Below, one piece after another: positions 1 through 50,111 of a DNA stretch of 50,111 nt (its first letter is position 1; the number at the start of each line of letters is the position of its first letter). Source of the stretch: an uncultured virus (IMG/VR IMGVR_UViG_3300009111_000004). Taxonomy: Duplodnaviria > Heunggongvirae > Uroviricota > Caudoviricetes. Location of the stretch: IMG/VR virus record IMGVR_UViG_3300009111_000004. The stretch is one strand, 5' to 3'. A program made the translations under genes and the position numbers. The notes beneath the pieces are model-generated. The model worked only from the letters and a program-made list of their open reading frames with translations. It did not search any database and was not told the origin of the DNA.

Positions 1-72
1 CATAGCTTGGTCAAATTGTGCGGTGCTACCATCAATATCGATGAGTGCGACTGGCTTACGTTTAGTAGACAT
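1..72 (-). CDS. HAD-superfamily phosphatase/nucleotidase, N-terminus only (runs off window)
   Basis: MSTKRKPVALIDIDGS contains HAD motif I (DxDG); sigma54-like motif upstream. Confidence 0.6.
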   Translation of the reverse strand, partial: MSTKRKPVALIDIDGSTAQFDQAM

Positions 73-131
73 CTTAGTCCTAATTATTACGGATATACTT
101 ACTTGGCGCAGGCTCCGCTCGCCCCTAAGAT

Positions 132-147
132 TGCAAGTCGCGGGCCG
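132..147 (-). promoter_or_regulatory. sigma54-type -24/-12 promoter motif
   Basis: CGGCCCGCGACTTGCA = GG-N10-GC. Confidence 0.7.
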
Positions 148-158
148 GGCATTTTAAC

Positions 159-380
159 TTAAGAACACAATTCACATGAATGTGTAATACGATCATCGAT
201 AGTGGTGAAGACTTGACCAGACAGATCTACGCACTCTACTATATAATGTTCAACTTCTCTAATGACAAACTTGGTGCCTGGTTGGATTACTAGGCGTAAA
301 TTACGATTCTGTGGATACACCAACAAGGAACCAGTAGGAATTACTTGCCAAATTTGACCTGGGGTCAATATCAATAGCAC
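159..380 (-). CDS. GQIW-family SH3-like small protein
   Basis: PGQIWQV...GTKFVI...HSCEL. Confidence 0.75.
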   Translation of the reverse strand: MLLILTPGQIWQVIPTGSLLVYPQNRNLRLVIQPGTKFVIREVEHYIVECVDLSGQVFTTIDDRITHSCELCS

Positions 381-646
381 ATCTTCCCATATTCAATAAG
401 GGCACTTTTTGAAATCACAATCTCCCCTGTAATGTTAGGACATATGCATACTACCATTATTTTATTACTAGTAGTATCTTTGATAATTACCTTGTCTTCA
501 TGGAGAAGTCGTATATCTAGAACAATCCAATTACTAGAATTGTACTTGCGACACAGCAATCGCACAGATACCCCATCTGGGTTAACGATCTTCCATACTT
601 GACCAACAATGAGTTGGTCAGTATTCATTGGCTGACATGTAGCCAT
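371..646 (-). CDS. GQIW-family SH3-like small protein
   Basis: VGQVWKI...EDKVII. Confidence 0.75.
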   Translation of the reverse strand: MATCQPMNTDQLIVGQVWKIVNPDGVSVRLLCRKYNSSNWIVLDIRLLHEDKVIIKDTTSNKIMVVCICPNITGEIVISKSALIEYGKMCY

Positions 647-900
647 TCAATTATGGCTCGTTTTTCGTCTTCGACTTTCTTGAGATCAATTTCAAAATAA
701 TCTGCTAGGAATGTCTCAATACTAATTGAGACTTCTTCTGGATCACCGCTACTATTAAGTTTGTAGATACAGTATCCTTTTTCACCCATGAGCCAATCTA
801 AAAAGCCACCAATTACTTGGGATTCAAGCTTGATCGCTCTGAGCCTGTCTAGTTCTGGAGTCGCTGGATATCTTTCTTGTTTATTCATCATATTCCTCAA
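625..900 (-). CDS. hypothetical protein
   Basis: ORF in packed minus-strand block. Confidence 0.7.
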   Translation of the reverse strand: MRNMMNKQERYPATPELDRLRAIKLESQVIGGFLDWLMGEKGYCIYKLNSSGDPEEVSISIETFLADYFEIDLKKVEDEKRAIIEWLHVSQ

Positions 901-1474
901 TACCGGAATCTAGATTGCTGCAATCCTCCTCAGATTCTTCATCATGATCAATGATATAATCGATGCGAGCAGCAATAACTCGCCCCTGCTTATCCTTGAC
1001 TATATAACAATTATAACTACCGTCTCCAAAACCAGAACTAGATATGGTACCAAACTTAATTACTCCGCCTTGAACTTCTCCAAGAGTAAGATTGCTAACG
1101 GCAGTATAGAATTGTTGCTCATATCCATCATCACGTGGATTATCAGGGTAACAATCATTATCGAAAAACCCAGCTTGTCCAGAGTCTACTCCAACATCGA
1201 TCCCTGAGTCTTCACTGGCCATTTTGGCCATATCTATGTTTCCATTTTTATCGTGCCATACTAAAAGTTTATTAACCCGGATTCCCCAATATTTCTCATC
1301 CTTATATGAAATTGCAGCTTTCCAATCTCCCGGCAAAGCTGGTATTGTGCCTGAACAGTATACTGTCTTGTCATAACACGGATCGGTGACCCGTAATAGA
1401 TTAGCGGTTAGCTTAAATGTACCTAATATCTTAATAGTATGCATGGTATTCCTCATAGTAGGTATTATATCCAT
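881..1474 (-). CDS. DUF4241-like protein
   Basis: VTDPCY, GVDSGQAGFFD and SSGFGDGSY motifs. Confidence 0.65.
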   Translation of the reverse strand: MDIIPTMRNTMHTIKILGTFKLTANLLRVTDPCYDKTVYCSGTIPALPGDWKAAISYKDEKYWGIRVNKLLVWHDKNGNIDMAKMASEDSGIDVGVDSGQAGFFDNDCYPDNPRDDGYEQQFYTAVSNLTLGEVQGGVIKFGTISSSGFGDGSYNCYIVKDKQGRVIAARIDYIIDHDEESEEDCSNLDSGIEEYDE

Positions 1475-1500
1475 TGTAATCAGCTTGCTACGGAAACTAA

Positions 1501-1686
1501 TTAGGTAGATTGGTTAAGAATCGATGAAATATCACGTAGGTCTCCTAAGGTAATAGTATCCTGAGTCCCGACGAGAATTTCGGTATCATCTGGAGTCTCA
1601 TCGGAGACCCCACTCCAATCATGGAGTACTACAATTAGTCTACGGAGGAGTACTAAATGCGCATCTGTAATTTTAATATTAGTCAT
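1501..1686 (-). CDS. hypothetical protein
   Basis: ORF track, operon context. Confidence 0.6.
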   Translation of the reverse strand: MTNIKITDAHLVLLRRLIVVLHDWSGVSDETPDDTEILVGTQDTITLGDLRDISSILNQST

Positions 1687-1689
1687 TTA

Positions 1690-1848
1690 TTAGATAATGT
1701 GAATAACAATGGCGTGAGTGATACTGGGCCATAGTAATGTGAATAATATGAGCCCAATAAGCATTATTAACATTAGAATGCACACATTAAGTATTATTAG
1801 AATGCACACATTAAAAATGATAATAAAGACTTGACAAAATGCTTTCAT
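1690..1848 (-). CDS. small hydrophobic membrane peptide with internal 24-bp-period duplication
   Basis: MKAFCQVFIIIFNVCILIILNVCILMLI...; attagaatgcacacattaa at 1772 and 1796. Confidence 0.5.
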   Translation of the reverse strand: MKAFCQVFIIIFNVCILIILNVCILMLIMLIGLILFTLLWPSITHAIVIHII

Positions 1849-2045
1849 TAGATAATTTCAAAGTGCTCTTGTACTACAGCTAAAAGATGATTATAATCAT
1901 CTTCCATCATTTTGGATTTAAGAGCATTAATCTCATCCATAGCCCAACCAGCTTTGCGGGCAGCTTTAATACATTTACCAATAATGACGAACGCATTACC
2001 ATCTTCACCAATCAGAGACACCTCTGGTTTATTATTGGTCACCAT
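1848..2045 (-). CDS. hypothetical phage protein
   Basis: LIGEDGNAF...DYNHLL pattern resembling small phage proteins. Confidence 0.75.
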   Translation of the reverse strand: MVTNNKPEVSLIGEDGNAFVIIGKCIKAARKAGWAMDEINALKSKMMEDDYNHLLAVVQEHFEII

Positions 2046-2063
2046 GTCAATTTCCCTTGATAA

Positions 2064-2351
2064 TTAATTTAGATTAGATTCTGGCTCTTCTGGTTGGGAC
2101 TTCTGCAGGAATTCTGCTAAGGTTAACCCAGCGTACCCAGGGAATTTAGCGTAAACTCCGATTGCGTCTTTTACCCATCTCGGGACATAAACAAACCCTG
2201 GATGGTGTAATCCATCCATTTTGACGATTTTAGATTCCCAGATCGCTGATACATGTTGTGGATGAGAAATTTTGACCCAACCACCTGTTCGTGGTCGATT
2301 TTTTGGTCCTGAAACAGGTGGTTGGGTCATTAGATTACACCTACATAACAC
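2064..2351 (-). CDS. hypothetical protein
   Basis: ORF track; likely start MTQPP at 2330. Confidence 0.6.
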   Translation of the reverse strand: MLCRCNLMTQPPVSGPKNRPRTGGWVKISHPQHVSAIWESKIVKMDGLHHPGFVYVPRWVKDAIGVYAKFPGYAGLTLAEFLQKSQPEEPESNLN

Positions 2352-2358
2352 TTTGAAT

Positions 2359-2672
2359 TATTAGGATAGCGCACCACGACTAGCCCTATCCCTAATAGCA
2401 TCGACATCGACATAGGTAATCCTATGTCAATTGTATCGGTACAGCGAAGTCACACCCTTCCCGATGATCGTGTCTCGCCCAACCCATGACGGATTCAACC
2501 CCGTCCATAGCCATTTCATATTCCCCAGGTGTGAGACTGGGATCTTACTATACCATAGTAATTATGGACTATGGGTAGTCTTTCCTACCAGTCAGGATCG
2601 CATTTCACTGCACATCGTGGATTCAACCCCACATTCAGAGGTTTTACCTCCCCAATGCGATCTTTTGGGATC
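2359..2672 (-). ncRNA. putative structured ncRNA with two tandem pseudoknot/T-loop-like modules
   Basis: modules at 2450-2544 and 2596-2672; 27-mer shared with 3686-3712; closing hairpins at 2359-2428. Confidence 0.65.
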
Positions 2673-2713
2673 CAATCACGTACACGTCGTGTCTAACTAG
2701 ACAAGTCGGTGTC

Positions 2714-2787
2714 ATCGTGTTATCCTCTGTCATATCTAAGTACTAAGAAATCGTGTTATCCTCTGTCATATCTAAGTACTAAGAAAT
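2714..2787. repeat. 36-bp tandem duplication
   Basis: atcgtgttatcctctgtcatatctaagtactaagaa x2. Confidence 0.9.
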
Positions 2788-2793
2788 AGATTT

Positions 2794-3150
2794 CTAAGAA
2801 GATCTATTCCGATATAGACCATCTTCATGGTTAAGGTAACGTCGTATAATAGTAGGATTGTAGTGTTCCGCATTTCCAGGGATCATACTATGTTGTCTGT
2901 ACCAATTATCATCAGGCTCAATCCATGTGAGTTCTGATTCAATCTCGTTGGCTGTCTTCATTGCTATGTCATGATCACCGAGTACAAGTACATGAGCAAT
3001 ACCACAAGAATAGTGCCAATCTACCATCTGACCACTCTTTTTAGCAACTTTCTGAACCCATGGCTCAATATCTTTAGCCCAACCATCAATAGCTAGAAGA
3101 CTTGTGCCATTATTGAATACTTCTTGATTACAATTTTTGATGTGGCTCAT
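2794..3150 (-). CDS. hypothetical protein
   Basis: ORF track, 118 aa. Confidence 0.75.
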   Translation of the reverse strand: MSHIKNCNQEVFNNGTSLLAIDGWAKDIEPWVQKVAKKSGQMVDWHYSCGIAHVLVLGDHDIAMKTANEIESELTWIEPDDNWYRQHSMIPGNAEHYNPTIIRRYLNHEDGLYRNRSS

Positions 3151-3240
3151 ACTATCTCAATGCCTATTACGGAGACCTATTTATTATGGTCAAGTTGTGA
3201 TCTAAATGAACAAATTTATACTGCGGATCTGATAGTAGAT

Positions 3241-3331
3241 TGAGACAGGTAGCCGCTGGTTTCGAAATCTAGCCGAGAAGCTATCCGGAAGCTATCCCTG
3301 GTCACCCGACTTTGTTATTCTACCTGTCTCA
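3241..3331. ncRNA. putative 91-nt stem-closed small RNA abutting the tRNA-fMet 3' end
   Basis: 12-bp terminal inverted repeat tgagacaggtag/ctacctgtctca; internal TTCGAA hairpin. Confidence 0.5.
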
Positions 3332-3332
3332 G

Positions 3333-3406
<74 letters not shown>

Positions 3407-3530
3407 AAACTGATAGGACTCGCCAGGTCCTATCAGATCATCGCATAGCATATGCTACTACTTACTCATTAACTACATCCATCGCAACATCCTGTTAGCA
3501 CTACGCCAATAGATTCCGACATTGTTTTGG

Positions 3531-3712
3531 AGGTCGCATCAGTCCACTATACCCAATAGCCGTAGTACACACATAACGCCATTTCCCTTTGCCTTTGCGG
3601 ATTCAGCCCCGCCATAGAGATAAACCACTCCCCCAATGCGACCTGGGGATCGATGTGACGTGAGACATAAACGTCTCACGTTATCCTATGGGTAGTCTTT
3701 CCTACCAGTCAG
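3531..3712 (-). ncRNA. third copy of the pseudoknot/T-loop-like RNA module
   Basis: GATCCCCAGGTCGCATTGGGG hairpin, GGGGCTGAATCC hairpin, partner ATGCGACCT. Confidence 0.65.
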
Positions 3713-3879
3713 TCTACACAATTGATGAATTATAACTTAGTTTATGTTCTTGTTCTATCCAGAGTTAATATATTATTTGAATCTCATTCTTACCCAAGTA
3801 CGAATCTCAAATCGAAAACAATAGCACACTACTAGTAGTATAATTGAGATATCGTAGATGATGCGTAGCATACTCATGA

Positions 3880-4158
3880 TTATGTATTAGCTGATTCAGA
3901 TGAAATCATTAGTCCTAAGGTAGTGAGAAGGTAGGTTGATAAGTCAGATCTAAGTCCAGTTACTATAATCTCATAGATGATATTTTGATGAGTCTGCAAA
4001 CTGGGGACCTTTAACAAGCTTAGCATAGCATTCTCAATGGCTAATCGAGGTGTTAGCCCGCCTTCTTTTTGATCAAAAGTTTCTACCCAGGCTTCACGGA
4101 GACAACAAAGGGCTTCTTGTAGATGATCATAATAATGCATAAATCTGATTATCCGCAA
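3880..4158 (-). CDS. hypothetical protein
   Basis: ORF track. Confidence 0.6.
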   Translation of the reverse strand: MRIIRFMHYYDHLQEALCCLREAWVETFDQKEGGLTPRLAIENAMLSLLKVPSLQTHQNIIYEIIVTGLRSDLSTYLLTTLGLMISSESANT

Positions 4159-4337
4159 TTCTTCAGTGGTAGTTTGTAATCTACAGGGAATTGTCGGTTA
4201 GGGTGGGGGTCGACACCGTCGAATCTACAGAGTGGCCGACTCAGTCTTTAAACCTTGGATTAATTTTTAGATGAAGAAGTAACAATGGGTTCCTAACTGG
4301 TTTAGGCTTCATATGGTAGCCATCATATTAAAATAGT

Positions 4338-4898
4338 CTAGTCTAGTAATTTGCAACAACTATGAATCCATGATAATGCTAACAATATGTCAATAGGTAT
4401 ATCAGAGCATATTTTAACCGGAACAATCCAATCATTATTCGATTTTGAGAATTTACATCCTGGACAAATAATAAACTTGACACCCAACTGTGCGCGCCCC
4501 TGCCCTAGAAATAGATCATAATGTGTCTTAGACTTGGATATCTGCCAAACCTGGCCAACCTCTATGTTGGGTACTGGAATCATCGTAATTCGATCCTTAA
4601 TAGGACCATGTACTGACTGATTTAGGGCAGCATTATGTTTTCTACAGAGCAACCGTAGTCGAATCCCAGCTCTTAGCTCCCTGCGATAGCGATACCAACG
4701 ATGTTCAGGATTCAACTTACGTTGAATCCAGGTACATCCATCAATATGATCAATCTCAAGGTTACGTCGTCGTGTGCAAAATGCGCATTTATTACCAAGA
4801 GCGGTACGAATCTCCGTCTTAATCCGCCGCAGACGCCGGGCTGAAACTTCACCTGGAGAGGTTATATTGAATATCCCGCTCGAAGACCTTAATTGCAT
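4338..4898 (-). CDS. HNH-type nuclease domain in frame with a C-terminal GQIW-family domain
   Basis: CAFC..LEIDHI..LLCRKHN, then EVGQVWQI...GVKFII...CCKLL. Confidence 0.7.
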   Translation of the reverse strand: MQLRSSSGIFNITSPGEVSARRLRRIKTEIRTALGNKCAFCTRRRNLEIDHIDGCTWIQRKLNPEHRWYRYRRELRAGIRLRLLCRKHNAALNQSVHGPIKDRITMIPVPNIEVGQVWQISKSKTHYDLFLGQGRAQLGVKFIICPGCKFSKSNNDWIVPVKICSDIPIDILLALSWIHSCCKLLD

Positions 4899-5046
4899 TT
4901 TCTAAATATGCCTCCCAGAGAGGAGTACGATCTCGGAGACGTTTAGTCAGTTCAATTTCTAATTGTTCTTGGGCATCTTTAAGTCTAAATTGAAGGTCAT
5001 TTATGGAATCATGAGAGTGATAGGCTAAACGATCGAAATCAGACAT
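4849..5046 (-). CDS. hypothetical coiled-coil protein
   Basis: ORF track. Confidence 0.6.
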   Translation of the reverse strand: MSDFDRLAYHSHDSINDLQFRLKDAQEQLEIELTKRLRDRTPLWEAYLENAIKVFERDIQYNLSR

Positions 5047-5054
5047 ATATAATC

Positions 5055-5453
5055 CTAATTTTTACTAAGACGTGCTTCCAAAATATCGCGATAATTTTTC
5101 ATTGCGAGTAATTGAGCCTGGAGGTGTTGACGCTGCTCTTCTACTGTCCGATGTAGGTAAATTCGACGTTGTTCAGTCTGTTCTGGTGAATCATTGGTAG
5201 AATTAGTCCGTTGCTTGGTGTGACTTGGACATCGATGGGACTGATGCCAATCACTTTGTTCTCGTAAATGAATAGCTATGCATTGCTGAAAAGTACAGGT
5301 CATCTGGGCCTGACGCTTTCCATGAGGACTCAATTCTGCAAGAATTGTGCCAGTAGCTCCATGGTCATTGGTAAAAATTAGTCCAGCTACTGATTCTTTT
5401 TGGTGAATCTTATTTTTAATTACTGATAAAGGTAGTGGTATATTGTTATCCAT
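5055..5453 (-). CDS. hypothetical protein, SDWHQ-motif paralog of 8922..9257
   Basis: GKRQAQMTC...HLREQSDWHQSHRC. Confidence 0.75.
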   Translation of the reverse strand: MDNNIPLPLSVIKNKIHQKESVAGLIFTNDHGATGTILAELSPHGKRQAQMTCTFQQCIAIHLREQSDWHQSHRCPSHTKQRTNSTNDSPEQTEQRRIYLHRTVEEQRQHLQAQLLAMKNYRDILEARLSKN

Positions 5454-5465
5454 ATTAATCTCCTT

Positions 5466-5726
5466 TTATTCGATTGCCTCACAACAATCTAATATTATAT
5501 GTAGTCGCATGATTCCAGTCCGACCCCAGCAAGAGATCATGAATTGATTATAAATTAAGTCTGTAGACTTATATAGGTGGGATAAAATTAAGAACTTGGT
5601 CCTTAATGGTAGTTTCTCTCTATTAGGACAAGCTAAATGGTGATTGTTAGTAACGTAAGGCCACCACCAACAATCATCTTTAGTCACAATGCAACTAAGT
5701 CCAACCTCAACTTCCTGGTATTTCAT
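5466..5726 (-). CDS. divergent GQIW-family protein
   Basis: EVGLSCIV...RTKFLI...DCCEAI. Confidence 0.6.
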   Translation of the reverse strand: MKYQEVEVGLSCIVTKDDCWWWPYVTNNHHLACPNREKLPLRTKFLILSHLYKSTDLIYNQFMISCWGRTGIMRLHIILDCCEAIE

Positions 5727-6219
5727 ACATTAATGGTAGTTGACGATACCCACGAAAACCGGGACGATAAAGATGGTTTGATTGATATATTACACGAGCA
5801 TTTTGCTTCATGGCTTGGACTATGGATGTAGTAGTATGATCGCCATGGCAAGCACCGATTACCTGTCCATGTGGATTAGTTGGTCCAAGATAAATCATCA
5901 CATGACTGATTGGTGAATCAGAAGTGTTCTTAGTAGAGTATAGGACTAGTGTTCCGGGCCGTGGTGAGATAGTCTCTGGGAGATCAGTCCAAAATCGTTG
6001 GGTCCACCATGAATGTCTAATATCGGAACCGCCAGCTCTCAAGTAACTTAGAGTAACAAATCCACTACAATCTACCCCAAAATATGGAGATGGAACAGGG
6101 TGATTATCCGGTCCTACCATAGTATCGCCCTTACCACTCCATAAATACCAAGTGTCAAGTAGACTTTGTGCTTTATCGATGAAAATTTTGGCTGAAACTG
6201 AAATTAGATGAGTTGCCAT
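5707..6219 (-). CDS. NlpC/P60 family cysteine peptidase (probable cell-wall hydrolase)
   Basis: YLWSG...GVDCSGFV...PGTLVLY...SHVMIY. Confidence 0.9.
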   Translation of the reverse strand: MATHLISVSAKIFIDKAQSLLDTWYLWSGKGDTMVGPDNHPVPSPYFGVDCSGFVTLSYLRAGGSDIRHSWWTQRFWTDLPETISPRPGTLVLYSTKNTSDSPISHVMIYLGPTNPHGQVIGACHGDHTTTSIVQAMKQNARVIYQSNHLYRPGFRGYRQLPLMYEIPGS

Positions 6220-6222
6220 AAA

Positions 6223-6564
6223 CTATTCTAAAAGATAGATGTGATGATAATCATCTCGGTAAATAAATCCAAAAGTTCCCCAATGATTGACATATAAAAA
6301 AGACGAATCGACCTTACGTTCTACTAGTAGTCGATCTCCAGTTGAAAGAACGGTAATTCTCCCAGAGGGAAAACCATGATATAAATTAATTGAATCAATA
6401 ACTTCTAAGATATCACCAGAATCTAAGTACTGATAGGCTAGGTCTACCCTAGATCTTTTGATGTTTCCAGTAGCGTGGGAAGTTGCGCCAGGATTCATTA
6501 ATGCGATTCCACTGAGAGATAACTGTTTTCTCTGGGACAGAATGAATATTCCGATGAGCAGCAA
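6223..6564 (-). CDS. divergent GQIW-family protein (start uncertain)
   Basis: SGDILEVI...GDRLLV. Confidence 0.55.
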   Translation of the reverse strand: MLLIGIFILSQRKQLSLSGIALMNPGATSHATGNIKRSRVDLAYQYLDSGDILEVIDSINLYHGFPSGRITVLSTGDRLLVERKVDSSFLYVNHWGTFGFIYRDDYHHIYLLE

Positions 6565-6919
6565 TCTGTGGGTCGGTAATAAAAATAATTATCTCAACTT
6601 CATGTCCCCATGCAATAGCCAATTGATAATATGGAGCGATCTCAGCAACCGATGTATTAGTATTGTCAACAATCACCAACATATTACTAGATCCGTTTGG
6701 ATCTTCTGCTCCATGTATGAGCCACATGGTATATTTACGAAGACATTGGGCGTGTGCCTCTGAGAGTTTTGTCCGATCAAATTTATATTGATTATCTACC
6801 ATAAAGAAGTTGTCAGCAGAAAAACACTCTACATTAGAAGCGCCGTATTTATCGATTGTTCGCTGAGTGTAAGTACTTTTCCCAGCCCCACTAACTCCTT
6901 GCAAAATTTGAACTTTCAT
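6449..6919 (-). CDS. P-loop kinase, AAA_33 / polynucleotide-kinase-like
   Basis: GVSGAGKST Walker A, SADNFF, IVDNTN, RNIHSVP. Confidence 0.85.
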   Translation of the reverse strand: MKVQILQGVSGAGKSTYTQRTIDKYGASNVECFSADNFFMVDNQYKFDRTKLSEAHAQCLRKYTMWLIHGAEDPNGSSNMLVIVDNTNTSVAEIAPYYQLAIAWGHEVEIIIFITDPQIAAHRNIHSVPEKTVISQWNRINESWRNFPRYWKHQKI

Positions 6920-6978
6920 TAGGTGGTCCCGACAAATTGTATAGCCGTCCTTATAACTATAGATAAGGAATTAGGTAG

Positions 6979-7230
6979 CTACACTGTAGTTGGTAGAATT
7001 TTAGTTGTTTGTGTTATATCCAACTTAGACTTGTTCACTATACCGACTGGATGTTCTTCAACTTCAACTTGATAATAGATTTTATTATCGAAGATATATT
7101 TCTGACAAATCGTGATTTGCGTAAATACGCCAATCGGCCCCTGGAAGCACCAGCCTATTCCTTGATTGAACCACTCATTGAGTTTAGTGCCTTCGATCAA
7201 GTGTAGTGGCTTGGGGTCAGGATTAGACAT
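6979..7230 (-). CDS. hypothetical protein
   Basis: ORF track. Confidence 0.6.
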   Translation of the reverse strand: MSNPDPKPLHLIEGTKLNEWFNQGIGWCFQGPIGVFTQITICQKYIFDNKIYYQVEVEEHPVGIVNKSKLDITQTTKILPTTV

Positions 7231-7390
7231 TTGAGTATAGAGGCGAAGTCGCTTATGGTGATACGTAGTGCCAGCTCGGTACCGATGACTGTCGGGATTG
7301 TCGGATCAACCAAATCATTATTGATATAACACCTATAAAGCAGAGTCCTAGTAGGCTAACTATTAACCACATTAATTCACGAGACATTGA

Positions 7391-7651
7391 TTAAATCTGG
7401 AAAGATCTGGGAGAAACGCTACTGGGATTTGTGTCAAAATCTTTGATAAATTTCTGAATACTCTTTGAGAAATTGATATCTTGGATACACCTACCATATT
7501 TTGTAACAATACAAACCGATGAGTCCCAAACCTGATAACGATATCCAGGCGGTAGAGGGAGTTGACAGTTCAACGCTAATGCCATAGCACACTTTTCCAT
7601 GCTATAACATTTACCAGCGTCAATCATTTCTTGGGTTACTTGAAATCGCAT
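7391..7651 (-). CDS. hypothetical phage protein
   Basis: start MRFQVTQEMI just downstream of the tRNA. Confidence 0.7.
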   Translation of the reverse strand: MRFQVTQEMIDAGKCYSMEKCAMALALNCQLPLPPGYRYQVWDSSVCIVTKYGRCIQDINFSKSIQKFIKDFDTNPSSVSPRSFQI

Positions 7652-7677
7652 ATGGTCCCCGTTGTGATAGAAATATG

Positions 7678-7778
7678 TCGGCCCACTTGGATTCGAACCA
7701 AGATTGTCCACTAATCAAGTGGCAGCCTTTCGGCGCCCGGGTATAAGCCGGGGGTCCTACCAATTGAACGATGGGCCG
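7678..7778 (-). tRNA. tRNA-Ile (TAT) with two-hairpin extra arm, 101 nt, no CCA
   Basis: acceptor CGGCCCA/TGGGCCG-A; anticodon arm CCCGG-CTTATAC-CCGGG; T arm CTTGG-TTCGAAT-CCAAG. Confidence 0.85.
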
Positions 7779-7785
7779 GGTACGA

Positions 7786-8106
7786 CTACTTTGTGAAATG
7801 ATCAAGCGTGGGATATTGTTTAGGCTTCTTGTTGTCAGAACGCTTGTGCTCTGGTTTTTGGGTACTAGCCTGAATTCTTAACTGAAGGCGGGTTCGCTCC
7901 TTCTTAGCTCCAATATCAATTCCAAGTCTGGAATTGAGTAGAGCAATCTGGTCTCGGTCCGAGCGTTCTATCCGTGCCTTCTGGCGCTCCACAGCTTGAT
8001 TATGTTTTACCAGTTGCTTTGCTCGCAGGACCTTATTACGAGCACCAGCAGGACGCTCCATGTTTGGAATATGACGATCATTAATACTGGACATTATGTT
8101 CTCCAT
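7786..8106 (-). CDS. basic hypothetical protein
   Basis: ORF track, K/R-rich. Confidence 0.7.
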   Translation of the reverse strand: MENIMSSINDRHIPNMERPAGARNKVLRAKQLVKHNQAVERQKARIERSDRDQIALLNSRLGIDIGAKKERTRLQLRIQASTQKPEHKRSDNKKPKQYPTLDHFTK

Positions 8107-8168
8107 ACTACTAGATTAAATCTATATGTTGATAGATACCTTTATGTCTTTAGGAATACTAAGTCTTT

Positions 8169-8411
8169 TTATAAAGGTTTCTTCGGTGCCTTTCCTCTGG
8201 TGGCAACTATCGCCTTTAAGTCTTCTAGATAAGTGGTTATTCCGCGATTAGTTAATTCGATTGAAGCGTCTATACATAACGTCTTGCGACGTAGAATATC
8301 AGCCAGAGCTTGCATTCCTACTCTCTCCAGATGATCCACTAATTTGAACATCTCCGACTGAACGGCACCGATAATTACCTGGGAATTCTGCAAGTCTTGC
8401 AGCCACGTCAT
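8169..8411 (-). CDS. hypothetical protein
   Basis: ORF track. Confidence 0.65.
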   Translation of the reverse strand: MTWLQDLQNSQVIIGAVQSEMFKLVDHLERVGMQALADILRRKTLCIDASIELTNRGITTYLEDLKAIVATRGKAPKKPL

Positions 8412-8439
8412 AGTACATTCTTAGGTGAAATTATGGTTT

Positions 8440-8748
8440 TTAAATGCGATGTATAGATTCGTGATGATCAGCTGGATCACAGCAATCATTGACTGAGAAC
8501 ATACAACCGTCCTCTAGAGTAACTAGGGCGTCGCCTACGTAGGCGAACCGCGATTCTCGAAACCATGAGTCTAGACTACAAGCCCAATGTGGTGAACAAT
8601 AATTGACTACTTCCACAATTTTACGCGTCCATTCTGGGATCCAGTATTCAACAGAAATGTTGGTAATTCTTAAGTGTTTATATCTACAATCACAAACTGC
8701 GTCACCTATTTGAAGTGACTGAAGCCATCTTAATTTGTCGTAAGACAT
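8440..8748 (-). CDS. hypothetical protein
   Basis: start MSYDK inferred; LQIGDAVCDC. Confidence 0.65.
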   Translation of the reverse strand: MSYDKLRWLQSLQIGDAVCDCRYKHLRITNISVEYWIPEWTRKIVEVVNYCSPHWACSLDSWFRESRFAYVGDALVTLEDGCMFSVNDCCDPADHHESIHRI

Positions 8749-8921
8749 CGTATACCCCGGTGTGGGATTGAACCACTGCATATAAATACCGATTCCCATA
8801 CGCTGGCGCAGCTCCGTATGGGACCATTTTCTGGCGCCCCAAATCTAGGCCAAATCGGTCGCACCGTCCTGCAATACCGGACTAGGGTAGCCCCAGTTTA
8901 GTAAACAGCAGAACTAGTTGG

Positions 8922-9257
8922 CTACTGGGTAGCTATATCTAGTTTTACCTCATCCTTCTTAGGCAGCTTTTTGCCAGCCATATCAGGAGACCGAGAGCAT
9001 TGGTGCCAGTCAGACATGGCTCGAACATGATCTGAGCCCCCTGCCCAGCACTTCATCTTTGCCTGTACCTTCCCAAACTTATTCAGATCTGGGAGTACTA
9101 CGCCTGTAGTTGGTTCCTCTGAACGACCTCCTTGAAATTGGAGACCAGCCAGAGGCTGATTCTTATTCTGCCTTAGTAGATCCTTAGCCTCCTTCAAGGT
9201 GTACACCTTGTTAGGATCGAATTCTACCTTCTTCATCTCTGTATTCGACTCAGCCAT
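8922..9257 (-). CDS. hypothetical protein, SDWHQ-motif paralog of 5055..5453
   Basis: GKVQAKMKC...HVRAMSDWHQCSRS; GGAG SD upstream. Confidence 0.8.
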   Translation of the reverse strand: MAESNTEMKKVEFDPNKVYTLKEAKDLLRQNKNQPLAGLQFQGGRSEEPTTGVVLPDLNKFGKVQAKMKCWAGGSDHVRAMSDWHQCSRSPDMAGKKLPKKDEVKLDIATQ

Positions 9258-9314
9258 TGCGGTACTCCCATGTTGGACAGATTTGTGCGGGCTGTGGAGC
9301 CCCGGCTACCGAAG

Positions 9315-9330
9315 TTCAAGCGCCATGCCA
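9315..9330 (-). promoter_or_regulatory. sigma54-like motif (variant -12)
   Basis: TGGCATGGCGCTTGAA. Confidence 0.45.
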
Positions 9331-9344
9331 GCGCGCAAGGGCTA

Positions 9345-9746
9345 TTATTCGTTGAACAATAGCGATTCAATATCTACGCCCTCTAACTTGGAGAAATAGT
9401 GACCCCATTCTTTATGTCCGGTATATAATCCATCTAGAATTTGTTGTTTTAGTATTTTAGCATCATTATGATTGGCGAAAACATTAATGATTTGACCAAG
9501 ACCATGAGTGGTACTAAAGGTACCACCATCACAATAACGAGCAATCACGACATATACTATAGAACCGGTTGCTATTTTACTAGTTGTTTTAACTTCAACA
9601 TAATAAGGGTTTTCTGGTCTATTCTTTGAGATGCCTTTGACTATGAAATTACACTCTACGTAACGATGACCAGTATATTGACCATCATAGCCGTAAGTGT
9701 TGCTTATAATGATTTGCTCGTCAGAGTATATTACATACATTTTCAT
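9345..9746 (-). CDS. hypothetical protein
   Basis: ORF track, 133 aa. Confidence 0.75.
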   Translation of the reverse strand: MKMYVIYSDEQIIISNTYGYDGQYTGHRYVECNFIVKGISKNRPENPYYVEVKTTSKIATGSIVYVVIARYCDGGTFSTTHGLGQIINVFANHNDAKILKQQILDGLYTGHKEWGHYFSKLEGVDIESLLFNE

Positions 9747-9755
9747 AAATTATCC

Positions 9756-9980
9756 TTAAGCTATTCTCAGAATACAGTATTTCTTAAGTAGATATTCACG
9801 TATGTATTTTACACCATTAGGATTAATACAAGTCATTACGTTTCCTAGCTCGGGTGGATCATTAGGATATGAGTGGGTTCCAGCTATAAAAAGCGTGTCT
9901 CCAACAGAAAGTTCCCAACCAGTCGGAAAGTCCTTTACAACTTCCCAAGTTTGATCGATTTCGCAAGACGCTGTACTCAT
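9756..9980 (-). CDS. GQIW-family protein
   Basis: IDQTWEVV...VGDTLFI...KYCIL. Confidence 0.7.
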   Translation of the reverse strand: MSTASCEIDQTWEVVKDFPTGWELSVGDTLFIAGTHSYPNDPPELGNVMTCINPNGVKYIREYLLKKYCILRIA

Positions 9981-10267
9981 GACTTATCTGGGCTCATTCG
10001 AATAACAAATTCCGTTTCTGTAAATCCGGCAAATTTATGACTATTTTTCTGGTAGAGTTCAGCAATACGAACAATAATCGGTTCAGTCCAAACTAGGCGC
10101 CTCCGGACCCGTCTATAAGTCTGGTCTTCAAAAGTAGGGCTTTCAATATAACTAATATTATCGCGATCATACCAACAACGAATTTTAGCCTGTCGAAATG
10201 CCTTAATTTGAGCATCAGTTAAGTAACCATACTTAACCAAGTCCTTGGGCGGCATTACTTCTCTCAC
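9977..10267 (-). CDS. hypothetical protein
   Basis: ORF track. Confidence 0.65.
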   Translation of the reverse strand: MREVMPPKDLVKYGYLTDAQIKAFRQAKIRCWYDRDNISYIESPTFEDQTYRRVRRRLVWTEPIIVRIAELYQKNSHKFAGFTETEFVIRMSPDKS

Positions 10268-10269
10268 CT

Positions 10270-10302
10270 CTGAATTTGGTCTCTGAGGTTCATATCAACT
10301 CG
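10270..10302. repeat. 33-bp dispersed repeat, identical to 35738-35770
   Basis: ctgaatttggtctctgaggttcatatcaactcg. Confidence 0.9.
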
Positions 10303-10554
10303 CTAGCTATTTAGTAATTTACAATGTTCAATTATCCAAACTCTCAAACGATGAATAACTGTACCATTAGTAGTTAACATATGATACACCCACATATCAT
10401 GTGTCTGGAATGTCGGATGACATATTGGTTCGGTTATAATAATAAATTTATCACCGACTCTGGTGGTGGTGCATATACCGTTTCTATGAATCGTATCCTG
10501 TTCCCAAACCTGACCTAATTTTATTTCTACTAATTTTATAGCGTCTTGGCCCAT
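10303..10554 (-). CDS. GQIW-family protein
   Basis: LGQVWEQ...VGDKFII...HCKLL. Confidence 0.8.
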   Translation of the reverse strand: MGQDAIKLVEIKLGQVWEQDTIHRNGICTTTRVGDKFIIITEPICHPTFQTHDMWVYHMLTTNGTVIHRLRVWIIEHCKLLNS

Positions 10555-10763
10555 TGTAGCCGATCAATAAGCATTTGGTAGACGCAGTCTTTGACTGTAA
10601 TAATAGTTTGGTTAGTAGTGCATTGCTTATTAGCATCGTTATGATCAGTAAAAATCAATTCTAAAGGATAGCTGGCATGTTCCCAGTAGTAACTCTGGCC
10701 TTCCTGGTACCAGGTCTTCGGAACAATTACCCATAGTTCATCTGATCGATGAGCATTCATCAT
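10536..10763 (-). CDS. hypothetical protein, paralog of 12004..12264
   Basis: LWVIVPKTWY...LIFTD...C..TIITV. Confidence 0.7.
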   Translation of the reverse strand: MMNAHRSDELWVIVPKTWYQEGQSYYWEHASYPLELIFTDHNDANKQCTTNQTIITVKDCVYQMLIDRLQWAKTL

Positions 10764-10764
10764 T

Positions 10765-11082
10765 TTATCCCTCTATTACTTGGGGCATTGGATTCCATAT
10801 CGCAAGGACTTCTCGATGCTTACCAATTATCCATACATTGAATCCGAGCGGTATATCACGCTCGCCATGCCAATTTTTTCGAGCCTGACCTTTAGATGAG
10901 AAAAATCCAGCTTGAACCAGAATATCTAACATATTGATTGAAGGTGATATATGTTGAACATGTTCAGTACCAAATAGATCCGGTTCAATCTCAGGAAACC
11001 AATGTTGATTTTGAACGACGAAATTTAACAAGTTCCCTCCGCATAAGATCAATTGATGGGTCAAATCGCCAGAATCCATCAA
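10765..11082 (-). CDS. stand-alone S4-like RNA-binding domain protein
   Basis: LDILVQAGFFSSKGQARK resembles the TyrRS C-terminal S4 motif. Confidence 0.6.
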   Translation of the reverse strand: MMDSGDLTHQLILCGGNLLNFVVQNQHWFPEIEPDLFGTEHVQHISPSINMLDILVQAGFFSSKGQARKNWHGERDIPLGFNVWIIGKHREVLAIWNPMPQVIEG

Positions 11083-11620
11083 AATTTACAATATCAACTA
11101 CTAGCATATCTTGCCAGATATCATCTTCAGTTAATTTATACCAGACTTTACCGCGACGATTCCATTCTCTGGTTGATACGTGATTAGGTCGATCGGTATT
11201 ATCCCAATAACCATATTCTTCTAACCGGGGATCTATCTTAAGAAAATCTAAGATATGTGTTAGTAGTCCGTTTGTGTACGGAATTAAATACCAATACCGA
11301 CCATGACGACGGACAGTAATTGATACGTCTAAACAAAAAGTATTATGTTCTGGACGGCTAAGCGTCTCTGCGTACATTCTACGAATATATTCGTAGATAG
11401 CTACATCATTAAGTTTACGTTCGGTCCAAATTAGTCTCGAGTTGTCCAAGACTGCTGCTTTAAATTCTTTATCAGTTTTAGTAGATTTTAAAAGTATTGA
11501 ATACCACTTTTTAAGGGAGCGTTTAGCGTTATCTGCTGCAGCCTTACGAATGTCCATTAATGTAGACCAAGGATCGTTACCTAACTTAATTCTATAGGCT
11601 GTATGAATTTTAGTAGACAT
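10991..11620 (-). CDS. hypothetical protein
   Basis: long ORF; start MSTKIH inferred. Confidence 0.8.
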   Translation of the reverse strand: MSTKIHTAYRIKLGNDPWSTLMDIRKAAADNAKRSLKKWYSILLKSTKTDKEFKAAVLDNSRLIWTERKLNDVAIYEYIRRMYAETLSRPEHNTFCLDVSITVRRHGRYWYLIPYTNGLLTHILDFLKIDPRLEEYGYWDNTDRPNHVSTREWNRRGKVWYKLTEDDIWQDMLVVDIVNFDGFWRFDPSIDLMRRELVKFRRSKSTLVS

Positions 11621-11720
11621 AGTTATGTTCAATCTCGTAATACTGCGATTATGACTACTGCTAGACAGATCCATTGTGTGATGTGTATTGCTACCATGTA
11701 CTCTCTATCAGTTGGTCGCA

Positions 11721-12026
11721 TTATGGTAGAGACCGTTCCTCGAAGGTCCGGGCGACTGACGGATCTAGATTTTTCTCAGTAGGCCCTTGCGGCTTACACT
11801 CATACAGAAACCGCCTCACCCGTTCTCGTTGTAGGTCACAGAGTTCAGCACGGTCCTGGAAAGGCCGGATCGTATTACAGGTTGCTATCAAGCCTATAGC
11901 AACAGTAATAGTTAGGCAAATTATCTTTACAATACGTAAAGTAAGAACATCTTGGTTATCCAACATGGTACTCACCGTAATTTCTTTCAATGTGGATATT
12001 GAGCTAATCCCATAGTCCAAACTCAC
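11721..12026 (-). CDS. hypothetical membrane-anchored protein
   Basis: hydrophobic stretch IICLTITVAIGLIA. Confidence 0.55.
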   Translation of the reverse strand: MSLDYGISSISTLKEITVSTMLDNQDVLTLRIVKIICLTITVAIGLIATCNTIRPFQDRAELCDLQRERVRRFLYECKPQGPTEKNLDPSVARTFEERSLP

Positions 12027-12264
12027 AAAGGAGAGTCGACCGATCCCATTCCCACTCGCGATGCTCTCTCTCTTCTAGAGTTACTGTTACCTCTGTAGAT
12101 TTACATCGTGATTCAGCTTCCGACTTTGAATCATAAATAAGAGTTGAAAGTTTTAAGGTCCAATTTCCATCAGTAGTATGGCTTATACTATGAGTTTGAT
12201 CTAGATCTTGTTCCCACCATTCTCTAGGAACATTAACCCATAGTGAGTCTCGAGTGTGGATCAT
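12004..12264 (-). CDS. hypothetical protein, paralog of 10536..10763
   Basis: LWVNVPREWW...LIYDS...C..VTVTL. Confidence 0.7.
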   Translation of the reverse strand: MIHTRDSLWVNVPREWWEQDLDQTHSISHTTDGNWTLKLSTLIYDSKSEAESRCKSTEVTVTLEEREHREWEWDRSTLLCEFGLWD

Positions 12265-12311
12265 ATTGCCGGTCCCAGTGAGTGTTGGATATTTGAAATC
12301 AATAAAGAGTA

Positions 12312-12650
12312 TTATTCCTTATCGGAGACGAGGTCGGCCTGCCTAATTGGCTGCAAGCTGCGGGCCGTGTATGGTTCCTGATGAGCTCGGGCTTCTTGTA
12401 TGGCTGCGTCAAGTTCTTGAGCAGCCATAGCTAGCTCAGGGTCTTGATTGAGTGTCGGATTACAAGAATCTGGATAGTTATGATCAACAAATGGTTCAAG
12501 ATTATAATTTGGAATTACTGCCTCAAAAGCAGTCATGGCATCAGTCAGAGCGCTTCGTCCGACTGCTCCATTAAGATAATTACGAAGGGCAATAGTAAGT
12601 GCAGTGCCGCGAGCATAATAAATATCTAGTTGTTCATTCATGGATTTCAT
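12312..12650 (-). CDS. hypothetical protein
   Basis: ORF track. Confidence 0.7.
   Translation of the reverse strand: MKSMNEQLDIYYARGTALTIALRNYLNGAVGRSALTDAMTAFEAVIPNYNLEPFVDHNYPDSCNPTLNQDPELAMAAQELDAAIQEARAHQEPYTARSLQPIRQADLVSDKE
12352..12367 (-). promoter_or_regulatory. sigma54-type promoter motif inside the 3' end of a CDS
   Basis: CGGCCCGCAGCTTGCA. Confidence 0.6.
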
Positions 12651-12653
12651 AAG

Positions 12654-12953
12654 TTATTTTTGTAAACAAGCATGTTGTAGGAGATCGCGAGACACCACTA
12701 CTCCGGGTGAGTCCCAACAATGAGCACGCCACACCGATGGCAGTGTACATATGTATATGCCATTCCGGTAATCAAATATGTGATCAGCGGGTTCAATCTC
12801 TCGTTCTATAATTAATCGCGATCCTTCAGATAGCAAAATAAAACTATACATACGAATAGAACCTGGTGGGTTACAATCAGATTGGAAGGCTAAGTCATTA
12901 TCAATGGTTATCCAAATTTGACCAACCTGTAATTTACTTGATGAATCATCCAT
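12654..12953 (-). CDS. GQIW-family protein
   Basis: VGQIWIT...EGSRLII. Confidence 0.75.
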   Translation of the reverse strand: MDDSSSKLQVGQIWITIDNDLAFQSDCNPPGSIRMYSFILLSEGSRLIIEREIEPADHIFDYRNGIYICTLPSVWRAHCWDSPGVVVSRDLLQHACLQK

Positions 12954-12964
12954 AGTAGTGTGCT

Positions 12965-13213
12965 TTAATTAGTATCTGTTTTTAGTTCAACGAACCCTCG
13001 ACATTTAAGTTCTGATATGGCTTGAATTAGCTGAATATCATGAACTTCCCAGGAAATCCATTCACCATTTTGCTTGTCAGATCCACCCCACATACTTAAT
13101 GAGTCCATGGCGACACGCAACGACTGATCAATATTATTTATAGGTAGCCAAATCCTATGTCCATATCCAATTGGTCCAGCTGGGGTTAATCGATAATTAA
13201 TGGGCTTAGGCAT
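12965..13213 (-). CDS. hypothetical protein
   Basis: ORF track. Confidence 0.65.
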   Translation of the reverse strand: MPKPINYRLTPAGPIGYGHRIWLPINNIDQSLRVAMDSLSMWGGSDKQNGEWISWEVHDIQLIQAISELKCRGFVELKTDTN

Positions 13214-13289
13214 TAGGCGTCTTCTCCATAGTCACATCGATCGATCATTCCTTCAACTATTGGGCAAGAGTTATTATGTCCTAATAAAT

Positions 13290-13502
13290 TTAGGAATTTT
13301 TGAGACGCATAATCTCATCATCAAGTGCATTTAGCTCAGTAGGTACCCAGGCCCAATCTCTAACCAAAAGTTGATCCTCAGATTCTCTGCCATTACATCC
13401 AATCTCCCTATTCTTTACTGTATCGATAAGGACCCATCGATGCTCGTTTTCTATAAATTTAACCTGGAAACGATTACTCATTGATGAATGCTTTTGGGTC
13501 AA
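13290..13502 (-). CDS. hypothetical protein
   Basis: ORF track. Confidence 0.65.
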   Translation of the reverse strand: MTQKHSSMSNRFQVKFIENEHRWVLIDTVKNREIGCNGRESEDQLLVRDWAWVPTELNALDDEIMRLKNS

Positions 13503-13863
13503 ATCTATTTAATTGAACTTTATATCCAGCTTGACGCAACTTACTAGCCATTCGCTCGGAAGGATATACATCATGAGAATGAATAATCACCAAGCCAGGC
13601 TTGCGGTCCTCTGGTAGCTCTTGGCACATCCAGTCTACTACATGTTCTCCAGTGCGCTCTCGAATAATTTCTGGACGCTCTTGGTCTGGATTATAATATT
13701 CTCCAAGACTATGATCGAGGTAAACTACGTCCCATACTGTGCCCAGTAGAGCAGCCTTCGCCTGAGTGGTATTCCAGGTAGGGCAGTATACTGTACTATC
13801 GCGATAGTATTGAGCGAAAATTTTATGACGAGTTTCATCATCATCCAATACCATGACCTTCAT
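13474..13863 (-). CDS. divergent receiver-like domain (cyclic-phosphate-processing receiver type)
   Basis: VLDDD..R, VYLDHSLG, TGEHVVDW, IIHS. Confidence 0.75.
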   Translation of the reverse strand: MKVMVLDDDETRHKIFAQYYRDSTVYCPTWNTTQAKAALLGTVWDVVYLDHSLGEYYNPDQERPEIIRERTGEHVVDWMCQELPEDRKPGLVIIHSHDVYPSERMASKLRQAGYKVQLNRFDPKAFINE

Positions 13864-14137
13864 TGTCTATCTCCTACAGATGATGAGGATAGAATTGCAT
13901 TAATGATGTGGGACATAAAATAGACGGTACAATGGTAGACCCTTCAAGGCTTTCAAATATGCCCGCCAACTCGTTTCAAGCTCTGGACTATATGGAGTAA
14001 ACTTGGTTGGCTTGCAGTGGAGATTGGTATCAACTGCTTTGATCTTCGGATTACCACAACGGCTACAGGCCATGATGATTCCTCCATATGAGTAGACACG
14101 ACTTATAGTTAGCTAAAGAAGAGTCCTAATATATCCC

Positions 14138-14179
14138 GAGAGGGAAGTGTAGTTATTTAAATAACTACACTTCCCTCTC
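14138..14179. terminator. perfect 42-bp palindrome (terminator or cruciform)
   Basis: gagagggaagtgtagttattt|aaataactacacttccctctc. Confidence 0.6.
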
Positions 14180-14674
14180 AAGGCTTGCGACCATGGCGCA
14201 GGAATTTACGGGACAACGCCCTACCTTGCCTTTGACTGTAATTCCTTGATCGCTTTGTCGGCCCTTTGTTATGTTCGAGGGTTAATCCAAGCCAACCCCG
14301 TCACGCCCTCGCTATCTACGGGCTTATGCCGACGCCGATTCCCAGTAAGTGATAGGTACCGGGATTTTAACCTCCCTACCAGAGGACTAGTCATATACTC
14401 AACCGGAATGGTCAAGCCAGACTAGCATAGCTTCACCGATCATCGATCAAAGCGCTATCTCGCTTCAGACCGTACTCTTTGTTTTCAGATCCGGACCTAA
14501 TACAAAACTCCTCGTCTTCCAGGGCGAACCGATGATCGGAATGTAACGGGGATGGACAGGTTCTACACCGGGTGGGATCGGTGTTAAGTGACTAGTCACC
14601 TATAGATTACCCGTAGTGGATCAACCCGGACCCACAAACAGAATGCGAGTCGACTACGAGTCCTGTCCATCCCC
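14180..14674 (-). ncRNA. putative ~500-nt multi-domain structured ncRNA or cluster of small RNAs
   Basis: no credible ORF; stems 14548-14560/14662-14674 and 14436-14447/14528-14539; G-U pairs favour the minus strand. Confidence 0.6.
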
Positions 14675-14677
14675 AGA

Positions 14678-15226
14678 TTATCCTCCAGCCCGAATGACGA
14701 CGAGCGAAAGGTTCTGAGATGTATCGAACTTGTTGCTCCAGCACTGCTTGGTGAAGGGAACACCCGGCTCGATTTCTGCCTGGCGGTCAATCATCAGCTC
14801 TGCGTAGTCCTGAATGGCTTCCATGGCATCACCAGGACGGGCGTAGAGATTCATGCCAGGTAGATTAGGGATCCGATGACGCTTCTTGGCCTTCTCTGCC
14901 CAGAAATCAATCAACTTCCCACGCTGCTGGAGGAAGTTGACATCCAGCTGGACCGAATGACCCATGCGCTCTTGAATGATGGCCTTCAGCTGTTGAATGG
15001 CCTCCGGCTTCTTGGGATCCCCATAGCGATCGAGGTTGGGGTCATGCGCATCACGCACCCAGGCGGACACCTGGAAGACCTTGTCGCCACGCCTGGGAAC
15101 AACCCGAGCCTGGTACTCCTCCGATTCACCATCCGGATCTGGAATGGCCTCGCCCTCGTCGTACTTCGCCCGCTCCATTGCCACCTGTTGAGCCAACATC
15201 GTAGAAGTTACTGCTCCCTGCGTCAT
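14678..15226 (-). CDS. GC-rich hypothetical protein
   Basis: AGGAG SD, GC3-rich codons, sigma54 motif upstream. Confidence 0.85.
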   Translation of the reverse strand: MTQGAVTSTMLAQQVAMERAKYDEGEAIPDPDGESEEYQARVVPRRGDKVFQVSAWVRDAHDPNLDRYGDPKKPEAIQQLKAIIQERMGHSVQLDVNFLQQRGKLIDFWAEKAKKRHRIPNLPGMNLYARPGDAMEAIQDYAELMIDRQAEIEPGVPFTKQCWSNKFDTSQNLSLVVIRAGG

Positions 15227-15283
15227 GATTATGTTCTCCTAGAGAGGCCGCGCGACCCAGCGCCGCGAGCCGCCCCCCAATGT

Positions 15284-15299
15284 TGCAAGCGCCGGGCCG
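15284..15299 (-). promoter_or_regulatory. sigma54-type promoter motif
   Basis: CGGCCCGGCGCTTGCA. Confidence 0.7.
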
Positions 15300-15319
15300 G
15301 CGAAAGACGCTAAGAAGGA

Positions 15320-15523
15320 TTATTCAACGAGCGAGCAAAATTCCAAGACCCAACTAGTATTAACATACTTTACATCTCCAGTTTGGAGAGTAATTTCCCA
15401 ATATTGGGGAAGTGCATCGTAACCTGAAAGAATGAATCTATCCCCTATATCTATTTCAGGTAGACACCAGCGGGATTGATAATGTGTACGTTGCCAAATT
15501 TGACCAATCTTAATAATATTCAT
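15320..15523 (-). CDS. GQIW-family protein
   Basis: IGQIWQR...IGDRFIL...FCSLV. Confidence 0.8.
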   Translation of the reverse strand: MNIIKIGQIWQRTHYQSRWCLPEIDIGDRFILSGYDALPQYWEITLQTGDVKYVNTSWVLEFCSLVE

Positions 15524-15572
15524 GCAAACCTAATAAGACGATTGACTTGATGAATCATAAAATGCTGTTCTC

Positions 15573-15845
15573 TTAACAACCTTTACAGTTCAGCCATTTT
15601 AGAACGCGGGCTCGACAATAATCGGTTTTTTCGCCAAAATCACATTTAAAATCTTCCCATGAGGAACCATGACGATTGAGCTCATCCTTGACCTCCTGAA
15701 GGGTTATCGTCTGAATCTTATGTCGTCTACGTCGTTTTTTAGGGTTTAGAATGGCCTTGGCTGTAATTTCTCCTGCTTCCGAAGCGGCACCAATAATGAA
15801 GACCTCTACAGCTGTCACCGCTATCATCTTTAACCAATTCCACAT
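15573..15845 (-). CDS. hypothetical protein
   Basis: ORF track. Confidence 0.7.
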   Translation of the reverse strand: MWNWLKMIAVTAVEVFIIGAASEAGEITAKAILNPKKRRRRHKIQTITLQEVKDELNRHGSSWEDFKCDFGEKTDYCRARVLKWLNCKGC

Positions 15846-15846
15846 C

Positions 15847-16128
15847 TTATCCCCTGATTAGACAGCAGCTGTATTTAATATCTAGTTCACTTATTCTCCA
15901 AACACCTGTCCAATGGAGTATCCGCCACTGATTAACACTAGGATGTACGTCAAATGGTATTTCAGGTACTTTTAATTGTCGATCTAATATAAAACGTTCC
16001 CCAACTTTAATATCCATACCAAAATCAGATCTATAATAACGACCAGGCACAATCTTAAATACAGGTATTCCGTACCCTTCTTGAATAACGTCCCGTACGA
16101 CCTCATAAATCTGTCCTGGACAAATCAT
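15847..16128 (-). CDS. GQIW-family protein
   Basis: PGQIYEV...VGERFIL...SCCLI. Confidence 0.75.
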   Translation of the reverse strand: MICPGQIYEVVRDVIQEGYGIPVFKIVPGRYYRSDFGMDIKVGERFILDRQLKVPEIPFDVHPSVNQWRILHWTGVWRISELDIKYSCCLIRG

Positions 16129-17333
16129 TATTTCAATGGAATAAGTTCTTGAACTAAATCTGTGCAAAGCTTATCAAGCTGAATTCGATTTGGAGTACTG
16201 GGAAGAATACTTGTTCTATCAATATATTCTAATTCATTGAGGGATTTTTGTGCCCATTCACATAGATATTCATAAGTCCAGGCCCCACCACGGATCGCCA
16301 ATAATTCTTGAGCATCAGGTCGCCTAACCAATACGCCTTTACCTTCCAAGATTTCTCGACCCATACGTATTAATCGAACTAAGTGCATCCCATGCTTGGT
16401 ATCATAACCATATTTACGTTCTAGTTCGAAGCGAACAGGATTACGATTATTTATCCAAACCTGATAAGATCGCCACTCTTCCTGGCGACTTTTATAGGTA
16501 CGTTCTCGGTCAAGTAATTCTAGAAAATCATCGGAAAAACCGAGAAGAGTACCCGCAATTTGCTCCAAGTCAATGCCACCTATTTCCTTTACTACTGATA
16601 ATGCATGTATTAAACCTTTATGCTCTGGCTTGGTATTGAATTCTTCCACTTTTGTTTGTAGCGCTGCTACCACTTGAGCACGGTACCCGGTTTCAATAAA
16701 CGCGAGTGTCTCCACAAAACGTTCCTGAACAGCAATTTTGGCCGCACTATCAAGTTCATCAACTGGCACATTCCAGTGCTCGATTTGTTTCCGAATCATT
16801 TCCTGAACAGCTATTAATTGATCGGCTGGGATAACTGTATGCTGTGGAAGACCAAATTCTTCTCTGGTGGGGGCAGCCTTAGGAGGATGTCGAAGCCATT
16901 GATAATGTCTCTCAATCTTCTTTAGTTGTGAGACGGCATATCCAGAGAAAGTATATTTAGCCTTACGGCTTAGGAATTGATCTCTATATGTAAGCAGTTT
17001 TTCTCCGACTCCAGTAATAAGTAAATGGTCACTAGGGTCTGTATAGAGTATTTCGATAATATTAGGGTTACAATCAGCTGCTAATTTGAAGAATTTGCGT
17101 ATGTCATAAATAACCATATCTACGCCATGTTGTTGGCGATAAAATTCTACGTGCTCAAATTGCTCCAAATATCCCATAAAGTACTGAATAGGTGGAATAG
17201 TTATGCCTCTAAAATCCTCATCACTAGTAGGAATGCTAGTTCCGTAAGCATGAGAACCATGCTTAGTTAGGAAGATGGTTCGATCCTTCAACCATTGTAG
17301 GTTAGTTTTGATAGTTTGAAAGTTCACAATCAA
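16128..17333 (-). CDS. Pol-beta-superfamily nucleotidyltransferase (RlaP/YcgL-like, RNA-repair associated)
   Basis: HGSHAYGT..SDEDFRG, NPNIIEIL, YDTKHGMHLVRL. Confidence 0.9.
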   Translation of the reverse strand: MIVNFQTIKTNLQWLKDRTIFLTKHGSHAYGTSIPTSDEDFRGITIPPIQYFMGYLEQFEHVEFYRQQHGVDMVIYDIRKFFKLAADCNPNIIEILYTDPSDHLLITGVGEKLLTYRDQFLSRKAKYTFSGYAVSQLKKIERHYQWLRHPPKAAPTREEFGLPQHTVIPADQLIAVQEMIRKQIEHWNVPVDELDSAAKIAVQERFVETLAFIETGYRAQVVAALQTKVEEFNTKPEHKGLIHALSVVKEIGGIDLEQIAGTLLGFSDDFLELLDRERTYKSRQEEWRSYQVWINNRNPVRFELERKYGYDTKHGMHLVRLIRMGREILEGKGVLVRRPDAQELLAIRGGAWTYEYLCEWAQKSLNELEYIDRTSILPSTPNRIQLDKLCTDLVQELIPLK

Positions 17334-17544
17334 TTCGTTGACAATGAGCTATTAGGTCTTCAGCTGTACTCTCCTACTTTTGCCCATAGCTATCAATAAT
17401 CCACCAGCTGGGACCATATGAGTCATTAAGAGTATTTGGGATTATTGAATCCACAATGAATTTATCCCCAATATTAGGGATTATTCCGGATGCGTAGTAG
17501 GTACAAGGTAGGACTACTTCCCAAATCTGGCCAGGTGCAATCAT
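17302..17544 (-). pseudogene. GQIW-family gene with an internal TAG
   Basis: MIAPGQIWEVV...IGDKFIV...YGQK*ESTAEDLIAHCQRI; TAG at 17374-17376. Confidence 0.75.
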
Positions 17545-17858
17545 ACTATCCTTCTTGCGATAGATACAAGGTCATTCTTAGTGATTTTGAATTCGTACTT
17601 AAGGGTGGTGCAGCACCAGATCTTACCACATAGATCCAAGTCACGACCAGAAATTAGAAATTTATCTCCACATTTAAGATAAATCGTTGGTACCTGTACA
17701 GAAGTGTCAATTATGCCACGTAACTCTTCAGGGTCGTCATGACGAGACAAATTAATCCAAAGTGGGAGTGGGTCATTATAAATTGAATCAGTTTTTGACC
17801 ATCCAACCCATATAGCATTGCAATACGCTTCCCAGACTTGACCGATTTTAATTGACAT
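17541..17858 (-). CDS. GQIW-family protein with long variable loop
   Basis: IGQVWEA...CGDKFLI. Confidence 0.8.
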   Translation of the reverse strand: MSIKIGQVWEAYCNAIWVGWSKTDSIYNDPLPLWINLSRHDDPEELRGIIDTSVQVPTIYLKCGDKFLISGRDLDLCGKIWCCTTLKYEFKITKNDLVSIARRIV

Positions 17859-17860
17859 AT

Positions 17861-18145
17861 CTAGTCTATACAGATACAACAATAATAAATGTTAGTTGTA
17901 TCTGTACAAAAACGTTGGCCATCAATTTTAAGTATCTCATATTTAGATGTGTCACCACGGTGGCGGGCAACGATAATGAATTTATCCCCGGTTACTAACA
18001 GGTAGAGAGTACCACTATGCTCAACATAATTAGCCCAGAATTCTTTTGTGACTACCCAACAAGAGCCAATAATAGCACTATTAGTAGTCGATTCGTTTGA
18101 AGAATTTACGGACATAGTCTCCCATGAAGGTAAATATAGACCCAT
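17861..18145 (-). CDS. GQIW-family protein
   Basis: IGSCWVV...TGDKFII. Confidence 0.75.
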   Translation of the reverse strand: MGLYLPSWETMSVNSSNESTTNSAIIGSCWVVTKEFWANYVEHSGTLYLLVTGDKFIIVARHRGDTSKYEILKIDGQRFCTDTTNIYYCCICID

Positions 18146-18311
18146 TTAAATTCAGTAATCGTATTGTGTCACCAGTTAAATAGTAAAGTCCCTTAGGTAT
18201 ATATTCGTAAACAATTAATTTATCTCCATCTTTGTATGGAGCTTCATCCCAATGGGACCATTCTGAAGGAGCATTATTAACCTCCCAGATTTGTCCAGAG
18301 CTAATCTCCAT
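18081..18311 (-). CDS. GQIW-family protein
   Basis: SGQIWEV...DGDKLIV. Confidence 0.8.
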   Translation of the reverse strand: MEISSGQIWEVNNAPSEWSHWDEAPYKDGDKLIVYEYIPKGLYYLTGDTIRLLNLNGSIFTFMGDYVRKFFKRIDY

Positions 18312-18582
18312 AAATTAGCCCTGCACCCTCAATTAGCTCATCCGTTGTAAGGGTATAATTTTGACCGTCGACTTTAGCAACGACAATTAAACAATCTGGT
18401 TCCAACATTTTAACTAATAGTTTATCACCACACTGGAGCCAACAGTCTTCGTAATCAAGCCCATAGAATGGTACTGTGCCCCATTCCCAGATTTGACCAA
18501 TTTCGATTTGATCCCACTTATGCGCAAGGCGGGATTTGAACCCGCACGCCCGGTCAGGGGCATCAGATTTTGAGTCTGACAT
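18301..18582 (-). CDS. GQIW-family protein (the in-frame ATG upstream of the motif lies inside tRNA-Leu)
   Basis: IGQIWEW...CGDKLLV. Confidence 0.7.
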   Translation of the reverse strand: MSDSKSDAPDRACGFKSRLAHKWDQIEIGQIWEWGTVPFYGLDYEDCWLQCGDKLLVKMLEPDCLIVVAKVDGQNYTLTTDELIEGAGLIYGD

Positions 18583-18607
18583 GGCTACCAGGTTTCATCA
18601 CTCGCGC
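18521..18607 (-). tRNA. tRNA-Leu (CAA), no CCA
   Basis: GCGCGAG...TCAGA-CTCAAAA-TCTGA, long variable arm, GCGGG-TTCAAAT-CCCGC. Confidence 0.93.
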
Positions 18608-18618
18608 TATTTAGTATA

Positions 18619-19284
18619 TCACGGCACAACGGGTACGGGAGTCACACCGCCAGCAACACCTGCAGTTAGAAGCATCAATGTATAACCAACCATCTCTTTA
18701 CGTACTTCGGTTTTGATATTTTCTTCACCAGGCTGTGCGGGCATAAAAACCCAAAATCCTTTATATAACCAGCCCTTTAATAGAATAATTGATAGATCAC
18801 CTGCGGTAATCTGAGGAAGAACTGTGCCTGGCGAGGGGCGAATATATTTACCCCTAGCAGAACTCAGATCTTGTGTCCACTGGGCGAACAGAGCTTGGCC
18901 TCGTCCACCACGTGGACCCCCACATTTATCGTCAACCAAGCGGTCAGCTCGCTCCACATTACGATCGTACTGATCTATAATGTGTTGTGGAATTGATCTA
19001 GGATTTTCCTTGAGGGCAGTCTTTGCACTAGCCTGCACTTGCAAGGCCCATCCCTTTGTAGATTGAGCAATTAGACAATCTAGCTCAGATTGAGTCCAAT
19101 TTTTAGTCTGAAATCGACTCTCATAAAGTTGGCGTCCTACCTCAGCAACTTTCATAATGGCCTGCTCGTAGATTTGCTTCCAGCTACCAGCTGGAATCTC
19201 AAACCCCTGAGGATTTTCTGGGGTAGGCATATCCATCGCACCAAAACTATTCCATAGACATAGCGTGAGAATTACATTATACAT
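18619..19284 (-). CDS. putative exported/membrane protein
   Basis: signal-like N-terminus, hydrophobic C-terminus. Confidence 0.7.
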   Translation of the reverse strand: MYNVILTLCLWNSFGAMDMPTPENPQGFEIPAGSWKQIYEQAIMKVAEVGRQLYESRFQTKNWTQSELDCLIAQSTKGWALQVQASAKTALKENPRSIPQHIIDQYDRNVERADRLVDDKCGGPRGGRGQALFAQWTQDLSSARGKYIRPSPGTVLPQITAGDLSIILLKGWLYKGFWVFMPAQPGEENIKTEVRKEMVGYTLMLLTAGVAGGVTPVPVVP

Positions 19285-19285
19285 G

Positions 19286-19498
19286 TTATTCCTCGATTAA
19301 ACGTGAACACCTAAGAATTTCATCACCAGTAAGATACTGCATGGCACCATCCATAAAATGGCACCGATAGAATGAAAAGCTGGGACAATGACTTGCTTCC
19401 CCAATAATCAATTTTGTTCCGATATATTTACTTGCAATAAGATCTTGTCTATATAAGGGGACTGTAGTGTGAATCTCTCGCACTGTTCCTAGTTCCAA
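19286..19498 (-). CDS. divergent GQIW-family protein
   Basis: LGTVREI...IGTKLII...CSRLI. Confidence 0.65.
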   Translation of the reverse strand: MELGTVREIHTTVPLYRQDLIASKYIGTKLIIGEASHCPSFSFYRCHFMDGAMQYLTGDEILRCSRLIEE

Positions 19499-19501
19499 TA
19501 T

Positions 19502-19798
19502 CTAATCCTCAACCTTAACAAGCTTCCCATAGATATTTTTCAATTGGGTCCATCCATTAATTTTACCATGATTATTAGCAATCTGAGCTAATCCTTGATG
19601 GATCGATCTGATTAAATGTAGATACTGATGTCCATTTACCTTGCATAGGACAACATCCCCGATCTTAAATTGTTCTGTTCGTTCTATTGTACATAGTTGT
19701 CCACTACGAATTCGGGGCATCATACTATCACCGCGAGGACGGAAAGAGACTCGGCCTTGTTCAATCAGAGTAGTAATATGTTGATCAGCCCAACCCAT
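19502..19798 (-). CDS. S24/S26 peptidase-like protein
   Basis: PRGDSMMPRI.SG...GDVV...LHLI. Confidence 0.8.
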   Translation of the reverse strand: MGWADQHITTLIEQGRVSFRPRGDSMMPRIRSGQLCTIERTEQFKIGDVVLCKVNGHQYLHLIRSIHQGLAQIANNHGKINGWTQLKNIYGKLVKVED

Positions 19799-19807
19799 GG
19801 TAGTTTG

Positions 19808-20059
19808 CTACACCTGAGTAAAATAATGTTCAAGGGCGCCAATACTAACATCTCCAGCATGTCCCCATAGTGTAAATGATACCCAAATCTTAGATGATTT
19901 ATGATCCGAAATCAGTGGTGTATCAGGGATATATTTTGTAATTATTATTGAATCACCAATAACAATATCATCCATTCTATGTTCATCTTTCCAGTAGAAA
20001 TTTATATATGGTCGTAATGTTGTTTTGGTTCGCCAAATTTGACCAATCTCAGGCGTCAC
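19808..20059 (-). CDS. GQIW-family protein
   Basis: IGQIWRT...IGDSIII. Confidence 0.8.
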   Translation of the reverse strand: MTPEIGQIWRTKTTLRPYINFYWKDEHRMDDIVIGDSIIITKYIPDTPLISDHKSSKIWVSFTLWGHAGDVSIGALEHYFTQV

Positions 20060-20126
20060 TTGATACCTCGAAGCCTATTGAAACAACGTATACGAATAAT
20101 TCTATCCACTTGATCGAGCAAATATG

Positions 20127-21386
20127 CTATAATGTAGCAGGTTGATAATGATCTTGTAAAAACTTAGTTAAGTCAGTAACGGTATTCTTCTCCGGATCTA
20201 ATAATACTAAATCTAACAAGGATTTCGCAATTTCTCCTACTTTTTTAGATGGTTTTAGATTTAGTATCTGCATAATTTGATTTCCACCAATAGCTAGATC
20301 TCGAACACTCAATGGTGTGTTTGATGATAGAGTCGTTCGTAGACTATTAGCTGTTTGCTCCAGTAGGTTTCCACCTCCTACCGATGCCGCCAAGATATCA
20401 TCAACTGTATCTCGACCGACTTTGGATCCCCACTTACGAATCTCGGATGGAGACCAATTTTCAGCGATCGACTGATCGATCATGTGCGTAGCCACATGTA
20501 GTACTCTGCTTACTATTTCTGTAGGATAGGTCAAAATTCTTAAACGATTAGATATCTGATCGGTAGGTATAGACCAAAAATGAAATAGTATGGGAAGCCG
20601 AACAGTAAGTGAAGCAGCAACCTGTCCCAGCATTGGGAGTAATTCAACGCGTCCTTGTTTTAGACAATATTCAGTTTTAGTTTGAAATTCAGGGATGATT
20701 TCGTTAAGAAGTCCGGTTATCAATAGACAACGTAAACCATGATCAACTTTAGGAGCGAGCAAAATCTTATCGAATTCAGCTCGTATTTGTTCATTAGATA
20801 TCTTGCAAAATATAGGTATACAATTAGGTATAGACTGTATGGTAGCTTGATCAAATTCAAAGTCCAAAACAGTAGAAAATCGAATCGCCCGTATACAGCG
20901 TAGCCCATCTTCAGAGAAGCGAGCGATTGGATCTCCGACAGATTTAATTATCCTCTTTTGGAGATCTTCTTGACCACAAAATGGGTCAACTATAACCCCC
21001 ATTATAGGATCCCAAGCAATTGCATTAATAGTAAAGTCTCTACGCCCTAGGTCGGCTTGGATCTCTGTGTGAAACTCAACCTTCTCCGGCCGACGACCGT
21101 CATAGTAAGGACCATCGGTCCGATAAGTAGTAACTTCGATTCCTTGATTGTCGATCAAAACAGTTACTGTTCCATGTTGGATTCCTGTGGGAAGCACTTT
21201 GGTGAAACAGTTTTGGACTTGAGAAGGAATAGCAGACGTGGCTATGTCCCAGTCCTTTGGAATCTTACCAAGAATAGAATCACGAACACATCCACCAACT
21301 AAATAAGCCTGATATCCTGCTTGTTGTAGCTTTGATAATATCGTTAGAACTGCAGCAGGAACAAATCTTGATGATAGATTCATCAT
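20127..21386 (-). CDS. cca: class II tRNA nucleotidyltransferase (CCA-adding enzyme)
   Basis: LVGGCVRD, KDWDIAT, DLGRRDFTINA, FSEDGLRCIR. Confidence 0.92.
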   Translation of the reverse strand: MMNLSSRFVPAAVLTILSKLQQAGYQAYLVGGCVRDSILGKIPKDWDIATSAIPSQVQNCFTKVLPTGIQHGTVTVLIDNQGIEVTTYRTDGPYYDGRRPEKVEFHTEIQADLGRRDFTINAIAWDPIMGVIVDPFCGQEDLQKRIIKSVGDPIARFSEDGLRCIRAIRFSTVLDFEFDQATIQSIPNCIPIFCKISNEQIRAEFDKILLAPKVDHGLRCLLITGLLNEIIPEFQTKTEYCLKQGRVELLPMLGQVAASLTVRLPILFHFWSIPTDQISNRLRILTYPTEIVSRVLHVATHMIDQSIAENWSPSEIRKWGSKVGRDTVDDILAASVGGGNLLEQTANSLRTTLSSNTPLSVRDLAIGGNQIMQILNLKPSKKVGEIAKSLLDLVLLDPEKNTVTDLTKFLQDHYQPATL

Positions 21387-21632
21387 TCACCAATGAGACG
21401 ACAATTAGTGTATAGATAACTGAGTGAGCAATAATTAATTACACCATCTAAAAAGCCAATACTGATTAGATTATCACCAAAATAACACTTGACTATGAAT
21501 TTAGTTCCAGGAACATAACGATCTCTCCATCTCGAATGGCTCTGGTGGATTAACGAATTGTTGGGTATAAGATATGGTGGGTATACTATTTCCCAGATTT
21601 GGCCAGCAGTAACCTGCTTTTTTTTTTGACAT
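21383..21632 (-). pseudogene. GQIW-family gene frameshifted in an A10 tract
   Basis: removing one A gives MSKKKQVTAGQIWEIV...PGTKFIV...NCRLIGE*; its stop overlaps the cca ATG. Confidence 0.8.
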
Positions 21633-21645
21633 ACTATTCGTCTTA

Positions 21646-21909
21646 TTATTTCTTATTAATAAGTTCTTGAACCGTACCGGAAAATTGTGAAATTTCAGCG
21701 TCTTTTCTAGTGCCGCGCCGCCGTCCACCAGCTGTATATCCAGCTTCTTTGAGAAAGCGAGTACCTACATCTTTCAAAGCATATTGAGCAAGAGCACGTT
21801 GAAATCCGAGGGCTTTACGCTCCACTTTTTCTCTCTCATCGGCCAATAGACTATCAATAGTAGTAATCTTCCGCCAACGGCTTTGTGCGTAGTCAGCCAT
21901 TTGGTGCAA
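21646..21909 (-). CDS. hypothetical protein
   Basis: ORF track; sigma54 motif upstream. Confidence 0.7.
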   Translation of the reverse strand: MHQMADYAQSRWRKITTIDSLLADEREKVERKALGFQRALAQYALKDVGTRFLKEAGYTAGGRRRGTRKDAEISQFSGTVQELINKK

Positions 21910-21956
21910 TCCTTCTGGTGGTAGGCATTGAGTCGATCATTCGATCATGGAGGTTA

Positions 21957-21972
21957 TGCAAGTCGTGGGCCG
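21957..21972 (-). promoter_or_regulatory. sigma54-type promoter motif
   Basis: CGGCCCACGACTTGCA. Confidence 0.7.
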
Positions 21973-21983
21973 CGAATAAACAT

Positions 21984-22235
21984 TTAACTAGTAAATTGAC
22001 AATTACGTCGGATCCATCCTTCTGTAAGACTATATAAGGTACCATCTATACCTTTTACTATCCAACCACTTATCAAGTCTCTAGTATCAGGATGACAAAT
22101 TAAAAATTTTTCCCCTAATATCGGAGTTGATGAATAGGTCGTATGATATTCTAATAGCATGTCACAAAAGTTTTGCACTTCAGTAACTTTCCATATTTGA
22201 CCTATACATAGATCAAAATAGTCATAGCCCTTCAT
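21984..22235 (-). CDS. GQIW-family protein
   Basis: IGQIWKV...LGEKFLI...NCQF. Confidence 0.8.
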   Translation of the reverse strand: MKGYDYFDLCIGQIWKVTEVQNFCDMLLEYHTTYSSTPILGEKFLICHPDTRDLISGWIVKGIDGTLYSLTEGWIRRNCQFTS

Positions 22236-22372
22236 TATTTAGGAAGTCCTGGTACCATCAGACAACCTTGTAAAGAAAAAGGCTGATTACCCCAGGATTG
22301 GCCACAGCGCGAACAAACCCACCTTCCATCGCGAAACAGTAGATTATGTGTTCCCATGGTATGTCTTCATTC

Positions 22373-22666
22373 TCATAGATACTTCGTAGCTCGATAGATC
22401 CAAGAAGCACTTACATTAAATGTACTATCATGATAAATAATGGCCCAAAGAGGGCCTATACTAGATGGTTGAGCACCCGTGGCTACGAGACCCGTAACAA
22501 TAACTTTATCACCCAAATCTAAATGATAGCTATAACCATTTGAATTAATTAATTGTGAGGGACATATAATCATCCGTACTTGGCCAGGTTCAATATTGAA
22601 TAGGCAGTCGGATCTTATATGGGAATTAGTCGGATTATTTTGTCTTATATGGGGCACTTTCCTCAT
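22373..22666 (-). CDS. GQIW-family protein
   Basis: PGQVRMI...LGDKVIV. Confidence 0.75.
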   Translation of the reverse strand: MRKVPHIRQNNPTNSHIRSDCLFNIEPGQVRMIICPSQLINSNGYSYHLDLGDKVIVTGLVATGAQPSSIGPLWAIIYHDSTFNVSASWIYRATKYL

Positions 22667-22680
22667 TTAAGTTATTTATA

Positions 22681-22899
22681 CTATCTACCTAGTAGTTTAC
22701 AGTATTTATATAAATCGTCTAAGCGAATATAAATCTTCTTCCCAAATCGATTAATTGGGAAGAAGATTTGATAACAAGGTTTATTGCTATTAATTTTTGG
22801 TAGTGATTCAATAAGGAATCGATCACCTATACTTAGGTCTGGGGGTCGCCCATTGTAAGTATCGACGACCTCCCATAGTTGACCTTGACTAATGCTCAT
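22681..22899 (-). CDS. GQIW-family protein
   Basis: QGQLWEV...IGDRFLI...YCKLL. Confidence 0.8.
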   Translation of the reverse strand: MSISQGQLWEVVDTYNGRPPDLSIGDRFLIESLPKINSNKPCYQIFFPINRFGKKIYIRLDDLYKYCKLLGR

Positions 22900-23118
22900 C
22901 TACTTCTTCTTGGTTTGAGCGTAGGCTCGTTTCCGATCCATGATAGCCTTCTGCTTGGCTGTGAAAGCCTCAGAATGAACCTTATGTTTGATCTGGATTT
23001 TATTTGCGTTGCGCTTAGCGAGCGTGCGTCCGCCAGCCGTAATGGGGCGACTAGCTTTCGACGGAAGACCTTCACGATTCAGCCGCAAGATGTCGCTACG
23101 ATTGCTACCGATGCTCAT
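22900..23118 (-). CDS. small highly basic protein
   Basis: K/R-rich, GAGG SD, own sigma54 motif. Confidence 0.75.
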   Translation of the reverse strand: MSIGSNRSDILRLNREGLPSKASRPITAGGRTLAKRNANKIQIKHKVHSEAFTAKQKAIMDRKRAYAQTKKK

Positions 23119-23187
23119 GACCTACCTCATGTGATGCGGGAATAGATTGTATTCGTTAATCCAACACGCGCCGCCCGATCTGCTAAC

Positions 23188-23203
23188 TGCAAGCGCCGGG
23201 CCG
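23188..23203 (-). promoter_or_regulatory. sigma54-type promoter motif
   Basis: CGGCCCGGCGCTTGCA. Confidence 0.7.
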
Positions 23204-23277
23204 GGAATTTTAGCTTACTAGGAGACAGTGGTTCTTATAAGCATTTGGTAGGAATTGTGGTATAGATTTGATCTGTT

Positions 23278-23553
23278 TCAATTAACATTATGACAGGGAC
23301 GACACGAATGATAGAGATCATATGCCGTAATTGTACCATATACACCATTTACTAATGTTTCCCACAATAAAAAACCGGATTTACCTAGTATAATCTTAGT
23401 TCCGGGGGTAAGTAGGTATGGTCTCGATATTCTATCGAAATATTGTATATATGTAACATAATAAACTACTTCCCAGATTTGGCCAATCTTAGGTTTATAT
23501 CTATCCACGATAGATATATGTTGTGTTCTCATCGGTTTGAGTTCCACATCCAC
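23278..23553 (-). CDS. GQIW-family protein
   Basis: IGQIWEV...PGTKIIL...SCRP. Confidence 0.8.
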   Translation of the reverse strand: MDVELKPMRTQHISIVDRYKPKIGQIWEVVYYVTYIQYFDRISRPYLLTPGTKIILGKSGFLLWETLVNGVYGTITAYDLYHSCRPCHNVN

Positions 23554-23725
23554 AAGGCCAAAGAGTTAAGGACTGTGTGTCTCGGTGAGAATGTGTATGA
23601 TCACCCTCTAAACAGTGATCTATATTTTTAGAGCATTGTAATTTACCCTGGTGATCACATAAATGATAACAAATGGTTATCATATTACTAGACGCATGGG
23701 TCTGATAGTTATGAAGTTTAGTCAT
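23501..23725 (-). CDS. Cys/His-rich hypothetical protein
   Basis: ORF track. Confidence 0.55.
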   Translation of the reverse strand: MTKLHNYQTHASSNMITICYHLCDHQGKLQCSKNIDHCLEGDHTHSHRDTQSLTLWPCGCGTQTDENTTYIYRG

Positions 23726-23981
23726 CGATCAGATCTCCATAATCTTCAATGTGGCGTTTCAATAGATCGGCCTGAATCCCACCTAAGGTAACTATAGATG
23801 TCATTGAATGTGGCTCACTATTCCAGATTGATACTTTATTCTCTACTTCCTTAATTATAAACTTTGTGTGTATAGGAAGATAAATAATCTCGTGTTGATC
23901 AACATGACCTATGATACCCCTAATACCGTTATTTTTAGTAGCTCGATTAGATACCTGCCATACCTGACCAACACGAATCAT
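23718..23981 (-). CDS. GQIW-family protein
   Basis: VGQVWQV...HTKFII. Confidence 0.8.
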   Translation of the reverse strand: MIRVGQVWQVSNRATKNNGIRGIIGHVDQHEIIYLPIHTKFIIKEVENKVSIWNSEPHSMTSIVTLGGIQADLLKRHIEDYGDLIDD

Positions 23982-25015
23982 TGATATTCTGTCCCATCTT
24001 TACGTAGGTGGTATTGCTCCCCAACTAATTTTATAATAATCCTACCTAATTTCGGATCCCAACGTTCTTTTCCTAAGCGCATAACAAACCCCTCTCGAAT
24101 TTGAGAAGGAGTAATTATACTATTTCCTGAAGCAAGAGACTCGATAATAGTCCAGTCAAATGGGCCATCATAAAGAACAGGCACCATTGGAATTTGTAAA
24201 CCGGTGCAAATGCGCTTAAAATTATCATAGTCTATATAATGCATAGCTTTCGAATCATAAATATCAAAAGCAGCATAATGAATTGGATCCTCCAAAGTTG
24301 ATCCATATTTTAAATCCTGAACTCTACCATAAACTTCACCATAGACAACAAAATCTGGTATTTGAGCTAGTTTGGTAGCCATATCATATTTACGGGCCGC
24401 CATCCAGAACACGTCTTCGATACGATCCTTGACAAAATAACGATGTGAACTTACATATAAACGTGGGGCCTCTTCCTTGGGATCGTGTCGATGGACCATG
24501 CGAGAATTACAACCGTGGATTTTTTCGGTAACAATGACTCGCTCTCTAGGAACTATTACCGTATGGTATTTTCGAGCTGATTCAATATCATATACTGGAC
24601 AAATTTGACTATCAGGCTGATGGTCTCGATGACATCCGAGACGCATATTGGTCTCAGGCTCTTCGTACTTTATAATCCCTAATGGGGTAGCTACATTATC
24701 ACCTACCTGCCAAACAAGATCAGACGGTAGAATTGAGATAGGAAATAGAAGGCCCATCGAAAAAATACCTCGAAGCTTCTTAGCTTTAACACGATGGGTC
24801 TGCCGTGATTCCTTTTGTTCTAAGAACGTAAAGGCCCGGTTATTCATTGGAACCACAGACTCAATTGGTATATAGACAGCTAAATCTCCAGGTTTAAATT
24901 CTTCAGTTCTAAAAATAACCGGACAACCTTCTACCTCGGTTAGAGAGAGAGTATCGGCATTAGGGTGCTTCTGGGTTTCACCAATTACTATAATTGGGAC
25001 AGCGAAAGTACTCAT
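23978..25015 (-). CDS. ATP-dependent RNA ligase, DRB0094-like (N-terminal OB module)
   Basis: HPNADTL, KLRGIFSMG, motif I TEKIHG, YGEVYG, FDI, REGFV. Confidence 0.92.
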   Translation of the reverse strand: MSTFAVPIIVIGETQKHPNADTLSLTEVEGCPVIFRTEEFKPGDLAVYIPIESVVPMNNRAFTFLEQKESRQTHRVKAKKLRGIFSMGLLFPISILPSDLVWQVGDNVATPLGIIKYEEPETNMRLGCHRDHQPDSQICPVYDIESARKYHTVIVPRERVIVTEKIHGCNSRMVHRHDPKEEAPRLYVSSHRYFVKDRIEDVFWMAARKYDMATKLAQIPDFVVYGEVYGRVQDLKYGSTLEDPIHYAAFDIYDSKAMHYIDYDNFKRICTGLQIPMVPVLYDGPFDWTIIESLASGNSIITPSQIREGFVMRLGKERWDPKLGRIIIKLVGEQYHLRKDGTEYQ

Positions 25016-25257
25016 AGTATGTCCTCTACTATAATAGGCCAAAAATCATTAAAGGTAGTGGCTTTACAATATAACCTCCTACCGTATAAGGTAAAATAAA
25101 CATAATTGTAAGGACTATAGCCATAGACAACTACTTTATCACCACGTTGAAGTTGTATGGACATGAGATAATGATCCACATCCCAAACCCAAACAATATC
25201 AGCATTTACTTCCCAAATTTGACCAATCTCTAACTCAAGAGGTAATTGATCTTTCAT
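25012..25257 (-). CDS. GQIW-family protein
   Basis: IGQIWEV...RGDKVVV. Confidence 0.8.
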   Translation of the reverse strand: MKDQLPLELEIGQIWEVNADIVWVWDVDHYLMSIQLQRGDKVVVYGYSPYNYVYFTLYGRRLYCKATTFNDFWPIIVEDIL

Positions 25258-25295
25258 TGATAAAGTAAAGGTATGTATATAATATAGTAGGTAAA

Positions 25296-25565
25296 TTAAC
25301 TGTTTATAGTCGGAGATGGACAAGCACACCAAATTCGTTTAAGATTATATCTAGTGAATTCAGACTTGGGTAACCGATATTGAACTCCCCAAAGATTGAT
25401 TAGGCAAGTATGATTATCAACCGATAGTATTATAAAACGATCTCCACGCTGTAATTTTTGATTGGTGGCTAGACCAATTCCTTCAAAATATCTAAACGAA
25501 TTTATAAGAAAATGCTCATGAGCGAGCACCTCCCAAATATCTCCAGGCCAGATTTTCTTTTTCAT
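25296..25565 (-). CDS. GQIW-family protein
   Basis: PGDIWEV...RGDRFII. Confidence 0.8.
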   Translation of the reverse strand: MKKKIWPGDIWEVLAHEHFLINSFRYFEGIGLATNQKLQRGDRFIILSVDNHTCLINLWGVQYRLPKSEFTRYNLKRIWCACPSPTINS

Positions 25566-25571
25566 AAAGAT

Positions 25572-25814
25572 TTAGCTGATCAGCTTACAATGTGTTAAAA
25601 TTGCCCAACTTGGAACAAATTTTTCAACACCAAAACATGAAACTTGTACGGTATGGAAATTAGAACGTATCGAGACTATTAATAATTTGTCTCCAAACCA
25701 AAAGTCTAAATTTGTAGCTAGCCGCTTAGCTTTAACCTCCCAGATCTGGCCGATAGCAAGGCGCTGAATATTATTTTTACGTCCATGAAATGGGGTTTTA
25801 TTAGGAATATTCAT
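25572..25814 (-). CDS. GQIW-family protein
   Basis: IGQIWEV...FGDKLLI...HCKLI. Confidence 0.8.
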   Translation of the reverse strand: MNIPNKTPFHGRKNNIQRLAIGQIWEVKAKRLATNLDFWFGDKLLIVSIRSNFHTVQVSCFGVEKFVPSWAILTHCKLIS

Positions 25815-25823
25815 AATACCATA

Positions 25824-25855
25824 TACACCAGGGGAGAGATCTCTCCCCTGGTGTA
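25824..25855. terminator. perfect 32-bp palindrome after the coiled-coil gene
   Basis: tacaccaggggagaga|tctctcccctggtgta. Confidence 0.6.
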
Positions 25856-25879
25856 CCTGCATATAGTCTACTACAAACA

Positions 25880-26455
25880 TTACTTCTTATTCTTCTTGAA
25901 AGCCAGATTGATGATTCTTCTAGCATCCCACTTGGAGCCAAAAATTTGAGTTAGAATATCGATAACCTGACGCATGTTACCGCGCTTCTTCGGATTTAAC
26001 AACATCAGCGCTTGATCGGCGGTTAGCTGCTTTTCCTGTAGACCCTTGAGTCTCTGATGAATCTCCGCTTTGTATGACCGATGAAGACCGTCGATTCGCT
26101 GATCAAATGACTGGATAATGGCCTCCTCTCGATTTTGAAGCTCCGCTTTGTATGACTGGTGAAGACCATCGATTTGCTGCTTGTATAACTGATGAAGATC
26201 GTCGATTCGCCGCTCATATGACTGGATGATGGACTTCTCCTGATCCTTGAGCCGACTATCTATATTTGCTAGTGCCTTATTGGCCAAATCCTCAAGATCG
26301 AAGATATACTTTTTCTGGGCCTCCTCGCGCACAGCAAAATCCAATATCTGTTGATCTGCTTCACTGAGAGCCTTGATGGCGCTCGCAATCATATTCTGCA
26401 TGACGTCGGTTGCTTTGAAACTCATATACCTATCTCCCAATTGGAAGGCTGCCAA
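25880..26455 (-). CDS. coiled-coil protein with internal 11-residue-period repeats
   Basis: IDDLHQLYKQQ / IDGLHQSYKAE / IDGLHRSYKAE. Confidence 0.8.
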   Translation of the reverse strand: MAAFQLGDRYMSFKATDVMQNMIASAIKALSEADQQILDFAVREEAQKKYIFDLEDLANKALANIDSRLKDQEKSIIQSYERRIDDLHQLYKQQIDGLHQSYKAELQNREEAIIQSFDQRIDGLHRSYKAEIHQRLKGLQEKQLTADQALMLLNPKKRGNMRQVIDILTQIFGSKWDARRIINLAFKKNKK

Positions 26456-26587
26456 TCATCAGTCCGTGGGAACCACCCACGAATACGCTTTTAAGCGTTT
26501 CGGCTTAGTATGGGTTATACAATGTGCAACTTTCATGTTTACACAGCATATTCACACTTTATAGTTCCTCATATTAGTGTTATTAAT

Positions 26588-26818
26588 TTATAATAGACGA
26601 CAATACATTTTAATTCTGCTCTGCTCTATGAATTGATATTTTTGTCCAGTCTTACAAATTGTTGCATAAAATCCGCGAGGATCAGTAGATACAATTACGA
26701 ATTTATCACCTGATCCCAGAGGATATACTGGTCCATAATCCGACATCCCTCTAGGCTTATATTCATTTACTTCCCAAATCTGTCCAGGCTCAATGATGTA
26801 GGATAGGCGATTAGCCAC
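26588..26818 (-). CDS. GQIW-family protein
   Basis: PGQIWEV...SGDKFVI...YCRLL. Confidence 0.8.
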   Translation of the reverse strand: MANRLSYIIEPGQIWEVNEYKPRGMSDYGPVYPLGSGDKFVIVSTDPRGFYATICKTGQKYQFIEQSRIKMYCRLL

Positions 26819-27041
26819 AACGAATACACCATTCTATGATTAGGTTTGGAGACAACCAAAACTGGCACTTATAACTTACGCAGCCCCAAGCACGTCGGTC
26901 TTTGTCAAAGTATCCAATAGTAAAACGATCATGTAGTTGTAGTTTACTGGCTGCAAATGGGTCACGAGCATCCCCAACAGCCATTTTACGTTCTGGGAAC
27001 TGCTCATAATACTCCCAAACCTGTCCGCCTTCAATCTTCAT
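26811..27041 (-). CDS. GQIW-family protein
   Basis: GGQVWEY...HDRFTI...WCIRC. Confidence 0.8.
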   Translation of the reverse strand: MKIEGGQVWEYYEQFPERKMAVGDARDPFAASKLQLHDRFTIGYFDKDRRAWGCVSYKCQFWLSPNLIIEWCIRCG

Positions 27042-27047
27042 AGGTCC

Positions 27048-27245
27048 TCAGGCGACTAAACGGCAACATAATTTAATATAACTATCAGTATAGTATCGGG
27101 TGTGTCCATCAGGATAAATAACTTCCCAAATCTGGCCAGGTTCGGGTAATCCTATAATAATCTTCGATCCACTGGGACTATTGGGCCAACCGGCCCCATT
27201 ATAAACGATTTCCATAATTTGTCCTGATTCAATCTTCATGGACAC
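27048..27245 (-). CDS. GQIW-family protein with the motif present twice
   Basis: SGQIMEIV...GSKIII...PGQIWEVI...CCRLV. Confidence 0.8.
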   Translation of the reverse strand: MSMKIESGQIMEIVYNGAGWPNSPSGSKIIIGLPEPGQIWEVIYPDGHTRYYTDSYIKLCCRLVA

Positions 27246-27514
27246 ATCCTACAAGATTCTATAATATAATGTGCTGAATGCATACAACTTTTACCATTAC
27301 TATCTACTAGATCGTAGATATGTAGCATTGGTCGATCCTTAAATTTGTGCGTACCTACGACTATAAATTTAGCACCAATCTGTTCATCTGATAGGTTATG
27401 AACAACTTCCCAAACCTGGCCAGGCTCAATCTGAGCATATGATAGGTTATTAATACCTTCCCAAACTTGTGTGGGTTCAATTGGTTGGTTCGATGATATT
27501 CCTGTGTTTACCAT
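27236..27514 (-). CDS. GQIW-family protein with duplicated N-terminal motif
   Basis: IEPTQVWEGINNLS / IEPGQVWEVVHNLS, IGAKFIV. Confidence 0.8.
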   Translation of the reverse strand: MVNTGISSNQPIEPTQVWEGINNLSYAQIEPGQVWEVVHNLSDEQIGAKFIVVGTHKFKDRPMLHIYDLVDSNGKSCMHSAHYIIESCRMCP

Positions 27515-27523
27515 TCTGGTGGC

Positions 27524-28015
27524 TCAATTAGTAGTTGATCCCTTCTTAGTATTGCAATCTCCACACATGGTTTGTAGGTTGATTAAACTATCAGATCCAC
27601 CTTTACTCTTAGGAAGTATGTGATCCTGGGTCATTAGATGGAAGTGACCAGCATCGTCAACATGATAAAGATTTAGGTGCGGTTTTGCTAGGCTTGGGGG
27701 TTCAATATTATGAAAATATGGAATGGCTCGGGTCGCCTGTAGCAACATAATAGTCCCGACCTTCCCACATTGGACACAAACCCGACTGCGTTTAAAGCAA
27801 GCTAAACGCTGACTGGCACTTCCTACTTCAATAATATGACCACGATACAAAGTGGTAAGTCTCTCCATGCCTTTACCTAGGTATGGAAATAATTCATAGG
27901 CTGAATAAATATCGAAGGTATATAATCCGCATACCCGTATAGATGAGCGGCCAGTGGAATAAAGTAACCGACGCAGTTTTTTAAGAGTAATGCTAAAATC
28001 GTAGTTTTGAGACAT
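27524..28015 (-). CDS. HNH endonuclease
   Basis: CVQC...TQDHILPKSKGGSDSLINLQTMCGDCNTKKG. Confidence 0.9.
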   Translation of the reverse strand: MSQNYDFSITLKKLRRLLYSTGRSSIRVCGLYTFDIYSAYELFPYLGKGMERLTTLYRGHIIEVGSASQRLACFKRSRVCVQCGKVGTIMLLQATRAIPYFHNIEPPSLAKPHLNLYHVDDAGHFHLMTQDHILPKSKGGSDSLINLQTMCGDCNTKKGSTTN

Positions 28016-28347
28016 TAGCTTTCTTGGTGTTCTACTTCATGTAGTATAGTTCTTAGCGTCGCTTCAGCCATAGCTGCAATTGCAGCCTCAGTACGAGAAT
28101 TTCCATATACTGGGCCGCTAGTTACCCCTAACACAGAAACAACAGCCATCCACAAATCCTTGTCCATGTTAGTTACTTTTATGGTGTAACTTGAGCCCCT
28201 ACGTAGCACCAGTTCTCGCAGTGCTGCGTTGATTGCTACATCATGATTACCATTCCCTACTCGACCGAAACCCAACTTTTCGAGCCAGTCTGCAATACTA
28301 ACTTTCTCTGATTGAATGGACGATTCTTCTGTTTTTTTGTTCGTCAT
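28015..28347 (-). CDS. hypothetical protein
   Basis: ORF track. Confidence 0.7.
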   Translation of the reverse strand: MTNKKTEESSIQSEKVSIADWLEKLGFGRVGNGNHDVAINAALRELVLRRGSSYTIKVTNMDKDLWMAVVSVLGVTSGPVYGNSRTEAAIAAMAEATLRTILHEVEHQES

Positions 28348-28350
28348 ATA

Positions 28351-28596
28351 TTAGTCCAGCCATGGATGAGTTGGTTCATCCACTGGCCTACAATACATAC
28401 GGAAAATACTGTAAACTTCTGAAAAAGAGTTTCCGTCGATAGTAATATAATAAACTATTCTTTCACTATTTGATAGATTCATAATACGACTGACAATCAA
28501 TTTGTCTCCTGCTTGTACCTCTAAACGAAGTCTAGTATTGGCTACCCAAATGTCGCCAACCTGAGGGTGCCTACGCAAGTAAAGCTCTTTTACCAT
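28351..28596 (-). CDS. GQIW-family protein
   Basis: VGDIWVA...AGDKLIV...YCRPV. Confidence 0.8.
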   Translation of the reverse strand: MVKELYLRRHPQVGDIWVANTRLRLEVQAGDKLIVSRIMNLSNSERIVYYITIDGNSFSEVYSIFRMYCRPVDEPTHPWLD

Positions 28597-28910
28597 TCTA
28601 GTAATTTGGCTATTCGACGAAATAGAATCTCACTGCATTGACCCATTACTCCATATCGTGAATAATATATTTTATAAGGGCATCGAACGAAATCAGGGTG
28701 AGTCGCGTCATGTACTTCCCATTCAGATCGGTGTATCACAGAAGTAATTAGAATCTTATCACCAATTACCAAAGGAGCTATTGCATACTCTGGCTCTGCT
28801 TTGATGACCTCCCATAGTTGTCCTGGTCGAATTGATGGCCATGGGTCACAGGCGTCACGCTGTTTCTTTAGAGACCAGCGGATTTTGCTTTGTTGATTAT
28901 AATGAGGCAT
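28590..28910 (-). CDS. GQIW-family protein
   Basis: PGQLWEV...IGDKILI. Confidence 0.8.
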   Translation of the reverse strand: MPHYNQQSKIRWSLKKQRDACDPWPSIRPGQLWEVIKAEPEYAIAPLVIGDKILITSVIHRSEWEVHDATHPDFVRCPYKIYYSRYGVMGQCSEILFRRIAKLLEW

Positions 28911-28911
28911 T

Positions 28912-29181
28912 CTATTCGATTTTATTGGATAGAATCTCCCGACCCATCGTCTTATGGCCAGCTACCATAAGCTGGGCCCTCCAGATAATCTGTAGTTCAG
29001 CAGCGGCTACTTGGAACTTCTTCTTCCAAGCTCGAATTGCTTGTTCAGTTACTTTCACATCTTCTAGATTAAACGGACTGGACATGGCCATAACATATGC
29101 TCCTGTTTGACTGCGCGTTATTGTCGAAACCCACACCTCGGGCAATATGCACCAATCCAGTAGGCCCAACGAAACTGGCAT
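28912..29181 (-). CDS. hypothetical protein (start uncertain)
   Basis: ORF track. Confidence 0.55.
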   Translation of the reverse strand: MPVSLGLLDWCILPEVWVSTITRSQTGAYVMAMSSPFNLEDVKVTEQAIRAWKKKFQVAAAELQIIWRAQLMVAGHKTMGREILSNKIE

Positions 29182-29208
29182 CTAGAGCAATAGCGATATT
29201 GCATCGAT

Positions 29209-29439
29209 CTATGCCTCCCGCAGTAGTTCACAGCGACGGCATTCAACGTATGAATCATCTTCGACAAAAAGGTAGCACAACCGACTGGTTATTGGGTGAA
29301 CAATGAATCCATTTACGGTTGCTACAGATTGACGAGACTTAAATGGTTTCTTACTCTTCTTTCGTACGGTCGCCCCAATATTTTTACGATATTCGACCAC
29401 TTCATCGGAAGAATCCTGATTGTGACTAGGAGATCTCAT
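29209..29439 (-). CDS. hypothetical phage protein
   Basis: KKSKKPFKS...HPIT...DDSYVECRRC. Confidence 0.75.
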   Translation of the reverse strand: MRSPSHNQDSSDEVVEYRKNIGATVRKKSKKPFKSRQSVATVNGFIVHPITSRLCYLFVEDDSYVECRRCELLREA

Positions 29440-29456
29440 GAATATGTTCCTTGATA

Positions 29457-29687
29457 CTAGATCAGCAATCTAGCATATTCCTCAATCCAACTGCGACTTG
29501 CCGTCATGGTAAATAAATTTAGAAGTTGGACTCGATAAATATCGGAGCCATGAAAGTGCCGAAGACGGGCCCTAGTCTCTAGGGCGACAATGATTAATTT
29601 ATCTCCTTCATATATCTTATACGGACCCCAATTATAGTCATGTTTTATTTGCCAGATCTGGCCTGGACTCATGTCGTTATTGGACAT
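29457..29687 (-). CDS. GQIW-family protein
   Basis: PGQIWQI...EGDKLII. Confidence 0.8.
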   Translation of the reverse strand: MSNNDMSPGQIWQIKHDYNWGPYKIYEGDKLIIVALETRARLRHFHGSDIYRVQLLNLFTMTASRSWIEEYARLLI

Positions 29688-29692
29688 ATGAT

Positions 29693-30115
29693 CTAGTATG
29701 GCCCAATTACAACTCGCTTCTCCAGTTTCTTAATTGTAATCTCAATACTCGGCACAATCATATTGAGTGTGTTAGATATGCGTTTATACTCTTTAATACA
29801 CTCCCTTCTAGTGATTGTATATGGATTGGCGTCTAGATTACTATTAGACCACTTTTTGAATATAGTGCCAATTCGACCGAGGAAAATAGTAATATTTGGA
29901 TCGATATCATGCCAGTCCGAAGTGTTCCTAAGATTGTGCCAGTATTTGGCTGCACATAACGCGTACAAAATCATACATCTACGATCAGATAAGTTCGCGT
30001 GTGTTAAAGTGGCAATATGCATAAAGAATCTCTTGGCATCAAATGCGGTCTTTGGCGCATGGATCGGACCTAGACTAGTCAATCTTCGTAGGAGATTTCG
30101 TATATTTACATTCAC
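29693..30115 (-). CDS. hypothetical protein
   Basis: ORF track. Confidence 0.65.
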   Translation of the reverse strand: MNVNIRNLLRRLTSLGPIHAPKTAFDAKRFFMHIATLTHANLSDRRCMILYALCAAKYWHNLRNTSDWHDIDPNITIFLGRIGTIFKKWSNSNLDANPYTITRRECIKEYKRISNTLNMIVPSIEITIKKLEKRVVIGPY

Positions 30116-30168
30116 CTATCGACTCCTTATCCGACTCACCAGCATCGATCTGCTGGAGCATTGTCTGC

Positions 30169-30366
30169 TCAATTACTTGTGAAGACTGCAATGCCGACTA
30201 TTATTAATAGTAGTACAACTACAAAAATAGATGTAATCCAAAGTGGACTAAGAACCCAAACCCAACTCCAGTTAATATAATTCGTCAATTTAAGGACAAT
30301 GAAACAAATCGTAAGAAGCCCAACAAAACCAATACCACCCTGCTGACTATGTCCATTTTCTGCCAC
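30169..30366 (-). CDS. small two-TM phage membrane protein
   Basis: GGIGFVGLLTICFIVLKL...WSWVWVLSPLWI; GTG start inferred. Confidence 0.8.
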   Translation of the reverse strand: MAENGHSQQGGIGFVGLLTICFIVLKLTNYINWSWVWVLSPLWITSIFVVVLLLIIVGIAVFTSN

Positions 30367-30406
30367 TATAGCACCTCGGTTATGAGTATGTTTGTATGAT
30401 CCAATA

Positions 30407-30646
30407 TTAATATGTAATTTCACGGGCCCATATATTAAAATCGTGTGGTCGTAATCTAAATTCCATTCCCCAATAACAACAATGGATCCATTGATATGTA
30501 TCCGAGCCAAAAACAGGATATTCATAACCAATAATGACGAAACGATCTCCGGGTACTAGCTCAATAAATTGTCGATCGTCCATGCAAGGCATATGTAGAC
30601 GAGTTGTCATCTCCCAGATCTGACCTGTACTAATCAATCTTTCCAT
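30407..30646 (-). CDS. GQIW-family protein
   Basis: TGQIWEM...PGDRFVI. Confidence 0.8.
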   Translation of the reverse strand: MERLISTGQIWEMTTRLHMPCMDDRQFIELVPGDRFVIIGYEYPVFGSDTYQWIHCCYWGMEFRLRPHDFNIWAREITY

Positions 30647-30658
30647 AGAATTATATCC

Positions 30659-30729
30659 GGGCGACGCCGGAAGTCTTCATTATATTCCGGCGTCGCCCAT
30701 CATTTCTCAGGAATACGTATTCCTGAGAA
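30659..30729. terminator. 14-bp GC-rich hairpin plus perfect 26-bp palindrome
   Basis: gggcgacgccggaa..ttccggcgtcgccc; ttctcaggaatacgtattcctgagaa. Confidence 0.6.
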
Positions 30730-30874
30730 GGGCACCTGGGTTGCGGATGCCTCCACCACCTGGTTGAACTACTGGGCTAACCAGGAAGCCCATTACGTCG
30801 GCTCGCGGGATTATCGTACCCTATCCACATGGCCAAACCCAGATACTGGGTGCAAGAGGCTTGTGGGAGCCGAA

Positions 30875-31260
30875 TGGAGGTGCGGGGAATCGAACCCCGG
30901 TGTAGGAAACTTACGGTCAAGGTTTCTACGAGCGTAGCTCCGGTTTAGGTATACTGTCAGGGCTATACCGAGCAACTATCCCTGAACCAGTCGCCGTCGA
31001 TTTGTAACCTTAAGCCCCAGGATCGACGACCGTCTCTGGGTCCGCATCCCCCAAATGGACGTTTTCACGGGATGGGGGACCTCCCCGTTACTAACGGCTG
31101 GACTCTTAAGGACCAGCATCACCCTGGCTATTACGCCATGGCGACGGGCGCAACGAAACCGTTGGCCTTTGTTGTTTTGGTCGGCTTTTTACGGGGCCAG
31201 CTGACCAACCCCGGCTCGCTCCTTGTTCCTTGGGCTCCCTATCGAAACCAGTTCACCCCC
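30875..31260 (-). ncRNA. ssrA: tmRNA; tag peptide ANGFVAPVAMA; no encoded CCA
   Basis: 5' GGGGGTGAACTGGTTTCGA; 3' CCGGGGTTCGATTCCCCGCACCTCCA with G3-U70; tag ORF 31131-31166. Confidence 0.93.
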
Positions 31261-31277
31261 GTGAATACTATGACTAA

Positions 31278-31544
31278 CTACTCTATACTAACAGTGAGCG
31301 TTTTACTATACGGATCAAACCTAAATGCATGGCGCGCATCTTGTTTAATTATATCATAATCGATGTTTTCATTCGTACACCAAAGTTGATCTGACCAAAT
31401 ACCATCCCAGAAGACGCGACCGGCAGTTAGATGTCTACCATCTACATTAGATGTTTGAAAACACCAATGTCCTAGACTGATGGACCACCACACTCGAACT
31501 TTTTTAACTTGATTCATCGTGTAATCCAGAGCTGGTGTATTCAC
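31278..31544 (-). CDS. hypothetical protein
   Basis: ORF track. Confidence 0.7.
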   Translation of the reverse strand: MNTPALDYTMNQVKKVRVWWSISLGHWCFQTSNVDGRHLTAGRVFWDGIWSDQLWCTNENIDYDIIKQDARHAFRFDPYSKTLTVSIE

Positions 31545-31579
31545 CTACGATCTCACGCGAGAGCGCCAGCCCATGGCAC

Positions 31580-31595
31580 TGCAAATCGCGGGCCG
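31580..31595 (-). promoter_or_regulatory. sigma54-type promoter motif upstream of the ORF + tmRNA unit
   Basis: CGGCCCGCGATTTGCA. Confidence 0.7.
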
Positions 31596-31610
31596 AGACG
31601 AATGTGTCAA

Positions 31611-31877
31611 TTACATAAATCGTAGTCTGCTACCAATATCCATCTGATCACTCTCGCTCTCGTCATTATTAATAAAGATTTGTTGATTCTTGTCTTCTTC
31701 AAGACTAAAAGTCCTTCTTAGCTCGTTTACTGTTAATCCATTGCTATTAAAACCTCGTATAATTAACCCATTAAAAATTCCTACTATGGGTAATAATCCT
31801 GTGACACATTGCATATAAACTTTTCTAGACTGATCACTTACTGAATCTAGTAGCGCCTCAACTTCGTTGATAGTCAT
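31611..31877 (-). CDS. hypothetical protein
   Basis: ORF track. Confidence 0.6.
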   Translation of the reverse strand: MTINEVEALLDSVSDQSRKVYMQCVTGLLPIVGIFNGLIIRGFNSNGLTVNELRRTFSLEEDKNQQIFINNDESESDQMDIGSRLRFM

Positions 31878-32072
31878 ATTATTTATGTTTATTCGTTATA
31901 GATCATCAACAGGATCAATCCAGATTACATTAATTGAATTAGGCATTCCATAAGATATGTTTCCAGTCTCCTCGATACAAAGATAGCTACTTGGGAAGAA
32001 ACACCCGACTGCCCCAGTTTTCTTGTTTATCCACCTACGAGGTTTCATTATGTCGTTCAATGGCATATAACC

Positions 32073-32432
32073 CTACCTGCTGAAGATTCGGCGCCACCAT
32101 GAGTAATGTCTATGCTCGATAGGTAGAGGCGTTCCATCTTCGCGTACAAATTGATATTTGTACCCCCCATAGTCACTTGTACCATTCGGATTAGTGGTTC
32201 TGAGGCAGAATTCGTTGTAATATGGTTCAAACAAGGCGATTATAGTAAGTAGGTTGCCTACTGAAGTTCCATCCTTAAGGGTCTTCAATACTGGATAAAT
32301 CCCATCAACCTTTGGATATGTAAATCCGGGTTGGTTATGTTGTTTAACTCCGGTCGGAGGAACTGCAAGGATCTTCACGAACCCACCATACTCTTGTTTG
32401 TCACGTAGCGGATGATGGTTATACACAGCCAC
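32073..32432 (-). CDS. hypothetical protein
   Basis: AAGGAG SD before GTG. Confidence 0.75.
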   Translation of the reverse strand: MAVYNHHPLRDKQEYGGFVKILAVPPTGVKQHNQPGFTYPKVDGIYPVLKTLKDGTSVGNLLTIIALFEPYYNEFCLRTTNPNGTSDYGGYKYQFVREDGTPLPIEHRHYSWWRRIFSR

Positions 32433-32491
32433 TCCTTTATGGTTGATCGATCTGTACTAGTCTTTATATGATAAAGGTGAGAATTAAAATT

Positions 32492-32737
32492 CTATAACCA
32501 ATCGTGATCATAGCGACCACAGACCACCAGTTCAGCAGTTGATACTGTAACGAGTGAATTACGAGTAGAACATAGTACTATTCCACGATCCCGTTTGAGT
32601 AGACCAATTGTGATCAAATAAGATTCTGGGCAGAGTTCCAAACTAGTCGCCTGCTCTGTAGCCACCTTGAGAGTTTTTATAATATACCAAACCTGATTTC
32701 CATCGACTGGTGGATTATGATGTAATTGGCTATCCAT
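32492..32737 (-). CDS. divergent GQIW-family protein
   Basis: GNQVWYI...PESYLI. Confidence 0.55.
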   Translation of the reverse strand: MDSQLHHNPPVDGNQVWYIIKTLKVATEQATSLELCPESYLITIGLLKRDRGIVLCSTRNSLVTVSTAELVVCGRYDHDWL

Positions 32738-32740
32738 AGT

Positions 32741-33157
32741 CTAATTCACGTCATCATGATCATACATGCCTGTGGCTGTAGCCGCATCACTAGAAATGTG
32801 ATCATCTTCTGGAGAGCAATCATCACAGAAATATTCACTTTTGTCTTTATCCGGGTTGTGAATCATGTCAGTGGCTTGATTTCCACATGGACAGAGTATT
32901 TGTTCTTCTTGCTCTTCCCGCCAAGCGTCGAACGATTGGACCGTATCGAATCCATCATTGGAATCTGCCACACAAGCCCGGCACTTGATAAAACCACTAT
33001 TAGTGGGATATGCATTAAATAGGCCCAAGGATTCTGTACAAATACATCCAGAGAAGAACGGTACTCCTACTTGGTCTGCGTCTTCAGCTGACACAGAATC
33101 AGTTTTAGGGTTTTTACCCGACTTATAACAAACATACTCATACAGAGCAATCGGCAT
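32741..33157 (-). CDS. Cys-rich acidic zinc-binding-like protein
   Basis: CIC, CRAC, CPC and CDDC pairs. Confidence 0.7.
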   Translation of the reverse strand: MPIALYEYVCYKSGKNPKTDSVSAEDADQVGVPFFSGCICTESLGLFNAYPTNSGFIKCRACVADSNDGFDTVQSFDAWREEQEEQILCPCGNQATDMIHNPDKDKSEYFCDDCSPEDDHISSDAATATGMYDHDDVN

Positions 33158-33162
33158 TTGTT

Positions 33163-33474
33163 CTATTCCCTCAGTTGGATTCCATCAATGTCCCATACAA
33201 GTATACCGTCAGGACGCGTTAAATATAGGATATGGTCAGCTATTGTATCGTCGTTAATCCCGGTGAATCGTGTTAAATCGCCTATCATACATCCAGGGTG
33301 ATCTTGAACATAACTTATAATTTTGTGTACTAGCACACTTTGAATCAAAACATGACGTGATTGATTCACTATATGTTTGAGATCTAGGGTGGCAGTCATG
33401 CTATGTGCTAATGAAGGAAATTCAGATTGAGATCTATTCAACTTTCTTCTCTTCATAATCTGGGCCCCAGACAC
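33163..33474 (-). CDS. putative winged-HTH protein
   Basis: IISYVQDHPGCMIGDLTRFTGINDDTIADHILYL. Confidence 0.6.
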   Translation of the reverse strand: MSGAQIMKRRKLNRSQSEFPSLAHSMTATLDLKHIVNQSRHVLIQSVLVHKIISYVQDHPGCMIGDLTRFTGINDDTIADHILYLTRPDGILVWDIDGIQLRE

Positions 33475-33706
33475 GATCCTTAATAATCAATCGACCATCA
33501 GGTAGCTCATCAGCCTCGTGTGTCTGTAGGTTATATACCCCATTCTCAGAGTATTGACTAGCAAGACGACGCTGTTGGCTGAAACTCATCATCAAAGTTT
33601 TAGCTTCCTCCTTGGTTCGAAAAGGTCCAGCTAAGAAATTGTCATAGCTACAACAAGAACAACCTGTTGTAGCTTCAACTAAGAAAACTTGAATCTTTTG
33701 GAACAT
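33434..33706 (-). CDS. hypothetical protein
   Basis: ORF track. Confidence 0.7.
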   Translation of the reverse strand: MFQKIQVFLVEATTGCSCCSYDNFLAGPFRTKEEAKTLMMSFSQQRRLASQYSENGVYNLQTHEADELPDGRLIIKDRVWGPDYEEKKVE

Positions 33707-33708
33707 AG

Positions 33709-34056
33709 TTACCTACTCAACCTAGATCGGAAAAAATTCGTAATATCATATTGAAGATCTGACCACCCATCGTGATCATCGTCGTCATAAAACTGGGCGA
33801 GCCACCCTGGCACAGTCTCTTTGGTGATGGGCTCAGTACCATCAAGGAACATATAAGCAATTTCAGTTAGCGATGCGTCTTGAAATACTGTAGCCTTAGT
33901 TAGAGCCACAAACCAAAGAATATTCTCATCAGTTGGCTCCCAAATATGGTCTTCGTCGGTCTGTATTCCGATCATAGGGGGCACAATAATCCCAACGCCA
34001 ACTGCAGATTCAATCATGACTGCTCTCAAATCTTCAAATGTGGTAGGCTTCTTCAT
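33709..34056 (-). CDS. acidic hypothetical protein
   Basis: ORF track. Confidence 0.7.
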   Translation of the reverse strand: MKKPTTFEDLRAVMIESAVGVGIIVPPMIGIQTDEDHIWEPTDENILWFVALTKATVFQDASLTEIAYMFLDGTEPITKETVPGWLAQFYDDDDHDGWSDLQYDITNFFRSRLSR

Positions 34057-34187
34057 TGGATAGTTCCCAACTCATGCGTCTGCACGGGCCTGGCCATGGT
34101 TATCTTAACGATCGTCTGCACGATACATCAATCCGCTCTTTAACATGGTACTAATGGTTTCTTGTGCGAGTCATCATTATGTTATGA

Positions 34188-34439
34188 TTAAAAGTTTGCT
34201 CGAATAAACGCTGCAATTTTGCTCGGTGTAACTTGTGCTTCTAATGGTAAATTATGACCATGACAACATTCACATCTCTGTGAGAGCGCGTCCTGTAATA
34301 CTTCTGCAGGTAGATCTAAGATCTTATGAATACAAATACACTTAGATCCAGTATCCTTAGGACCTCTTACCTTAATGTAAGAATTCCCTACTATATACCT
34401 ATATTTCTGACCACCAACGTTTATAATACGATAACTCAA
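34188..34439 (-). CDS. hypothetical protein
   Basis: ORF track. Confidence 0.65.
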   Translation of the reverse strand: MSYRIINVGGQKYRYIVGNSYIKVRGPKDTGSKCICIHKILDLPAEVLQDALSQRCECCHGHNLPLEAQVTPSKIAAFIRANF

Positions 34440-34451
34440 GTGTATTCCTAT

Positions 34452-34739
34452 TTAGAATTTGCGCTCAGCTTCAATTTGATGTTGAACCCACTCATCGTAA
34501 CCGAGTTTAGTGTCTCCATTACTAACCTCATAAATCCAGTCAGTGAGTGGAAAGCGTAAATCGTCGGACTTAGAATTATCTATCCTTTGCACCTCAAGTA
34601 GATGTTGGAAATTAGTCTTAAGATTCGTGATCTCCTTAGTCAGAATGCGAATAAGTTTTTTGTCTCCCTCGAAGAATGGGGCTCTGAAGATATATAGTTT
34701 AAGAGTCTTCTCGAAACGATTTAGATTGAAAGACGCCAT
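34452..34739 (-). CDS. hypothetical protein
   Basis: AGGAG SD; DWIYEVSNGDTKLGYDEWV. Confidence 0.75.
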   Translation of the reverse strand: MASFNLNRFEKTLKLYIFRAPFFEGDKKLIRILTKEITNLKTNFQHLLEVQRIDNSKSDDLRFPLTDWIYEVSNGDTKLGYDEWVQHQIEAERKF

Positions 34740-34966
34740 TAGCGTATCTCCTTTATCCTAACACAAGGTATTTGAATTAACAAGCCAAACACTAAATATG
34801 CCATATCAACTACTTGGTCCTCGTGATTAAACCCACCATAATGGATCTACCATTGTTGCCTTGATTCATGACTAGGTTGAAGCTTTCAGTAGACATGAAA
34901 CACCCGATGGGAGATTACGTGATTAATTATACCTACCCAAATCGGACCGGCTCACCTGCGGAAGAT

Positions 34967-34982
34967 TGCAACGCACGTTCCA
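34967..34982 (-). promoter_or_regulatory. sigma54-type promoter motif
   Basis: TGGAACGTGCGTTGCA. Confidence 0.6.
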
Positions 34983-35041
34983 GCCCGCACTGCTTAATTA
35001 TCTCATCGCAAGAGCTCCATATTACACAAGTAAAATTATAA

Positions 35042-35320
35042 CTAACTCGGTGACGGAATTTCGTATTGATCCCGTTCAATAATAGTCTTCATCTTTGCTT
35101 TGATCTGCTCATGTTGAGCATTGCTTTCATCAACCGAAGCGACTTTCGGTCTATAGCATTTCATGAACAGTTCGGTTAACGCCAATTCTACACCCAACGA
35201 ATGAGAAGGAGGTAGTTCCATCAATTCAAGGAGTTGGTCGAATGATGGCGCCCCAAGCTCATATGCGTAGTAATACCAGGTGAGATACTGTTTGAGTTCA
35301 CCAACATTCCGGGTGGTCAC
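35042..35320 (-). CDS. hypothetical protein
   Basis: GAGG SD. Confidence 0.7.
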   Translation of the reverse strand: MTTRNVGELKQYLTWYYYAYELGAPSFDQLLELMELPPSHSLGVELALTELFMKCYRPKVASVDESNAQHEQIKAKMKTIIERDQYEIPSPS

Positions 35321-35551
35321 AGTATTCCTCTTATTCTAGGTTCGCTTCAGCTCCAATAGAAGCGAAGCAGCGTCGGCAAACGTCCGACCCTCTTCTCGCC
35401 ACTTAGCGAGAGGATCAGCCATCTTGGCTTAGGCCCGGAGAAAGGAGCGATATGAACCCTGAAATGCACCACTGTCTACAGAGTCATGCCAATATCGCTT
35501 CAACTCATTACTGGTGATTTTACGTAGTTCATTATGCATAGATTTTGAGAT

Positions 35552-35788
35552 TTATTCCAAGGGACGATCTAGCGCTCGTAGGATAACATTAGCATGATCC
35601 TCTAGACGGATAGCATGAACTTGCATACCTGGCATCCGCCATAGGGTTTGAGTTGCTATCAACAGGGAGTGAGCTAGACTCAACCGAGGTACTGTATTGG
35701 GCTGAGTATGTTTCAGGGTAAGCTGAAATTCCAGTTGCTGAATTTGGTCTCTGAGGTTCATATCAACTCGTTTATTCGCAGACCTCAA
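35552..35788 (-). CDS. hypothetical protein
   Basis: ORF track; likely start MNLRDQ. Confidence 0.65.
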   Translation of the reverse strand: MRSANKRVDMNLRDQIQQLEFQLTLKHTQPNTVPRLSLAHSLLIATQTLWRMPGMQVHAIRLEDHANVILRALDRPLE

Positions 35789-35991
35789 AAGGTGAGAATA
35801 TCATGAATTCCGTTAATGAAACGTAGCTCATGACAATTAGCGATTCTACGCCGAGCTAGGATGATGCCTGCGGCCCGTTTTTCATCAAGCCATTTCTGAA
35901 TGGCTCTCTTTCGACTATGTGCTTCGACAAGGTACCGAACACTGTCACCGTCATAATTCAAAAAGAAAAGCTTGTTCATTTGATTACCCAT
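35785..35991 (-). CDS. hypothetical protein
   Basis: ORF track. Confidence 0.65.
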   Translation of the reverse strand: MGNQMNKLFFLNYDGDSVRYLVEAHSRKRAIQKWLDEKRAAGIILARRRIANCHELRFINGIHDILTF

Positions 35992-36206
35992 TAATTATAC
36001 AGTTGGAAACCTACTCTAATCGTACCAGAAATAAATTCTCCAACGCGTTTAGGACGGCATTTTGGACTGTGACAACAATATTGTAAGTGGAGGAAATTTT
36101 GGAAGCTGCGCCTGAAGTGTGGTCGTACATGATCCACACAAATGGCCATAAACAACTGAAACCTTACCACAGCGGACACATATCTTCATCGTTACCCCCG
36201 AAGGAT

Positions 36207-36524
36207 TTAATCTGATACTGCAACTACTGAGGTTGCATGCTCGATCCATGCTTCCCAGTAAGGGATGTATGCTCCATCTCCATTTGAATTCAGTACGGGC
36301 TGTATCACTGCTTTCGTCTTTGTCAACACTTTCAATGCTTCTCGTGCTGTCCCTTGATCCGGATACCATGTCGCAGTGTTCTGTGATCCTCCCAGCGCAC
36401 ACCTCTGCTGTAGGAGCACTCCAATGGGCACATCGCTGGCAACCAATGCCTTGCCTCTCACTGGCACGCCGTGTGCTATCACCATACCAGATTTGACTTC
36501 CACCTCTTCACCGTTCAACTTCAT
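36207..36524 (-). CDS. hypothetical protein
   Basis: GGAGG SD. Confidence 0.75.
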   Translation of the reverse strand: MKLNGEEVEVKSGMVIAHGVPVRGKALVASDVPIGVLLQQRCALGGSQNTATWYPDQGTAREALKVLTKTKAVIQPVLNSNGDGAYIPYWEAWIEHATSVVAVSD

Positions 36525-36734
36525 TGTTATCCTCCATACTTACTTGGGTTGGTTGTCGGCTTTCACCCATGGTGTCCCCTCACCGGACCTACACCGACAT
36601 CGCCCGGCTAACTCATACATAGTCATGCCGGTCGCCTTACATGCAGGACATAGCCACTTAGACAGCTTACCCCTGGTTGTAAATTACCATATTCTATCTC
36701 TGTCGTCTACTATCCCTAATTAGTTGTTACTTTG

Positions 36735-36817
36735 TGGCCGATCTCGGATTCGAACCGAGATGGGGTTGCCCCCGAAGGATTTTAAGTCCTCTGCGTCTAC
36801 CCTTCCGCCAATCGGCC
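36735..36817 (-). tRNA. tRNA-Leu (TAA), no CCA
   Basis: GGCCGAT/ATCGGCC-A; GAGGA-CTTAAAA-TCCTT; variable arm GGGG-GCAA-CCCC; CTCGG-TTCGAAT-CCGAG. Confidence 0.93.
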
Positions 36818-36838
36818 AGTACCATACTACTTCTCCAC

Positions 36839-37027
36839 CTATTTACCGATCAAACTTTGACGTGCTCTTGCACGGATACTATCTTTTGTCTTGAACTTGG
36901 TCTGAAACGGTTGATCTCGAGGATCAGCTTTGGAACAGGATGGATGATGAGCGTATGCAATGTATGGTCCGTTGCATTCTTTGCAAGGTGATGGTTCATC
37001 CATCGGTCCTCTTTCCCAATCAACCAT
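36839..37027 (-). CDS. hypothetical protein
   Basis: ORF track. Confidence 0.55.
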   Translation of the reverse strand: MVDWERGPMDEPSPCKECNGPYIAYAHHPSCSKADPRDQPFQTKFKTKDSIRARARQSLIGK

Positions 37028-37051
37028 GATCTGTCCCCATTGCTAGTTTAA

Positions 37052-37312
37052 TTAGCGTACTACTTCTTCTGGTGCTGCTCCCTCCAATAATTGCTCTAAT
37101 ATGGGAGATACATCGGCCCATGTTCCCCTAATCAGCACATCTATGTATGTCCTAATCTCATAGATCTGCATGGTGCGAAGCCAAGCCACTTTAATATATG
37201 GATTTAACCAATGTCGTTGCGTAATAAGATGTCCTGGTATGATTATCACACCCTCAGCTTTATGGGTGTCAGTACGGTAGGCTTGTTCGAGTAACTTAGT
37301 TGCGGTAGTCAC
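37052..37312 (-). CDS. hypothetical protein
   Basis: ORF track; sigma54 motif upstream. Confidence 0.65.
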   Translation of the reverse strand: MTTATKLLEQAYRTDTHKAEGVIIIPGHLITQRHWLNPYIKVAWLRTMQIYEIRTYIDVLIRGTWADVSPILEQLLEGAAPEEVVR

Positions 37313-37405
37313 TAGATCTCAACCAAGGAGGTAGAGCTTATTACCATCACTTAGAGATTATGTCCCGGGCTTTGTTACTCGGCCCGCAGCCGACGCGTGG
37401 TTAAC

Positions 37406-37421
37406 TGCAAGCGCCGGGCCG
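37406..37421 (-). promoter_or_regulatory. sigma54-type promoter motif
   Basis: CGGCCCGGCGCTTGCA. Confidence 0.7.
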
Positions 37422-37487
37422 GCTTGCAACACTAAACTGGTTCTAAGTTTCCTTGATATAATTGAATTATTCATATAGGGCCCAGCC

Positions 37488-37521
37488 AGCCCTGACCCGC
37501 CAGCATTGGCGGGTCAGGGCT
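37488..37521 (-). terminator. 15-bp GC-rich hairpin after 37541..37876
   Basis: agccctgacccgcca-gcat-tggcgggtcagggct. Confidence 0.7.
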
Positions 37522-37540
37522 TATAGTCTGGGCTTATAGT

Positions 37541-37876
37541 TTACCACTTTCCGAGCGGGACCACGTAGGCCAGAGACGGCATGGTCGCCTTCTTCACGCG
37601 CTCAATATGGTCAAGCGTCGACTCGTCCTTGCCCCAGGGCAAGTATGCCTCCACCTTGCGCACCGGCATCTGATCCATGTACCCGCCGGAGTGAGCGATT
37701 TTACCCTTCCACTTCGTCACCTTCCGGTAGGCGGTCTCCGCCGAGGAGGCGGTCACCGTGAAAAGCTGCTTACCCCGACTGTGGCCGCTACGCTCAACCA
37801 AGACGTCACGAAGGAAGAAGAGAACGAAACGACGGCACTTCTTCTGAGGAAAACCTACTCTCGACATCTTCGCCAT
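37541..37876 (-). CDS. GC-rich basic hypothetical protein
   Basis: GGAG SD before MAKMSRV. Confidence 0.75.
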   Translation of the reverse strand: MAKMSRVGFPQKKCRRFVLFFLRDVLVERSGHSRGKQLFTVTASSAETAYRKVTKWKGKIAHSGGYMDQMPVRKVEAYLPWGKDESTLDHIERVKKATMPSLAYVVPLGKW

Positions 37877-37941
37877 TGTTGATCTCCAGTCCAAATGAAC
37901 ACCACGACACGGGGCGCCGCACGGGGCGCCGCCTGTGGGCC

Positions 37942-38000
37942 TGCGAGCGCCGCGCCCGATATCCTTAGTCAAACTAGTTCTGCGCGGCCCGCTACTTGCA
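37942..38000. promoter_or_regulatory. back-to-back sigma54-type motifs at the strand switch
   Basis: minus 37942-37957 GGGCGCGGCGCTCGCA; plus 37985-38000 CGGCCCGCTACTTGCA. Confidence 0.7.
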
Positions 38001-38081
38001 TTTTTAGACCCGGCCCCGAGCATGACCCGACCTACCTACACGAATATACTCAATACGTGTTTTAGTCCGTATAGCTCAGAT

Positions 38082-38309
38082 ATGAATCTGGAACCAATTA
38101 ATAATGATATTCAGATTATGGTAGGGTCAGTTTGGTGGGCTAGAACAAACATTTATTGGTATGGTGAATTATTGCTTCATGCCTACGATAAAGTTCTTGT
38201 CAAGAATGTTACTCAAAATATGGTTAGTTTTATTTTCAATAATAGTAACGATGTGTGGGTCATGGACTGCGATGAATTTATCTCTATGTGTGAATTAGCT
38301 CTACTGTGA
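38082..38309 (+). CDS. GQIW-family protein
   Basis: VGSVWWA...AYDKVLV...MCEL. Confidence 0.75.
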   Translation: MNLEPINNDIQIMVGSVWWARTNIYWYGELLLHAYDKVLVKNVTQNMVSFIFNNSNDVWVMDCDEFISMCELALL

Positions 38310-38367
38310 AAACCTATATTATCAAATTAGGATAAATTTAAGTGATACCTAGATGGGTCTAATAACT

Positions 38368-38530
38368 ATGTCGACTGCCTAACCTGGACAAATTTGGGTA
38401 CTATTAAAAATGTTACACGGTTTCATGTTGGTGATAAATTATTAATTAAAGAAGTTAATTTAATTCCATAGACAATAGTTTTTAGTTATTGGGTTGTGAA
38501 TATACCTGAGCTTGGTGGATCTTTAGTGAT
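38368..38530 (+). pseudogene. decayed GQIW-family gene
   Basis: MSTA*PGQIWVL, then frameshift to VGDKLLIKE. Confidence 0.7.
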
Positions 38531-38532
38531 TT

Positions 38533-38799
38533 ATGTGTGCCAGACTGGTGTCTCGACAAATTAAAATAGGTACTGTGTGGGAAATTCGCCATAGGGACCT
38601 TGGCAATGGTTGGATTATAGGCGATAAATTTGTGGTCATCAATACTAGACTAAGACGTAAGTTACGAGACTTTGTGTCATGTGGTAACTGGACTAAGCCA
38701 CATCAAATTAAAGAAACACTTGTTCAGCACTGTTTCAGTCACGACTATCTATATATAGAAGATATAGATATACAATCTACCTGTGTGATAGCAAAATAA
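38533..38799 (+). CDS. GQIW-family protein
   Basis: IGTVWEI...IGDKFVV...TCVI. Confidence 0.8.
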   Translation: MCARLVSRQIKIGTVWEIRHRDLGNGWIIGDKFVVINTRLRRKLRDFVSCGNWTKPHQIKETLVQHCFSHDYLYIEDIDIQSTCVIAK

Positions 38800-38804
38800 T
38801 TGTT

Positions 38805-39065
38805 GTGGTATCCGAGATGAGAACTACTACAGATAATAAAGACTTGGAGCCAGGACAAATCTGGGAGCTAGTACGAGAGGAATATACAGATCACGGCCTT
38901 AAATATTTTCTAAGGCCGCCTTATCGTATTGGAGACAAATTATTAATTATTGGTGATGCTACCGGAGATGTTAATAATGAAGTCTACTGCCTATGCCTAT
39001 TTTGGGGTAAACGTGACATAATTTATCGTCGCTGGCTTAAAATTATGGGGCGATTAATTGGTTAA
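38805..39065 (+). CDS. GQIW-family protein
   Basis: PGQIWEL...IGDKLLI. Confidence 0.8.
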   Translation: MVSEMRTTTDNKDLEPGQIWELVREEYTDHGLKYFLRPPYRIGDKLLIIGDATGDVNNEVYCLCLFWGKRDIIYRRWLKIMGRLIG

Positions 39066-39288
39066 GAAACCGAAAATTGAAGTGGGTCAGGTCTGGATTA
39101 CGGTTCGTACTCATTGGAGGAAATTCCATCTAACAGACGGACTAGGGATTGGGGATAAATTGTTAATAACTAAGGTCGGTAGTGATTGGAGAGAATGGAA
39201 TACATCTATAATATCATTCTCTAGTTGGGGTAAAGATCATCTAGTCGGTGCTGATTGGCTTTATATGTTGTGCGAATTAGTAGAATAA
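39058..39288 (+). CDS. GQIW-family protein
   Basis: VGQVWIT...IGDKLLI...LCELV. Confidence 0.8.
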   Translation: MVKKPKIEVGQVWITVRTHWRKFHLTDGLGIGDKLLITKVGSDWREWNTSIISFSSWGKDHLVGADWLYMLCELVE

Positions 39289-39519
39289 TTATTCAAGTTT
39301 TATGGCTTTAAGTATACTTGAATATTATAAATTTGTGTTGTAGTATGTACACCTACCCTTCCCATTAGATAAACATATATTCCACCTTAAAACTAACCTT
39401 AAAGTAAATGTTCTTTACTTTAATTATCATTATATAGGCATAACTACCATGGACCATAATGTGATTGACGTACATAGTAGCCCATTCAACAGATTTAACT
39501 CAGATGTATATCAAAACTA

Positions 39520-39750
39520 ACTAATACACATCAAGAGCTGATTAATTCGATTACTGTTGAAGTAGGTTCCGTATGGAGAGCAAAAGTAGATATATACATA
39601 TTGGCATAGGGGTTATTTATGCGTGCTCATAGTAAGATTCTAATTAACAGTAGCACTAGGGAACAGTTGATTTTGTTATTTACAATGGCGATAGATGTAT
39701 GACGTGGTCTGGTGAATTCACTACATTTTTCGAATTAGTTCAAGAATAAT
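39520..39750 (+). pseudogene. decayed paralog of 38082..38309
   Basis: EVGSVWRAKVDIYILA*GLFMRAHSKILI, frameshift, EFTTFFELVQE*. Confidence 0.7.
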
Positions 39751-39782
39751 AATTCGCAATTAGCATATTTAACATTATCTCA

Positions 39783-39798
39783 CGGCGAGCGGCTTGCA
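39783..39798 (+). promoter_or_regulatory. sigma54-type promoter motif
   Basis: CGGCGAGCGGCTTGCA. Confidence 0.7.
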
Positions 39799-39861
39799 AG
39801 GAACCAGCGCGCGGGCGGACCCGCAAGATTCTAATCAGATCTGCATTTGGAGGAATCTAAC

Positions 39862-40617
39862 ATGGGTGATTCTGCTGCGTGGTATCGGTTTACAGGGTTG
39901 CAACTGGATGAGTTGCCGGACTCAAGCTGTCGTACTGACTCGATATGGGGTACTAATGATAACGAAGATGCTGTATCAGGAGATATTCTAACCATCGACG
40001 GGACGGAATTCGTGATGATCTCCTCCCCGATGGGTGAGGAGCCTAACTACCTCTTCCTCAGGAACAATCGTTCCTTCACCTTCTTCGCATACAGTCGGTG
40101 GGGTGATCATAGTGAAGGCGGATACGAGTTTGATGTATTCCTCGACCCATTTCGCCCTGAGGAACAAGAGCTGGCCAACCAGCGCGACGCCAAGATCCTA
40201 AAAATCGCACAAGACAAGTTTGGTGGGACAATCAAGATCGTCGAGGGATGGTTCGATTCTCTCACAGATGGCAGTGAGGGCGAAGAGGCGGCCTTCCACA
40301 CAATCCGTGGCGGGATCGAACTCGACTTGAAGACCATTGCTAATGAGGCGCAGATCGTCGCCATAGATGAGGCGTGGAATGCCTTGTGGGATCCAGCCGC
40401 AAAAGAAGACTCGGAGAAAGGCCCATTCTACTTGCTCCGCCGAGCTATACCTCGTCCAGATCCGGATGCCCCATGGATCTGCGTGTCCTGTTTTAATCCG
40501 GCTGTCGGTGGGTTCGGCCAATATGATCGATACTGTGAGCACTGCAAGAAAAATGTGGCCGCGTTCCGGACGGATCTATGGATTGACCACCCACCGGTAG
40601 CTCACAATAAAGGATGA
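39862..40617 (+). CDS. acidic hypothetical protein with C-terminal zinc ribbon
   Basis: GGAGG SD; CVSC...CEHC. Confidence 0.85.
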   Translation: MGDSAAWYRFTGLQLDELPDSSCRTDSIWGTNDNEDAVSGDILTIDGTEFVMISSPMGEEPNYLFLRNNRSFTFFAYSRWGDHSEGGYEFDVFLDPFRPEEQELANQRDAKILKIAQDKFGGTIKIVEGWFDSLTDGSEGEEAAFHTIRGGIELDLKTIANEAQIVAIDEAWNALWDPAAKEDSEKGPFYLLRRAIPRPDPDAPWICVSCFNPAVGGFGQYDRYCEHCKKNVAAFRTDLWIDHPPVAHNKG

Positions 40618-40681
40618 TTAGATCATCACGGATGGGCACTATCATCTTCGTATATTGCGGACTCAGTCACCACCAGCATGA

Positions 40682-41032
40682 ATGATCACTAACACTGGAG
40701 ACTTTCCGATGACCCTCCAAGAATTGTTGGATATGTGCCGTCGTCATCCTAACCATGAGATCTACATCATGGTTGGTGCGCAAAATAAAGACGATCGAAT
40801 GACAGTTAAGCGAAAGATCGGGCACTGGATAGAACTTGGTCAGATTCAAGATGCTGGGATAGCTGCCACAGATGACCTGATTCAGTCTTTGGAAGAGGTG
40901 CACATTCGCGGAAAGGACGGCGGATCGCTGTGTGGTAGCGTCGGGCTCCCAACTGTCTCACGTTCGATGGCGTTCAGTTATCTTGAACAGCGCCGTCAAG
41001 TGTGTGTTGAATGTCGTGCACTAGACTACTAA
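40682..41032 (+). CDS. hypothetical protein
   Basis: H...SLCG...CVEC possible metal site. Confidence 0.7.
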   Translation: MITNTGDFPMTLQELLDMCRRHPNHEIYIMVGAQNKDDRMTVKRKIGHWIELGQIQDAGIAATDDLIQSLEEVHIRGKDGGSLCGSVGLPTVSRSMAFSYLEQRRQVCVECRALDY

Positions 41033-41036
41033 GTCT

Positions 41037-41387
41037 ATGGGTGAAAATATTCCAAGATGGTGTGGCCCACGCGGCGGTCGGAGAACATCGCTAGTATCGG
41101 AACATCTGCGTCACCCAGCTATTGGCCAACTGTGGGAGGCTAATCAGGATCTTGATGAGTGTGGTAATGGAGTTATACTTTACCCGATTATATTCTCTGG
41201 AGAAAAAGTTATAATCTTACGTGCCCCAATGGATACTAAAAAGTTTGAGCATGACTATAGGTATGAGTATTACTCACTCGATTTTCAAACCCTAGATGGG
41301 CGCATCTACAGGATCTATTACGATCAGTTCCACCAAGCATTCGAATTTATAGATGACTGCTACGAATCACGGCCATGTCGGACTTAA
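41037..41387 (+). CDS. GQIW-family protein (type A; paralog of 41651..41986)
   Basis: IGQLWEANQDL...GEKVIILR...RIYYDQFHQAFEFI. Confidence 0.8.
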   Translation: MGENIPRWCGPRGGRRTSLVSEHLRHPAIGQLWEANQDLDECGNGVILYPIIFSGEKVIILRAPMDTKKFEHDYRYEYYSLDFQTLDGRIYRIYYDQFHQAFEFIDDCYESRPCRT

Positions 41388-41644
41388 CAGCACTCAGCCC
41401 AATGACTAAACCGATTGAAATAGGTTCGGTATGGTCCCGTAAAGATTTCCCTCACCTCCGCCAATACCTTTACATATCTAAATCTCCTTATCAGGTTATG
41501 GTAGGAGATAAAGTAATTATTGAGACAACAGTGTGTGATCTAGGAACCCTAAAGATTATTTACTTTACTACGCCCAGGGGAATCTCATTATCCTTAAATG
41601 AACTTAATTTTAGACGGTTCTTTGAGCCCGTGGTAGAGCCCTGA
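41375..41644 (+). CDS. GQIW-family protein (type B; paralog of 42010..42261)
   Basis: IGSVWS...GDKVII...IIYFTTPRG. Confidence 0.8.
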   Translation: MSDLTALSPMTKPIEIGSVWSRKDFPHLRQYLYISKSPYQVMVGDKVIIETTVCDLGTLKIIYFTTPRGISLSLNELNFRRFFEPVVEP

Positions 41645-41650
41645 CCCTCG

Positions 41651-41986
41651 ATGAATGACCACATTTTTGAATGGTGTTGGCCGACACAAAAGATTTCCTC
41701 GGAGTCGGTGAATCGGTATATAACGCCGAGGATAGGTCAACTTTGGAGAGCTAACCAGGATCTTCGTGATAGAGATCGGGTTTCGCGTAGTACTGCAACA
41801 GTGCTACCCACCTATACTCTTCAGCATACACGATTCATAGAAATCAAGGCCGGTGAGAAAGTTTTAATATTGCGCACCCCCTCTCTGTGTGGAGCACGGT
41901 CATTAGACTTCCTAACACTAGATCATCGTTATTTCCGAATCTATTACGATCATTTCTGTCAAGCATTCGAGTTCATAGCTGATTAG
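41651..41986 (+). CDS. GQIW-family protein (type A')
   Basis: IGQLWRANQDL...GEKVLILR...RIYYDHFCQAFEFI. Confidence 0.8.
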   Translation: MNDHIFEWCWPTQKISSESVNRYITPRIGQLWRANQDLRDRDRVSRSTATVLPTYTLQHTRFIEIKAGEKVLILRTPSLCGARSLDFLTLDHRYFRIYYDHFCQAFEFIAD

Positions 41987-42009
41987 ATTAAGGATAGCGG
42001 ATTCGCTGC

Positions 42010-42261
42010 ATGACTTTGATAGAAGTAGGTTCGGTATGGTGCTGCCCATTAGAGACGATTGTAGGATCATTTTGGGTTACCAATCTTGATTCTTTTGATT
42101 TCTTTAAGTACCCAATTACCGAAGGCGAGAAAGTAATTGTAACTGGAACTGAAATGGATTCAGCAAAGCTTATGATTATTTACTTTACTACGCCACAAGG
42201 GACAGCACTAGCTGCTTACGAGCGTGAATTTAGGCAAATTTTTAAATTAGCAGTAGAATAA
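42010..42261 (+). CDS. GQIW-family protein (type B')
   Basis: VGSVWC...GEKVIV...IIYFTTPQG. Confidence 0.8.
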   Translation: MTLIEVGSVWCCPLETIVGSFWVTNLDSFDFFKYPITEGEKVIVTGTEMDSAKLMIIYFTTPQGTALAAYEREFRQIFKLAVE

Positions 42262-42311
42262 GAAGGAAATCACCGTGAGTAATAGACACTTAGAACTCTT
42301 AGTAAGATGAC

Positions 42312-42383
42312 AAGCCGATGTATTAAACTAAGCCGATGTATTAAACTAAGCCGATGTACTAAACTAAGCCGATGTACTAAACT
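42312..42383. repeat. 18-bp tandem repeat x4
   Basis: aagccgatgtaYtaaact x4, followed by aagtttatctattt x2. Confidence 0.9.
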
Positions 42384-42580
42384 AACGAACCGTCAGTACT
42401 CCTCTCCTTCTTATTAAGTTTATCTATTTGCTGTGCTTCAAGTTTATCTATTTCGTCTATATTAAAGTATAGTTTATTCGCGTGTCCGTCATCCCCCGGA
42501 TCAGCAGTAATCAGCGGGAGCGGGGATCGATCCATGGGAGAGGTAGTATAGGCGCTCATAATACCTTCATAGCGTGGCCT

Positions 42581-42596
42581 CGGCGCGCGGCTTGCA
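42581..42596 (+). promoter_or_regulatory. sigma54-type promoter motif
   Basis: CGGCGCGCGGCTTGCA. Confidence 0.7.
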
Positions 42597-42632
42597 TTGA
42601 GGGGGTGACGCGCCGCGCCGAAAGGAGACGTC

Positions 42633-42869
42633 GTGAAGGCTTGGGAAACAGAGTCGTTGTTTCCAGATGGTGAGACCCACCGGTCGATCCGCCTCACTCT
42701 CTTGGATGCAGCAGTGATTCGAGTAGAGGTCCTGGAAGGTCCACCTCTTGGGGATTTGCAGGAGTTGGTTCCCGTGGGTGCGTATAACCCAGAGGCTGAT
42801 ATTTCCACTTGGCAGGAGTATATCGCACACGAGTGGCGATTTCTCCAGGGCACGGTCGGGGAGAGTTGA
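42633..42869 (+). CDS. hypothetical protein
   Basis: AAGGAG SD + GTG. Confidence 0.8.
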   Translation: MKAWETESLFPDGETHRSIRLTLLDAAVIRVEVLEGPPLGDLQELVPVGAYNPEADISTWQEYIAHEWRFLQGTVGES

Positions 42870-42883
42870 CTAAGATATTCGGG

Positions 42884-42899
42884 CGGCGCGGCGCTTGCA
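42884..42899 (+). promoter_or_regulatory. sigma54-type promoter motif
   Basis: CGGCGCGGCGCTTGCA. Confidence 0.7.
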
Positions 42900-42948
42900 G
42901 TGCCCCCCTTGCGGCGGGCCCGTGGCCCTAATTGCAAAGGAGATAGCA

Positions 42949-43177
42949 ATGGAGAAGGAAATTCTGAAGAGCATTATTTTCGAACTCAAGGAGTGCACCA
43001 CTCAAGGAGTGCACCACTCAAGGAAGTGAGTGGTTCGTCAACGACGAAGAAGGGGTAGAGCAATCCGTCGAGGTTGTGGAGACAGGTCCCGATACCGTCA
43101 CCATCCAATACTTTACTGGTTTCAAAGACCAGGAAGTGCGTCGCACCTTCCGGGTGTCCATCACCGAAGTCAAATAG
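42949..43177 (+). pseudogene. paralog of 43189..43437 frameshifted by a 16-bp tandem duplication
   Basis: actcaaggagtgcacc x2 at 42984-43015; collapsing it restores a 70-aa ORF. Confidence 0.85.
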
Positions 43178-43188
43178 AGGTACCCCAA

Positions 43189-43437
43189 ATGAAGAACAGA
43201 ATCCTGACTGACATTCTTGCAGGGCTCAAGCCCGACGGTGGTAGCGAGGAAGAGTGGCTCGTTCAGGATGAAGATGGACATGAGCAATCCATCTGTGTCG
43301 TGGAGACTGGGCTCGACACCTTCACCATCGAGTATTACCCAAACGTCAGCCCTAACACCGACACTGTCGAATACCGTGCTGGTGTGGTCAATCCTTGCCG
43401 GCGGACCTTCCAAGTGACCCTCACCGAAGTCAACTAG
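43189..43437 (+). CDS. acidic hypothetical protein
   Basis: MKNRIL...EWLVQDEDGHEQS...RRTFQVTLTEVN; GAGG SD. Confidence 0.8.
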   Translation: MKNRILTDILAGLKPDGGSEEEWLVQDEDGHEQSICVVETGLDTFTIEYYPNVSPNTDTVEYRAGVVNPCRRTFQVTLTEVN

Positions 43438-43448
43438 GATTTAACACC

Positions 43449-43601
43449 ATGACCATCATCAAGCGTAATCCAGATCGTACTGAGCATGACGACTTCATCC
43501 TGAATGTCCAGCCTCACATGGGTGAACAGGACGGGGCGACCCCAATCTACAACGCTGATGGGGTGGTCGTGGCCTGGCAGATCAAGCCCATGTTCGAGTA
43601 G
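43449..43601 (+). CDS. small hypothetical protein
   Basis: start MTIIKR inferred. Confidence 0.6.
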   Translation: MTIIKRNPDRTEHDDFILNVQPHMGEQDGATPIYNADGVVVAWQIKPMFE

Positions 43602-43609
43602 TCAGCCAG

Positions 43610-43625
43610 CGGCACGCGGCTTGCA
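43610..43625 (+). promoter_or_regulatory. sigma54-type promoter motif (near consensus)
   Basis: CGGCACGCGGCTTGCA. Confidence 0.75.
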
Positions 43626-43961
43626 TCTTGATCCCCGGCGCCAGGCGGAGGGGCGGTTGTTCCGTCATAATTCCCGATCCAAGGGAATACGCCACATGAA
43701 AAGACCAGACACTGACCATTTCTGGTGGGTGAAGAGGGTCGGGGGCCATGTCCTAGTGGTTGAGGTCAGTTAATTTAGAACCAAGAACTCGGACCTTGAA
43801 AGTAATCTAGGTCCAGTGTAGCACGGTAGTTCACAACATAATAGTGTAGTCCTAACAAATCCAAATAGAGGACCGTCTGCGGTCCTCATTGCTATACGGA
43901 GCACCCCCAGGGGCGTACACTGAGTCCCCCTGGGGGTCTCAACTTTCTCAATACCGTTTCG

Positions 43962-43977
43962 CGGCGCGCCGCTTGCA
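43962..43977 (+). promoter_or_regulatory. sigma54-type motif pointing into the non-coding parS region
   Basis: CGGCGCGCCGCTTGCA. Confidence 0.65.
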
Positions 43978-44123
43978 TTTGAGATCGCGGCCCGTCGGGC
44001 GGGCGGGTAGCCCGGATCTCTTCTACCAGCATCTTGTTGGTAGCAAGATAATCTAATAATGGAGGATTACGCCAATGCCCTAGTATGAACCCCTGCGGGG
44101 GAGTGAACATTTAAAACCAACTT

Positions 44124-44280
44124 GGGCCTCGGGTGAGTTCTCCCCGAGGCCCATTTATATTTGAGTGTTCCACGTGGAACACTCTATTTACTCTGAATAC
44201 GGTTCCTCGTCGGAACAAGGACGTACCGGGAGTCAAGTAAATAAATACAGCTTCGCCTCGGGGAGAACTCACCCGAGGCG
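44124..44280. repeat. 25-bp inverted repeat pair, each arm a hairpin, bracketing parS
   Basis: gcctcgggtgagttctccccgaggc ... gcctcggggagaactcacccgaggc. Confidence 0.9.
44166..44181. other. parS: parS centromere-like site
   Basis: TGTTCCACGTGGAACA matches the bacterial parS consensus TGTTNCACGTGNAACA; palindrome extends 44163-44184. Confidence 0.8.
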
Positions 44281-44307
44281 CGAAAATGCCAACTTTCGGA
44301 TTTTGCG

Positions 44308-44529
44308 TTACTTGATTACTATGTTGACTTGTTCTATCATCAGGATCTCCGTGATAGCGGCCTGAACCTCCTTGTAGAGGTAGCTAACATGGGGTTGCTC
44401 GCTCTTGGCCCCTAGCTCGGCCAGGGTCTCCAATGCCAACTGGAGTGATTGAGCTGCCTCCAGTGCATTGGTCTTACCCCCATCAGCGACCATACACACC
44501 AGTGACTTCTTGATGCCTTTCCCGCTCAT
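44308..44529 (-). CDS. hypothetical protein, paralog of 44555..44938
   Basis: GIKKSLV...LQLALETLAELG...EVQAAI. Confidence 0.8.
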   Translation of the reverse strand: MSGKGIKKSLVCMVADGGKTNALEAAQSLQLALETLAELGAKSEQPHVSYLYKEVQAAITEILMIEQVNIVIK

Positions 44530-44554
44530 GTGTTGCTCCTTTACAATACTACCA

Positions 44555-44938
44555 CTACTCGGCCACGATTTCGGTCGAGTAGACGCTCCCAGAGGGTAGC
44601 TGCATCAGTTTGCTGGTCGAGATCACCGACAGTCCGCCGCAGCCAGCACAGGAGATCTCGATGAACGCATTACCCATCACACAGCCGGCCGAGCAGATGC
44701 ACCGTCCGCAGCGACCACAGACGATGGAGTCTAGTGTCGGGCCCTTGTCCAGAAGCTCCATGATGGCTGCCTGTACCTCCCCCTGAAGGAGCCCGACAAG
44801 TCGCTGTTGCTCAGTAGTTCCAATTTCAGCCAAGGTTCCCAACGCCACCTGTAGCTTCTGAGCCTCGGCCAGAGCAGTGACTCTCCCTTCACGCTCGGCG
44901 TGGTCCACCAGTGACTTCTTGATGCCTTCGTCGTCCAT
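44555..44938 (-). CDS. hypothetical protein with added C-terminal zinc ribbon
   Basis: GIKKSLV...EVQAAI + CGRC...CAGC. Confidence 0.8.
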   Translation of the reverse strand: MDDEGIKKSLVDHAEREGRVTALAEAQKLQVALGTLAEIGTTEQQRLVGLLQGEVQAAIMELLDKGPTLDSIVCGRCGRCICSAGCVMGNAFIEISCAGCGGLSVISTSKLMQLPSGSVYSTEIVAE

Positions 44939-44964
44939 TATTAGCCCTCCTCAGTCATTCTGAT

Positions 44965-45195
44965 TTATGTGCACAACGCTTCTTCCATTTCGATAGCCCA
45001 TTCTACTGCAGTTTCAGGGTCAGTGATCTCGACCATTTCTAGTGCCACCACCAACGCTGTTGCCTCCCAACATTCATCAATGATAGAACCGGTGCCCTTT
45101 CCCACTTTTGGGTTGCCCCGGATAGCTACTACTCGTGGATCTTGACCGGCCAACACGGTATTCCAGAACAACGCTACCATTTCATCCTTGGTCAT
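44965..45195 (-). CDS. hypothetical protein
   Basis: ORF track. Confidence 0.7.
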   Translation of the reverse strand: MTKDEMVALFWNTVLAGQDPRVVAIRGNPKVGKGTGSIIDECWEATALVVALEMVEITDPETAVEWAIEMEEALCT

Positions 45196-45204
45196 GGTGT
45201 TTTC

Positions 45205-45426
45205 CTATCTATCAATTACCACCATACGAATCTCGGTAGGAATGAGATACCAGCGTGCCCATGCACGCTGGCGCAGTCGTCGTTCCCGTGCGCTTAAAGC
45301 ATAGCGATTGGCCACATCAAAACAGAGTGTGGCACGACGCAGAGTGGTCGGAATCACCGGACGTTTACCGCGTTCTCCACGAATAGTGCGGTCGTAAATC
45401 TCTTCCAGGAGCGGATCGGCAGCCAT
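45205..45426 (-). CDS. Arg-rich hypothetical protein
   Basis: ORF track. Confidence 0.65.
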   Translation of the reverse strand: MAADPLLEEIYDRTIRGERGKRPVIPTTLRRATLCFDVANRYALSARERRLRQRAWARWYLIPTEIRMVVIDR

Positions 45427-45429
45427 AGC

Positions 45430-45645
45430 TTATTTCTCGGAACCAGAGCCGTTGGCCATTTTCTCCAGGGCAGCAATTGCAGCTGAGAGGGCGCTAGATT
45501 TATACTTTAGCGCCCTCATTGTTTCTGGAAGGACATTTTCCCGAGTAGCCGTGGACTTTTTGTGTTCAATATCCAACAACATTGTACGCAATACCACCAC
45601 ATGTTGTTGGCTATTAGTCATGAGAAGCAGAGCTGCTGTGATCAT
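45430..45645 (-). CDS. hypothetical protein
   Basis: ORF track. Confidence 0.65.
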   Translation of the reverse strand: MITAALLLMTNSQQHVVVLRTMLLDIEHKKSTATRENVLPETMRALKYKSSALSAAIAALEKMANGSGSEK

Positions 45646-45877
45646 CGATGTTTAGGAAGCGAAGGGCATGTGTCTTCGTGGTCCTTATCTCTCGGAACCA
45701 GAGCCATCGCTGGTCTTCGGATTCTTGTCGCTCTGCCTCGGGGACCTCATGCCAAAGTAGGGCATTGTAGCATCTGGCCATTTGCCGTCGAGTCTCTGGG
45801 CTAATCTTGCCCTCGACAACATCCACGTAGTGTTCTGCCCGAGCCCCATCTTCCAATGTTACCACAGTTACGAGCAT
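45614..45877 (-). CDS. hypothetical protein
   Basis: ORF track. Confidence 0.7.
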   Translation of the reverse strand: MLVTVVTLEDGARAEHYVDVVEGKISPETRRQMARCYNALLWHEVPEAERQESEDQRWLWFREIRTTKTHALRFLNIDDHSSSASHD

Positions 45878-45896
45878 GATATCACCCTTACCCTTT

Positions 45897-46265
45897 TTAA
45901 GGTTTTTGTGCCCTGGTCCCGATGTAGTGCCTCATGAGGCAGTCCCGTGGATTTCCGTCCCCATTGCAGAGGGCGCCATCGAAGAGGTGACGTGCCCCTA
46001 CGGTCTCATCTTGGGTCTGCTGCCACATGTGCTTCATGTCCATGAGGTATTGTTCCAACTCATGAATCTTACTAGAGGTGACGATCTGCCAGATATTATC
46101 ATCACTACTCCAGTATTCTCCATCCTCTTCGAGTTTGCGCTTGATCCACACTGGAGGTTCGTGATCCTTGGCCCGGATCACTTTGATCAGATCCAGCATC
46201 GAAGGGTAGGTCTGCAGCGTAGGTGGATTGTGACCATCCCGATATTCGACGACGATGGGTGCCAT
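45897..46265 (-). CDS. hypothetical protein
   Basis: AGGAGG SD. Confidence 0.8.
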   Translation of the reverse strand: MAPIVVEYRDGHNPPTLQTYPSMLDLIKVIRAKDHEPPVWIKRKLEEDGEYWSSDDNIWQIVTSSKIHELEQYLMDMKHMWQQTQDETVGARHLFDGALCNGDGNPRDCLMRHYIGTRAQKP

Positions 46266-46297
46266 AACTTCACCTCCTAGCCTCTCGTGACGATGAT

Positions 46298-46549
46298 TTA
46301 TTCCACAACCTTGACGATGTAACCAATATCGTATGGAGTGACGTTAGTGCTGTTTTCTATGGGGTCCACGGGGATGCCGACCACTATGGAGCAGTGCGGG
46401 GCCAAGGAGTTCGGCTCAATATAGATTGTGTCCTTCACCCCAATCTTCTGGATTGCTTCCAATGGGGTGGCTGCTTTGATCTCCATTACCCCACCAGGGA
46501 TAAGTGGATTGGGGACAGACAGGGGATTGATGATCGCGAACAGCGCCAT
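46298..46549 (-). CDS. hypothetical protein
   Basis: GGAG SD. Confidence 0.75.
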   Translation of the reverse strand: MALFAIINPLSVPNPLIPGGVMEIKAATPLEAIQKIGVKDTIYIEPNSLAPHCSIVVGIPVDPIENSTNVTPYDIGYIVKVVE

Positions 46550-46601
46550 GATTATGATCTCCGTTCTTCTTAGCGGAAAAGTTTATACCCCACGAATGAT
46601 C

Positions 46602-46973
46602 TTACAGGGTGCTGACCGTGTCCGGCGTGCAGAACCCGTTCTCCGGGTCGTTTGCGGGGTAGTGGGGCCTTTGCGGATCATTGAGGTGAGTGCCGCACCG
46701 GGGGCAAGCCGGGATGGCGTTGTTGACGTGCTGGGCGAGCACGGTGTGGAATTTTAGATAGAGATCGAAATGCTCCTTCAGGGTCGGCGGTTTCTTACCA
46801 AAGGACCTTCGTCCCCTGATGAGATTGGTGCAGATCAATTCGATCGTTACGCCCTTCATTGATGGGAGTTTCTTAGCACGCTCTCGGAAACGGTAGGCGG
46901 TGTTATACGATCCGAAGGTGAAGATTCGGCCAGGAGTGATCACTGTGTGGATGGCGACCGATTTCTTTTTCAA
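46602..46973 (-). CDS. hypothetical protein (cassette after repeat R1)
   Basis: TTG start directly after the repeat; CPRC. Confidence 0.7.
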   Translation of the reverse strand: MKKKSVAIHTVITPGRIFTFGSYNTAYRFRERAKKLPSMKGVTIELICTNLIRGRRSFGKKPPTLKEHFDLYLKFHTVLAQHVNNAIPACPRCGTHLNDPQRPHYPANDPENGFCTPDTVSTL

Positions 46974-47057
46974 GATCTATCCCTGACTCCTCCCCGAGGA
47001 GATCTCGGGGAAGCGACCAGAGAGGGGAGGTGCCGCGGCACCTCCCCGAAACCAAGG

Positions 47058-47073
47058 TGCAAGCCGCAAGCCG
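47058..47073 (-). promoter_or_regulatory. sigma54-type motif upstream of R1
   Basis: CGGCTTGCGGCTTGCA. Confidence 0.65.
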
Positions 47074-47090
47074 GGCCAGCTACTGAGATG

Positions 47091-47381
47091 TCAGCACTGG
47101 CAGGAGCCAGGACCACAAATCCCAGCACCGTGATCCGGCAATTCCTCCGTCCGGATCACCACCTTGGGAGAAGAACCGACGTTGAACCAGTGCCGGTCCG
47201 GGATCCCGTACTTCTTGGTGTACTCGAAGGCTGCCAGAAGACCGGGAGCGACGCTGTGTGCGTCATTCGGATCGATCTTGATGAATTCGACCTTCCCAGG
47301 GATCCTCTCGGTGGGTGACGGATTGGCATCGTAGCCGACGACCCTGGTCCAGGATTGCACTTTGAAAGTAGGCACGTTCAA
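47091..47381 (-). CDS. hypothetical protein (cassette after R2)
   Basis: GGAGCGAA + TTG. Confidence 0.75.
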   Translation of the reverse strand: MNVPTFKVQSWTRVVGYDANPSPTERIPGKVEFIKIDPNDAHSVAPGLLAAFEYTKKYGIPDRHWFNVGSSPKVVIRTEELPDHGAGICGPGSCQC

Positions 47382-47459
47382 TTCGCTCCCTGACTCCTCT
47401 CCGAGTGGATCTCGGGAAGGCGACCAGAGAGGGGAGGGTTGGCCCTCCCCTTCATGTGG

Positions 47460-47657
47460 TTAGTAAATAACACACTCTTCATCATTCAAAGTGGTGTAAT
47501 CCAGATCGAGACAAACGATCTTTCTATCCGCTGTCATCCGGATGTAACCGATTTGAGTTACCCATCCGTTAAATTTGGCCATTGTGACCCCGATTTGAGT
47601 CTCTGGCGGGATTCCTTTCAATGCTTCGAGCAACTGTCCTACTGTCTGAAGTGCCAT
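47460..47657 (-). CDS. hypothetical protein
   Basis: TVGQLLEALK motif. Confidence 0.75.
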   Translation of the reverse strand: MALQTVGQLLEALKGIPPETQIGVTMAKFNGWVTQIGYIRMTADRKIVCLDLDYTTLNDEECVIY

Positions 47658-47665
47658 TGTTTAAT

Positions 47666-47902
47666 TCACTCCTCCACTGTTTCGATGGCGTGCTCGAAGA
47701 TGGAGAGCATCGTCTTGGCTCTGCGCTCCACCTGTGTGATTTTCTTTTCCCGATCGTCAATAGAAAGACCGATGTAGTTGCGGTTCACGTATGCCGCAGA
47801 GTCTGCTCTCTTCTCCCAGAACTCGTAGAAGGCATCGCGCAGGAGATCTCGAACGTTGCCTTCCTGGAGATCGCAATTGGAGAAATCCAAGATAATCTTC
47901 AT
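47666..47902 (-). CDS. hypothetical protein (cassette after R3)
   Basis: GGAGCGAAG + ATG MKIILD. Confidence 0.75.
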   Translation of the reverse strand: MKIILDFSNCDLQEGNVRDLLRDAFYEFWEKRADSAAYVNRNYIGLSIDDREKKITQVERRAKTMLSIFEHAIETVEE

Positions 47903-47983
47903 CTTCGCTCCCTGACTCCTCTCCGAGTGGATCTCGGGAAGGCGACCAGAGAGGGGAGGGTTGGCCCTCCCCACCAGGTTGCT

Positions 47984-48421
47984 TCAGATCACCCGTTCGA
48001 TCAGGACTTCCCCATCGAGGACCTTGATGGTGCCCACCTCGTTGCGGGAGGCCAGGGCACTGCAGAAATCCGGGCCATTGGGTCCGTCATTCCTGGGCAG
48101 GACGATCCTGACGTCCAGGTGACGATCGAAGCACTTGAGGGAGTCGACCAGATCTCCGACCGTGGGGTGAGCCGTGAGGACTTGGTCCGGGAGATCCTTG
48201 TTCTTCACCATCTCGAATGAGACCTTGATCTGGAACTCCTTGAAGTTGAGGATCATGTGGTCCCCTTTGTCGAGAACCGCGATTCCCACCGATCCAGGAA
48301 GATCCTTGAAGGGCGTTCCTACCGCCTTGAGGATCTCATGGGCATCCCCGCAGACCAGCTGGGTCTTCAGGCGATCGATCGCTGTCAGGTAGTTGATCAC
48401 CGCACCTGTCTTCTCGCTCAT
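47984..48421 (-). CDS. hypothetical protein (cassette after R4)
   Basis: GGAGG + ATG MSEKTG; TVGDLVDSLK. Confidence 0.8.
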   Translation of the reverse strand: MSEKTGAVINYLTAIDRLKTQLVCGDAHEILKAVGTPFKDLPGSVGIAVLDKGDHMILNFKEFQIKVSFEMVKNKDLPDQVLTAHPTVGDLVDSLKCFDRHLDVRIVLPRNDGPNGPDFCSALASRNEVGTIKVLDGEVLIERVI

Positions 48422-48534
48422 TTTCTCACCTCCAACCCCGGTCCGAGGAGATCTCAGGCCGGTGAGCAGAGGATCGAAAAACAACAGGGGGTGAGTGAGA
48501 AGATCACTCACCCCCTGTTGTTGCCGTGGCTGGA

Positions 48535-48846
48535 TCAGTTCGCCTGGTTGGGGGTGGTGGCCGCGTCCAGGTCTGCCTCGGACATCTCGGTCGCGGTCTC
48601 GGCGGACACGATCCGGAACCGGACCTCACCCAGGGGGAACCTGCCCGCTCCCTTGGCGCAGAGGTGGATCTTCTCGCCCTTGCCCATGACCCAGGTCACG
48701 GTCCGGGTGTTCGCCTCGCCCTCGATCTGGATCTTCTCCCCGGGCCGCCACTCCTTGGTCCCTGCGGCCAGCCCCACCCCGAGGGATCCGGTGTCGCGGT
48801 TGTTGGGGACGGTGAGGGTGAAACGGTTGGTCTGGTCGTCGCTCAT
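48535..48846 (-). CDS. hypothetical protein, duplicated at 49940..50111
   Basis: GAGG + MSDDQTNRF; GC3-rich. Confidence 0.8.
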   Translation of the reverse strand: MSDDQTNRFTLTVPNNRDTGSLGVGLAAGTKEWRPGEKIQIEGEANTRTVTWVMGKGEKIHLCAKGAGRFPLGEVRFRIVSAETATEMSEADLDAATTPNQAN

Positions 48847-48914
48847 GTCGTGCCTCGTTGTGCTGCGTGGTTGCCGTGGCGGACGATCCGCCCCGGTTGC
48901 TGCCCTGCGAGCCC

Positions 48915-48930
48915 TGCGAGCGCCGTGCCG
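48915..48930 (-). promoter_or_regulatory. sigma54-type motif
   Basis: CGGCACGGCGCTCGCA. Confidence 0.6.
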
Positions 48931-49032
48931 CGCGCCGCGCTTGACCATCTGTTGTTCCCTGACTCCTCCCCGAGTGGATCTCGGGAAGGCGACCAGAGAG
49001 GGGAGGTGCCGCGGCACCTCCCCGAAACCAAA

Positions 49033-49048
49033 TGCAAGCCGCAAGCCA
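49033..49048 (-). promoter_or_regulatory. sigma54-type motif upstream of R5
   Basis: TGGCTTGCGGCTTGCA. Confidence 0.65.
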
Positions 49049-49064
49049 AGGGGATTTGGTGAGA

Positions 49065-49367
49065 TCAGGACTCCAGCTTGTGCAGTTGCTCGGTCCACTT
49101 CTTCACCCACTTCTTGTGCAGTTGCTCGGTCCACTTCTTGGGGGAATGCCACGGACCCTTCTTCCACGTGTTCAGGAGCCGGGCCAGCTCAGAATAGGTG
49201 AACACCCAGGTCTCACCGGTGGCTCGCGAGGAGGAGAGATGGATGATCTGATCTCCCTTCTTGATCTTGGTGCCCATGGTGGTGATTATGGCCCTGGGCG
49301 CTGGGCACACCTGGATGCGCTTGATGGTCCCATTGGGACGCTTGAAATCCTTGACGGTGGTCTTCAT
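49065..49367 (-). CDS. basic hypothetical protein (cassette after R6) with 36-bp-period C-terminal duplication
   Basis: AAGGAGCGAAC + ATG MKTTVK; KKWTEQLHK x2. Confidence 0.8.
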   Translation of the reverse strand: MKTTVKDFKRPNGTIKRIQVCPAPRAIITTMGTKIKKGDQIIHLSSSRATGETWVFTYSELARLLNTWKKGPWHSPKKWTEQLHKKWVKKWTEQLHKLES

Positions 49368-49466
49368 GTTCGCTCCTTCGACTCCTCCCCGAGGGGATCT
49401 CAGGGAGGCGACAGAAAGACCGAAGGGGAGGGGGGTCACCCCATCCCCCCACCAGGTTGCTTCAGA

Positions 49467-49727
49467 TCAGCCCACCTTGGCGATGGTCCACCAGGTCTCT
49501 TTGATCCCCACCTTCTCCGTCATCTCCTGCGCGGTGTCCCATGCTCCGACATGACGAATGAACGGATCGGATTGGTCGTTGCTCATGATCTGCAGGCCGG
49601 TGATCTTCTGGAATGCCTCCTCGAAGGATGAGGCAGTGACCGTGCCGTCTGGGTTGAGATCAGGGATCGGCATGTCCTTGCGGACACACCCCACCCCATG
49701 GAAATCCTGGAACGCAAATCTGGACAT
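49467..49727 (-). CDS. hypothetical protein (cassette after R7)
   Basis: AAGGAGCGAAC + ATG MSRFAF. Confidence 0.8.
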   Translation of the reverse strand: MSRFAFQDFHGVGCVRKDMPIPDLNPDGTVTASSFEEAFQKITGLQIMSNDQSDPFIRHVGAWDTAQEMTEKVGIKETWWTIAKVG

Positions 49728-49939
49728 GTTCGCTCCTTCGACTCCTCCCCGAGGGGATCTCAGGGAGGCGACAGAAAGACCGAAGGGGGGATTCTCACCC
49801 CCCCCCACCAGGTTGTTTCAGATCACCCGCTCGATCAGGGCAAAGTCACCCCCCCCCTTGCTCCCCCTGAGTGGATCTCAGGGAGGCGAGCAAGGGGGGG
49901 AGGGGGTGACCCCCTCCCCTGTTCGGATCTGGCTTCGGA

Positions 49940-50111
49940 TCAGGAGGCGGTCGCGGTCTCGGCGGACACGATCCGGAACCGGACCTCACCCAGGGGGAAG
50001 GCGCCCGTTCCCTTGGCGCAGAGGTGGATCTTCTCGCCCTTGCCCATGACCCAGGTCACGGTCCGGGTGTTCGCCTCGCCCTCGATCTGGATCTTCTCCC
50101 CGGGCCGCCAC
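49940..50111 (-). CDS. 3' part of a near-identical copy of 48535..48846 (runs off window)
   Basis: 49948-50111 nearly identical to 48588-48751; ends IVSAETATAS*. Confidence 0.8.
   Translation of the reverse strand, partial: WRPGEKIQIEGEANTRTVTWVMGKGEKIHLCAKGTGAFPLGEVRFRIVSAETATAS

Follow-up and report, generated by a model that had tools for sequence, protein, structure and literature searches.

A directional element in a large-phage genome fragment

The question raised by this DNA is what drives transcription of its blocks of small genes, which an earlier note described as headed almost entirely by promoter motifs of the sigma-54 (-24/-12) type. The 50,111-nt stretch analyzed here (the window) is part of the genome of an uncultured wetland phage; that genome measures at least 174 kb, of which at least 124 kb lies outside the window. 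The phage nature of the DNA is borne out by an RNA-repair set (RNA ligase, CCA-adding enzyme, and RlaP), HNH endonucleases, four tRNAs, a tmRNA, and more than 100 small ORFs; moreover, the window's own ligase protein is also found on a 174-kb contig. The DNA is present in five sequencing runs, all of which are DNA metagenomes. The only hint of a myxobacterial host is the weak resemblance of the tmRNA to Myxococcus phage Mx1 and to one Anaeromyxobacteraceae MAG, and an Armatimonadota MAG matches equally well. The genes lie on the minus strand up to 37.9 kb, on the plus strand from 37.98 to 43.97 kb, and on the minus strand again from 47 kb.

All 19 positions listed previously carry the element. 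YGGC-N7-TTGCA fits 15 of them (strong sites), 14 as exact CGGC-N7-TTGCA and one (49033) as TGGC-N7-TTGCA; the other four are close variants. GGC and TTGCA, with 7 nt between them, are conserved in 15/15 strong sites, and the G four letters past GGC is conserved in 14. Over all sites, GG is present in 19/19 and GC in 18/19 (GA at 9315), and the spacing from GG to GC is exactly 10 nt in every case. The putative recognition block spans 16 to 18 bp and reads c-N-CGGC-c-C-G-N3-C-TTGCA.

The loose form in which the motif was originally named, YGG-N10-GCA, is weakly enriched in the window (48 matches versus 32.5 ± 5.7 expected; 48 was reached by 1 of 100 shuffles). It is the tight form that is strongly enriched: CGGC-N7-TTGCA with at most one mismatch occurs 20 times versus 6.5 ± 2.7, a count reached by none of 100 shuffles, and GGC-N7-TTGC occurs 18 times versus 3.6 ± 1.8 expected, the highest shuffle value being 8. 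GGC-N2-G-N4-TTGC[AT] has 14 matches in the 50-kb window; phage contigs with a related ligase hold 25 in 1.32 Mb (73 loci) and 15 in 0.68 Mb (80 loci). The TTGCA-only form of this motif has no match in two 485-kb phages or in the 170-kb phage Mx1.

Placement and orientation of the sites

Each of the 19 sites lies on the sense strand of its own gene block, none is reversed or part of a facing pair, and the motif changes strand where the genes do, including at the back-to-back divergent pair at 37942 and 37985 (Table 1). In 17 of the 19, the start codon lies 26 to 83 nt past the predicted transcription start, the exceptions being 34967 and 43962. The motif heads at least 15 units in the 50 kb. 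Its density is about 2.8 per 10 kb, compared with at most about 0.06 per 10 kb in the sampled Myxococcota genomes.

The sites had been called almost all intergenic, which is correct if the spurious ORFs on the wrong strand in the GC-rich part are disregarded, apart from 12352, within its upstream gene. That gene blocks are headed almost entirely by the motif applies to the long, tightly packed blocks; it does not extend to about 40 further gaps of at least 40 nt, which have no site and could hold promoters of an unrecognized kind. Two promoters are required in the intergenic region 37877-38082, because this region is divergent, and it contains no conserved elements other than the two motifs, which stand back to back with 27 bp between them.

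Table 1. Sites of the element and associated features in the window. Strong sites are exact CGGC-N7-TTGCA except at 49033.
Positions	Strand	Feature	Context
132..147	-	strong, CGGCCCGCGACTTGCA	ATG ~72; gene runs past left window end
9315..9330	-	variant, TGGCATGGCGCTTGAA (GA for GC at -13/-12)	gene 8922-9257 start 57 nt downstream
12352..12367	-	strong, CGGCCCGCAGCTTGCA	within last codons of upstream ORF; gene 12004-12264 start 87 nt downstream
15284..15299	-	strong, CGGCCCGGCGCTTGCA	gene 14678-15226 start 57 nt downstream
21957..21972	-	strong, CGGCCCACGACTTGCA	gene 21646-21900 start 56 nt downstream
23188..23203	-	strong, CGGCCCGGCGCTTGCA	gene 22900-23118 start 69 nt downstream
31580..31595	-	strong, CGGCCCGCGATTTGCA	heads ORF 31278-31517, then tmRNA gene
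34967..34982	-	variant, TGGAACGTGCGTTGCA	next gene with ribosome-binding site, 34452-34739, start 227 nt downstream
37406..37421	-	strong, CGGCCCGGCGCTTGCA	after terminator-like hairpin; gene 37052-37312 start 93 nt downstream
37942..37957	-	variant, GGGCGCGGCGCTCGCA, left arm of divergent pair	gene 37541-37876 start 65 nt downstream
37985..38000	+	strong, CGGCCCGCTACTTGCA, right arm of divergent pair	ATG 38083, 75-aa ORF
39783..39798	+	strong, CGGCGAGCGGCTTGCA	gene 39862-40617 start 63 nt downstream
42581..42596	+	strong, CGGCGCGCGGCTTGCA	gene 42633-42869 start 36 nt downstream
42884..42899	+	strong, CGGCGCGGCGCTTGCA	ATG at 42949
43610..43625	+	strong, CGGCACGCGGCTTGCA	ATG 43677, 25-aa ORF
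43962..43977	+	strong, CGGCGCGCCGCTTGCA	only 8-aa ORF follows
43988..44160	+	candidate small RNA	predicted start to terminator-like hairpin with T-rich tail
47058..47073	-	strong, CGGCTTGCGGCTTGCA	two-hairpin leader, then gene 46602-46973
48915..48930	-	variant, CGGCACGGCGCTCGCA	gene 48535-48846 start 68 nt downstream
49033..49048	-	strong, TGGCTTGCGGCTTGCA	then same two-hairpin leader as 47058
46975..49923	-	~76-nt leader/intercistronic repeat, two hairpins, eight copies	at 46975, 47382, 47904, 48419, 48951, 49365, 49725, 49848

Leaders and hairpins

A position profile of 15 sites bears out the GC-rich leader noticed behind them: G+C is about 43% for 8 nt past TTGCA and rises to about 80% over a further 20 nt or so, from about position -2. 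The GC-rich stretch begins where a sigma-54 start site would fall, 12 nt past the GC. GC-rich hairpins follow most sites, and their sequence and distance differ from site to site. The copies behind sites 47058 and 49033 are the only motif-headed ones among the eight two-hairpin repeats; the other six lack the motif, which indicates that hairpin and motif are separable. Since nothing but a very short ORF follows site 43962, the product of this site is probably a structured RNA about 170 nt long, and the first 70 nt of the candidate have a fold energy of -30.1.

Likeness to bacterial sigma-54 promoters

Classic examples of sigma-54 promoters are glnAp2, nifH, and pspA. The sigma-54 site pattern as quoted in a passage of PMC11704786, TGGCA(T/C)(G/A)nnnnTTGCA, agrees with the phage element in its spacing and in all strongly conserved letters, in line with the -24/-12 signature proposed earlier. 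As in bacterial promoters of this class, GG and GC are exactly 10 nt apart, GGC, the G four letters on, and TTGCA are the best-kept letters, and the element is non-palindromic, directional, and placed a short distance ahead of genes. In contrast with the consensus, the first letter is C rather than the usual T in 16/19 sites (14/15 strong sites), and most have C or G in place of the A of TGGCA. The phage sites also differ from bacterial sigma-54 promoters in their G+C-rich spacer and in having neither upstream activator sites nor an activator gene nearby.

The motif is the only enriched promoter-like signal of the window, in which no second shared intergenic motif was found. Matches to the sigma-70-type consensus are not enriched (115 versus 112.4 ± 10.4; 54 versus 60.1 ± 7.4 in another scan) and are fewer on the sense (47) than on the antisense strand (68). 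At the sites there are no conserved letters 16 to 18 nt past TTGCA and hence no -35/-10 pair; a sigma-70-type promoter, including one overlapping the sigma-54 box, was rejected on the lack of a hexamer pair and of enrichment. The centers of the two blocks are only 11 bp apart, which falls short of the spacing that -35/-10 promoters of the sigma-70 family need.

Proposed mode of action

On the strength of the sequence, we propose with moderate confidence that the element serves as the main promoter in this genome region, that it belongs to the sigma-54 (-24/-12) class, and that it needs an enhancer-free activator. The putative promoter unit would comprise four parts: the 16- to 18-bp recognition block; a stretch of about 8 bp with lower G+C, the expected site of DNA melting; about 20 bp of about 80% G+C from the predicted start, the RNA of which is often predicted to fold as a 5' hairpin; and a short leader with a ribosome-binding site, ahead of the opening gene of a tightly packed operon. 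Sigma-54 RNA polymerase, most likely with the host RpoN, would dock on the block as a closed complex, which an ATP-driven activator would then open.

The earlier note had suggested looking for rpoN or an enhancer-binding ATPase gene. Neither is present among the 147 ORFs of the 50-kb window, in which no sigma-54 or activator (PF00158) domain was found, and a six-frame motif scan of the window gave neither a GAFTGA loop nor an RpoN box. When E. coli RpoN and PspF were compared with 50,697 phage records, the only matches resembled bacterial contigs filed as phage, so that a phage-borne sigma-54 activator would be without clear precedent. Upstream of the sites, no 7- to 9-mer occurs in more than 5 of the 19 regions (220 nt each), and these regions share no enhancer-binding sites such as those about 80 to 150 bp upstream of canonical sigma-54 promoters. 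This absence does not fit canonical enhancer-dependent sigma-54 promoters.

Since the sites have no shared enhancer upstream, the activator would need to work from solution and to reach all of them simultaneously. It is probably a phage product, with its gene outside the 50-kb fragment, in which case the promoters would be a phage-controlled switch. Enhancer-independent sigma-54 activators without a DNA-binding domain are known, namely, FlgR of Helicobacter and Campylobacter, CtcC of Chlamydia, and PspF 1-275 in vitro. A protein of this type would explain the joint firing of many sigma-54 promoters without upstream sites; the difference here is that none was found in the window, and a FlgR/CtcC-like activator in this phage or its host is a conjecture by analogy.

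Alternative explanations

The lack of both an enhancer and an activator gene in the window would equally suit promoters read by a phage-specific enzyme or factor, that is, a phage RNA polymerase or a protein that redirects the host polymerase, with the sigma-54 likeness being convergent, or else by a divergent, activator-free phage sigma-54 homologue. We regard this as rather unlikely. The conserved block is one contiguous unit, like the promoters of single-subunit phage polymerases, yet those are conserved through the start site, whereas here 8 to 10 unconserved bases separate the block from the onset of the GC-rich stretch. The departures from the bacterial consensus (C for T, C or G for A) recur uniformly from site to site, in keeping with a dedicated reader, and the absence of the motif from other large phages makes it lineage-specific. 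Against this, the element agrees with the sigma-54 pattern in its exact spacing and in 10 of about 12 informative letters, which is improbable by convergence. No RNA polymerase or sigma gene lies within the 50-kb window, and the larger part of the genome (at least 174 kb) lies outside it.

It is highly unlikely that the sites bind sigma-54 holoenzyme or another protein without firing, serving as docking sites, decoys, or roadblocks beside unrecognized promoters. The holoenzyme does bind stably without initiating, widespread non-promoter sigma-54 binding is reported in E. coli (PMC4591121), and neither an activator (147 window ORFs) nor an enhancer (220-nt upstream regions) was found. Against silent binding, 19/19 sites point with the genes at a set distance ahead of start codons. 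Sigma-70-type promoters are neither enriched in the window nor found over or beside the sites, and the divergent region at 37.9 kb has no other conserved element.

Least probable of all is that the element acts as RNA, as a processing or protein-binding site in read-through transcripts, or is simply a mobile cassette spread by recombination with its GC-rich hairpin: the 16-mer is identical at 15284, 23188, and 37406, about 100 nt are common to 47058 and 49033, most sites precede a GC-rich hairpin, and many follow an upstream stop codon with no terminator between, but the conserved block is neither self-complementary nor matched by a conserved pairing partner, the downstream hairpins vary, most hairpin-repeat copies at 47 to 50 kb lack the motif, read-through cannot account for the divergent pair, and cassette mobility is in any case compatible with a promoter role. 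Sites 23188 and 37406 have further bases in common beyond the 16-mer, because of which the assembly graph branches there; in run X2, a loose end at 37402 reads into the leader of 23188.

Relation to known phage promoters

If the element is a sigma-54-class promoter, its arrangement recalls the PeSL (promoter-early stem-loop) cassettes of T4-type phages, reportedly described by Arbiol, Comeau and Krisch in 2010. In both, a promoter followed by a stem-loop recurs among the small accessory genes of a large phage, and near-identical copies (here the 16-mers and the stretch of about 100 nt) suggest spread by recombination. PeSL promoters are of the sigma-70 early type, whereas those proposed here are of the sigma-54 type and G+C-rich within A+T-rich DNA; the likeness is therefore one of design and not of membership.

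The host-takeover modules of SPO1 and T5 lie in long terminal repeats and use the host main sigma factor. They share with this DNA a dense run of promoters, here putative, ahead of very small genes, and the region in question here appears at about twice the depth of its neighbor in two samples. They would differ in the sigma factor used, and a terminal repeat is putative in the present case; the double depth could instead reflect a module common to two strains.

A sigma-54-like promoter is also reported for Pseudomonas phage YuA, according to a passage of PMC10914365 that cites Ceyssens et al. 2008. YuA thus likewise has a phage promoter assigned to the sigma-54 type; in that account it is a single promoter beside sigma-70-like and phage-specific ones, whereas here the motif is the sole recurrent signal.

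For a phage to switch genes on through sigma-54 promoters ahead of nearly every small-gene block would be unusual. It is possible, and we put it forward tentatively, that this phage of at least 174 kb drives whole blocks of its genome solely from enhancer-less promoters of the sigma-54 class, perhaps including a host-takeover-like module in the double-depth region. If so, a phage-made activator acting from solution, or an activator-independent sigma-54-like factor, would fire all sites together, and the phage would have a dedicated viral sigma-54 transcription programme made of portable promoter-plus-hairpin cassettes.

A conserved element at 19 positions

The element reported in the earlier note was present at all 19 positions given there. 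Fourteen sites, each named here by its leftmost position in the window, carry CGGC-N7-TTGCA exactly, and site 49033 carries TGGC-N7-TTGCA; these 15 are the strong sites, and the remaining four are variants (see the table). The loose pattern by which the element was originally described, YGG-N10-GCA, is barely above chance (48 occurrences versus 32.5 ± 5.7 expected), whereas the tight pattern is far above it. With at most one mismatch it was observed 20 times against 6.5 ± 2.7 expected, a count reached in 0 of 100 shuffles, and GGC-N7-TTGC occurs 18 times in the window against 3.6 ± 1.8 expected.

Position counts over the strong sites delimit a conserved block of 16 to 18 bp, with no conserved letters further upstream or directly downstream. 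GGC and TTGCA are invariant (15/15), and three further letters are retained in 14 of the 15: the C preceding GGC, the G four letters past GGC, and the C preceding TTGCA. Across all sites, GG is present in 19/19 and GC in 18/19. No sequence variation was seen at the sites in the contigs of four DNA runs, where the small-share runs cover little. A textbook TGGCACAATTCTTGCA also lies at 5337-5352 (minus strand), inside gene 5055-5453 and on its sense strand, with no G+C-rich leader after it; it could be a chance occurrence or an internal site.

Placement before genes and composition of the leaders

The window packs more than 100 small ORFs into 50,111 bases. The minus strand carries nearly all of them up to 37.9 kb and again from 43.9 kb, the plus strand those between 38.0 and 43.8 kb; the G+C content is ∼40% up to 39 kb and 52 to 63% at 43 to 50 kb. 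All 19 sites are on the sense strand of their own gene block, in keeping with the orientation claimed for them earlier. At 17 of the 19, a start codon follows 26 to 83 nt after the predicted start point, which is placed 12 nt after the GC of TTGCA. At site 34967 the first gene is 217 nt away. Downstream of site 43962 there is just an 8-codon ORF, along with strong hairpins that end in a terminator-like structure; this site probably drives an RNA of ∼170 nt. Each long run of tightly packed genes opens with one site, and the sites tile the window. The statement that gene blocks are headed almost entirely by such promoters is nevertheless fair for the major blocks only, because about 40 further gaps of at least 40 nt have no site.

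Two outward-facing genes start at 37876 (minus) and 38083 (plus), and the region between them must therefore hold two promoters. Two motif copies stand there back to back at a distance of 27 bp, each aimed at its own gene, and these are the sole conserved elements of the region. An unrelated viral contig of 52.8 kb (L213, IMG/VR G404:C1 52284-52781) has three canonical sigma-54-like sites within 500 bp at its end, two of which, on opposite strands and 24 bp apart counted start to start, stand back to back as in the divergent pair of the window.

Hairpin start positions were too noisy to use, and the G+C profile of the strong sites was used instead. The G+C content is ∼40% upstream, ∼43% over the 8 bases after TTGCA, and ∼80% over the next ∼20 bases, which bears out the G+C-rich leader described previously. 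The jump begins ∼10 bases past the A of TTGCA, that is, at −2 to +1 if the C of GC is counted as −12. Such a profile would be expected if melting takes place in the lower-G+C stretch and the transcript begins with the G+C-rich one. Many G+C-rich stretches fold into small 5′ hairpins. Judged from the sequence, the sites are very probably promoters of some kind.

Relation to sigma-54 promoters

Sigma-54-type promoters are textbook, and the conserved letters and spacing of the sites, as read from the DNA alone, are those of sigma-54 sites. The two motif blocks are one helical turn apart, which is too close for any sigma-70-family promoter. The ProPr54 paper gives the sigma-54 pattern TGGCA(T/C)(G/A)nnnnTTGCA (PMC11704786). 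Compared with the bacterial consensus, the window sites have C for the first T in 16 of 19, and C or G for the A. On balance, we lean towards the sites being sigma-54-dependent. That a phage-specific polymerase or factor reads them, its recognition sequence being convergent with or derived from that of sigma-54, appears unlikely.

The sigma-54 holoenzyme stays inactive unless an ATPase opens it. No common enhancer was found, since no word recurs in more than 5 of the 19 upstream regions of 220 nt, which are mostly the coding ends of unrelated genes. None of the 147 window ORFs has a sigma-54 or Sigma54_activat domain, and a six-frame scan of the window detected neither a GAFTGA-like loop nor an RpoN box; within ORFs, the single Walker A in that scan is that of the kinase-like protein. 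Therefore, if sigma-54 reads the sites, the activator would have to work without nearby binding sites, and its gene would have to lie outside the window or in the host. In a set of 50,697 phage records, 16 match Escherichia coli RpoN and 66 match PspF; all of these matches appear to be bacterial contigs under phage names. PF00158 is absent from five IMG/VR records of 53 to 197 kb with a related ligase. Literature searches turned up one precedent for a sigma-54-like phage promoter, an isolated one in phage YuA (PMC10914365), and a jumbo-phage review does not mention sigma-54, RpoN, NtrC, or enhancer-binding (PMC7824862). An activator-like phage protein without the GAFTGA loop is described in a 2026 preprint (10.64898/2026.10.06.757011).

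Other promoter signals

A sigma-70-type consensus is not enriched, either in the first 20 kb of the window (54 matches versus 60.1 ± 7.4 in shuffles) or over the whole window (115 versus 112.4 ± 10.4), where fewer of the 115 fall on the sense strand than on the antisense strand (47 versus 68). Word counts over the whole window and 45 oriented intergenic gaps gave no other motif in common; the remaining frequent words come from a coding motif of a small-protein family and from a hairpin repeat at 47 to 50 kb. The sites could alternatively be docking or decoy sites beside unrecognised promoters, a reading that is weakened by their uniform orientation, their fixed distance to genes, and the lack of a sigma-70 partner, and that we regard as very unlikely.

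The commonest 10- to 12-mers (such as CCAAATTTGACC) occur window-wide, e.g., at 348, 12912, 15494, 18283, 20033, 25213, and 38389, and code for a G-Q-I-W motif close to the N terminus of many small proteins. These proteins form a large, diverged paralogous family, which BLAST links in trios only.

Repeats and the right end of the window

One 16-mer is common to three sites, sites 23188 and 37406 have enough further bases in common to branch the assembly graph, and ∼100 nt are common to sites 47058 and 49033. This sharing would suit an RNA-level or purely mobile element, which is the least probable reading of the sites; in one sense the element is indeed mobile, which does not conflict with promoter function. 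T4-type phages carry promoter-plus-stem-loop cassettes, which this arrangement resembles.

Seven of the 19 sites, together with very small genes, lie in the G+C-rich right end. From 42.3 kb on, the contig depth is roughly twice as high as elsewhere in two samples (46 versus 22 in X1; 18.3 versus 7.8 in X2). The step coincides with an 18-nt tandem repeat at 42312-42385 (4.1 copies, 98% matches), and the G+C content rises soon after. The double depth could reflect a long terminal repeat, by analogy with SPO1 and T5, which have their host-takeover modules in one, or a module common to two strains. The two-hairpin leader repeat of this region carries a ribosome-binding site in its second hairpin. 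Two of its eight copies are headed by the motif; the other six come straight after a stop codon, have TGATCTGAAGCAACCTGGTGGGG where the promoter motif would be, and resemble intercistronic elements. A 164-nt duplication (48588-48751 and 49948-50111, 98% alike) has its second copy cut by the window end, and the assembly probably stops at 50111 because of it. Further to the left, a 16-nt tandem repeat (2.6 copies, 42984-43024) lies inside the small gene starting at 42949. Its period is not a multiple of 3, and it shifts the frame of this gene relative to the paralogue at 43189-43437 (region 43028-43437), so the gene may be broken or length-variable.

Gene content, relatives, and distribution of the motif

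The recognisable genes are an RNA-repair and translation set of the kind typical for large phages.

Features of the window discussed in the text
Feature	Position	Strand	Remark
AAA_33/polynucleotide-kinase-like (PNK-like) protein	6449-6919	minus	
Variant site	9315		TTGAA
cREC_REC receiver domain	13474-13863	minus	
RlaP nucleotidyltransferase	16128-17333	minus	
CCA-adding enzyme	20127-21386	minus	
RNA ligase	23978-25042	minus	
Full-length tmRNA	30872-31260	minus	Rfam RF00023, 113.8 bits; missed by ARAGORN
Variant site	34967		TGGA
Variant site	37942		CTCGCA
Variant site	48915		CTCGCA
Two-hairpin leader repeat (∼76 nt, eight copies)	46975-49923	minus	Directly before small genes
HNH endonucleases	in window		
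NlpC/P60 domain	in window		
Four tRNAs	in window		

The RNA-repair set (PNK-like kinase, cREC_REC receiver, RlaP, CCA-adding enzyme, and RNA ligase) is scattered over 6449-25042 on the minus strand. The bacterial Rtc RNA-repair operon is itself sigma-54-dependent (PMC9879122).

In a protein search, the window's own ligase was recorded on four contigs, the longest of 174,304 bp, so that the window must be part of a phage genome of at least 174 kb. Relatives of the ligase show 80% identity (P0002) and 54 to 60% identity (P0003 to P0021), several of the latter on contigs of 168 to 179 kb. The window DNA was seen in wetland DNA metagenomes from a single study and in no RNA run. Megablast gave no close relatives among phages; tblastn of three window proteins against phages gave best identities of 31 to 38%, and a fourth had no match. 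A search with the ligase in IMG/VR and JGI metagenomes gave no close relative, alignment-based ligase scans of IMG/VR and metagenomes gave relatives that were all at or below 49% identity and lacked the motif, and an atlas look-up of a 251-aa window protein gave no usable match.

The motif appears to be specific to this phage lineage. Its TTGCA-ending form has no match in two uncultured phages of 485 kb or in Myxococcus phage Mx1, where the looser GGC-N7-TTGC occurs 28 times versus 28 in the reversed control. The TTGC[AT] form has 14 matches in the 50-kb window, 25 near related ligase genes in 73 IMG/VR loci (1.32 Mb), and 15 near those in 80 metagenome loci (0.68 Mb). Searched with motif patterns of 16 and 17 letters, IMG/VR gave scattered single matches, and the sole contig with two has just 3 sites in 82 kb.

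Host clues and other RNAs

The tmRNA lies ∼310 nt downstream of site 31580, and its tag, read from the alignment, is ANGFVAPVAMA followed by two stop codons. Its only look-alike in the 50,697 phage records is an unannotated tmRNA of Mx1 (L139 4990-5367, 117.7 bits). The tag pattern had no match in genome contigs, and a 23-letter tmRNA pattern matched 29 loci, just 2 of them with an extended tmRNA match. Bacterial look-alikes were found in an Anaeromyxobacteraceae MAG (78% over 85 nt) and an Armatimonadota MAG (85% over 59 nt), and the 5′ part has matches in 14 of 201 sampled Myxococcota genomes, with identity up to 79%. These similarities offer a weak hint of the host, not an assignment. The presence of tRNA-Leu(UAA) and tRNA-Leu(CAA) in an A+T-rich gene set, with G+C-rich promoters and tmRNA, suggests a G+C-rich host. 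A G+C-rich window protein had no match in 401 Myxococcota genomes; in 41 Myxococcota genomes, the CGGC- and TGGC-type patterns exceed the reversed control in a few and not in most, which is uninformative on the host.

A match to the type II hammerhead ribozyme (RF02276; 38.8 bits versus a gathering score of 37) sits in the gap between two phage genes at 26443-26505 (minus). A gene-free stretch of 440 nt at 2352-2793 (minus) contains a 36-nt repeat (2.1 copies, 100% matches) and two tRNA-T-arm-like strings (GGGGTTGAATCC), and gave no Rfam or ARAGORN match.

Proposed mechanism and significance

If sigma-54 reads the sites, sigma-54 RNA polymerase, most simply that of the host, would dock on each block as a closed complex, and one activator working from solution would then open the closed complexes at all sites. 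The transcript would start where the G+C-rich stretch begins, and its 5′ hairpin, which may stabilise the message, would be followed by a short leader with a ribosome-binding site.

Phages are known to take over the main sigma factor of the host or to bring their own polymerase. The novelty here lies in a large phage fragment with this element as its only recurrent promoter signal: within 50 kb, the element stands at the head of at least 15 units as a compact promoter-plus-leader cassette that lacks enhancers, a clean and surprising pattern. The unit of ∼45 bp, made of recognition block, melting stretch, and GC hairpin, would be a useful orthogonal expression part, and if its reader is other than sigma-54, the motif defines the promoter of a new phage transcription factor. 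If all operons start at enhancerless sigma-54 sites, this would point to an undescribed activator and, since the holoenzyme is silent without its ATPase, would give the phage an all-or-none switch orthogonal to the sigma-70 control of its host.

What the first reader, a model, noticed from the sequence alone, without database searches (positions are those of the whole stretch)
14180..14674. ~500-nt ORF-free, multi-domain structured tract behind a sigma54-driven GC-rich gene
Seen: consecutive stem-closed domains, namely GGGGATGGACAGG/CCTGTCCATCCCC (127 nt), CCGATCATCGGT/ATCGATGATCGG (104 nt), CTAGTC/GACTAG, GTCGGC/GCCGAC, and GCGATC-AGGAATT/AATTCCT-GGTCGC. G-U pairs indicate the minus strand and ACAAAG recurs three times. 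The tract starts 3 nt after the stop of 14678..15226 and ends at a 42-bp palindrome. Inference: a large ornate ncRNA or an array of small RNAs, possibly forming an RNP with the upstream unknown protein.
Basis: partly seen in the sequence, partly recalled or inferred. Interest (0 to 1): 0.72.

Follow-up and report, generated by a model that had tools for sequence, protein, structure and literature searches.

The report
Structured RNA tail in phage gene cassette
A large uncultured phage carries a small GC-rich cassette in which an orphan gene is followed by about 500 bases of non-coding sequence that should fold into a chain of stable RNA domains; it looks like a new structured phage RNA, but no relatives or expression data could be obtained to prove it.

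Summary
Window 14181-14677 has no coding signal. That strand folds far better than shuffles (RNA z -4.27), while the plus strand does not (z -0.84).

The tract is the 3' part of a self-contained GC-rich cassette (about 15298-14137, minus strand) in a ~40% GC phage region of RNA-repair genes, tRNAs and a tmRNA. The cassette holds a sigma54-type -24/-12 box, a leader with a Shine-Dalgarno site, an orphan 182-aa gene, the tract, and a 20-bp hairpin. The promoter box is one of 11 exact copies in the window (0.04 expected), all co-oriented with the genes.

No Rfam family matches, including GOLLD, ROOL, OLE, 6S, RNase P and Y RNA. The protein has one homologue (70% identity), and its DNA could not be fetched. 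None of 63 related phage loci has the tract, and three metagenome runs show no variants. Conservation, covariation and transcription are therefore untested.

My reading is a new structured phage RNA made as the 3' tail of the orphan gene's transcript (confidence about 0.55). An incidental or young palindromic spacer is the main rival. The RNP idea is untested, and the ACAAAG recurrence is chance.

The parts
15284..15298 (-). Sigma54-type -24/-12 promoter box GGCCCGGCGCTTGCA (GG and TTGCA at the canonical spacing). It starts 21 nt after the stop codon of the preceding ORF 15320..15523.
   Evidence: The 18-nt form GCCGGCCCGGCGCTTGCA recurs at 4 sites with up to 3 mismatches, 0 expected. GGCNCGNNNNTTGCA has 11 exact matches against 0.04 expected, all co-oriented with the local genes. 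The contexts are aligned. Dependence on sigma54 itself is inferred from the consensus, which I recall (TGGCACG-N4-TTGCW).
15227..15283 (-). GC-rich leader with a Shine-Dalgarno site (GGAG, 9 nt before the ATG).
   Evidence: Read directly. A similar GC-rich leader follows the other copies of the box.
14678..15226 (-). Orphan gene P0001, 182 aa, 56% GC, ending ...VVIRAGG.
   Evidence: ORF and translation. Codon-position GC is 0.65/0.38/0.66. There is one full-length homologue, P0002, at 70% identity and also 182 aa. No hit at any significant E-value in Pfam (best E 0.23), PHROGs (best E 0.15), NCBIfam, PADLOC, PDB sequences (best E 0.22) or the ESM Atlas feature search.
14548..14674 (-). Domain D1: 127 nt. 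A 13-bp perfect closing stem is extended by 8 + 8 bp, with a three-way junction carrying two hairpins.
   Evidence: (I4). Pair probabilities are 0.94-1.00 apart from the distal 8-bp and 4-bp helices, which are 0.51.
14430..14547 (-). Domain D2: a long irregular hairpin closed by a 13-bp stem (2 G-U). The inner helices are rich in G-U (4 of 7 and 2 of 5 pairs).
   Evidence: p 0.96-0.99.
14340..14426 (-). Domains D3-D5: three simple hairpins at 14426-14386, 14385-14371 and 14364-14340.
   Evidence: p 0.94-0.99.
14182..14336 (-). Domain D6: a branched domain. D6a (14333-14257) has two hairpins. D6b (14253-14187) is context-dependent.
   Evidence: In the fold of the whole predicted transcript, D6b is replaced by pairing with the CDS, while D1-D5, D6a and the terminal hairpin are kept: 158 of 189 pairs.
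14137..14180 (-). Terminal 20-bp hairpin (perfect 42-bp palindrome 14138-14179). It is the probable 3' end or stabiliser of the unit, and the GC-rich composition ends here.
   Evidence: I1; p 0.97. No T-run follows directly, and the site is not among the 5 terminator-like sites. Logan contigs break at this palindrome (table 8).

Best explanation
The tract is the non-coding, highly structured 3' part of a self-contained cassette, a 'moron', in a large phage.

Proposed mechanism:
1. A sigma54-type promoter (15298-15284) starts a minus-strand transcript.
2. The transcript encodes the orphan 182-aa protein.
3. It then runs through about 500 nt that fold into six stem-closed domains.
4. It ends at, or is protected by, a 20-bp hairpin (14180-14137).

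I think the folded tail is a functional RNA in its own right. It would be a stable RNA that persists as the 3' part of the mRNA, or is cut from it as 3'UTR-derived RNAs are. It would act in the phage's RNA-repair and translation-takeover programme as a binding platform or decoy.

Shown: the anatomy, the absence of coding signal, the strand-specific excess folding, and the repeated promoter box. Inferred: transcription, the ends of the RNA, any processing, any function, and any contact with the protein.
For: Folding:
- Strand-specific folding excess: minus z -4.27, plus z -0.84, adjacent CDS sense strand z +0.73.
- 13 control windows had a minimum z of -2.14, and the window's tmRNA gave -1.73.
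- The fold is well defined. Most helices have p>0.9, and 28 of 189 pairs are G-U.
- 158 of 189 pairs survive folding of the whole predicted transcript.
- With DNA parameters the signal is weaker: minus z -2.98, plus z -1.46.

Non-coding:
- Codon-position GC is flat.
- 0 of 10 frames hit Pfam.
- Both homologous proteins are 182 aa and end with the same VVIRAGG, so the tract is not a recently lost C-terminus.

Transcription-unit logic:
- The promoter box is 1 of 11 exact copies, against 0.04 expected.
- There is no further box on the minus strand between 15284 and 12366.
- The longest hairpin palindrome of the window lies at the tract's end.

Composition and context:
- The tract is 51.5% GC in a surrounding region of about 40% GC. 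The other RNA genes of the window are likewise GC-rich (tmRNA gap 54.8%).
- Neighbours are an RlaP nucleotidyltransferase, a cREC domain protein, a CCA-adding enzyme, an RNA ligase and an AAA_33 kinase.
- The window also holds 4 tRNAs and a tmRNA.
Against: - There is no comparative evidence at all. The tract is absent from 63 related phage loci by blastn, tblastn, nhmmer and a covariance model of D1.
- There is no match in the phage or plasmid collections.
- There are no variants in the tract in the two runs that cover it (X1, X2; the third run, X3, covers only its 14150-14272 end), so no covariation can be counted.
- There is no expression evidence.
- Several stems are long and perfect (13 bp, 20 bp). 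This is as expected of young inverted repeats as of an old conserved RNA.
- In a GC-corrected MFE scan the tract windows ranked only 14th-15th of 398.
- The end hairpin lacks a U-tract, so termination there is not assured.
- The first stem starts 3 nt after the stop codon, so terminating ribosomes would melt it.
Confidence: 0.55

Rival explanations
1. Neutral spacer. The tract is leftover DNA that came in with the GC-rich cassette. It could be a long-decayed gene or donor intergenic DNA, with inverted repeats that arose recently. Its folding would have no function beyond perhaps slowing 3' decay of the mRNA.
For: - No homologue of the tract was found anywhere I could search.
- The protein is itself an orphan with one relative.
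- The 13-bp and 20-bp stems are perfect.
- Other places in the window fold as well or better after GC correction.
- The ACAAAG 'motif' is at chance level, and GGA is not enriched: 10 observed against 9.6 expected.
Against: - z is -4.27 on one strand only.
- 15% of pairs are G-U, and helix probabilities are high.
- There is no residual codon periodicity.
- ~500 nt of ORF-free sequence is unusual in this tightly packed region. It is one of the two longest such gaps.
Confidence: 0.25
2. Not one ornate RNA. The tract is a string of independent hairpin elements in an operon spacer, such as processing sites, stabilisers or attenuators. They would tune expression of the orphan gene and of the genes downstream (orf 14073..13900 and the cREC gene 13863..13474) by read-through.
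For: - The domains are consecutive and each is closed by its own stem, with only a 3-4-bp long-range helix.
- No promoter box lies between 15284 and 12366 on the minus strand, so the downstream genes may depend on read-through.
- The end hairpin has no U-tract.
- D6b refolds depending on context.
Against: D1, D2 and D6 are branched domains of 118-155 nt, not simple stabiliser hairpins. 500 nt is long for an intercistronic spacer in this phage.
Confidence: 0.12
3. A DNA-level element. The palindromes act in DNA as cruciforms or as single-stranded DNA, for example as a recombination, replication-priming or packaging site.
For: - The inverted repeats are perfect, including a 42-bp palindrome.
- The minus strand still folds better than shuffles with DNA parameters (z -2.98).
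- A second ORF-free region at 43985-44307 has a symmetric 25-bp long-range inverted repeat that folds equally well on both strands. This phage therefore does carry DNA-symmetric repeats.
Against: - The plus strand of the tract is not significantly structured: RNA z -0.84, DNA z -1.46.
- Many helices rely on G-U pairs.
- There are no iterons or tandem repeats.
Confidence: 0.08

Closest known systems
GOLLD and ROOL RNAs (large ornate RNAs of phages and prophages)
   Same: A large (about 500 nt), multi-domain, GC-elevated non-coding tract in a phage, in a region with tRNA genes. GOLLD and ROOL are described as encoded in phages and prophages, often near tRNA islands, and of unknown function (passages of 10.1101/2024.12.08.627333 read).
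   Different: There is no match to either Rfam model, even at E<=10. The tract is attached to a protein gene as its 3' tail. There is no covariation-supported structure and no sign of the pseudoknots that mark those families. It is known from one phage lineage only.
Y RNAs / YrlA with Ro60 (Rsr) in sigma54-controlled RNA-repair operons (rsr-yrlBA-rtcBA; recalled, not from a call)
   Same: A structured RNA lies directly behind a protein gene, under a sigma54-type promoter, in an RNA-repair neighbourhood (RlaP, RNA ligase, CCA enzyme, cREC).
   Different: There is no Y RNA model hit. The protein is 182 aa with no TROVE or any other Pfam domain. The tract is four to five times longer than a Y RNA, and no tRNA-like module was detected.
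Phage morons (self-contained transcription units inserted between phage genes; concept recalled)
   Same: The cassette has its own promoter box, one gene and a terminal hairpin. Its GC content is 50-58% against a flank of about 40%.
   Different: A ~500-nt structured non-coding tail is not part of the usual moron layout. The hairpin is not a canonical intrinsic terminator.
Sigma54-dependent and 3'UTR-derived bacterial small RNAs (e.g. CrcZ, GlmY, Pxr; CpxQ-type 3'UTR RNAs; recalled)
   Same: A sigma54-type promoter drives a structured RNA, and the RNA lies at the 3' end of an mRNA.
   Different: Those RNAs are 100-400 nt and are chromosomal, with known activators or RNase E processing. Here no activator gene was found among the 118 ORFs of the window that I scanned with Pfam, and no processing data exist.

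Membership tests
GOLLD / ROOL / OLE / HEARO / raiA (large bacterial and phage ncRNA families in Rfam) | Match to the family's covariance model | tested here: not met
   cmscan of the whole window at gathering score gave only tmRNA, 4 tRNAs and Hammerhead_II. cmscan of 13800-15500 at E<=10 gave 10 weak hits. Nine fall on the 42-bp hairpin or the AT-rich flank and one (Actino-pnp, 14435-14540, E 8.6, 15.3 bits against a gathering score of 47.7) lies inside the tract; none is to these families.
GOLLD / ROOL | Encoded in phages or prophages, often near tRNA genes (passages read) | tested here: met
   The context is phage-like (PHROG hits; relatives of the RlaP gene on 63 viral contigs). tRNA genes lie at 18521-18607 and 7677-7750.
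Y RNA / YrlA-Rsr module | Y RNA model match and an adjacent Ro60 (TROVE) protein | tested here: not met
   No Y RNA hit at E<=10. P0001 has no Pfam hit better than E 0.23.
6S RNA, RNase P RNA, tmRNA, group I/II introns, riboswitches | Match to the Rfam model | tested here: not met
   The window's tmRNA is elsewhere, at 30872-31260.
Sigma54-dependent promoter | -24 GG and -12 TTGC(A) elements at fixed spacing (consensus recalled) | tested here: met
   GGCCCGGCGCTTGCA at 15298-15284. There are 11 exact matches to GGCNCGNNNNTTGCA against 0.04 expected, all co-oriented with the genes.
Sigma54-dependent promoter | Transcription needs sigma54 and an enhancer-binding activator | not testable with these tools
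   No Sigma54_activat domain was found among the 118 window ORFs scanned. The rest of the phage genome and the host are not available.
Type III toxin-antitoxin (ToxIN-like) | Antitoxin RNA made of tandem repeats upstream of the toxin gene | tested here: not met
   No tandem or multi-copy repeat longer than 15 nt occurs in 14100-14700. The RNA lies downstream of the gene. There is no PADLOC hit.
Phage moron | Own promoter, own terminator, and composition unlike the flanks | tested here: inconclusive
   The promoter box is met and the composition shift is met. A hairpin is present, but it has no U-tract and is not called terminator-like.
CsrB/RsmZ-type protein sponges | Many GGA motifs in hairpin loops | tested here: not met
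   There are 10 GGA against 9.6 +/- 2.7 in shuffles, and most lie in stems.

The most novel reading that the evidence does not exclude
The tract is the founding member of a new class of large, multi-domain phage RNA. It would travel together with a dedicated orphan protein as a sigma54-driven cassette inside an RNA-repair/tRNA island. It would work as an RNA-protein particle or RNA-only assembly that shields or hijacks RNA-repair or translation factors during infection. Functionally this would parallel GOLLD, ROOL or Y RNA, without homology to any of them.
Probability: 0.25. Interest if true: 0.75.

Novelty: new variant of a known kind. Interest (0 to 1): 0.5.

Why it matters
Large structured RNAs of phages such as GOLLD and ROOL are few. 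They cluster with tRNA genes and still have no known function. A further, unrelated example would give a new and experimentally compact handle on what such RNAs do. This one is tied to a specific small protein, has a defined promoter type, and sits among RNA-repair genes. Separately, a phage that uses a sigma54-type box as a repeated promoter is unusual and would be worth testing on its own. If the tract turns out to be an incidental palindromic spacer, the finding is ordinary.

Tried and rejected
Homologues of the protein and its context:
- The search for homologous proteins and an exhaustive HMMER search of 1.84 billion representatives gave only P0002. A 4271-aa repeat protein, P0003, also appeared, but its hit is a weak 45-residue match repeated many times and I treat it as spurious.
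- Scans for the P0002 or P0001 locus returned no locus.
- One search reported one tblastn-positive stretch but no locus. The conserved-peptide pattern found nothing, so I take that stretch to be a weak chance hit.

Relatives of the phage:
- 63 loci with RlaP relatives (35-58% identity in most) have no island, no P0001 and none of the small neighbouring ORFs.
- 8 of these 63 loci were scanned with Rfam and gave one tRNA only.
- The 17-nt promoter motif found 2 unrelated contigs in viral contigs.
- The phage and plasmid collections gave no match.

Sequencing runs:
- No RNA holder was listed.
- Three wetland DNA runs of one study hold the stretch, and two of them may be its source. No contig lacks the island.

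Protein structure and annotation:
- The AlphaFold2 model is poor (pLDDT 40.8), so no fold search was run.
- The ESM Atlas gave no usable feature hit, and its structure rows all had TM below 0.5 by query.
- PDB sequence search, NCBIfam and PADLOC gave nothing significant.
- The C-terminal ...VVIRAGG recalled ubiquitin-like tails to me. No tool result supports that, so I drop it.

Other ideas checked:
- A flanking direct repeat CTTC(T)TTAGC that I saw by eye is at chance level: 38% of shuffles score as well.
- CsrA-sponge idea: GGA is not enriched.
- Earlier notes of this scan hold nothing on this genome or on look-alikes.
- I did not scan collections with patterns taken from the tract itself. 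With a single sequence there is no basis for choosing conserved positions.

Full report
**What the window is.** No genome is held for it.
- Almost all ORFs up to about 37.5 kb lie on the minus strand and are short.
- PHROG and Pfam hits are phage-like and RNA-centred:
  - RlaP-family nucleotidyltransferase, 16128-17333
  - cREC receiver domain protein, 13474-13863
  - CCA-adding enzyme, 20127-21386
  - RNA ligase, 23978-25042
  - AAA_33 kinase, 6449-6919
  - two HNH endonucleases
  - an NlpC/P60 tail-associated protein
- Rfam finds a tmRNA, four tRNAs and a type II hammerhead. ARAGORN finds the four tRNAs.
- The gene next to the finding occurs on contigs up to 174 kb.
- I read this as the accessory, RNA-repair/tRNA region of a large uncultured phage. 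It was seen in wetland metagenome runs of one study.

**The observation.**
All five are part of the minus-strand minimum-free-energy structure, with mean pair probabilities of 0.78-1.00.
- The predicted fold has 189 pairs, 28 of them G-U. It is organised as six stem-closed domains followed by a 20-bp hairpin:

| Element | Coordinates |
|---|---|
| D1 | 14674-14548 |
| D2 | 14547-14430 |
| D3 | 14426-14386 |
| D4 | 14385-14371 |
| D5 | 14364-14340 |
| D6 | 14336-14182 |
| Hairpin | 14180-14137 |

- The hairpin is the 42-bp perfect palindrome, the longest of the 10 hairpin-type inverted repeats reported in the window.
- The first stem starts 3 nt after the stop codon of ORF 14678..15226.

**Is it more than chance?**
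- For the tract alone (14181-14677), the minus strand as RNA has MFE -190.8 kcal/mol against -163.5 +/- 6.4 for dinucleotide shuffles (z -4.27).
- The plus strand has z -0.84, and the sense strand of the neighbouring coding region has z +0.73.
- Including the hairpin, the tool's own figures are z -7.40 (minus) and -4.55 (plus).
- Thirteen other 497-nt sense-strand windows gave z between -2.14 and +0.78, with mean -0.32. The window's real tmRNA gave -1.73.
- With DNA energy parameters the signal is weaker: -2.98 (minus) and -1.46 (plus).
- When the whole predicted transcript (15273-14100) is folded, 158 of the 189 pairs are kept. Only D6b and the short end-to-end helices are lost, to pairing with the coding region.
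- Against this, a cruder scan gives a lower rank. It used MFE regressed on GC over 199 windows on both strands, not in register with the tract, and placed the tract windows only 14th and 15th of 398.
- The ACAAAG recurrence is at chance level.

**It is non-coding.**
- No ORF of 60 aa or more with a start codon lies in 13864-14595.
- 0 of 10 stop-to-stop frames match Pfam at E<=1.
- GC by codon position is flat in the tract (0.52/0.52/0.50). It is strongly periodic in the adjacent gene (0.65/0.38/0.66).
- The protein and its only homologue are both 182 aa and end in the same seven residues. The tract is therefore not a recently lost C-terminal extension.

**The unit it belongs to.**
- GC rises to 50-58% between about 14130 and 15330, against about 40% on either side.
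- GGCCCGGCGCTTGCA lies at 15298-15284, starting 21 nt after the stop of the preceding ORF. It has GG and TTGCA at the spacing of sigma54 -24/-12 promoters (consensus recalled).
The 18-nt form recurs at 4 sites, with 0 expected. GGCNCGNNNNTTGCA has 11 exact matches against 0.04 expected.
- All 11 are co-oriented with the local genes. Each is followed by a GC-rich leader, and most by a start codon some 55-115 nt downstream.
- No further box lies on the minus strand between 15284 and 12366.
- The cassette therefore reads: promoter box, leader with GGAG, orphan gene, 497-nt folded tract, 20-bp hairpin.
- The hairpin has no U-run and is not called terminator-like. Read-through into orf 14073..13900 and the cREC gene remains possible.

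**What it is not.**
- No Rfam family matches in the tract at gathering score or at E<=10. This covers GOLLD, ROOL, OLE, HEARO, raiA, 6S, RNase P, Y RNA, introns and riboswitches. The 10 weak hits fall on the 42-bp hairpin or the AT-rich flank, apart from one chance-level hit inside the tract (Actino-pnp, 14435-14540, E 8.6, 15.3 bits against a gathering score of 47.7).
- There are no tandem repeats, GGA is not enriched, and there are no defence-system hits.

**The protein.**
- P0001 has no significant hit in Pfam (best E 0.23), PHROGs (best E 0.15), NCBIfam, PADLOC or PDB sequences (best E 0.22).
- Its model is poor (pLDDT 40.8; Atlas model 0.42).
- Its pI is 5.7, with one basic patch around residues 102-120.
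- Nothing speaks for or against RNA binding.

**Comparative evidence: none obtainable.**
- The protein has one homologue among 1.84 billion representatives.
- The homologue's contig was not returned by any scan.
- 63 viral loci around RlaP relatives lack the gene, the tract and the small neighbours. 8 of the 63 were scanned with Rfam and held a single tRNA.
- The phage and plasmid collections give no match.
- Two metagenome runs that may be the source carry the island with no difference over 14150-15557. A third holds fragments.
- No RNA run is listed.
The third, folding no better than shuffles, is rejected.

**Interpretation.** The most economical reading is a moron-like cassette whose transcript carries a long, stably folded 3' tail.
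- I consider the tail more likely functional than incidental. The reasons are the one-strand folding excess, the high share of G-U pairs, the well-defined modular fold, the lack of any coding trace, and its size in a tightly packed region.
- It sits in the kind of place where large phage RNAs of unknown function are found. GOLLD and ROOL are encoded in phages and prophages, often near tRNA islands (passages read).
- It is not a member of those families.
- The layout of a sigma54-type promoter, a protein gene and a structured RNA in an RNA-repair setting recalls the rsr-Y RNA arrangement (recalled). The defining parts, Ro60 and a Y RNA, are absent.
- Whether the RNA acts alone, with P0001, or only in cis is open.
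- The main rival is a young, neutral palindromic spacer. The perfect 13-bp and 20-bp stems and the total lack of relatives keep that rival alive.

**Literature seen.**
- Passages of 10.1101/2024.12.08.627333.
- Passages of PMC10914365, stating that Pseudomonas phage YuA depends on sigma70 and sigma54 and has a sigma54-like promoter region.
- Passages of PMC7693777, on a putative sigma54-like factor in a Pectobacterium phage.
- For the RlaP preprint 10.64898/2025.12.29.696909, only the search listing and the start of the abstract.
- I make no claim that the tract is absent from print beyond its absence from Rfam 15 and from the collections searched.

**Verdict.** This is a credible candidate for a new structured phage RNA, but it rests on one sequence. 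Interest 0.5.

Noticed in passing
window 132-146(-), 12352-12366(-), 15284-15298(-), 23188-23202(-), 31580-31594(-), 37406-37420(-), 37986-38000(+), 42582-42596(+), 42885-42899(+), 43611-43625(+), 43963-43977(+): A sigma54-type -24/-12 box (GGCNCGNNNNTTGCA) occurs 11 times, against 0.04 expected. It is always co-oriented with the local genes and followed by a GC-rich leader. This phage seems to use it as a repeated promoter class. The looser pattern GGN8TTGCA gives 22 matches against 5.6 expected. No activator gene was found among the 118 ORFs scanned.
   Followed up: partly
window 43985-44307: An ORF-free ~320-nt region lies directly behind the box at 43963-43977. It has a perfect ~25-bp long-range inverted repeat that encloses further hairpins. 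It folds far better than shuffles on both strands (z -9.7 and -8.1) and is the top outlier of the GC-corrected MFE scan. It could be a second non-coding element, symmetric at the DNA level.
   Followed up: partly
window 30872-31260(-): A phage-borne tmRNA (Rfam 113.8 bits, full length) that ARAGORN did not call. A copy of the promoter box lies about 320 nt upstream, at 31580-31594.
   Followed up: no
window 26443-26505(-): A type II hammerhead ribozyme match just above the gathering score (38.8 against 37 bits). It overlaps the start of ORF 25880..26455.
   Followed up: no
window 6449-6919, 13474-13863, 16128-17333, 20127-21386, 23978-25042 (all -): An RNA-repair/tRNA-maintenance gene set is spread over 20 kb together with four tRNA genes: AAA_33 kinase, cREC receiver domain protein, RlaP nucleotidyltransferase, CCA-adding enzyme and RNA ligase.
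   Followed up: partly
window 15558-15869: In run X1 the contig differs from the window by 19 substitutions (18 transitions, 1 transversion) and one inserted base within about 310 nt. These cover ORF 15573..15845 and the start of the next ORF. The contig is identical over 14150-15557, so there is a sharp strain-level mosaic boundary just upstream of the cassette.
   Followed up: no
window 47058-47072(-) and 49033-49047(-): Two copies of GGCTTGCGGCTTGCA are each followed by a near-identical ~80-nt hairpin-rich sequence (seen in the printout). They lie in the GC-rich (55-63%) right end of the window and look like a duplicated promoter-leader element.
   Followed up: no

What the first reader, a model, noticed from the sequence alone, without database searches (positions are those of the whole stretch)
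46602..50111. Repeat-delimited gene cassette array with a conserved hairpin leader
Seen: eight intergenic repeats. On the minus strand each is a GC hairpin, then a longer imperfect stem capped by YGAG-ATCYN-CTCR (compensatory TGAG/CTCA in R8), ending at the SD and start codon of an unrelated small gene. R1 and R5 carry an upstream sigma54 motif. Subtypes pair up (R1=R5, R2=R3, R6=R7). Inference: portable expression cassettes that co-regulate cargo through a shared RNA leader and act as recombination points for shuffling early genes, conceptually like an integron array without an integrase in view. The array probably continues beyond the window.
Basis: partly seen in the sequence, partly recalled or inferred. 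Interest (0 to 1): 0.82.

Follow-up and report, generated by a model that had tools for sequence, protein, structure and literature searches.

The report
Hairpin-punctuated accessory-gene operon in a phage
A large uncultured wetland phage separates nine small unknown genes with a repeated two-hairpin RNA spacer that partly hides each ribosome-binding site and shows signs of recombination, resembling the shuffling cassettes of T4-type phages rather than an integron.

Summary
The eight repeats are real. The core CYGAGATCYNCTCRG matches exactly eight times, all on the minus strand at 46994-49881, and 0 of 100 shuffles reach that count. Each unit is a G-run/C-run hairpin directly abutting a covarying 18-pair hairpin whose 3' arm holds the Shine-Dalgarno sequence. 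The fold is better in the sense RNA.

The array is bounded and does not continue. An identical metagenome contig adds 845 nt beyond the window. That stretch holds the rest of the first gene and two sigma54-consensus promoters, but no further repeat. A covariance model finds only these eight copies in about 97 kb of the phage.

The R1/R5 "sigma54 motif" belongs to a window-wide -24/-12 promoter class: 22 sites against 4 expected.

The units are mosaics, identical copies flank two cassettes, and one cassette is a ghost. No integrase and no attC core were found.

Best reading: an mRNA punctuation and translation-control module that also serves as a homology patch for recombination, like PeSLs. 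No relatives or RNA data were available, so the function is inferred.

The parts
46980..47047 (-). Unit R1: hairpin 1 (47024-47047) abutting hairpin 2 (46980-47023). It leads to the TTG start at 46973.
   Evidence: The CM scores it 73.0 bits.
47058..47072 (-). Sigma54-type -24/-12 motif (GGC-N7-TTGCA) upstream of R1. The predicted transcript start falls at the first bases of hairpin 1.
   Evidence: The start position is inferred from the usual 12-nt distance after the -12 GC (recalled rule).
47387..47450 (-). Unit R2: hairpin 1 at 47431-47450 and hairpin 2 at 47387-47430. It leads to the TTG start at 47381.
   Evidence: It is 100% identical to R3 over 69 nt.
47909..47972 (-). Unit R3: hairpin 1 at 47953-47972 and hairpin 2 at 47909-47952. 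It leads to the ATG at 47902.
   Evidence: The CM scores it 79.3 bits.
48422..48522 (-). Unit R4: a 19-bp hairpin 1 followed by a U-run (terminator-like), then a divergent hairpin 2 with the same cap. It leads to the ATG at 48421.
   Evidence: The CM scores it 65 bits.
48956..49023 (-). Unit R5: hairpin 1 at 49000-49023 and hairpin 2 at 48956-48999. It leads to the ATG at 48945.
   Evidence: Its hairpin 1 is 100% identical to that of R1. Its hairpin 2 is 98% identical to R2/R3.
49033..49047 (-). Sigma54-type -24/-12 motif upstream of R5.
49369..49453 (-). Unit R6: hairpin 1 at 49425-49453 and hairpin 2 at 49369-49424. It leads to the ATG at 49367.
49729..49804 (-). Unit R7: hairpin 1 at 49785-49804 with a U-rich tail, and hairpin 2 at 49729-49784. 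It leads to the ATG at 49727.
49798..49838 (-). Ghost cassette. It is a 41-nt remnant, 92.7% identical to 47965-48005, which covers the last seven codons plus stop of gene 47984-48421 and its downstream flank. No ORF lies upstream of it.
49855..49919 (-). Unit R8: hairpin 1 at 49897-49919 and hairpin 2 at 49855-49896, with a shifted lower stem and the UGAG/CUCA cap. No gene follows it.
   Evidence: The CM scores it 61.7 bits.
46602..46973 (-). Cargo gene, 123 aa, with no known family.
47091..47381 (-). Cargo gene, 96 aa, with no known family.
47460..47902 (-). Two-gene cassette (65 aa and 78 aa) of lower GC3 (0.47 and 0.68), flanked by the identical units R2 and R3.
47984..48421 (-). Cargo gene, 145 aa. 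Its N- and C-terminal parts occur separately in three metagenome proteins.
48535..48945 (-). Gene B. It is 103 aa from the ATG at 48846, or 136 aa from the leader's ATG at 48945, which would add an Arg-rich N-terminus. It is a paralogue of gene A.
49065..49367 (-). Cargo gene, 100 aa, with no known family.
49467..49727 (-). Cargo gene, 86 aa, flanked by R7 and R6, whose hairpin 2 is identical.
49940..50111 (-). 3' part of gene A, the first gene of the operon (91 aa). It continues about 104 nt beyond the window (L001 742-1017). Two sigma54-consensus promoters lie further upstream at L001 496-511 and 541-556.

Best explanation
The repeats are stop-to-start intergenic modules of a single leftward operon of about 4 kb. 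It holds nine small ORFan genes plus one deleted 'ghost' cassette. The operon opens the non-structural arm of an uncultured tailed phage of about 170 kb or more, found in wetland and freshwater metagenomes. It lies in a GC-rich island.

Each module acts in the sense mRNA. Hairpin 1 (G-run/C-run) closes the upstream cistron. It most likely works as an attenuator or 3'-end protector. In R1 and R5, which carry their own -24/-12 promoter, it would form the 5'-terminal hairpin of the new transcript.

Hairpin 2 pairs a pyrimidine-rich 5' arm with the purine-rich SD region and carries an invariant GAG-AUC..CUC cap. Translation of every cargo gene is therefore damped in the same way. A common factor could release it, either a double-strand RNA endonuclease such as host RNase III (as in the T7 early operon) or a protein that binds the loop.

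Because the modules are 60-100 nt of near-identical sequence in direct orientation, they also serve as homology patches. General recombination between them inserts, deletes and reshuffles cassettes, as PeSLs do in T4-type phages.

Shown: the repeats, their structure and covariation, the strand preference, the bounded operon, the promoter motifs, the mosaicism, and the absence of an integrase. Inferred: RNA processing or translational control, the trans-acting factor, and the recombination mechanism.
For: Repeats and structure:
- Eight exact core matches, all on the minus strand.
- The same two-hairpin fold with no linker in 8 of 8 units.
- Hairpin 2 has 18 pairs and 92.1% of 126 cells paired, against 48-63% when slid. 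Seven pairs change on both sides. 0 of 500 shuffles reach the covariation score.
- The sense RNA folds better than the antisense in 7 of 8 units, in total -366 against -315 kcal/mol, with 23 G-U pairs against 9.
- The SD region is among the least accessible in the phage for 5 of 7 leaders: unpaired probability 0.19-0.29 against a median of 0.50 in 102 other genes.

Bounded operon:
- The identical contig L001 adds 845 nt. They hold gene A's 5' end and two sigma54-consensus promoters, with 0 and 1 mismatches.
- The CM finds only the eight copies in window + L001 + G001. The next best score is 15.8 bits.

Promoters:
- 22 GGC-N7-KTGCW sites against 3.97 expected (maximum 9). They lie 50-90 nt upstream of starts and in gene orientation.

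Recombination:
- R3's flank groups with R7 (86%), but its hairpin 2 groups with R5/R2 (98-100%).
- R6 and R7 share an identical hairpin 2 but only 59% of hairpin 1.
- Units identical over 69 nt flank the low-GC two-gene cassette.
- There is a ghost remnant between R8 and R7.
- Genes A and B are 92% identical in DNA but sit between different units.

Composition and copy number:
- Foreign composition: cargo GC3 is 0.68-0.93 in 8 of 9 genes, against 0.34 +/- 0.07 in 83 genes of the left arm.
- Not collapsed: unique cassette unitigs have depth 35-60 against 46 for the flank in run X1.
Against: - All copies sit in one 3-kb locus of one phage lineage. No relative could be fetched, so the covariation rests on about 5 effective paralogous types, and relatedness can inflate the shuffle control.
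- SD occlusion is moderate. It is not seen for R4 (rank 23 of 102) or R5 (53 of 102), and one repeat-less gene is as occluded.
- Only 3 of 8 hairpin 1 copies (R4, R6, R7) have a U-rich tail, so most are not canonical terminators.
- No RNase III, RNA-binding regulator, sigma54 or enhancer-binding protein was found in the 97 kb seen.
- No rearranged joints appeared in contigs of four runs.
- The two hints of population variation may be assembly products. These are the chimeric protein P0003 on a 973-nt contig and a hybrid A/B unitig in run X2.
- The ghost deletion has one endpoint inside a gene, so it was not a clean unit-to-unit crossover.
Confidence: 0.5

Rival explanations
1. Integron-like site-specific cassette system. 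The hairpins would be attC-like recombination sites, folded as single-stranded DNA and used by a dedicated recombinase encoded elsewhere in the genome.
For: - The layout is ORF plus a structured repeat, in one orientation, with unrelated promoter-poor cargo.
- Hairpin 2 has bulges and mismatches reminiscent of extrahelical bases.
- Identical units flank two cassettes, as after insertion of a circle.
- Only about 97 kb of an at least 174-kb genome was seen.
Against: - No GTTRRRY or RYYYAAC core lies in any of the 8 units.
- No tyrosine integrase or other recombinase was found in the window's ORFs or in G001.
- Pairing depends on G-U wobbles that exist only in the sense strand.
- The units run up to the SD and start codon, which attC sites do not.
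- The ghost deletion endpoint is not at a unit boundary.
Confidence: 0.06
2. Passive relic. The intergenic regions were copied along with local duplications or gene conversion and have no function of their own beyond carrying an SD.
For: - The copies are confined to one locus.
- Three pairs are near-identical, suggesting recent copying.
- Genes A and B show that duplication occurs here.
Against: - Compensatory changes occur in 7 of 18 pairs.
- The cap stays invariant while hairpin 1 changes sequence completely yet remains a hairpin in all 8 units.
- The cargo genes are unrelated, so whole-cassette duplication does not explain shared spacers.
Confidence: 0.14
3. DNA-level operator. The GATC-centred imperfect palindrome would be bound in double-stranded DNA by a dimeric repressor or by a GATC-reading protein (Dam/SeqA-like), silencing the island.
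For: - The cap is a CYGAG-N5-CTCRG dyad with an invariant GATC.
- GATC is 5.4-fold over expectation in the array, 75 against 13.9, compared with 1.7-fold elsewhere.
Against: - The invariant centre is asymmetric (AUCYN).
- The arms vary by compensatory change within one genome, which a single protein's half-sites should not do.
- G-U pairs make the dyad worse on the other strand.
- Part of the GATC excess may come from G-ending codons followed by ATC (Ile) in the high-GC3 cargo (reasoning, not computed).
Confidence: 0.1
4. Transcription punctuation only. Hairpin 1 would be a terminator and hairpin 2 a cis-acting antitermination RNA (nut- or put-like) that lets polymerase read on through the array.
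For: - The module has two adjacent stem-loops, as in HK022 put (recalled).
- R4, R6 and R7 have terminator-like tails.
- Gene B read from the leader's ATG would start with an Arg-rich peptide.
Against: - Five of 8 hairpin 1 copies lack a U-tract.
- The element sits after, not before, its own hairpin 1.
- The pentaloop is not GNRA-like as in boxB (recalled).
- The Arg-rich frame overlaps promoter-like GC repeats and may not be translated.
- There is no Rfam match.
Confidence: 0.1
5. Assembly artefact: collapsed or chimeric repeats.
For: - The IMG/VR contig breaks inside R7.
- Logan unitigs break at every unit.
Against: - A second assembled contig (L001) is 100% identical over 7,995 nt, including all eight units and their order.
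- Unique cassette pieces have the same depth as the flank.
- Pieces are 100% identical in runs of two studies.
Confidence: 0.02

Closest known systems
PeSL (promoter-early stem-loop) regulatory cassettes of T4-type phages (Arbiol et al. 2010, PMC2839356: abstract and passages read; Comeau et al. 2014, PMC4122927: abstract and Introduction read)
   Same: - Short composite regulatory repeats lie between small ORFans in a plastic region of a large phage.
- The stem-loop is built from a G-run followed by a C-run.
- The units reach the SD and start codon.
- Recombination between units is proposed to delete, insert and swap cassettes.
   Different: - PeSLs carry a sigma70-type early promoter downstream of the stem-loop. 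Here no sigma70-like site lies in the array, and the promoters are of -24/-12 type. They sit upstream of hairpin 1 and occur in only 2 of 8 units.
- A second, covarying, SD-occluding hairpin with an invariant cap has no PeSL counterpart.
- Mini-circles were not tested here.
RNase III processing sites between the early genes of phages T7 and T3 (recalled, no paper read)
   Same: - Related imperfect hairpins of about 20 bp with internal loops sit in each intercistronic space of one operon.
- They could leave a protective 3' hairpin on the upstream mRNA and free the downstream ribosome-binding site.
   Different: - Cleavage is untested here.
- There is no sequence similarity.
- The module here has an extra G/C hairpin and an invariant loop.
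Start-associated sequences (SAS) and extended SAS of Cluster K mycobacteriophages (Pope et al. 2011, PMC3203893: abstract and passages of the SAS section read)
   Same: - A conserved asymmetric motif containing the SD lies a few bases before the start codons of unrelated non-structural genes.
- It is preceded in many cases by an imperfect inverted repeat with a short spacer.
- The function is unknown and presumed to be translational.
   Different: - The sequences differ.
- SAS sites are dispersed over half a genome (11-19 copies) and conserved across subclusters. The units here are clustered in 3 kb of one phage.
- The inverted repeat here includes the SD itself.
Integron cassette arrays and CALINs (attC sites; features recalled)
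   Same: The layout is a one-orientation array of unrelated small ORFs separated by structured imperfect palindromes.
   Different: - There are no attC core sites.
- No integrase was found.
- The structure favours the sense RNA.
- The repeats include the translation-initiation region.
Bacterial sigma54 (RpoN) -24/-12 promoters (PMC2831329: abstract seen in a search listing only; consensus recalled)
   Same: - The GG-N10-GC spacing is met.
- TGGCACG-N4-TTGCW is matched perfectly at the array head.
- The sites point with the genes and lie 50-90 nt before the starts.
   Different: - The usual variant in this phage is CGGCSCG-N4-CTTGCA.
- No activator or sigma54 gene is in view.
- The host is unknown and dependence on sigma54 is untested.

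Membership tests
PeSL cassettes | Repeated intergenic element among small ORFans in a plastic region of a large phage | tested here: met
   Eight units lie between nine ORFans with no Pfam or PHROG family. The island has foreign GC3.
PeSL cassettes | Stable stem-loop, often polyG then polyC, acting as a terminator | tested here: inconclusive
   A G-run/C-run hairpin is present in 8 of 8 units. A U-rich tail is present in only 3 of 8. Terminator activity was not tested.
PeSL cassettes | Sigma70-like early promoter with an AT-rich upstream region inside the element | tested here: not met
   The three sigma70-like matches in L001 1-5200 all lie outside the array, at about 241, 4835 and 5166. The promoters present are of -24/-12 type.
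PeSL cassettes | Recombination between elements creates indels, swaps and mini-circles | tested here: inconclusive
   Module mosaicism, identical flanking units and a ghost cassette are seen. No alternative joints appear in contigs of 4 runs. Circles cannot be tested with these tools.
Integron / CALIN (attC array) | attC core sites R'' RYYYAAC and R' GTTRRRY at the ends of each repeat | tested here: not met
   In L001 401-4400, GTTRRRY occurs once (at 438, outside the array) and RYYYAAC twice (inside genes). Neither occurs in any unit.
Integron / CALIN (attC array) | IntI-type tyrosine recombinase (optional for CALIN) | tested here: not met
   No recombinase family is found among the window ORFs. 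PF00589 is absent from G001. Only about 97 kb of an at least 174-kb genome was seen.
RNase III processing sites (T7-type) | Intercistronic imperfect hairpin of roughly two helical turns with an internal loop | tested here: met
   Hairpin 2 has 18 pairs with a conserved bulge and mismatch positions.
RNase III processing sites (T7-type) | Cleavage by RNase III | not testable with these tools
   No RNA run holds the stretch. No RNase III gene is in G001. A host enzyme would be needed.
SAS/ESAS of Cluster K mycobacteriophages | The 13-bp SAS consensus given in PMC3203893, 3-7 bp before the start codon | tested here: not met
   The conserved pre-start motif here is a different sequence (alignments). 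Only the positional logic is shared.
Sigma54 promoter | GG and GC elements 10 nt apart, matching TGGCACG-N4-TTGCW, upstream of genes and more frequent than chance | tested here: met
   19 matches with up to 2 mismatches against 4.42 expected, 0 of 100 shuffles. 22 against 3.97 in 200 block shuffles, oriented with the genes. There is a perfect match at L001 496-511.
Sigma54 promoter | Dependence on sigma54 holoenzyme and an enhancer-binding ATPase | not testable with these tools
   PF04552 and PF00158 are absent from G001 and from the window ORFs. The host is unknown.
Host REP/BIME/MITE-type repeat | Many copies in bacterial genomes | tested here: not met
   A cap-plus-SD pattern gave 40 single-match loci in 185,579 species' genomes, none with two matches. 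The CM scores them at most 23.4 bits, against 62-79 for the phage copies.
Any Rfam family | A covariance-model match | tested here: not met
   No match at gathering score in the array. In E-value mode, only sub-threshold miRNA-like hairpin hits fall on R8.

The most novel reading that the evidence does not exclude
A phage accessory-gene array is built on a standard stop-to-start RNA adaptor. A terminal G/C hairpin plus an SD-occluding hairpin with a recognition loop would both gate translation of any cargo placed behind it and act as the crossover site for cassette exchange. The array is transcribed from sigma54-type promoters that this phage uses throughout its non-structural arm. That would make it a phage programme run on the host's enhancer-dependent polymerase, or on a phage mimic of it.
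Probability: 0.2. Interest if true: 0.75.

Novelty: new variant of a known kind. Interest (0 to 1): 0.55.

Why it matters
Large phages carry hundreds of small ORFans, and how these are plugged in, expressed and exchanged is poorly understood. This locus offers a compact natural example of a standardised expression adaptor. Its RNA structure is supported by covariation, and its copies show recombination footprints.

It extends the PeSL idea beyond T4-type phages and sigma70 promoters. The window-wide -24/-12 promoter class also makes a rarely considered question testable: whether some phages depend on sigma54-type transcription.

Tried and rejected
Searches for related DNA:
- blastn (distant mode) of the array against 50,697 phage records gave no match.
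- Exact and degenerate hairpin patterns in IMG/VR gave 0, 0, and then 2 loci. One of the two is the same phage (L002). The other (L003) is a chance match, which the CM does not list at E up to 1.
- The metagenome scan returned only a contig identical to the window.

Searches for related loci by protein:
- The 145-aa protein alignment, the neighbouring 401-aa protein and P0004 found nothing but the phage itself in IMG/VR.
- An alignment of three N-domains found nothing in GTDB genomes.
- Cassette order in relatives could therefore not be compared.

Cargo function:
- Pfam, PHROGs and the ESM Atlas gave no usable hits. The best Atlas scores were 0.81.
- Homology searches found only near-identical or fragmentary metagenome proteins.
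- The AlphaFold2 model of gene B from a 3-row alignment had mean pLDDT 37 and is unusable. No fold search was run.

Other:
- Sequencing runs: no RNA holder was listed. Logan contigs of 4 runs showed no joints, and no piece bridges a unit.
- A general rule that every -24/-12 site is followed by a strong 5' hairpin was rejected. Only R1 and R5 stand out, with z of -4.3 and -5.1, while the other 20 sites have z between -1.7 and +1.7.
- The lambda N/boxB-type reading was considered and set aside, because the loop is not GNRA-like (recalled) and the Arg-rich frame is doubtful.
- Two full-text searches for phage genomes with sigma54-type promoters listed no such paper. This was not exhaustive.
- Earlier notes of this scan had nothing for this genome, for its look-alikes, or by sequence.

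Full report
**What is there**

Reading the minus strand of 46000-50111 shows small genes separated by GC-rich spacers. The core CYGAGATCYNCTCRG occurs with no mismatch eight times, all on the minus strand between 46994 and 49881. With up to two mismatches the window has 11 matches against a mean of 1.52 in shuffles, and 0 of 100 shuffles reach 11. Direct-repeat families confirm the copies and their subtypes.

Folding each spacer as RNA gives the same picture in all eight. Hairpin 1 is a G-run/C-run stem of variable sequence. Hairpin 2 follows with no linker. It is an imperfect 18-20-pair stem with a 5-nt loop AUCYN closed by GAG/CUC. Its 3' arm is purine-rich and contains the Shine-Dalgarno sequence 5-8 nt before the start codon. 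Start codons are ATG in five units and TTG in two. R8 is followed by no gene.

**Is the structure real, and in which molecule**

On an ungapped 59-column alignment of the eight hairpin 2 regions I tested a structure of 18 pairs.
- 92.1% of 126 cells form standard pairs, against 48-63% when the 3' partners are slid by 1-3 columns.
- 7 of 18 pairs change on both sides.
- 0 of 500 shuffles reach the covariation score.

There are caveats. Only 7 rows are distinct, the effective number is 5.25, and the rows are paralogues in one genome. The structure was also derived from these same sequences.

Hairpin 1 changes sequence completely between subtypes but remains a hairpin in 8 of 8 units. The sense (minus-strand) RNA folds better than its complement in 7 of 8 units. 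The totals are -366 against -315 kcal/mol, with 23 G-U pairs against 9. This favours an RNA element in the mRNA over a DNA cruciform or a duplex operator.

The SD region (-15 to -5) has an unpaired probability of 0.19-0.29 in five of seven leaders, which is the lowest 5-16% of 102 other genes of the window (median 0.50). R4 (0.39) and R5 (0.52) are not unusual, and one gene without the repeat is as occluded.

**Context and limits of the array**

The window is phage DNA of about 40% GC with genes mostly on the minus strand. It holds four tRNAs, a tmRNA, a type II hammerhead match, an RNA ligase, a CCA-adding enzyme, RlaP and an HNH protein. No whole genome is held for the window.

A metagenome contig, L001, is 100% identical to window 42117-50111 and extends 845 nt further. 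An IMG/VR contig of 47,166 nt (G001, CheckV completeness 28%) starts inside R7 at window 49792. It continues into a structural module with terminase, protease and major head protein. One cargo protein is recorded on a contig of 174,304 nt, so the genome is at least that large.

The 845 extra bases hold three things:
- the 5' part of the first gene (gene A);
- a GC-rich leader;
- two sigma54-consensus promoters, one matching TGGCACG-N4-TTGCW perfectly and one with a single mismatch, with a divergent promoter motif for the rightward genes.

They hold no further repeat. A covariance model of hairpin 2 finds the eight copies at 62-79 bits. Nothing else scores above 15.8 bits in window + L001 + G001, a total of 106,117 bases with overlaps. 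The array is therefore complete: it has nine genes and does not continue beyond the promoter region.

**The sigma54 motif**

- TGGCACGNNNNTTGCW with up to 2 mismatches occurs 19 times against 4.42 expected, and 0 of 100 shuffles reach that.
- GGC-N7-[TG]TGC[AT] occurs 22 times in window plus 845 nt, against 3.97 (maximum 9) in 200 block shuffles.
- Most sites read CGGCSCG-N4-CTTGCA. They lie 50-90 nt upstream of an SD plus start codon and point with the genes on both strands.

In R1 and R5 the usual 12-nt distance from the -12 GC (recalled rule) places the transcript start at the first bases of hairpin 1, so hairpin 1 would be a 5'-terminal stem-loop there. This is an inference.

A strong hairpin after the promoter is not general. 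Only R1 and R5 stand out, with z of -4.3 and -5.1. No sigma54 or enhancer-binding protein is encoded in the 97 kb seen. Two literature searches listed no paper on phage genomes using such promoters.

Earlier notes of this scan report sigma54-type boxes in repeated cassettes of other uncultured phages. I did not check those, and they are leads only.

**Recombination footprints**

- Splitting each spacer into 5' flank, hairpin 1 and hairpin 2 gives conflicting groupings.
  - R3's flank is 86% like R7's, but its hairpin 2 is 98-100% like R5/R2 and 70% like R6/R7.
  - R5's hairpin 1 equals R1's (100%), while its hairpin 2 is closest to R2/R3 (98%).
  - R6 and R7 share an identical hairpin 2 but only 59% of hairpin 1.
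  - A simple duplication tree cannot produce this pattern.
- R2 and R3 are 100% identical over 69 nt, from the first base of hairpin 1 to just before the start codon. They flank the only cassette of lower GC3, two genes at 0.47 and 0.68. R6 and R7 flank one gene.
- Between R8 and R7 lies a 41-nt remnant, 92.7% identical to the last seven codons, the stop and the downstream flank of gene 47984-48421. No ORF lies upstream of it. This is a deleted cassette. One endpoint lies inside a gene, so the event was not a clean unit-to-unit crossover.
- Genes A and B are 92% identical in DNA over about 355 nt but have different 3' ends and different flanking units.
- A database protein, P0003, joins the body of A to the tail of B. 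It sits on a 973-nt contig.
- In run X2 one unitig is A-like but carries B's letters at four positions, at twice the depth of its neighbours. Both this and P0003 could be assembly products.
- The 145-aa cargo protein is a domain mosaic. Its N-terminal part occurs in P0002 and P0004 with other C-termini, and its C-terminal part occurs alone in P0009.

**Evidence against active shuffling today**

In contigs of four runs from two studies, every laid piece listed is 100% identical except the X2 hybrid unitig above, and no alternative joint is seen. However, no piece bridges a unit, so order cannot be read from them. Unique cassette pieces have the depth of the flank (35-60 against 46 in X1), so the repeats are not a collapsed misassembly.

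**Composition**

Cargo genes have GC3 of 0.68-0.93 in 8 of 9. This falls gradually over the next genes downstream, against 0.34 +/- 0.07 for 83 genes of the left arm. The operon is thus a compositionally foreign island. GATC occurs 75 times in 3.9 kb against 13.9 expected, compared with 1.7-fold elsewhere. Eight of these lie in the caps, and several stop codons read TGATC.

**What it is not**

- Not an integron. No attC core sites lie in the units, and no integrase was found.
- Not a host repeat family. There were 40 single chance-level hits in GTDB genomes, with CM scores of at most 23.4 bits.
- Not a known RNA family.
- Not PeSL in the strict sense, because there is no sigma70-type promoter in the array.

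**Mechanism proposed**

This is inferred, with confidence of about 0.5. The module is an mRNA punctuation mark.
- Hairpin 1 ends or protects the upstream cistron. Three of eight copies have terminator-like tails.
- In R1 and R5, hairpin 1 caps the 5' end of transcripts from the internal promoters.
- Hairpin 2 holds the SD in a stem and presents an invariant loop. All cargo therefore shares one translational setting, which a common factor could release. The candidates are dsRNA cleavage as in the T7 early operon (recalled) or an unidentified loop-binding protein.
- As 60-100-nt direct repeats, the modules are also substrates for general recombination, which accounts for the mosaicism and the flanking identical copies, as shown experimentally for PeSLs (PMC2839356, passages read).

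**Comparison and novelty**

The closest known systems are:
- PeSLs, with the same logic but a different promoter type and no SD hairpin;
- T7 RNase III sites, with the same intercistronic-hairpin logic;
- SAS/ESAS of Cluster K mycobacteriophages, where an SD-linked motif is preceded by an inverted repeat and the function is unknown (PMC3203893).

I rate this a new variant of a known kind. No relatives and no RNA data were available, so function and mobility remain untested.

Noticed in passing
window, e.g. minus strand 146, 12366, 15298, 21971, 23202, 31594, 37420; plus strand 37986, 39784, 42582, 42885, 43611, 43963; L001 369-384, 496-511, 541-556: A window-wide -24/-12 (sigma54-type) promoter motif, usually CGGCSCG-N4-CTTGCA, lies 50-90 nt upstream of gene starts in gene orientation. 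There are 22 sites against about 4 expected. No sigma54 or activator gene is found in the 97 kb seen.
   Followed up: partly
window 30872-31260 (-): A full-length tmRNA match (113.8 bits, Rfam RF00023) lies inside the phage. ARAGORN did not call it.
   Followed up: no
window 26443-26505 (-): A type II hammerhead ribozyme match sits just above the gathering score (38.8 against 37 bits), directly upstream of ORF 25880-26455.
   Followed up: no
window 13474-25042 (-): An RNA-repair and tRNA toolkit: a cREC_REC domain protein (13474-13863), RlaP (16128-17333), a CCA-adding enzyme (20127-21386) and an RNA ligase (23978-25042). There are also four tRNA genes (Met, Ile, Leu-CAA, Leu-TAA). The Rfam match for the Ile tRNA is 101 nt against 74 nt by ARAGORN.
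   Followed up: no
window 42294-42401: Five to six tandem copies of an 18-nt unit lie in the segment where gene orientation switches. They resemble iterons or a protein-binding array.
   Followed up: no
window 14138-14179, 25824-25855, 30704-30729, 37488-37521: Perfect palindromes of 42, 32, 26 and 34 nt, three of them with no spacer between the arms.
   Followed up: no
window 46600-50111 plus about 390 nt beyond the window end (from L001): GATC is 5.4-fold over expectation in the array (75 against 13.9), compared with 1.7-fold in the rest of the window. Several stop codons read TGATC, and every cap holds one GATC.
   Followed up: partly
window 41037-42261; 43028-43437; 44308-44938: Local duplications outside the array. 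A diverged tandem duplication of about 620 nt (repeat families D7, D10, D11, D16, D18) lies at 41037-42261. An internal repeat of about 220-260 nt (D6, D9) lies at 43028-43437. The paralogous genes 44308-44529 and 44555-44938 are 52% identical in amino acids over 63 residues.
   Followed up: no
L001 604-684: The leader of gene A holds two copies of a 25-nt GC-rich repeat that each match the sigma54 pattern with 2 mismatches. A similar motif lies at window 48915-48930, inside the possible Arg-rich N-terminal extension of gene B.
   Followed up: no
L001 682-1009 in run X2: One unitig is identical to gene A except for four positions (949-957) that carry gene B's letters. Its depth is about twice that of its neighbours. 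This may reflect gene conversion between the paralogues in that population, or a graph artefact.
   Followed up: no
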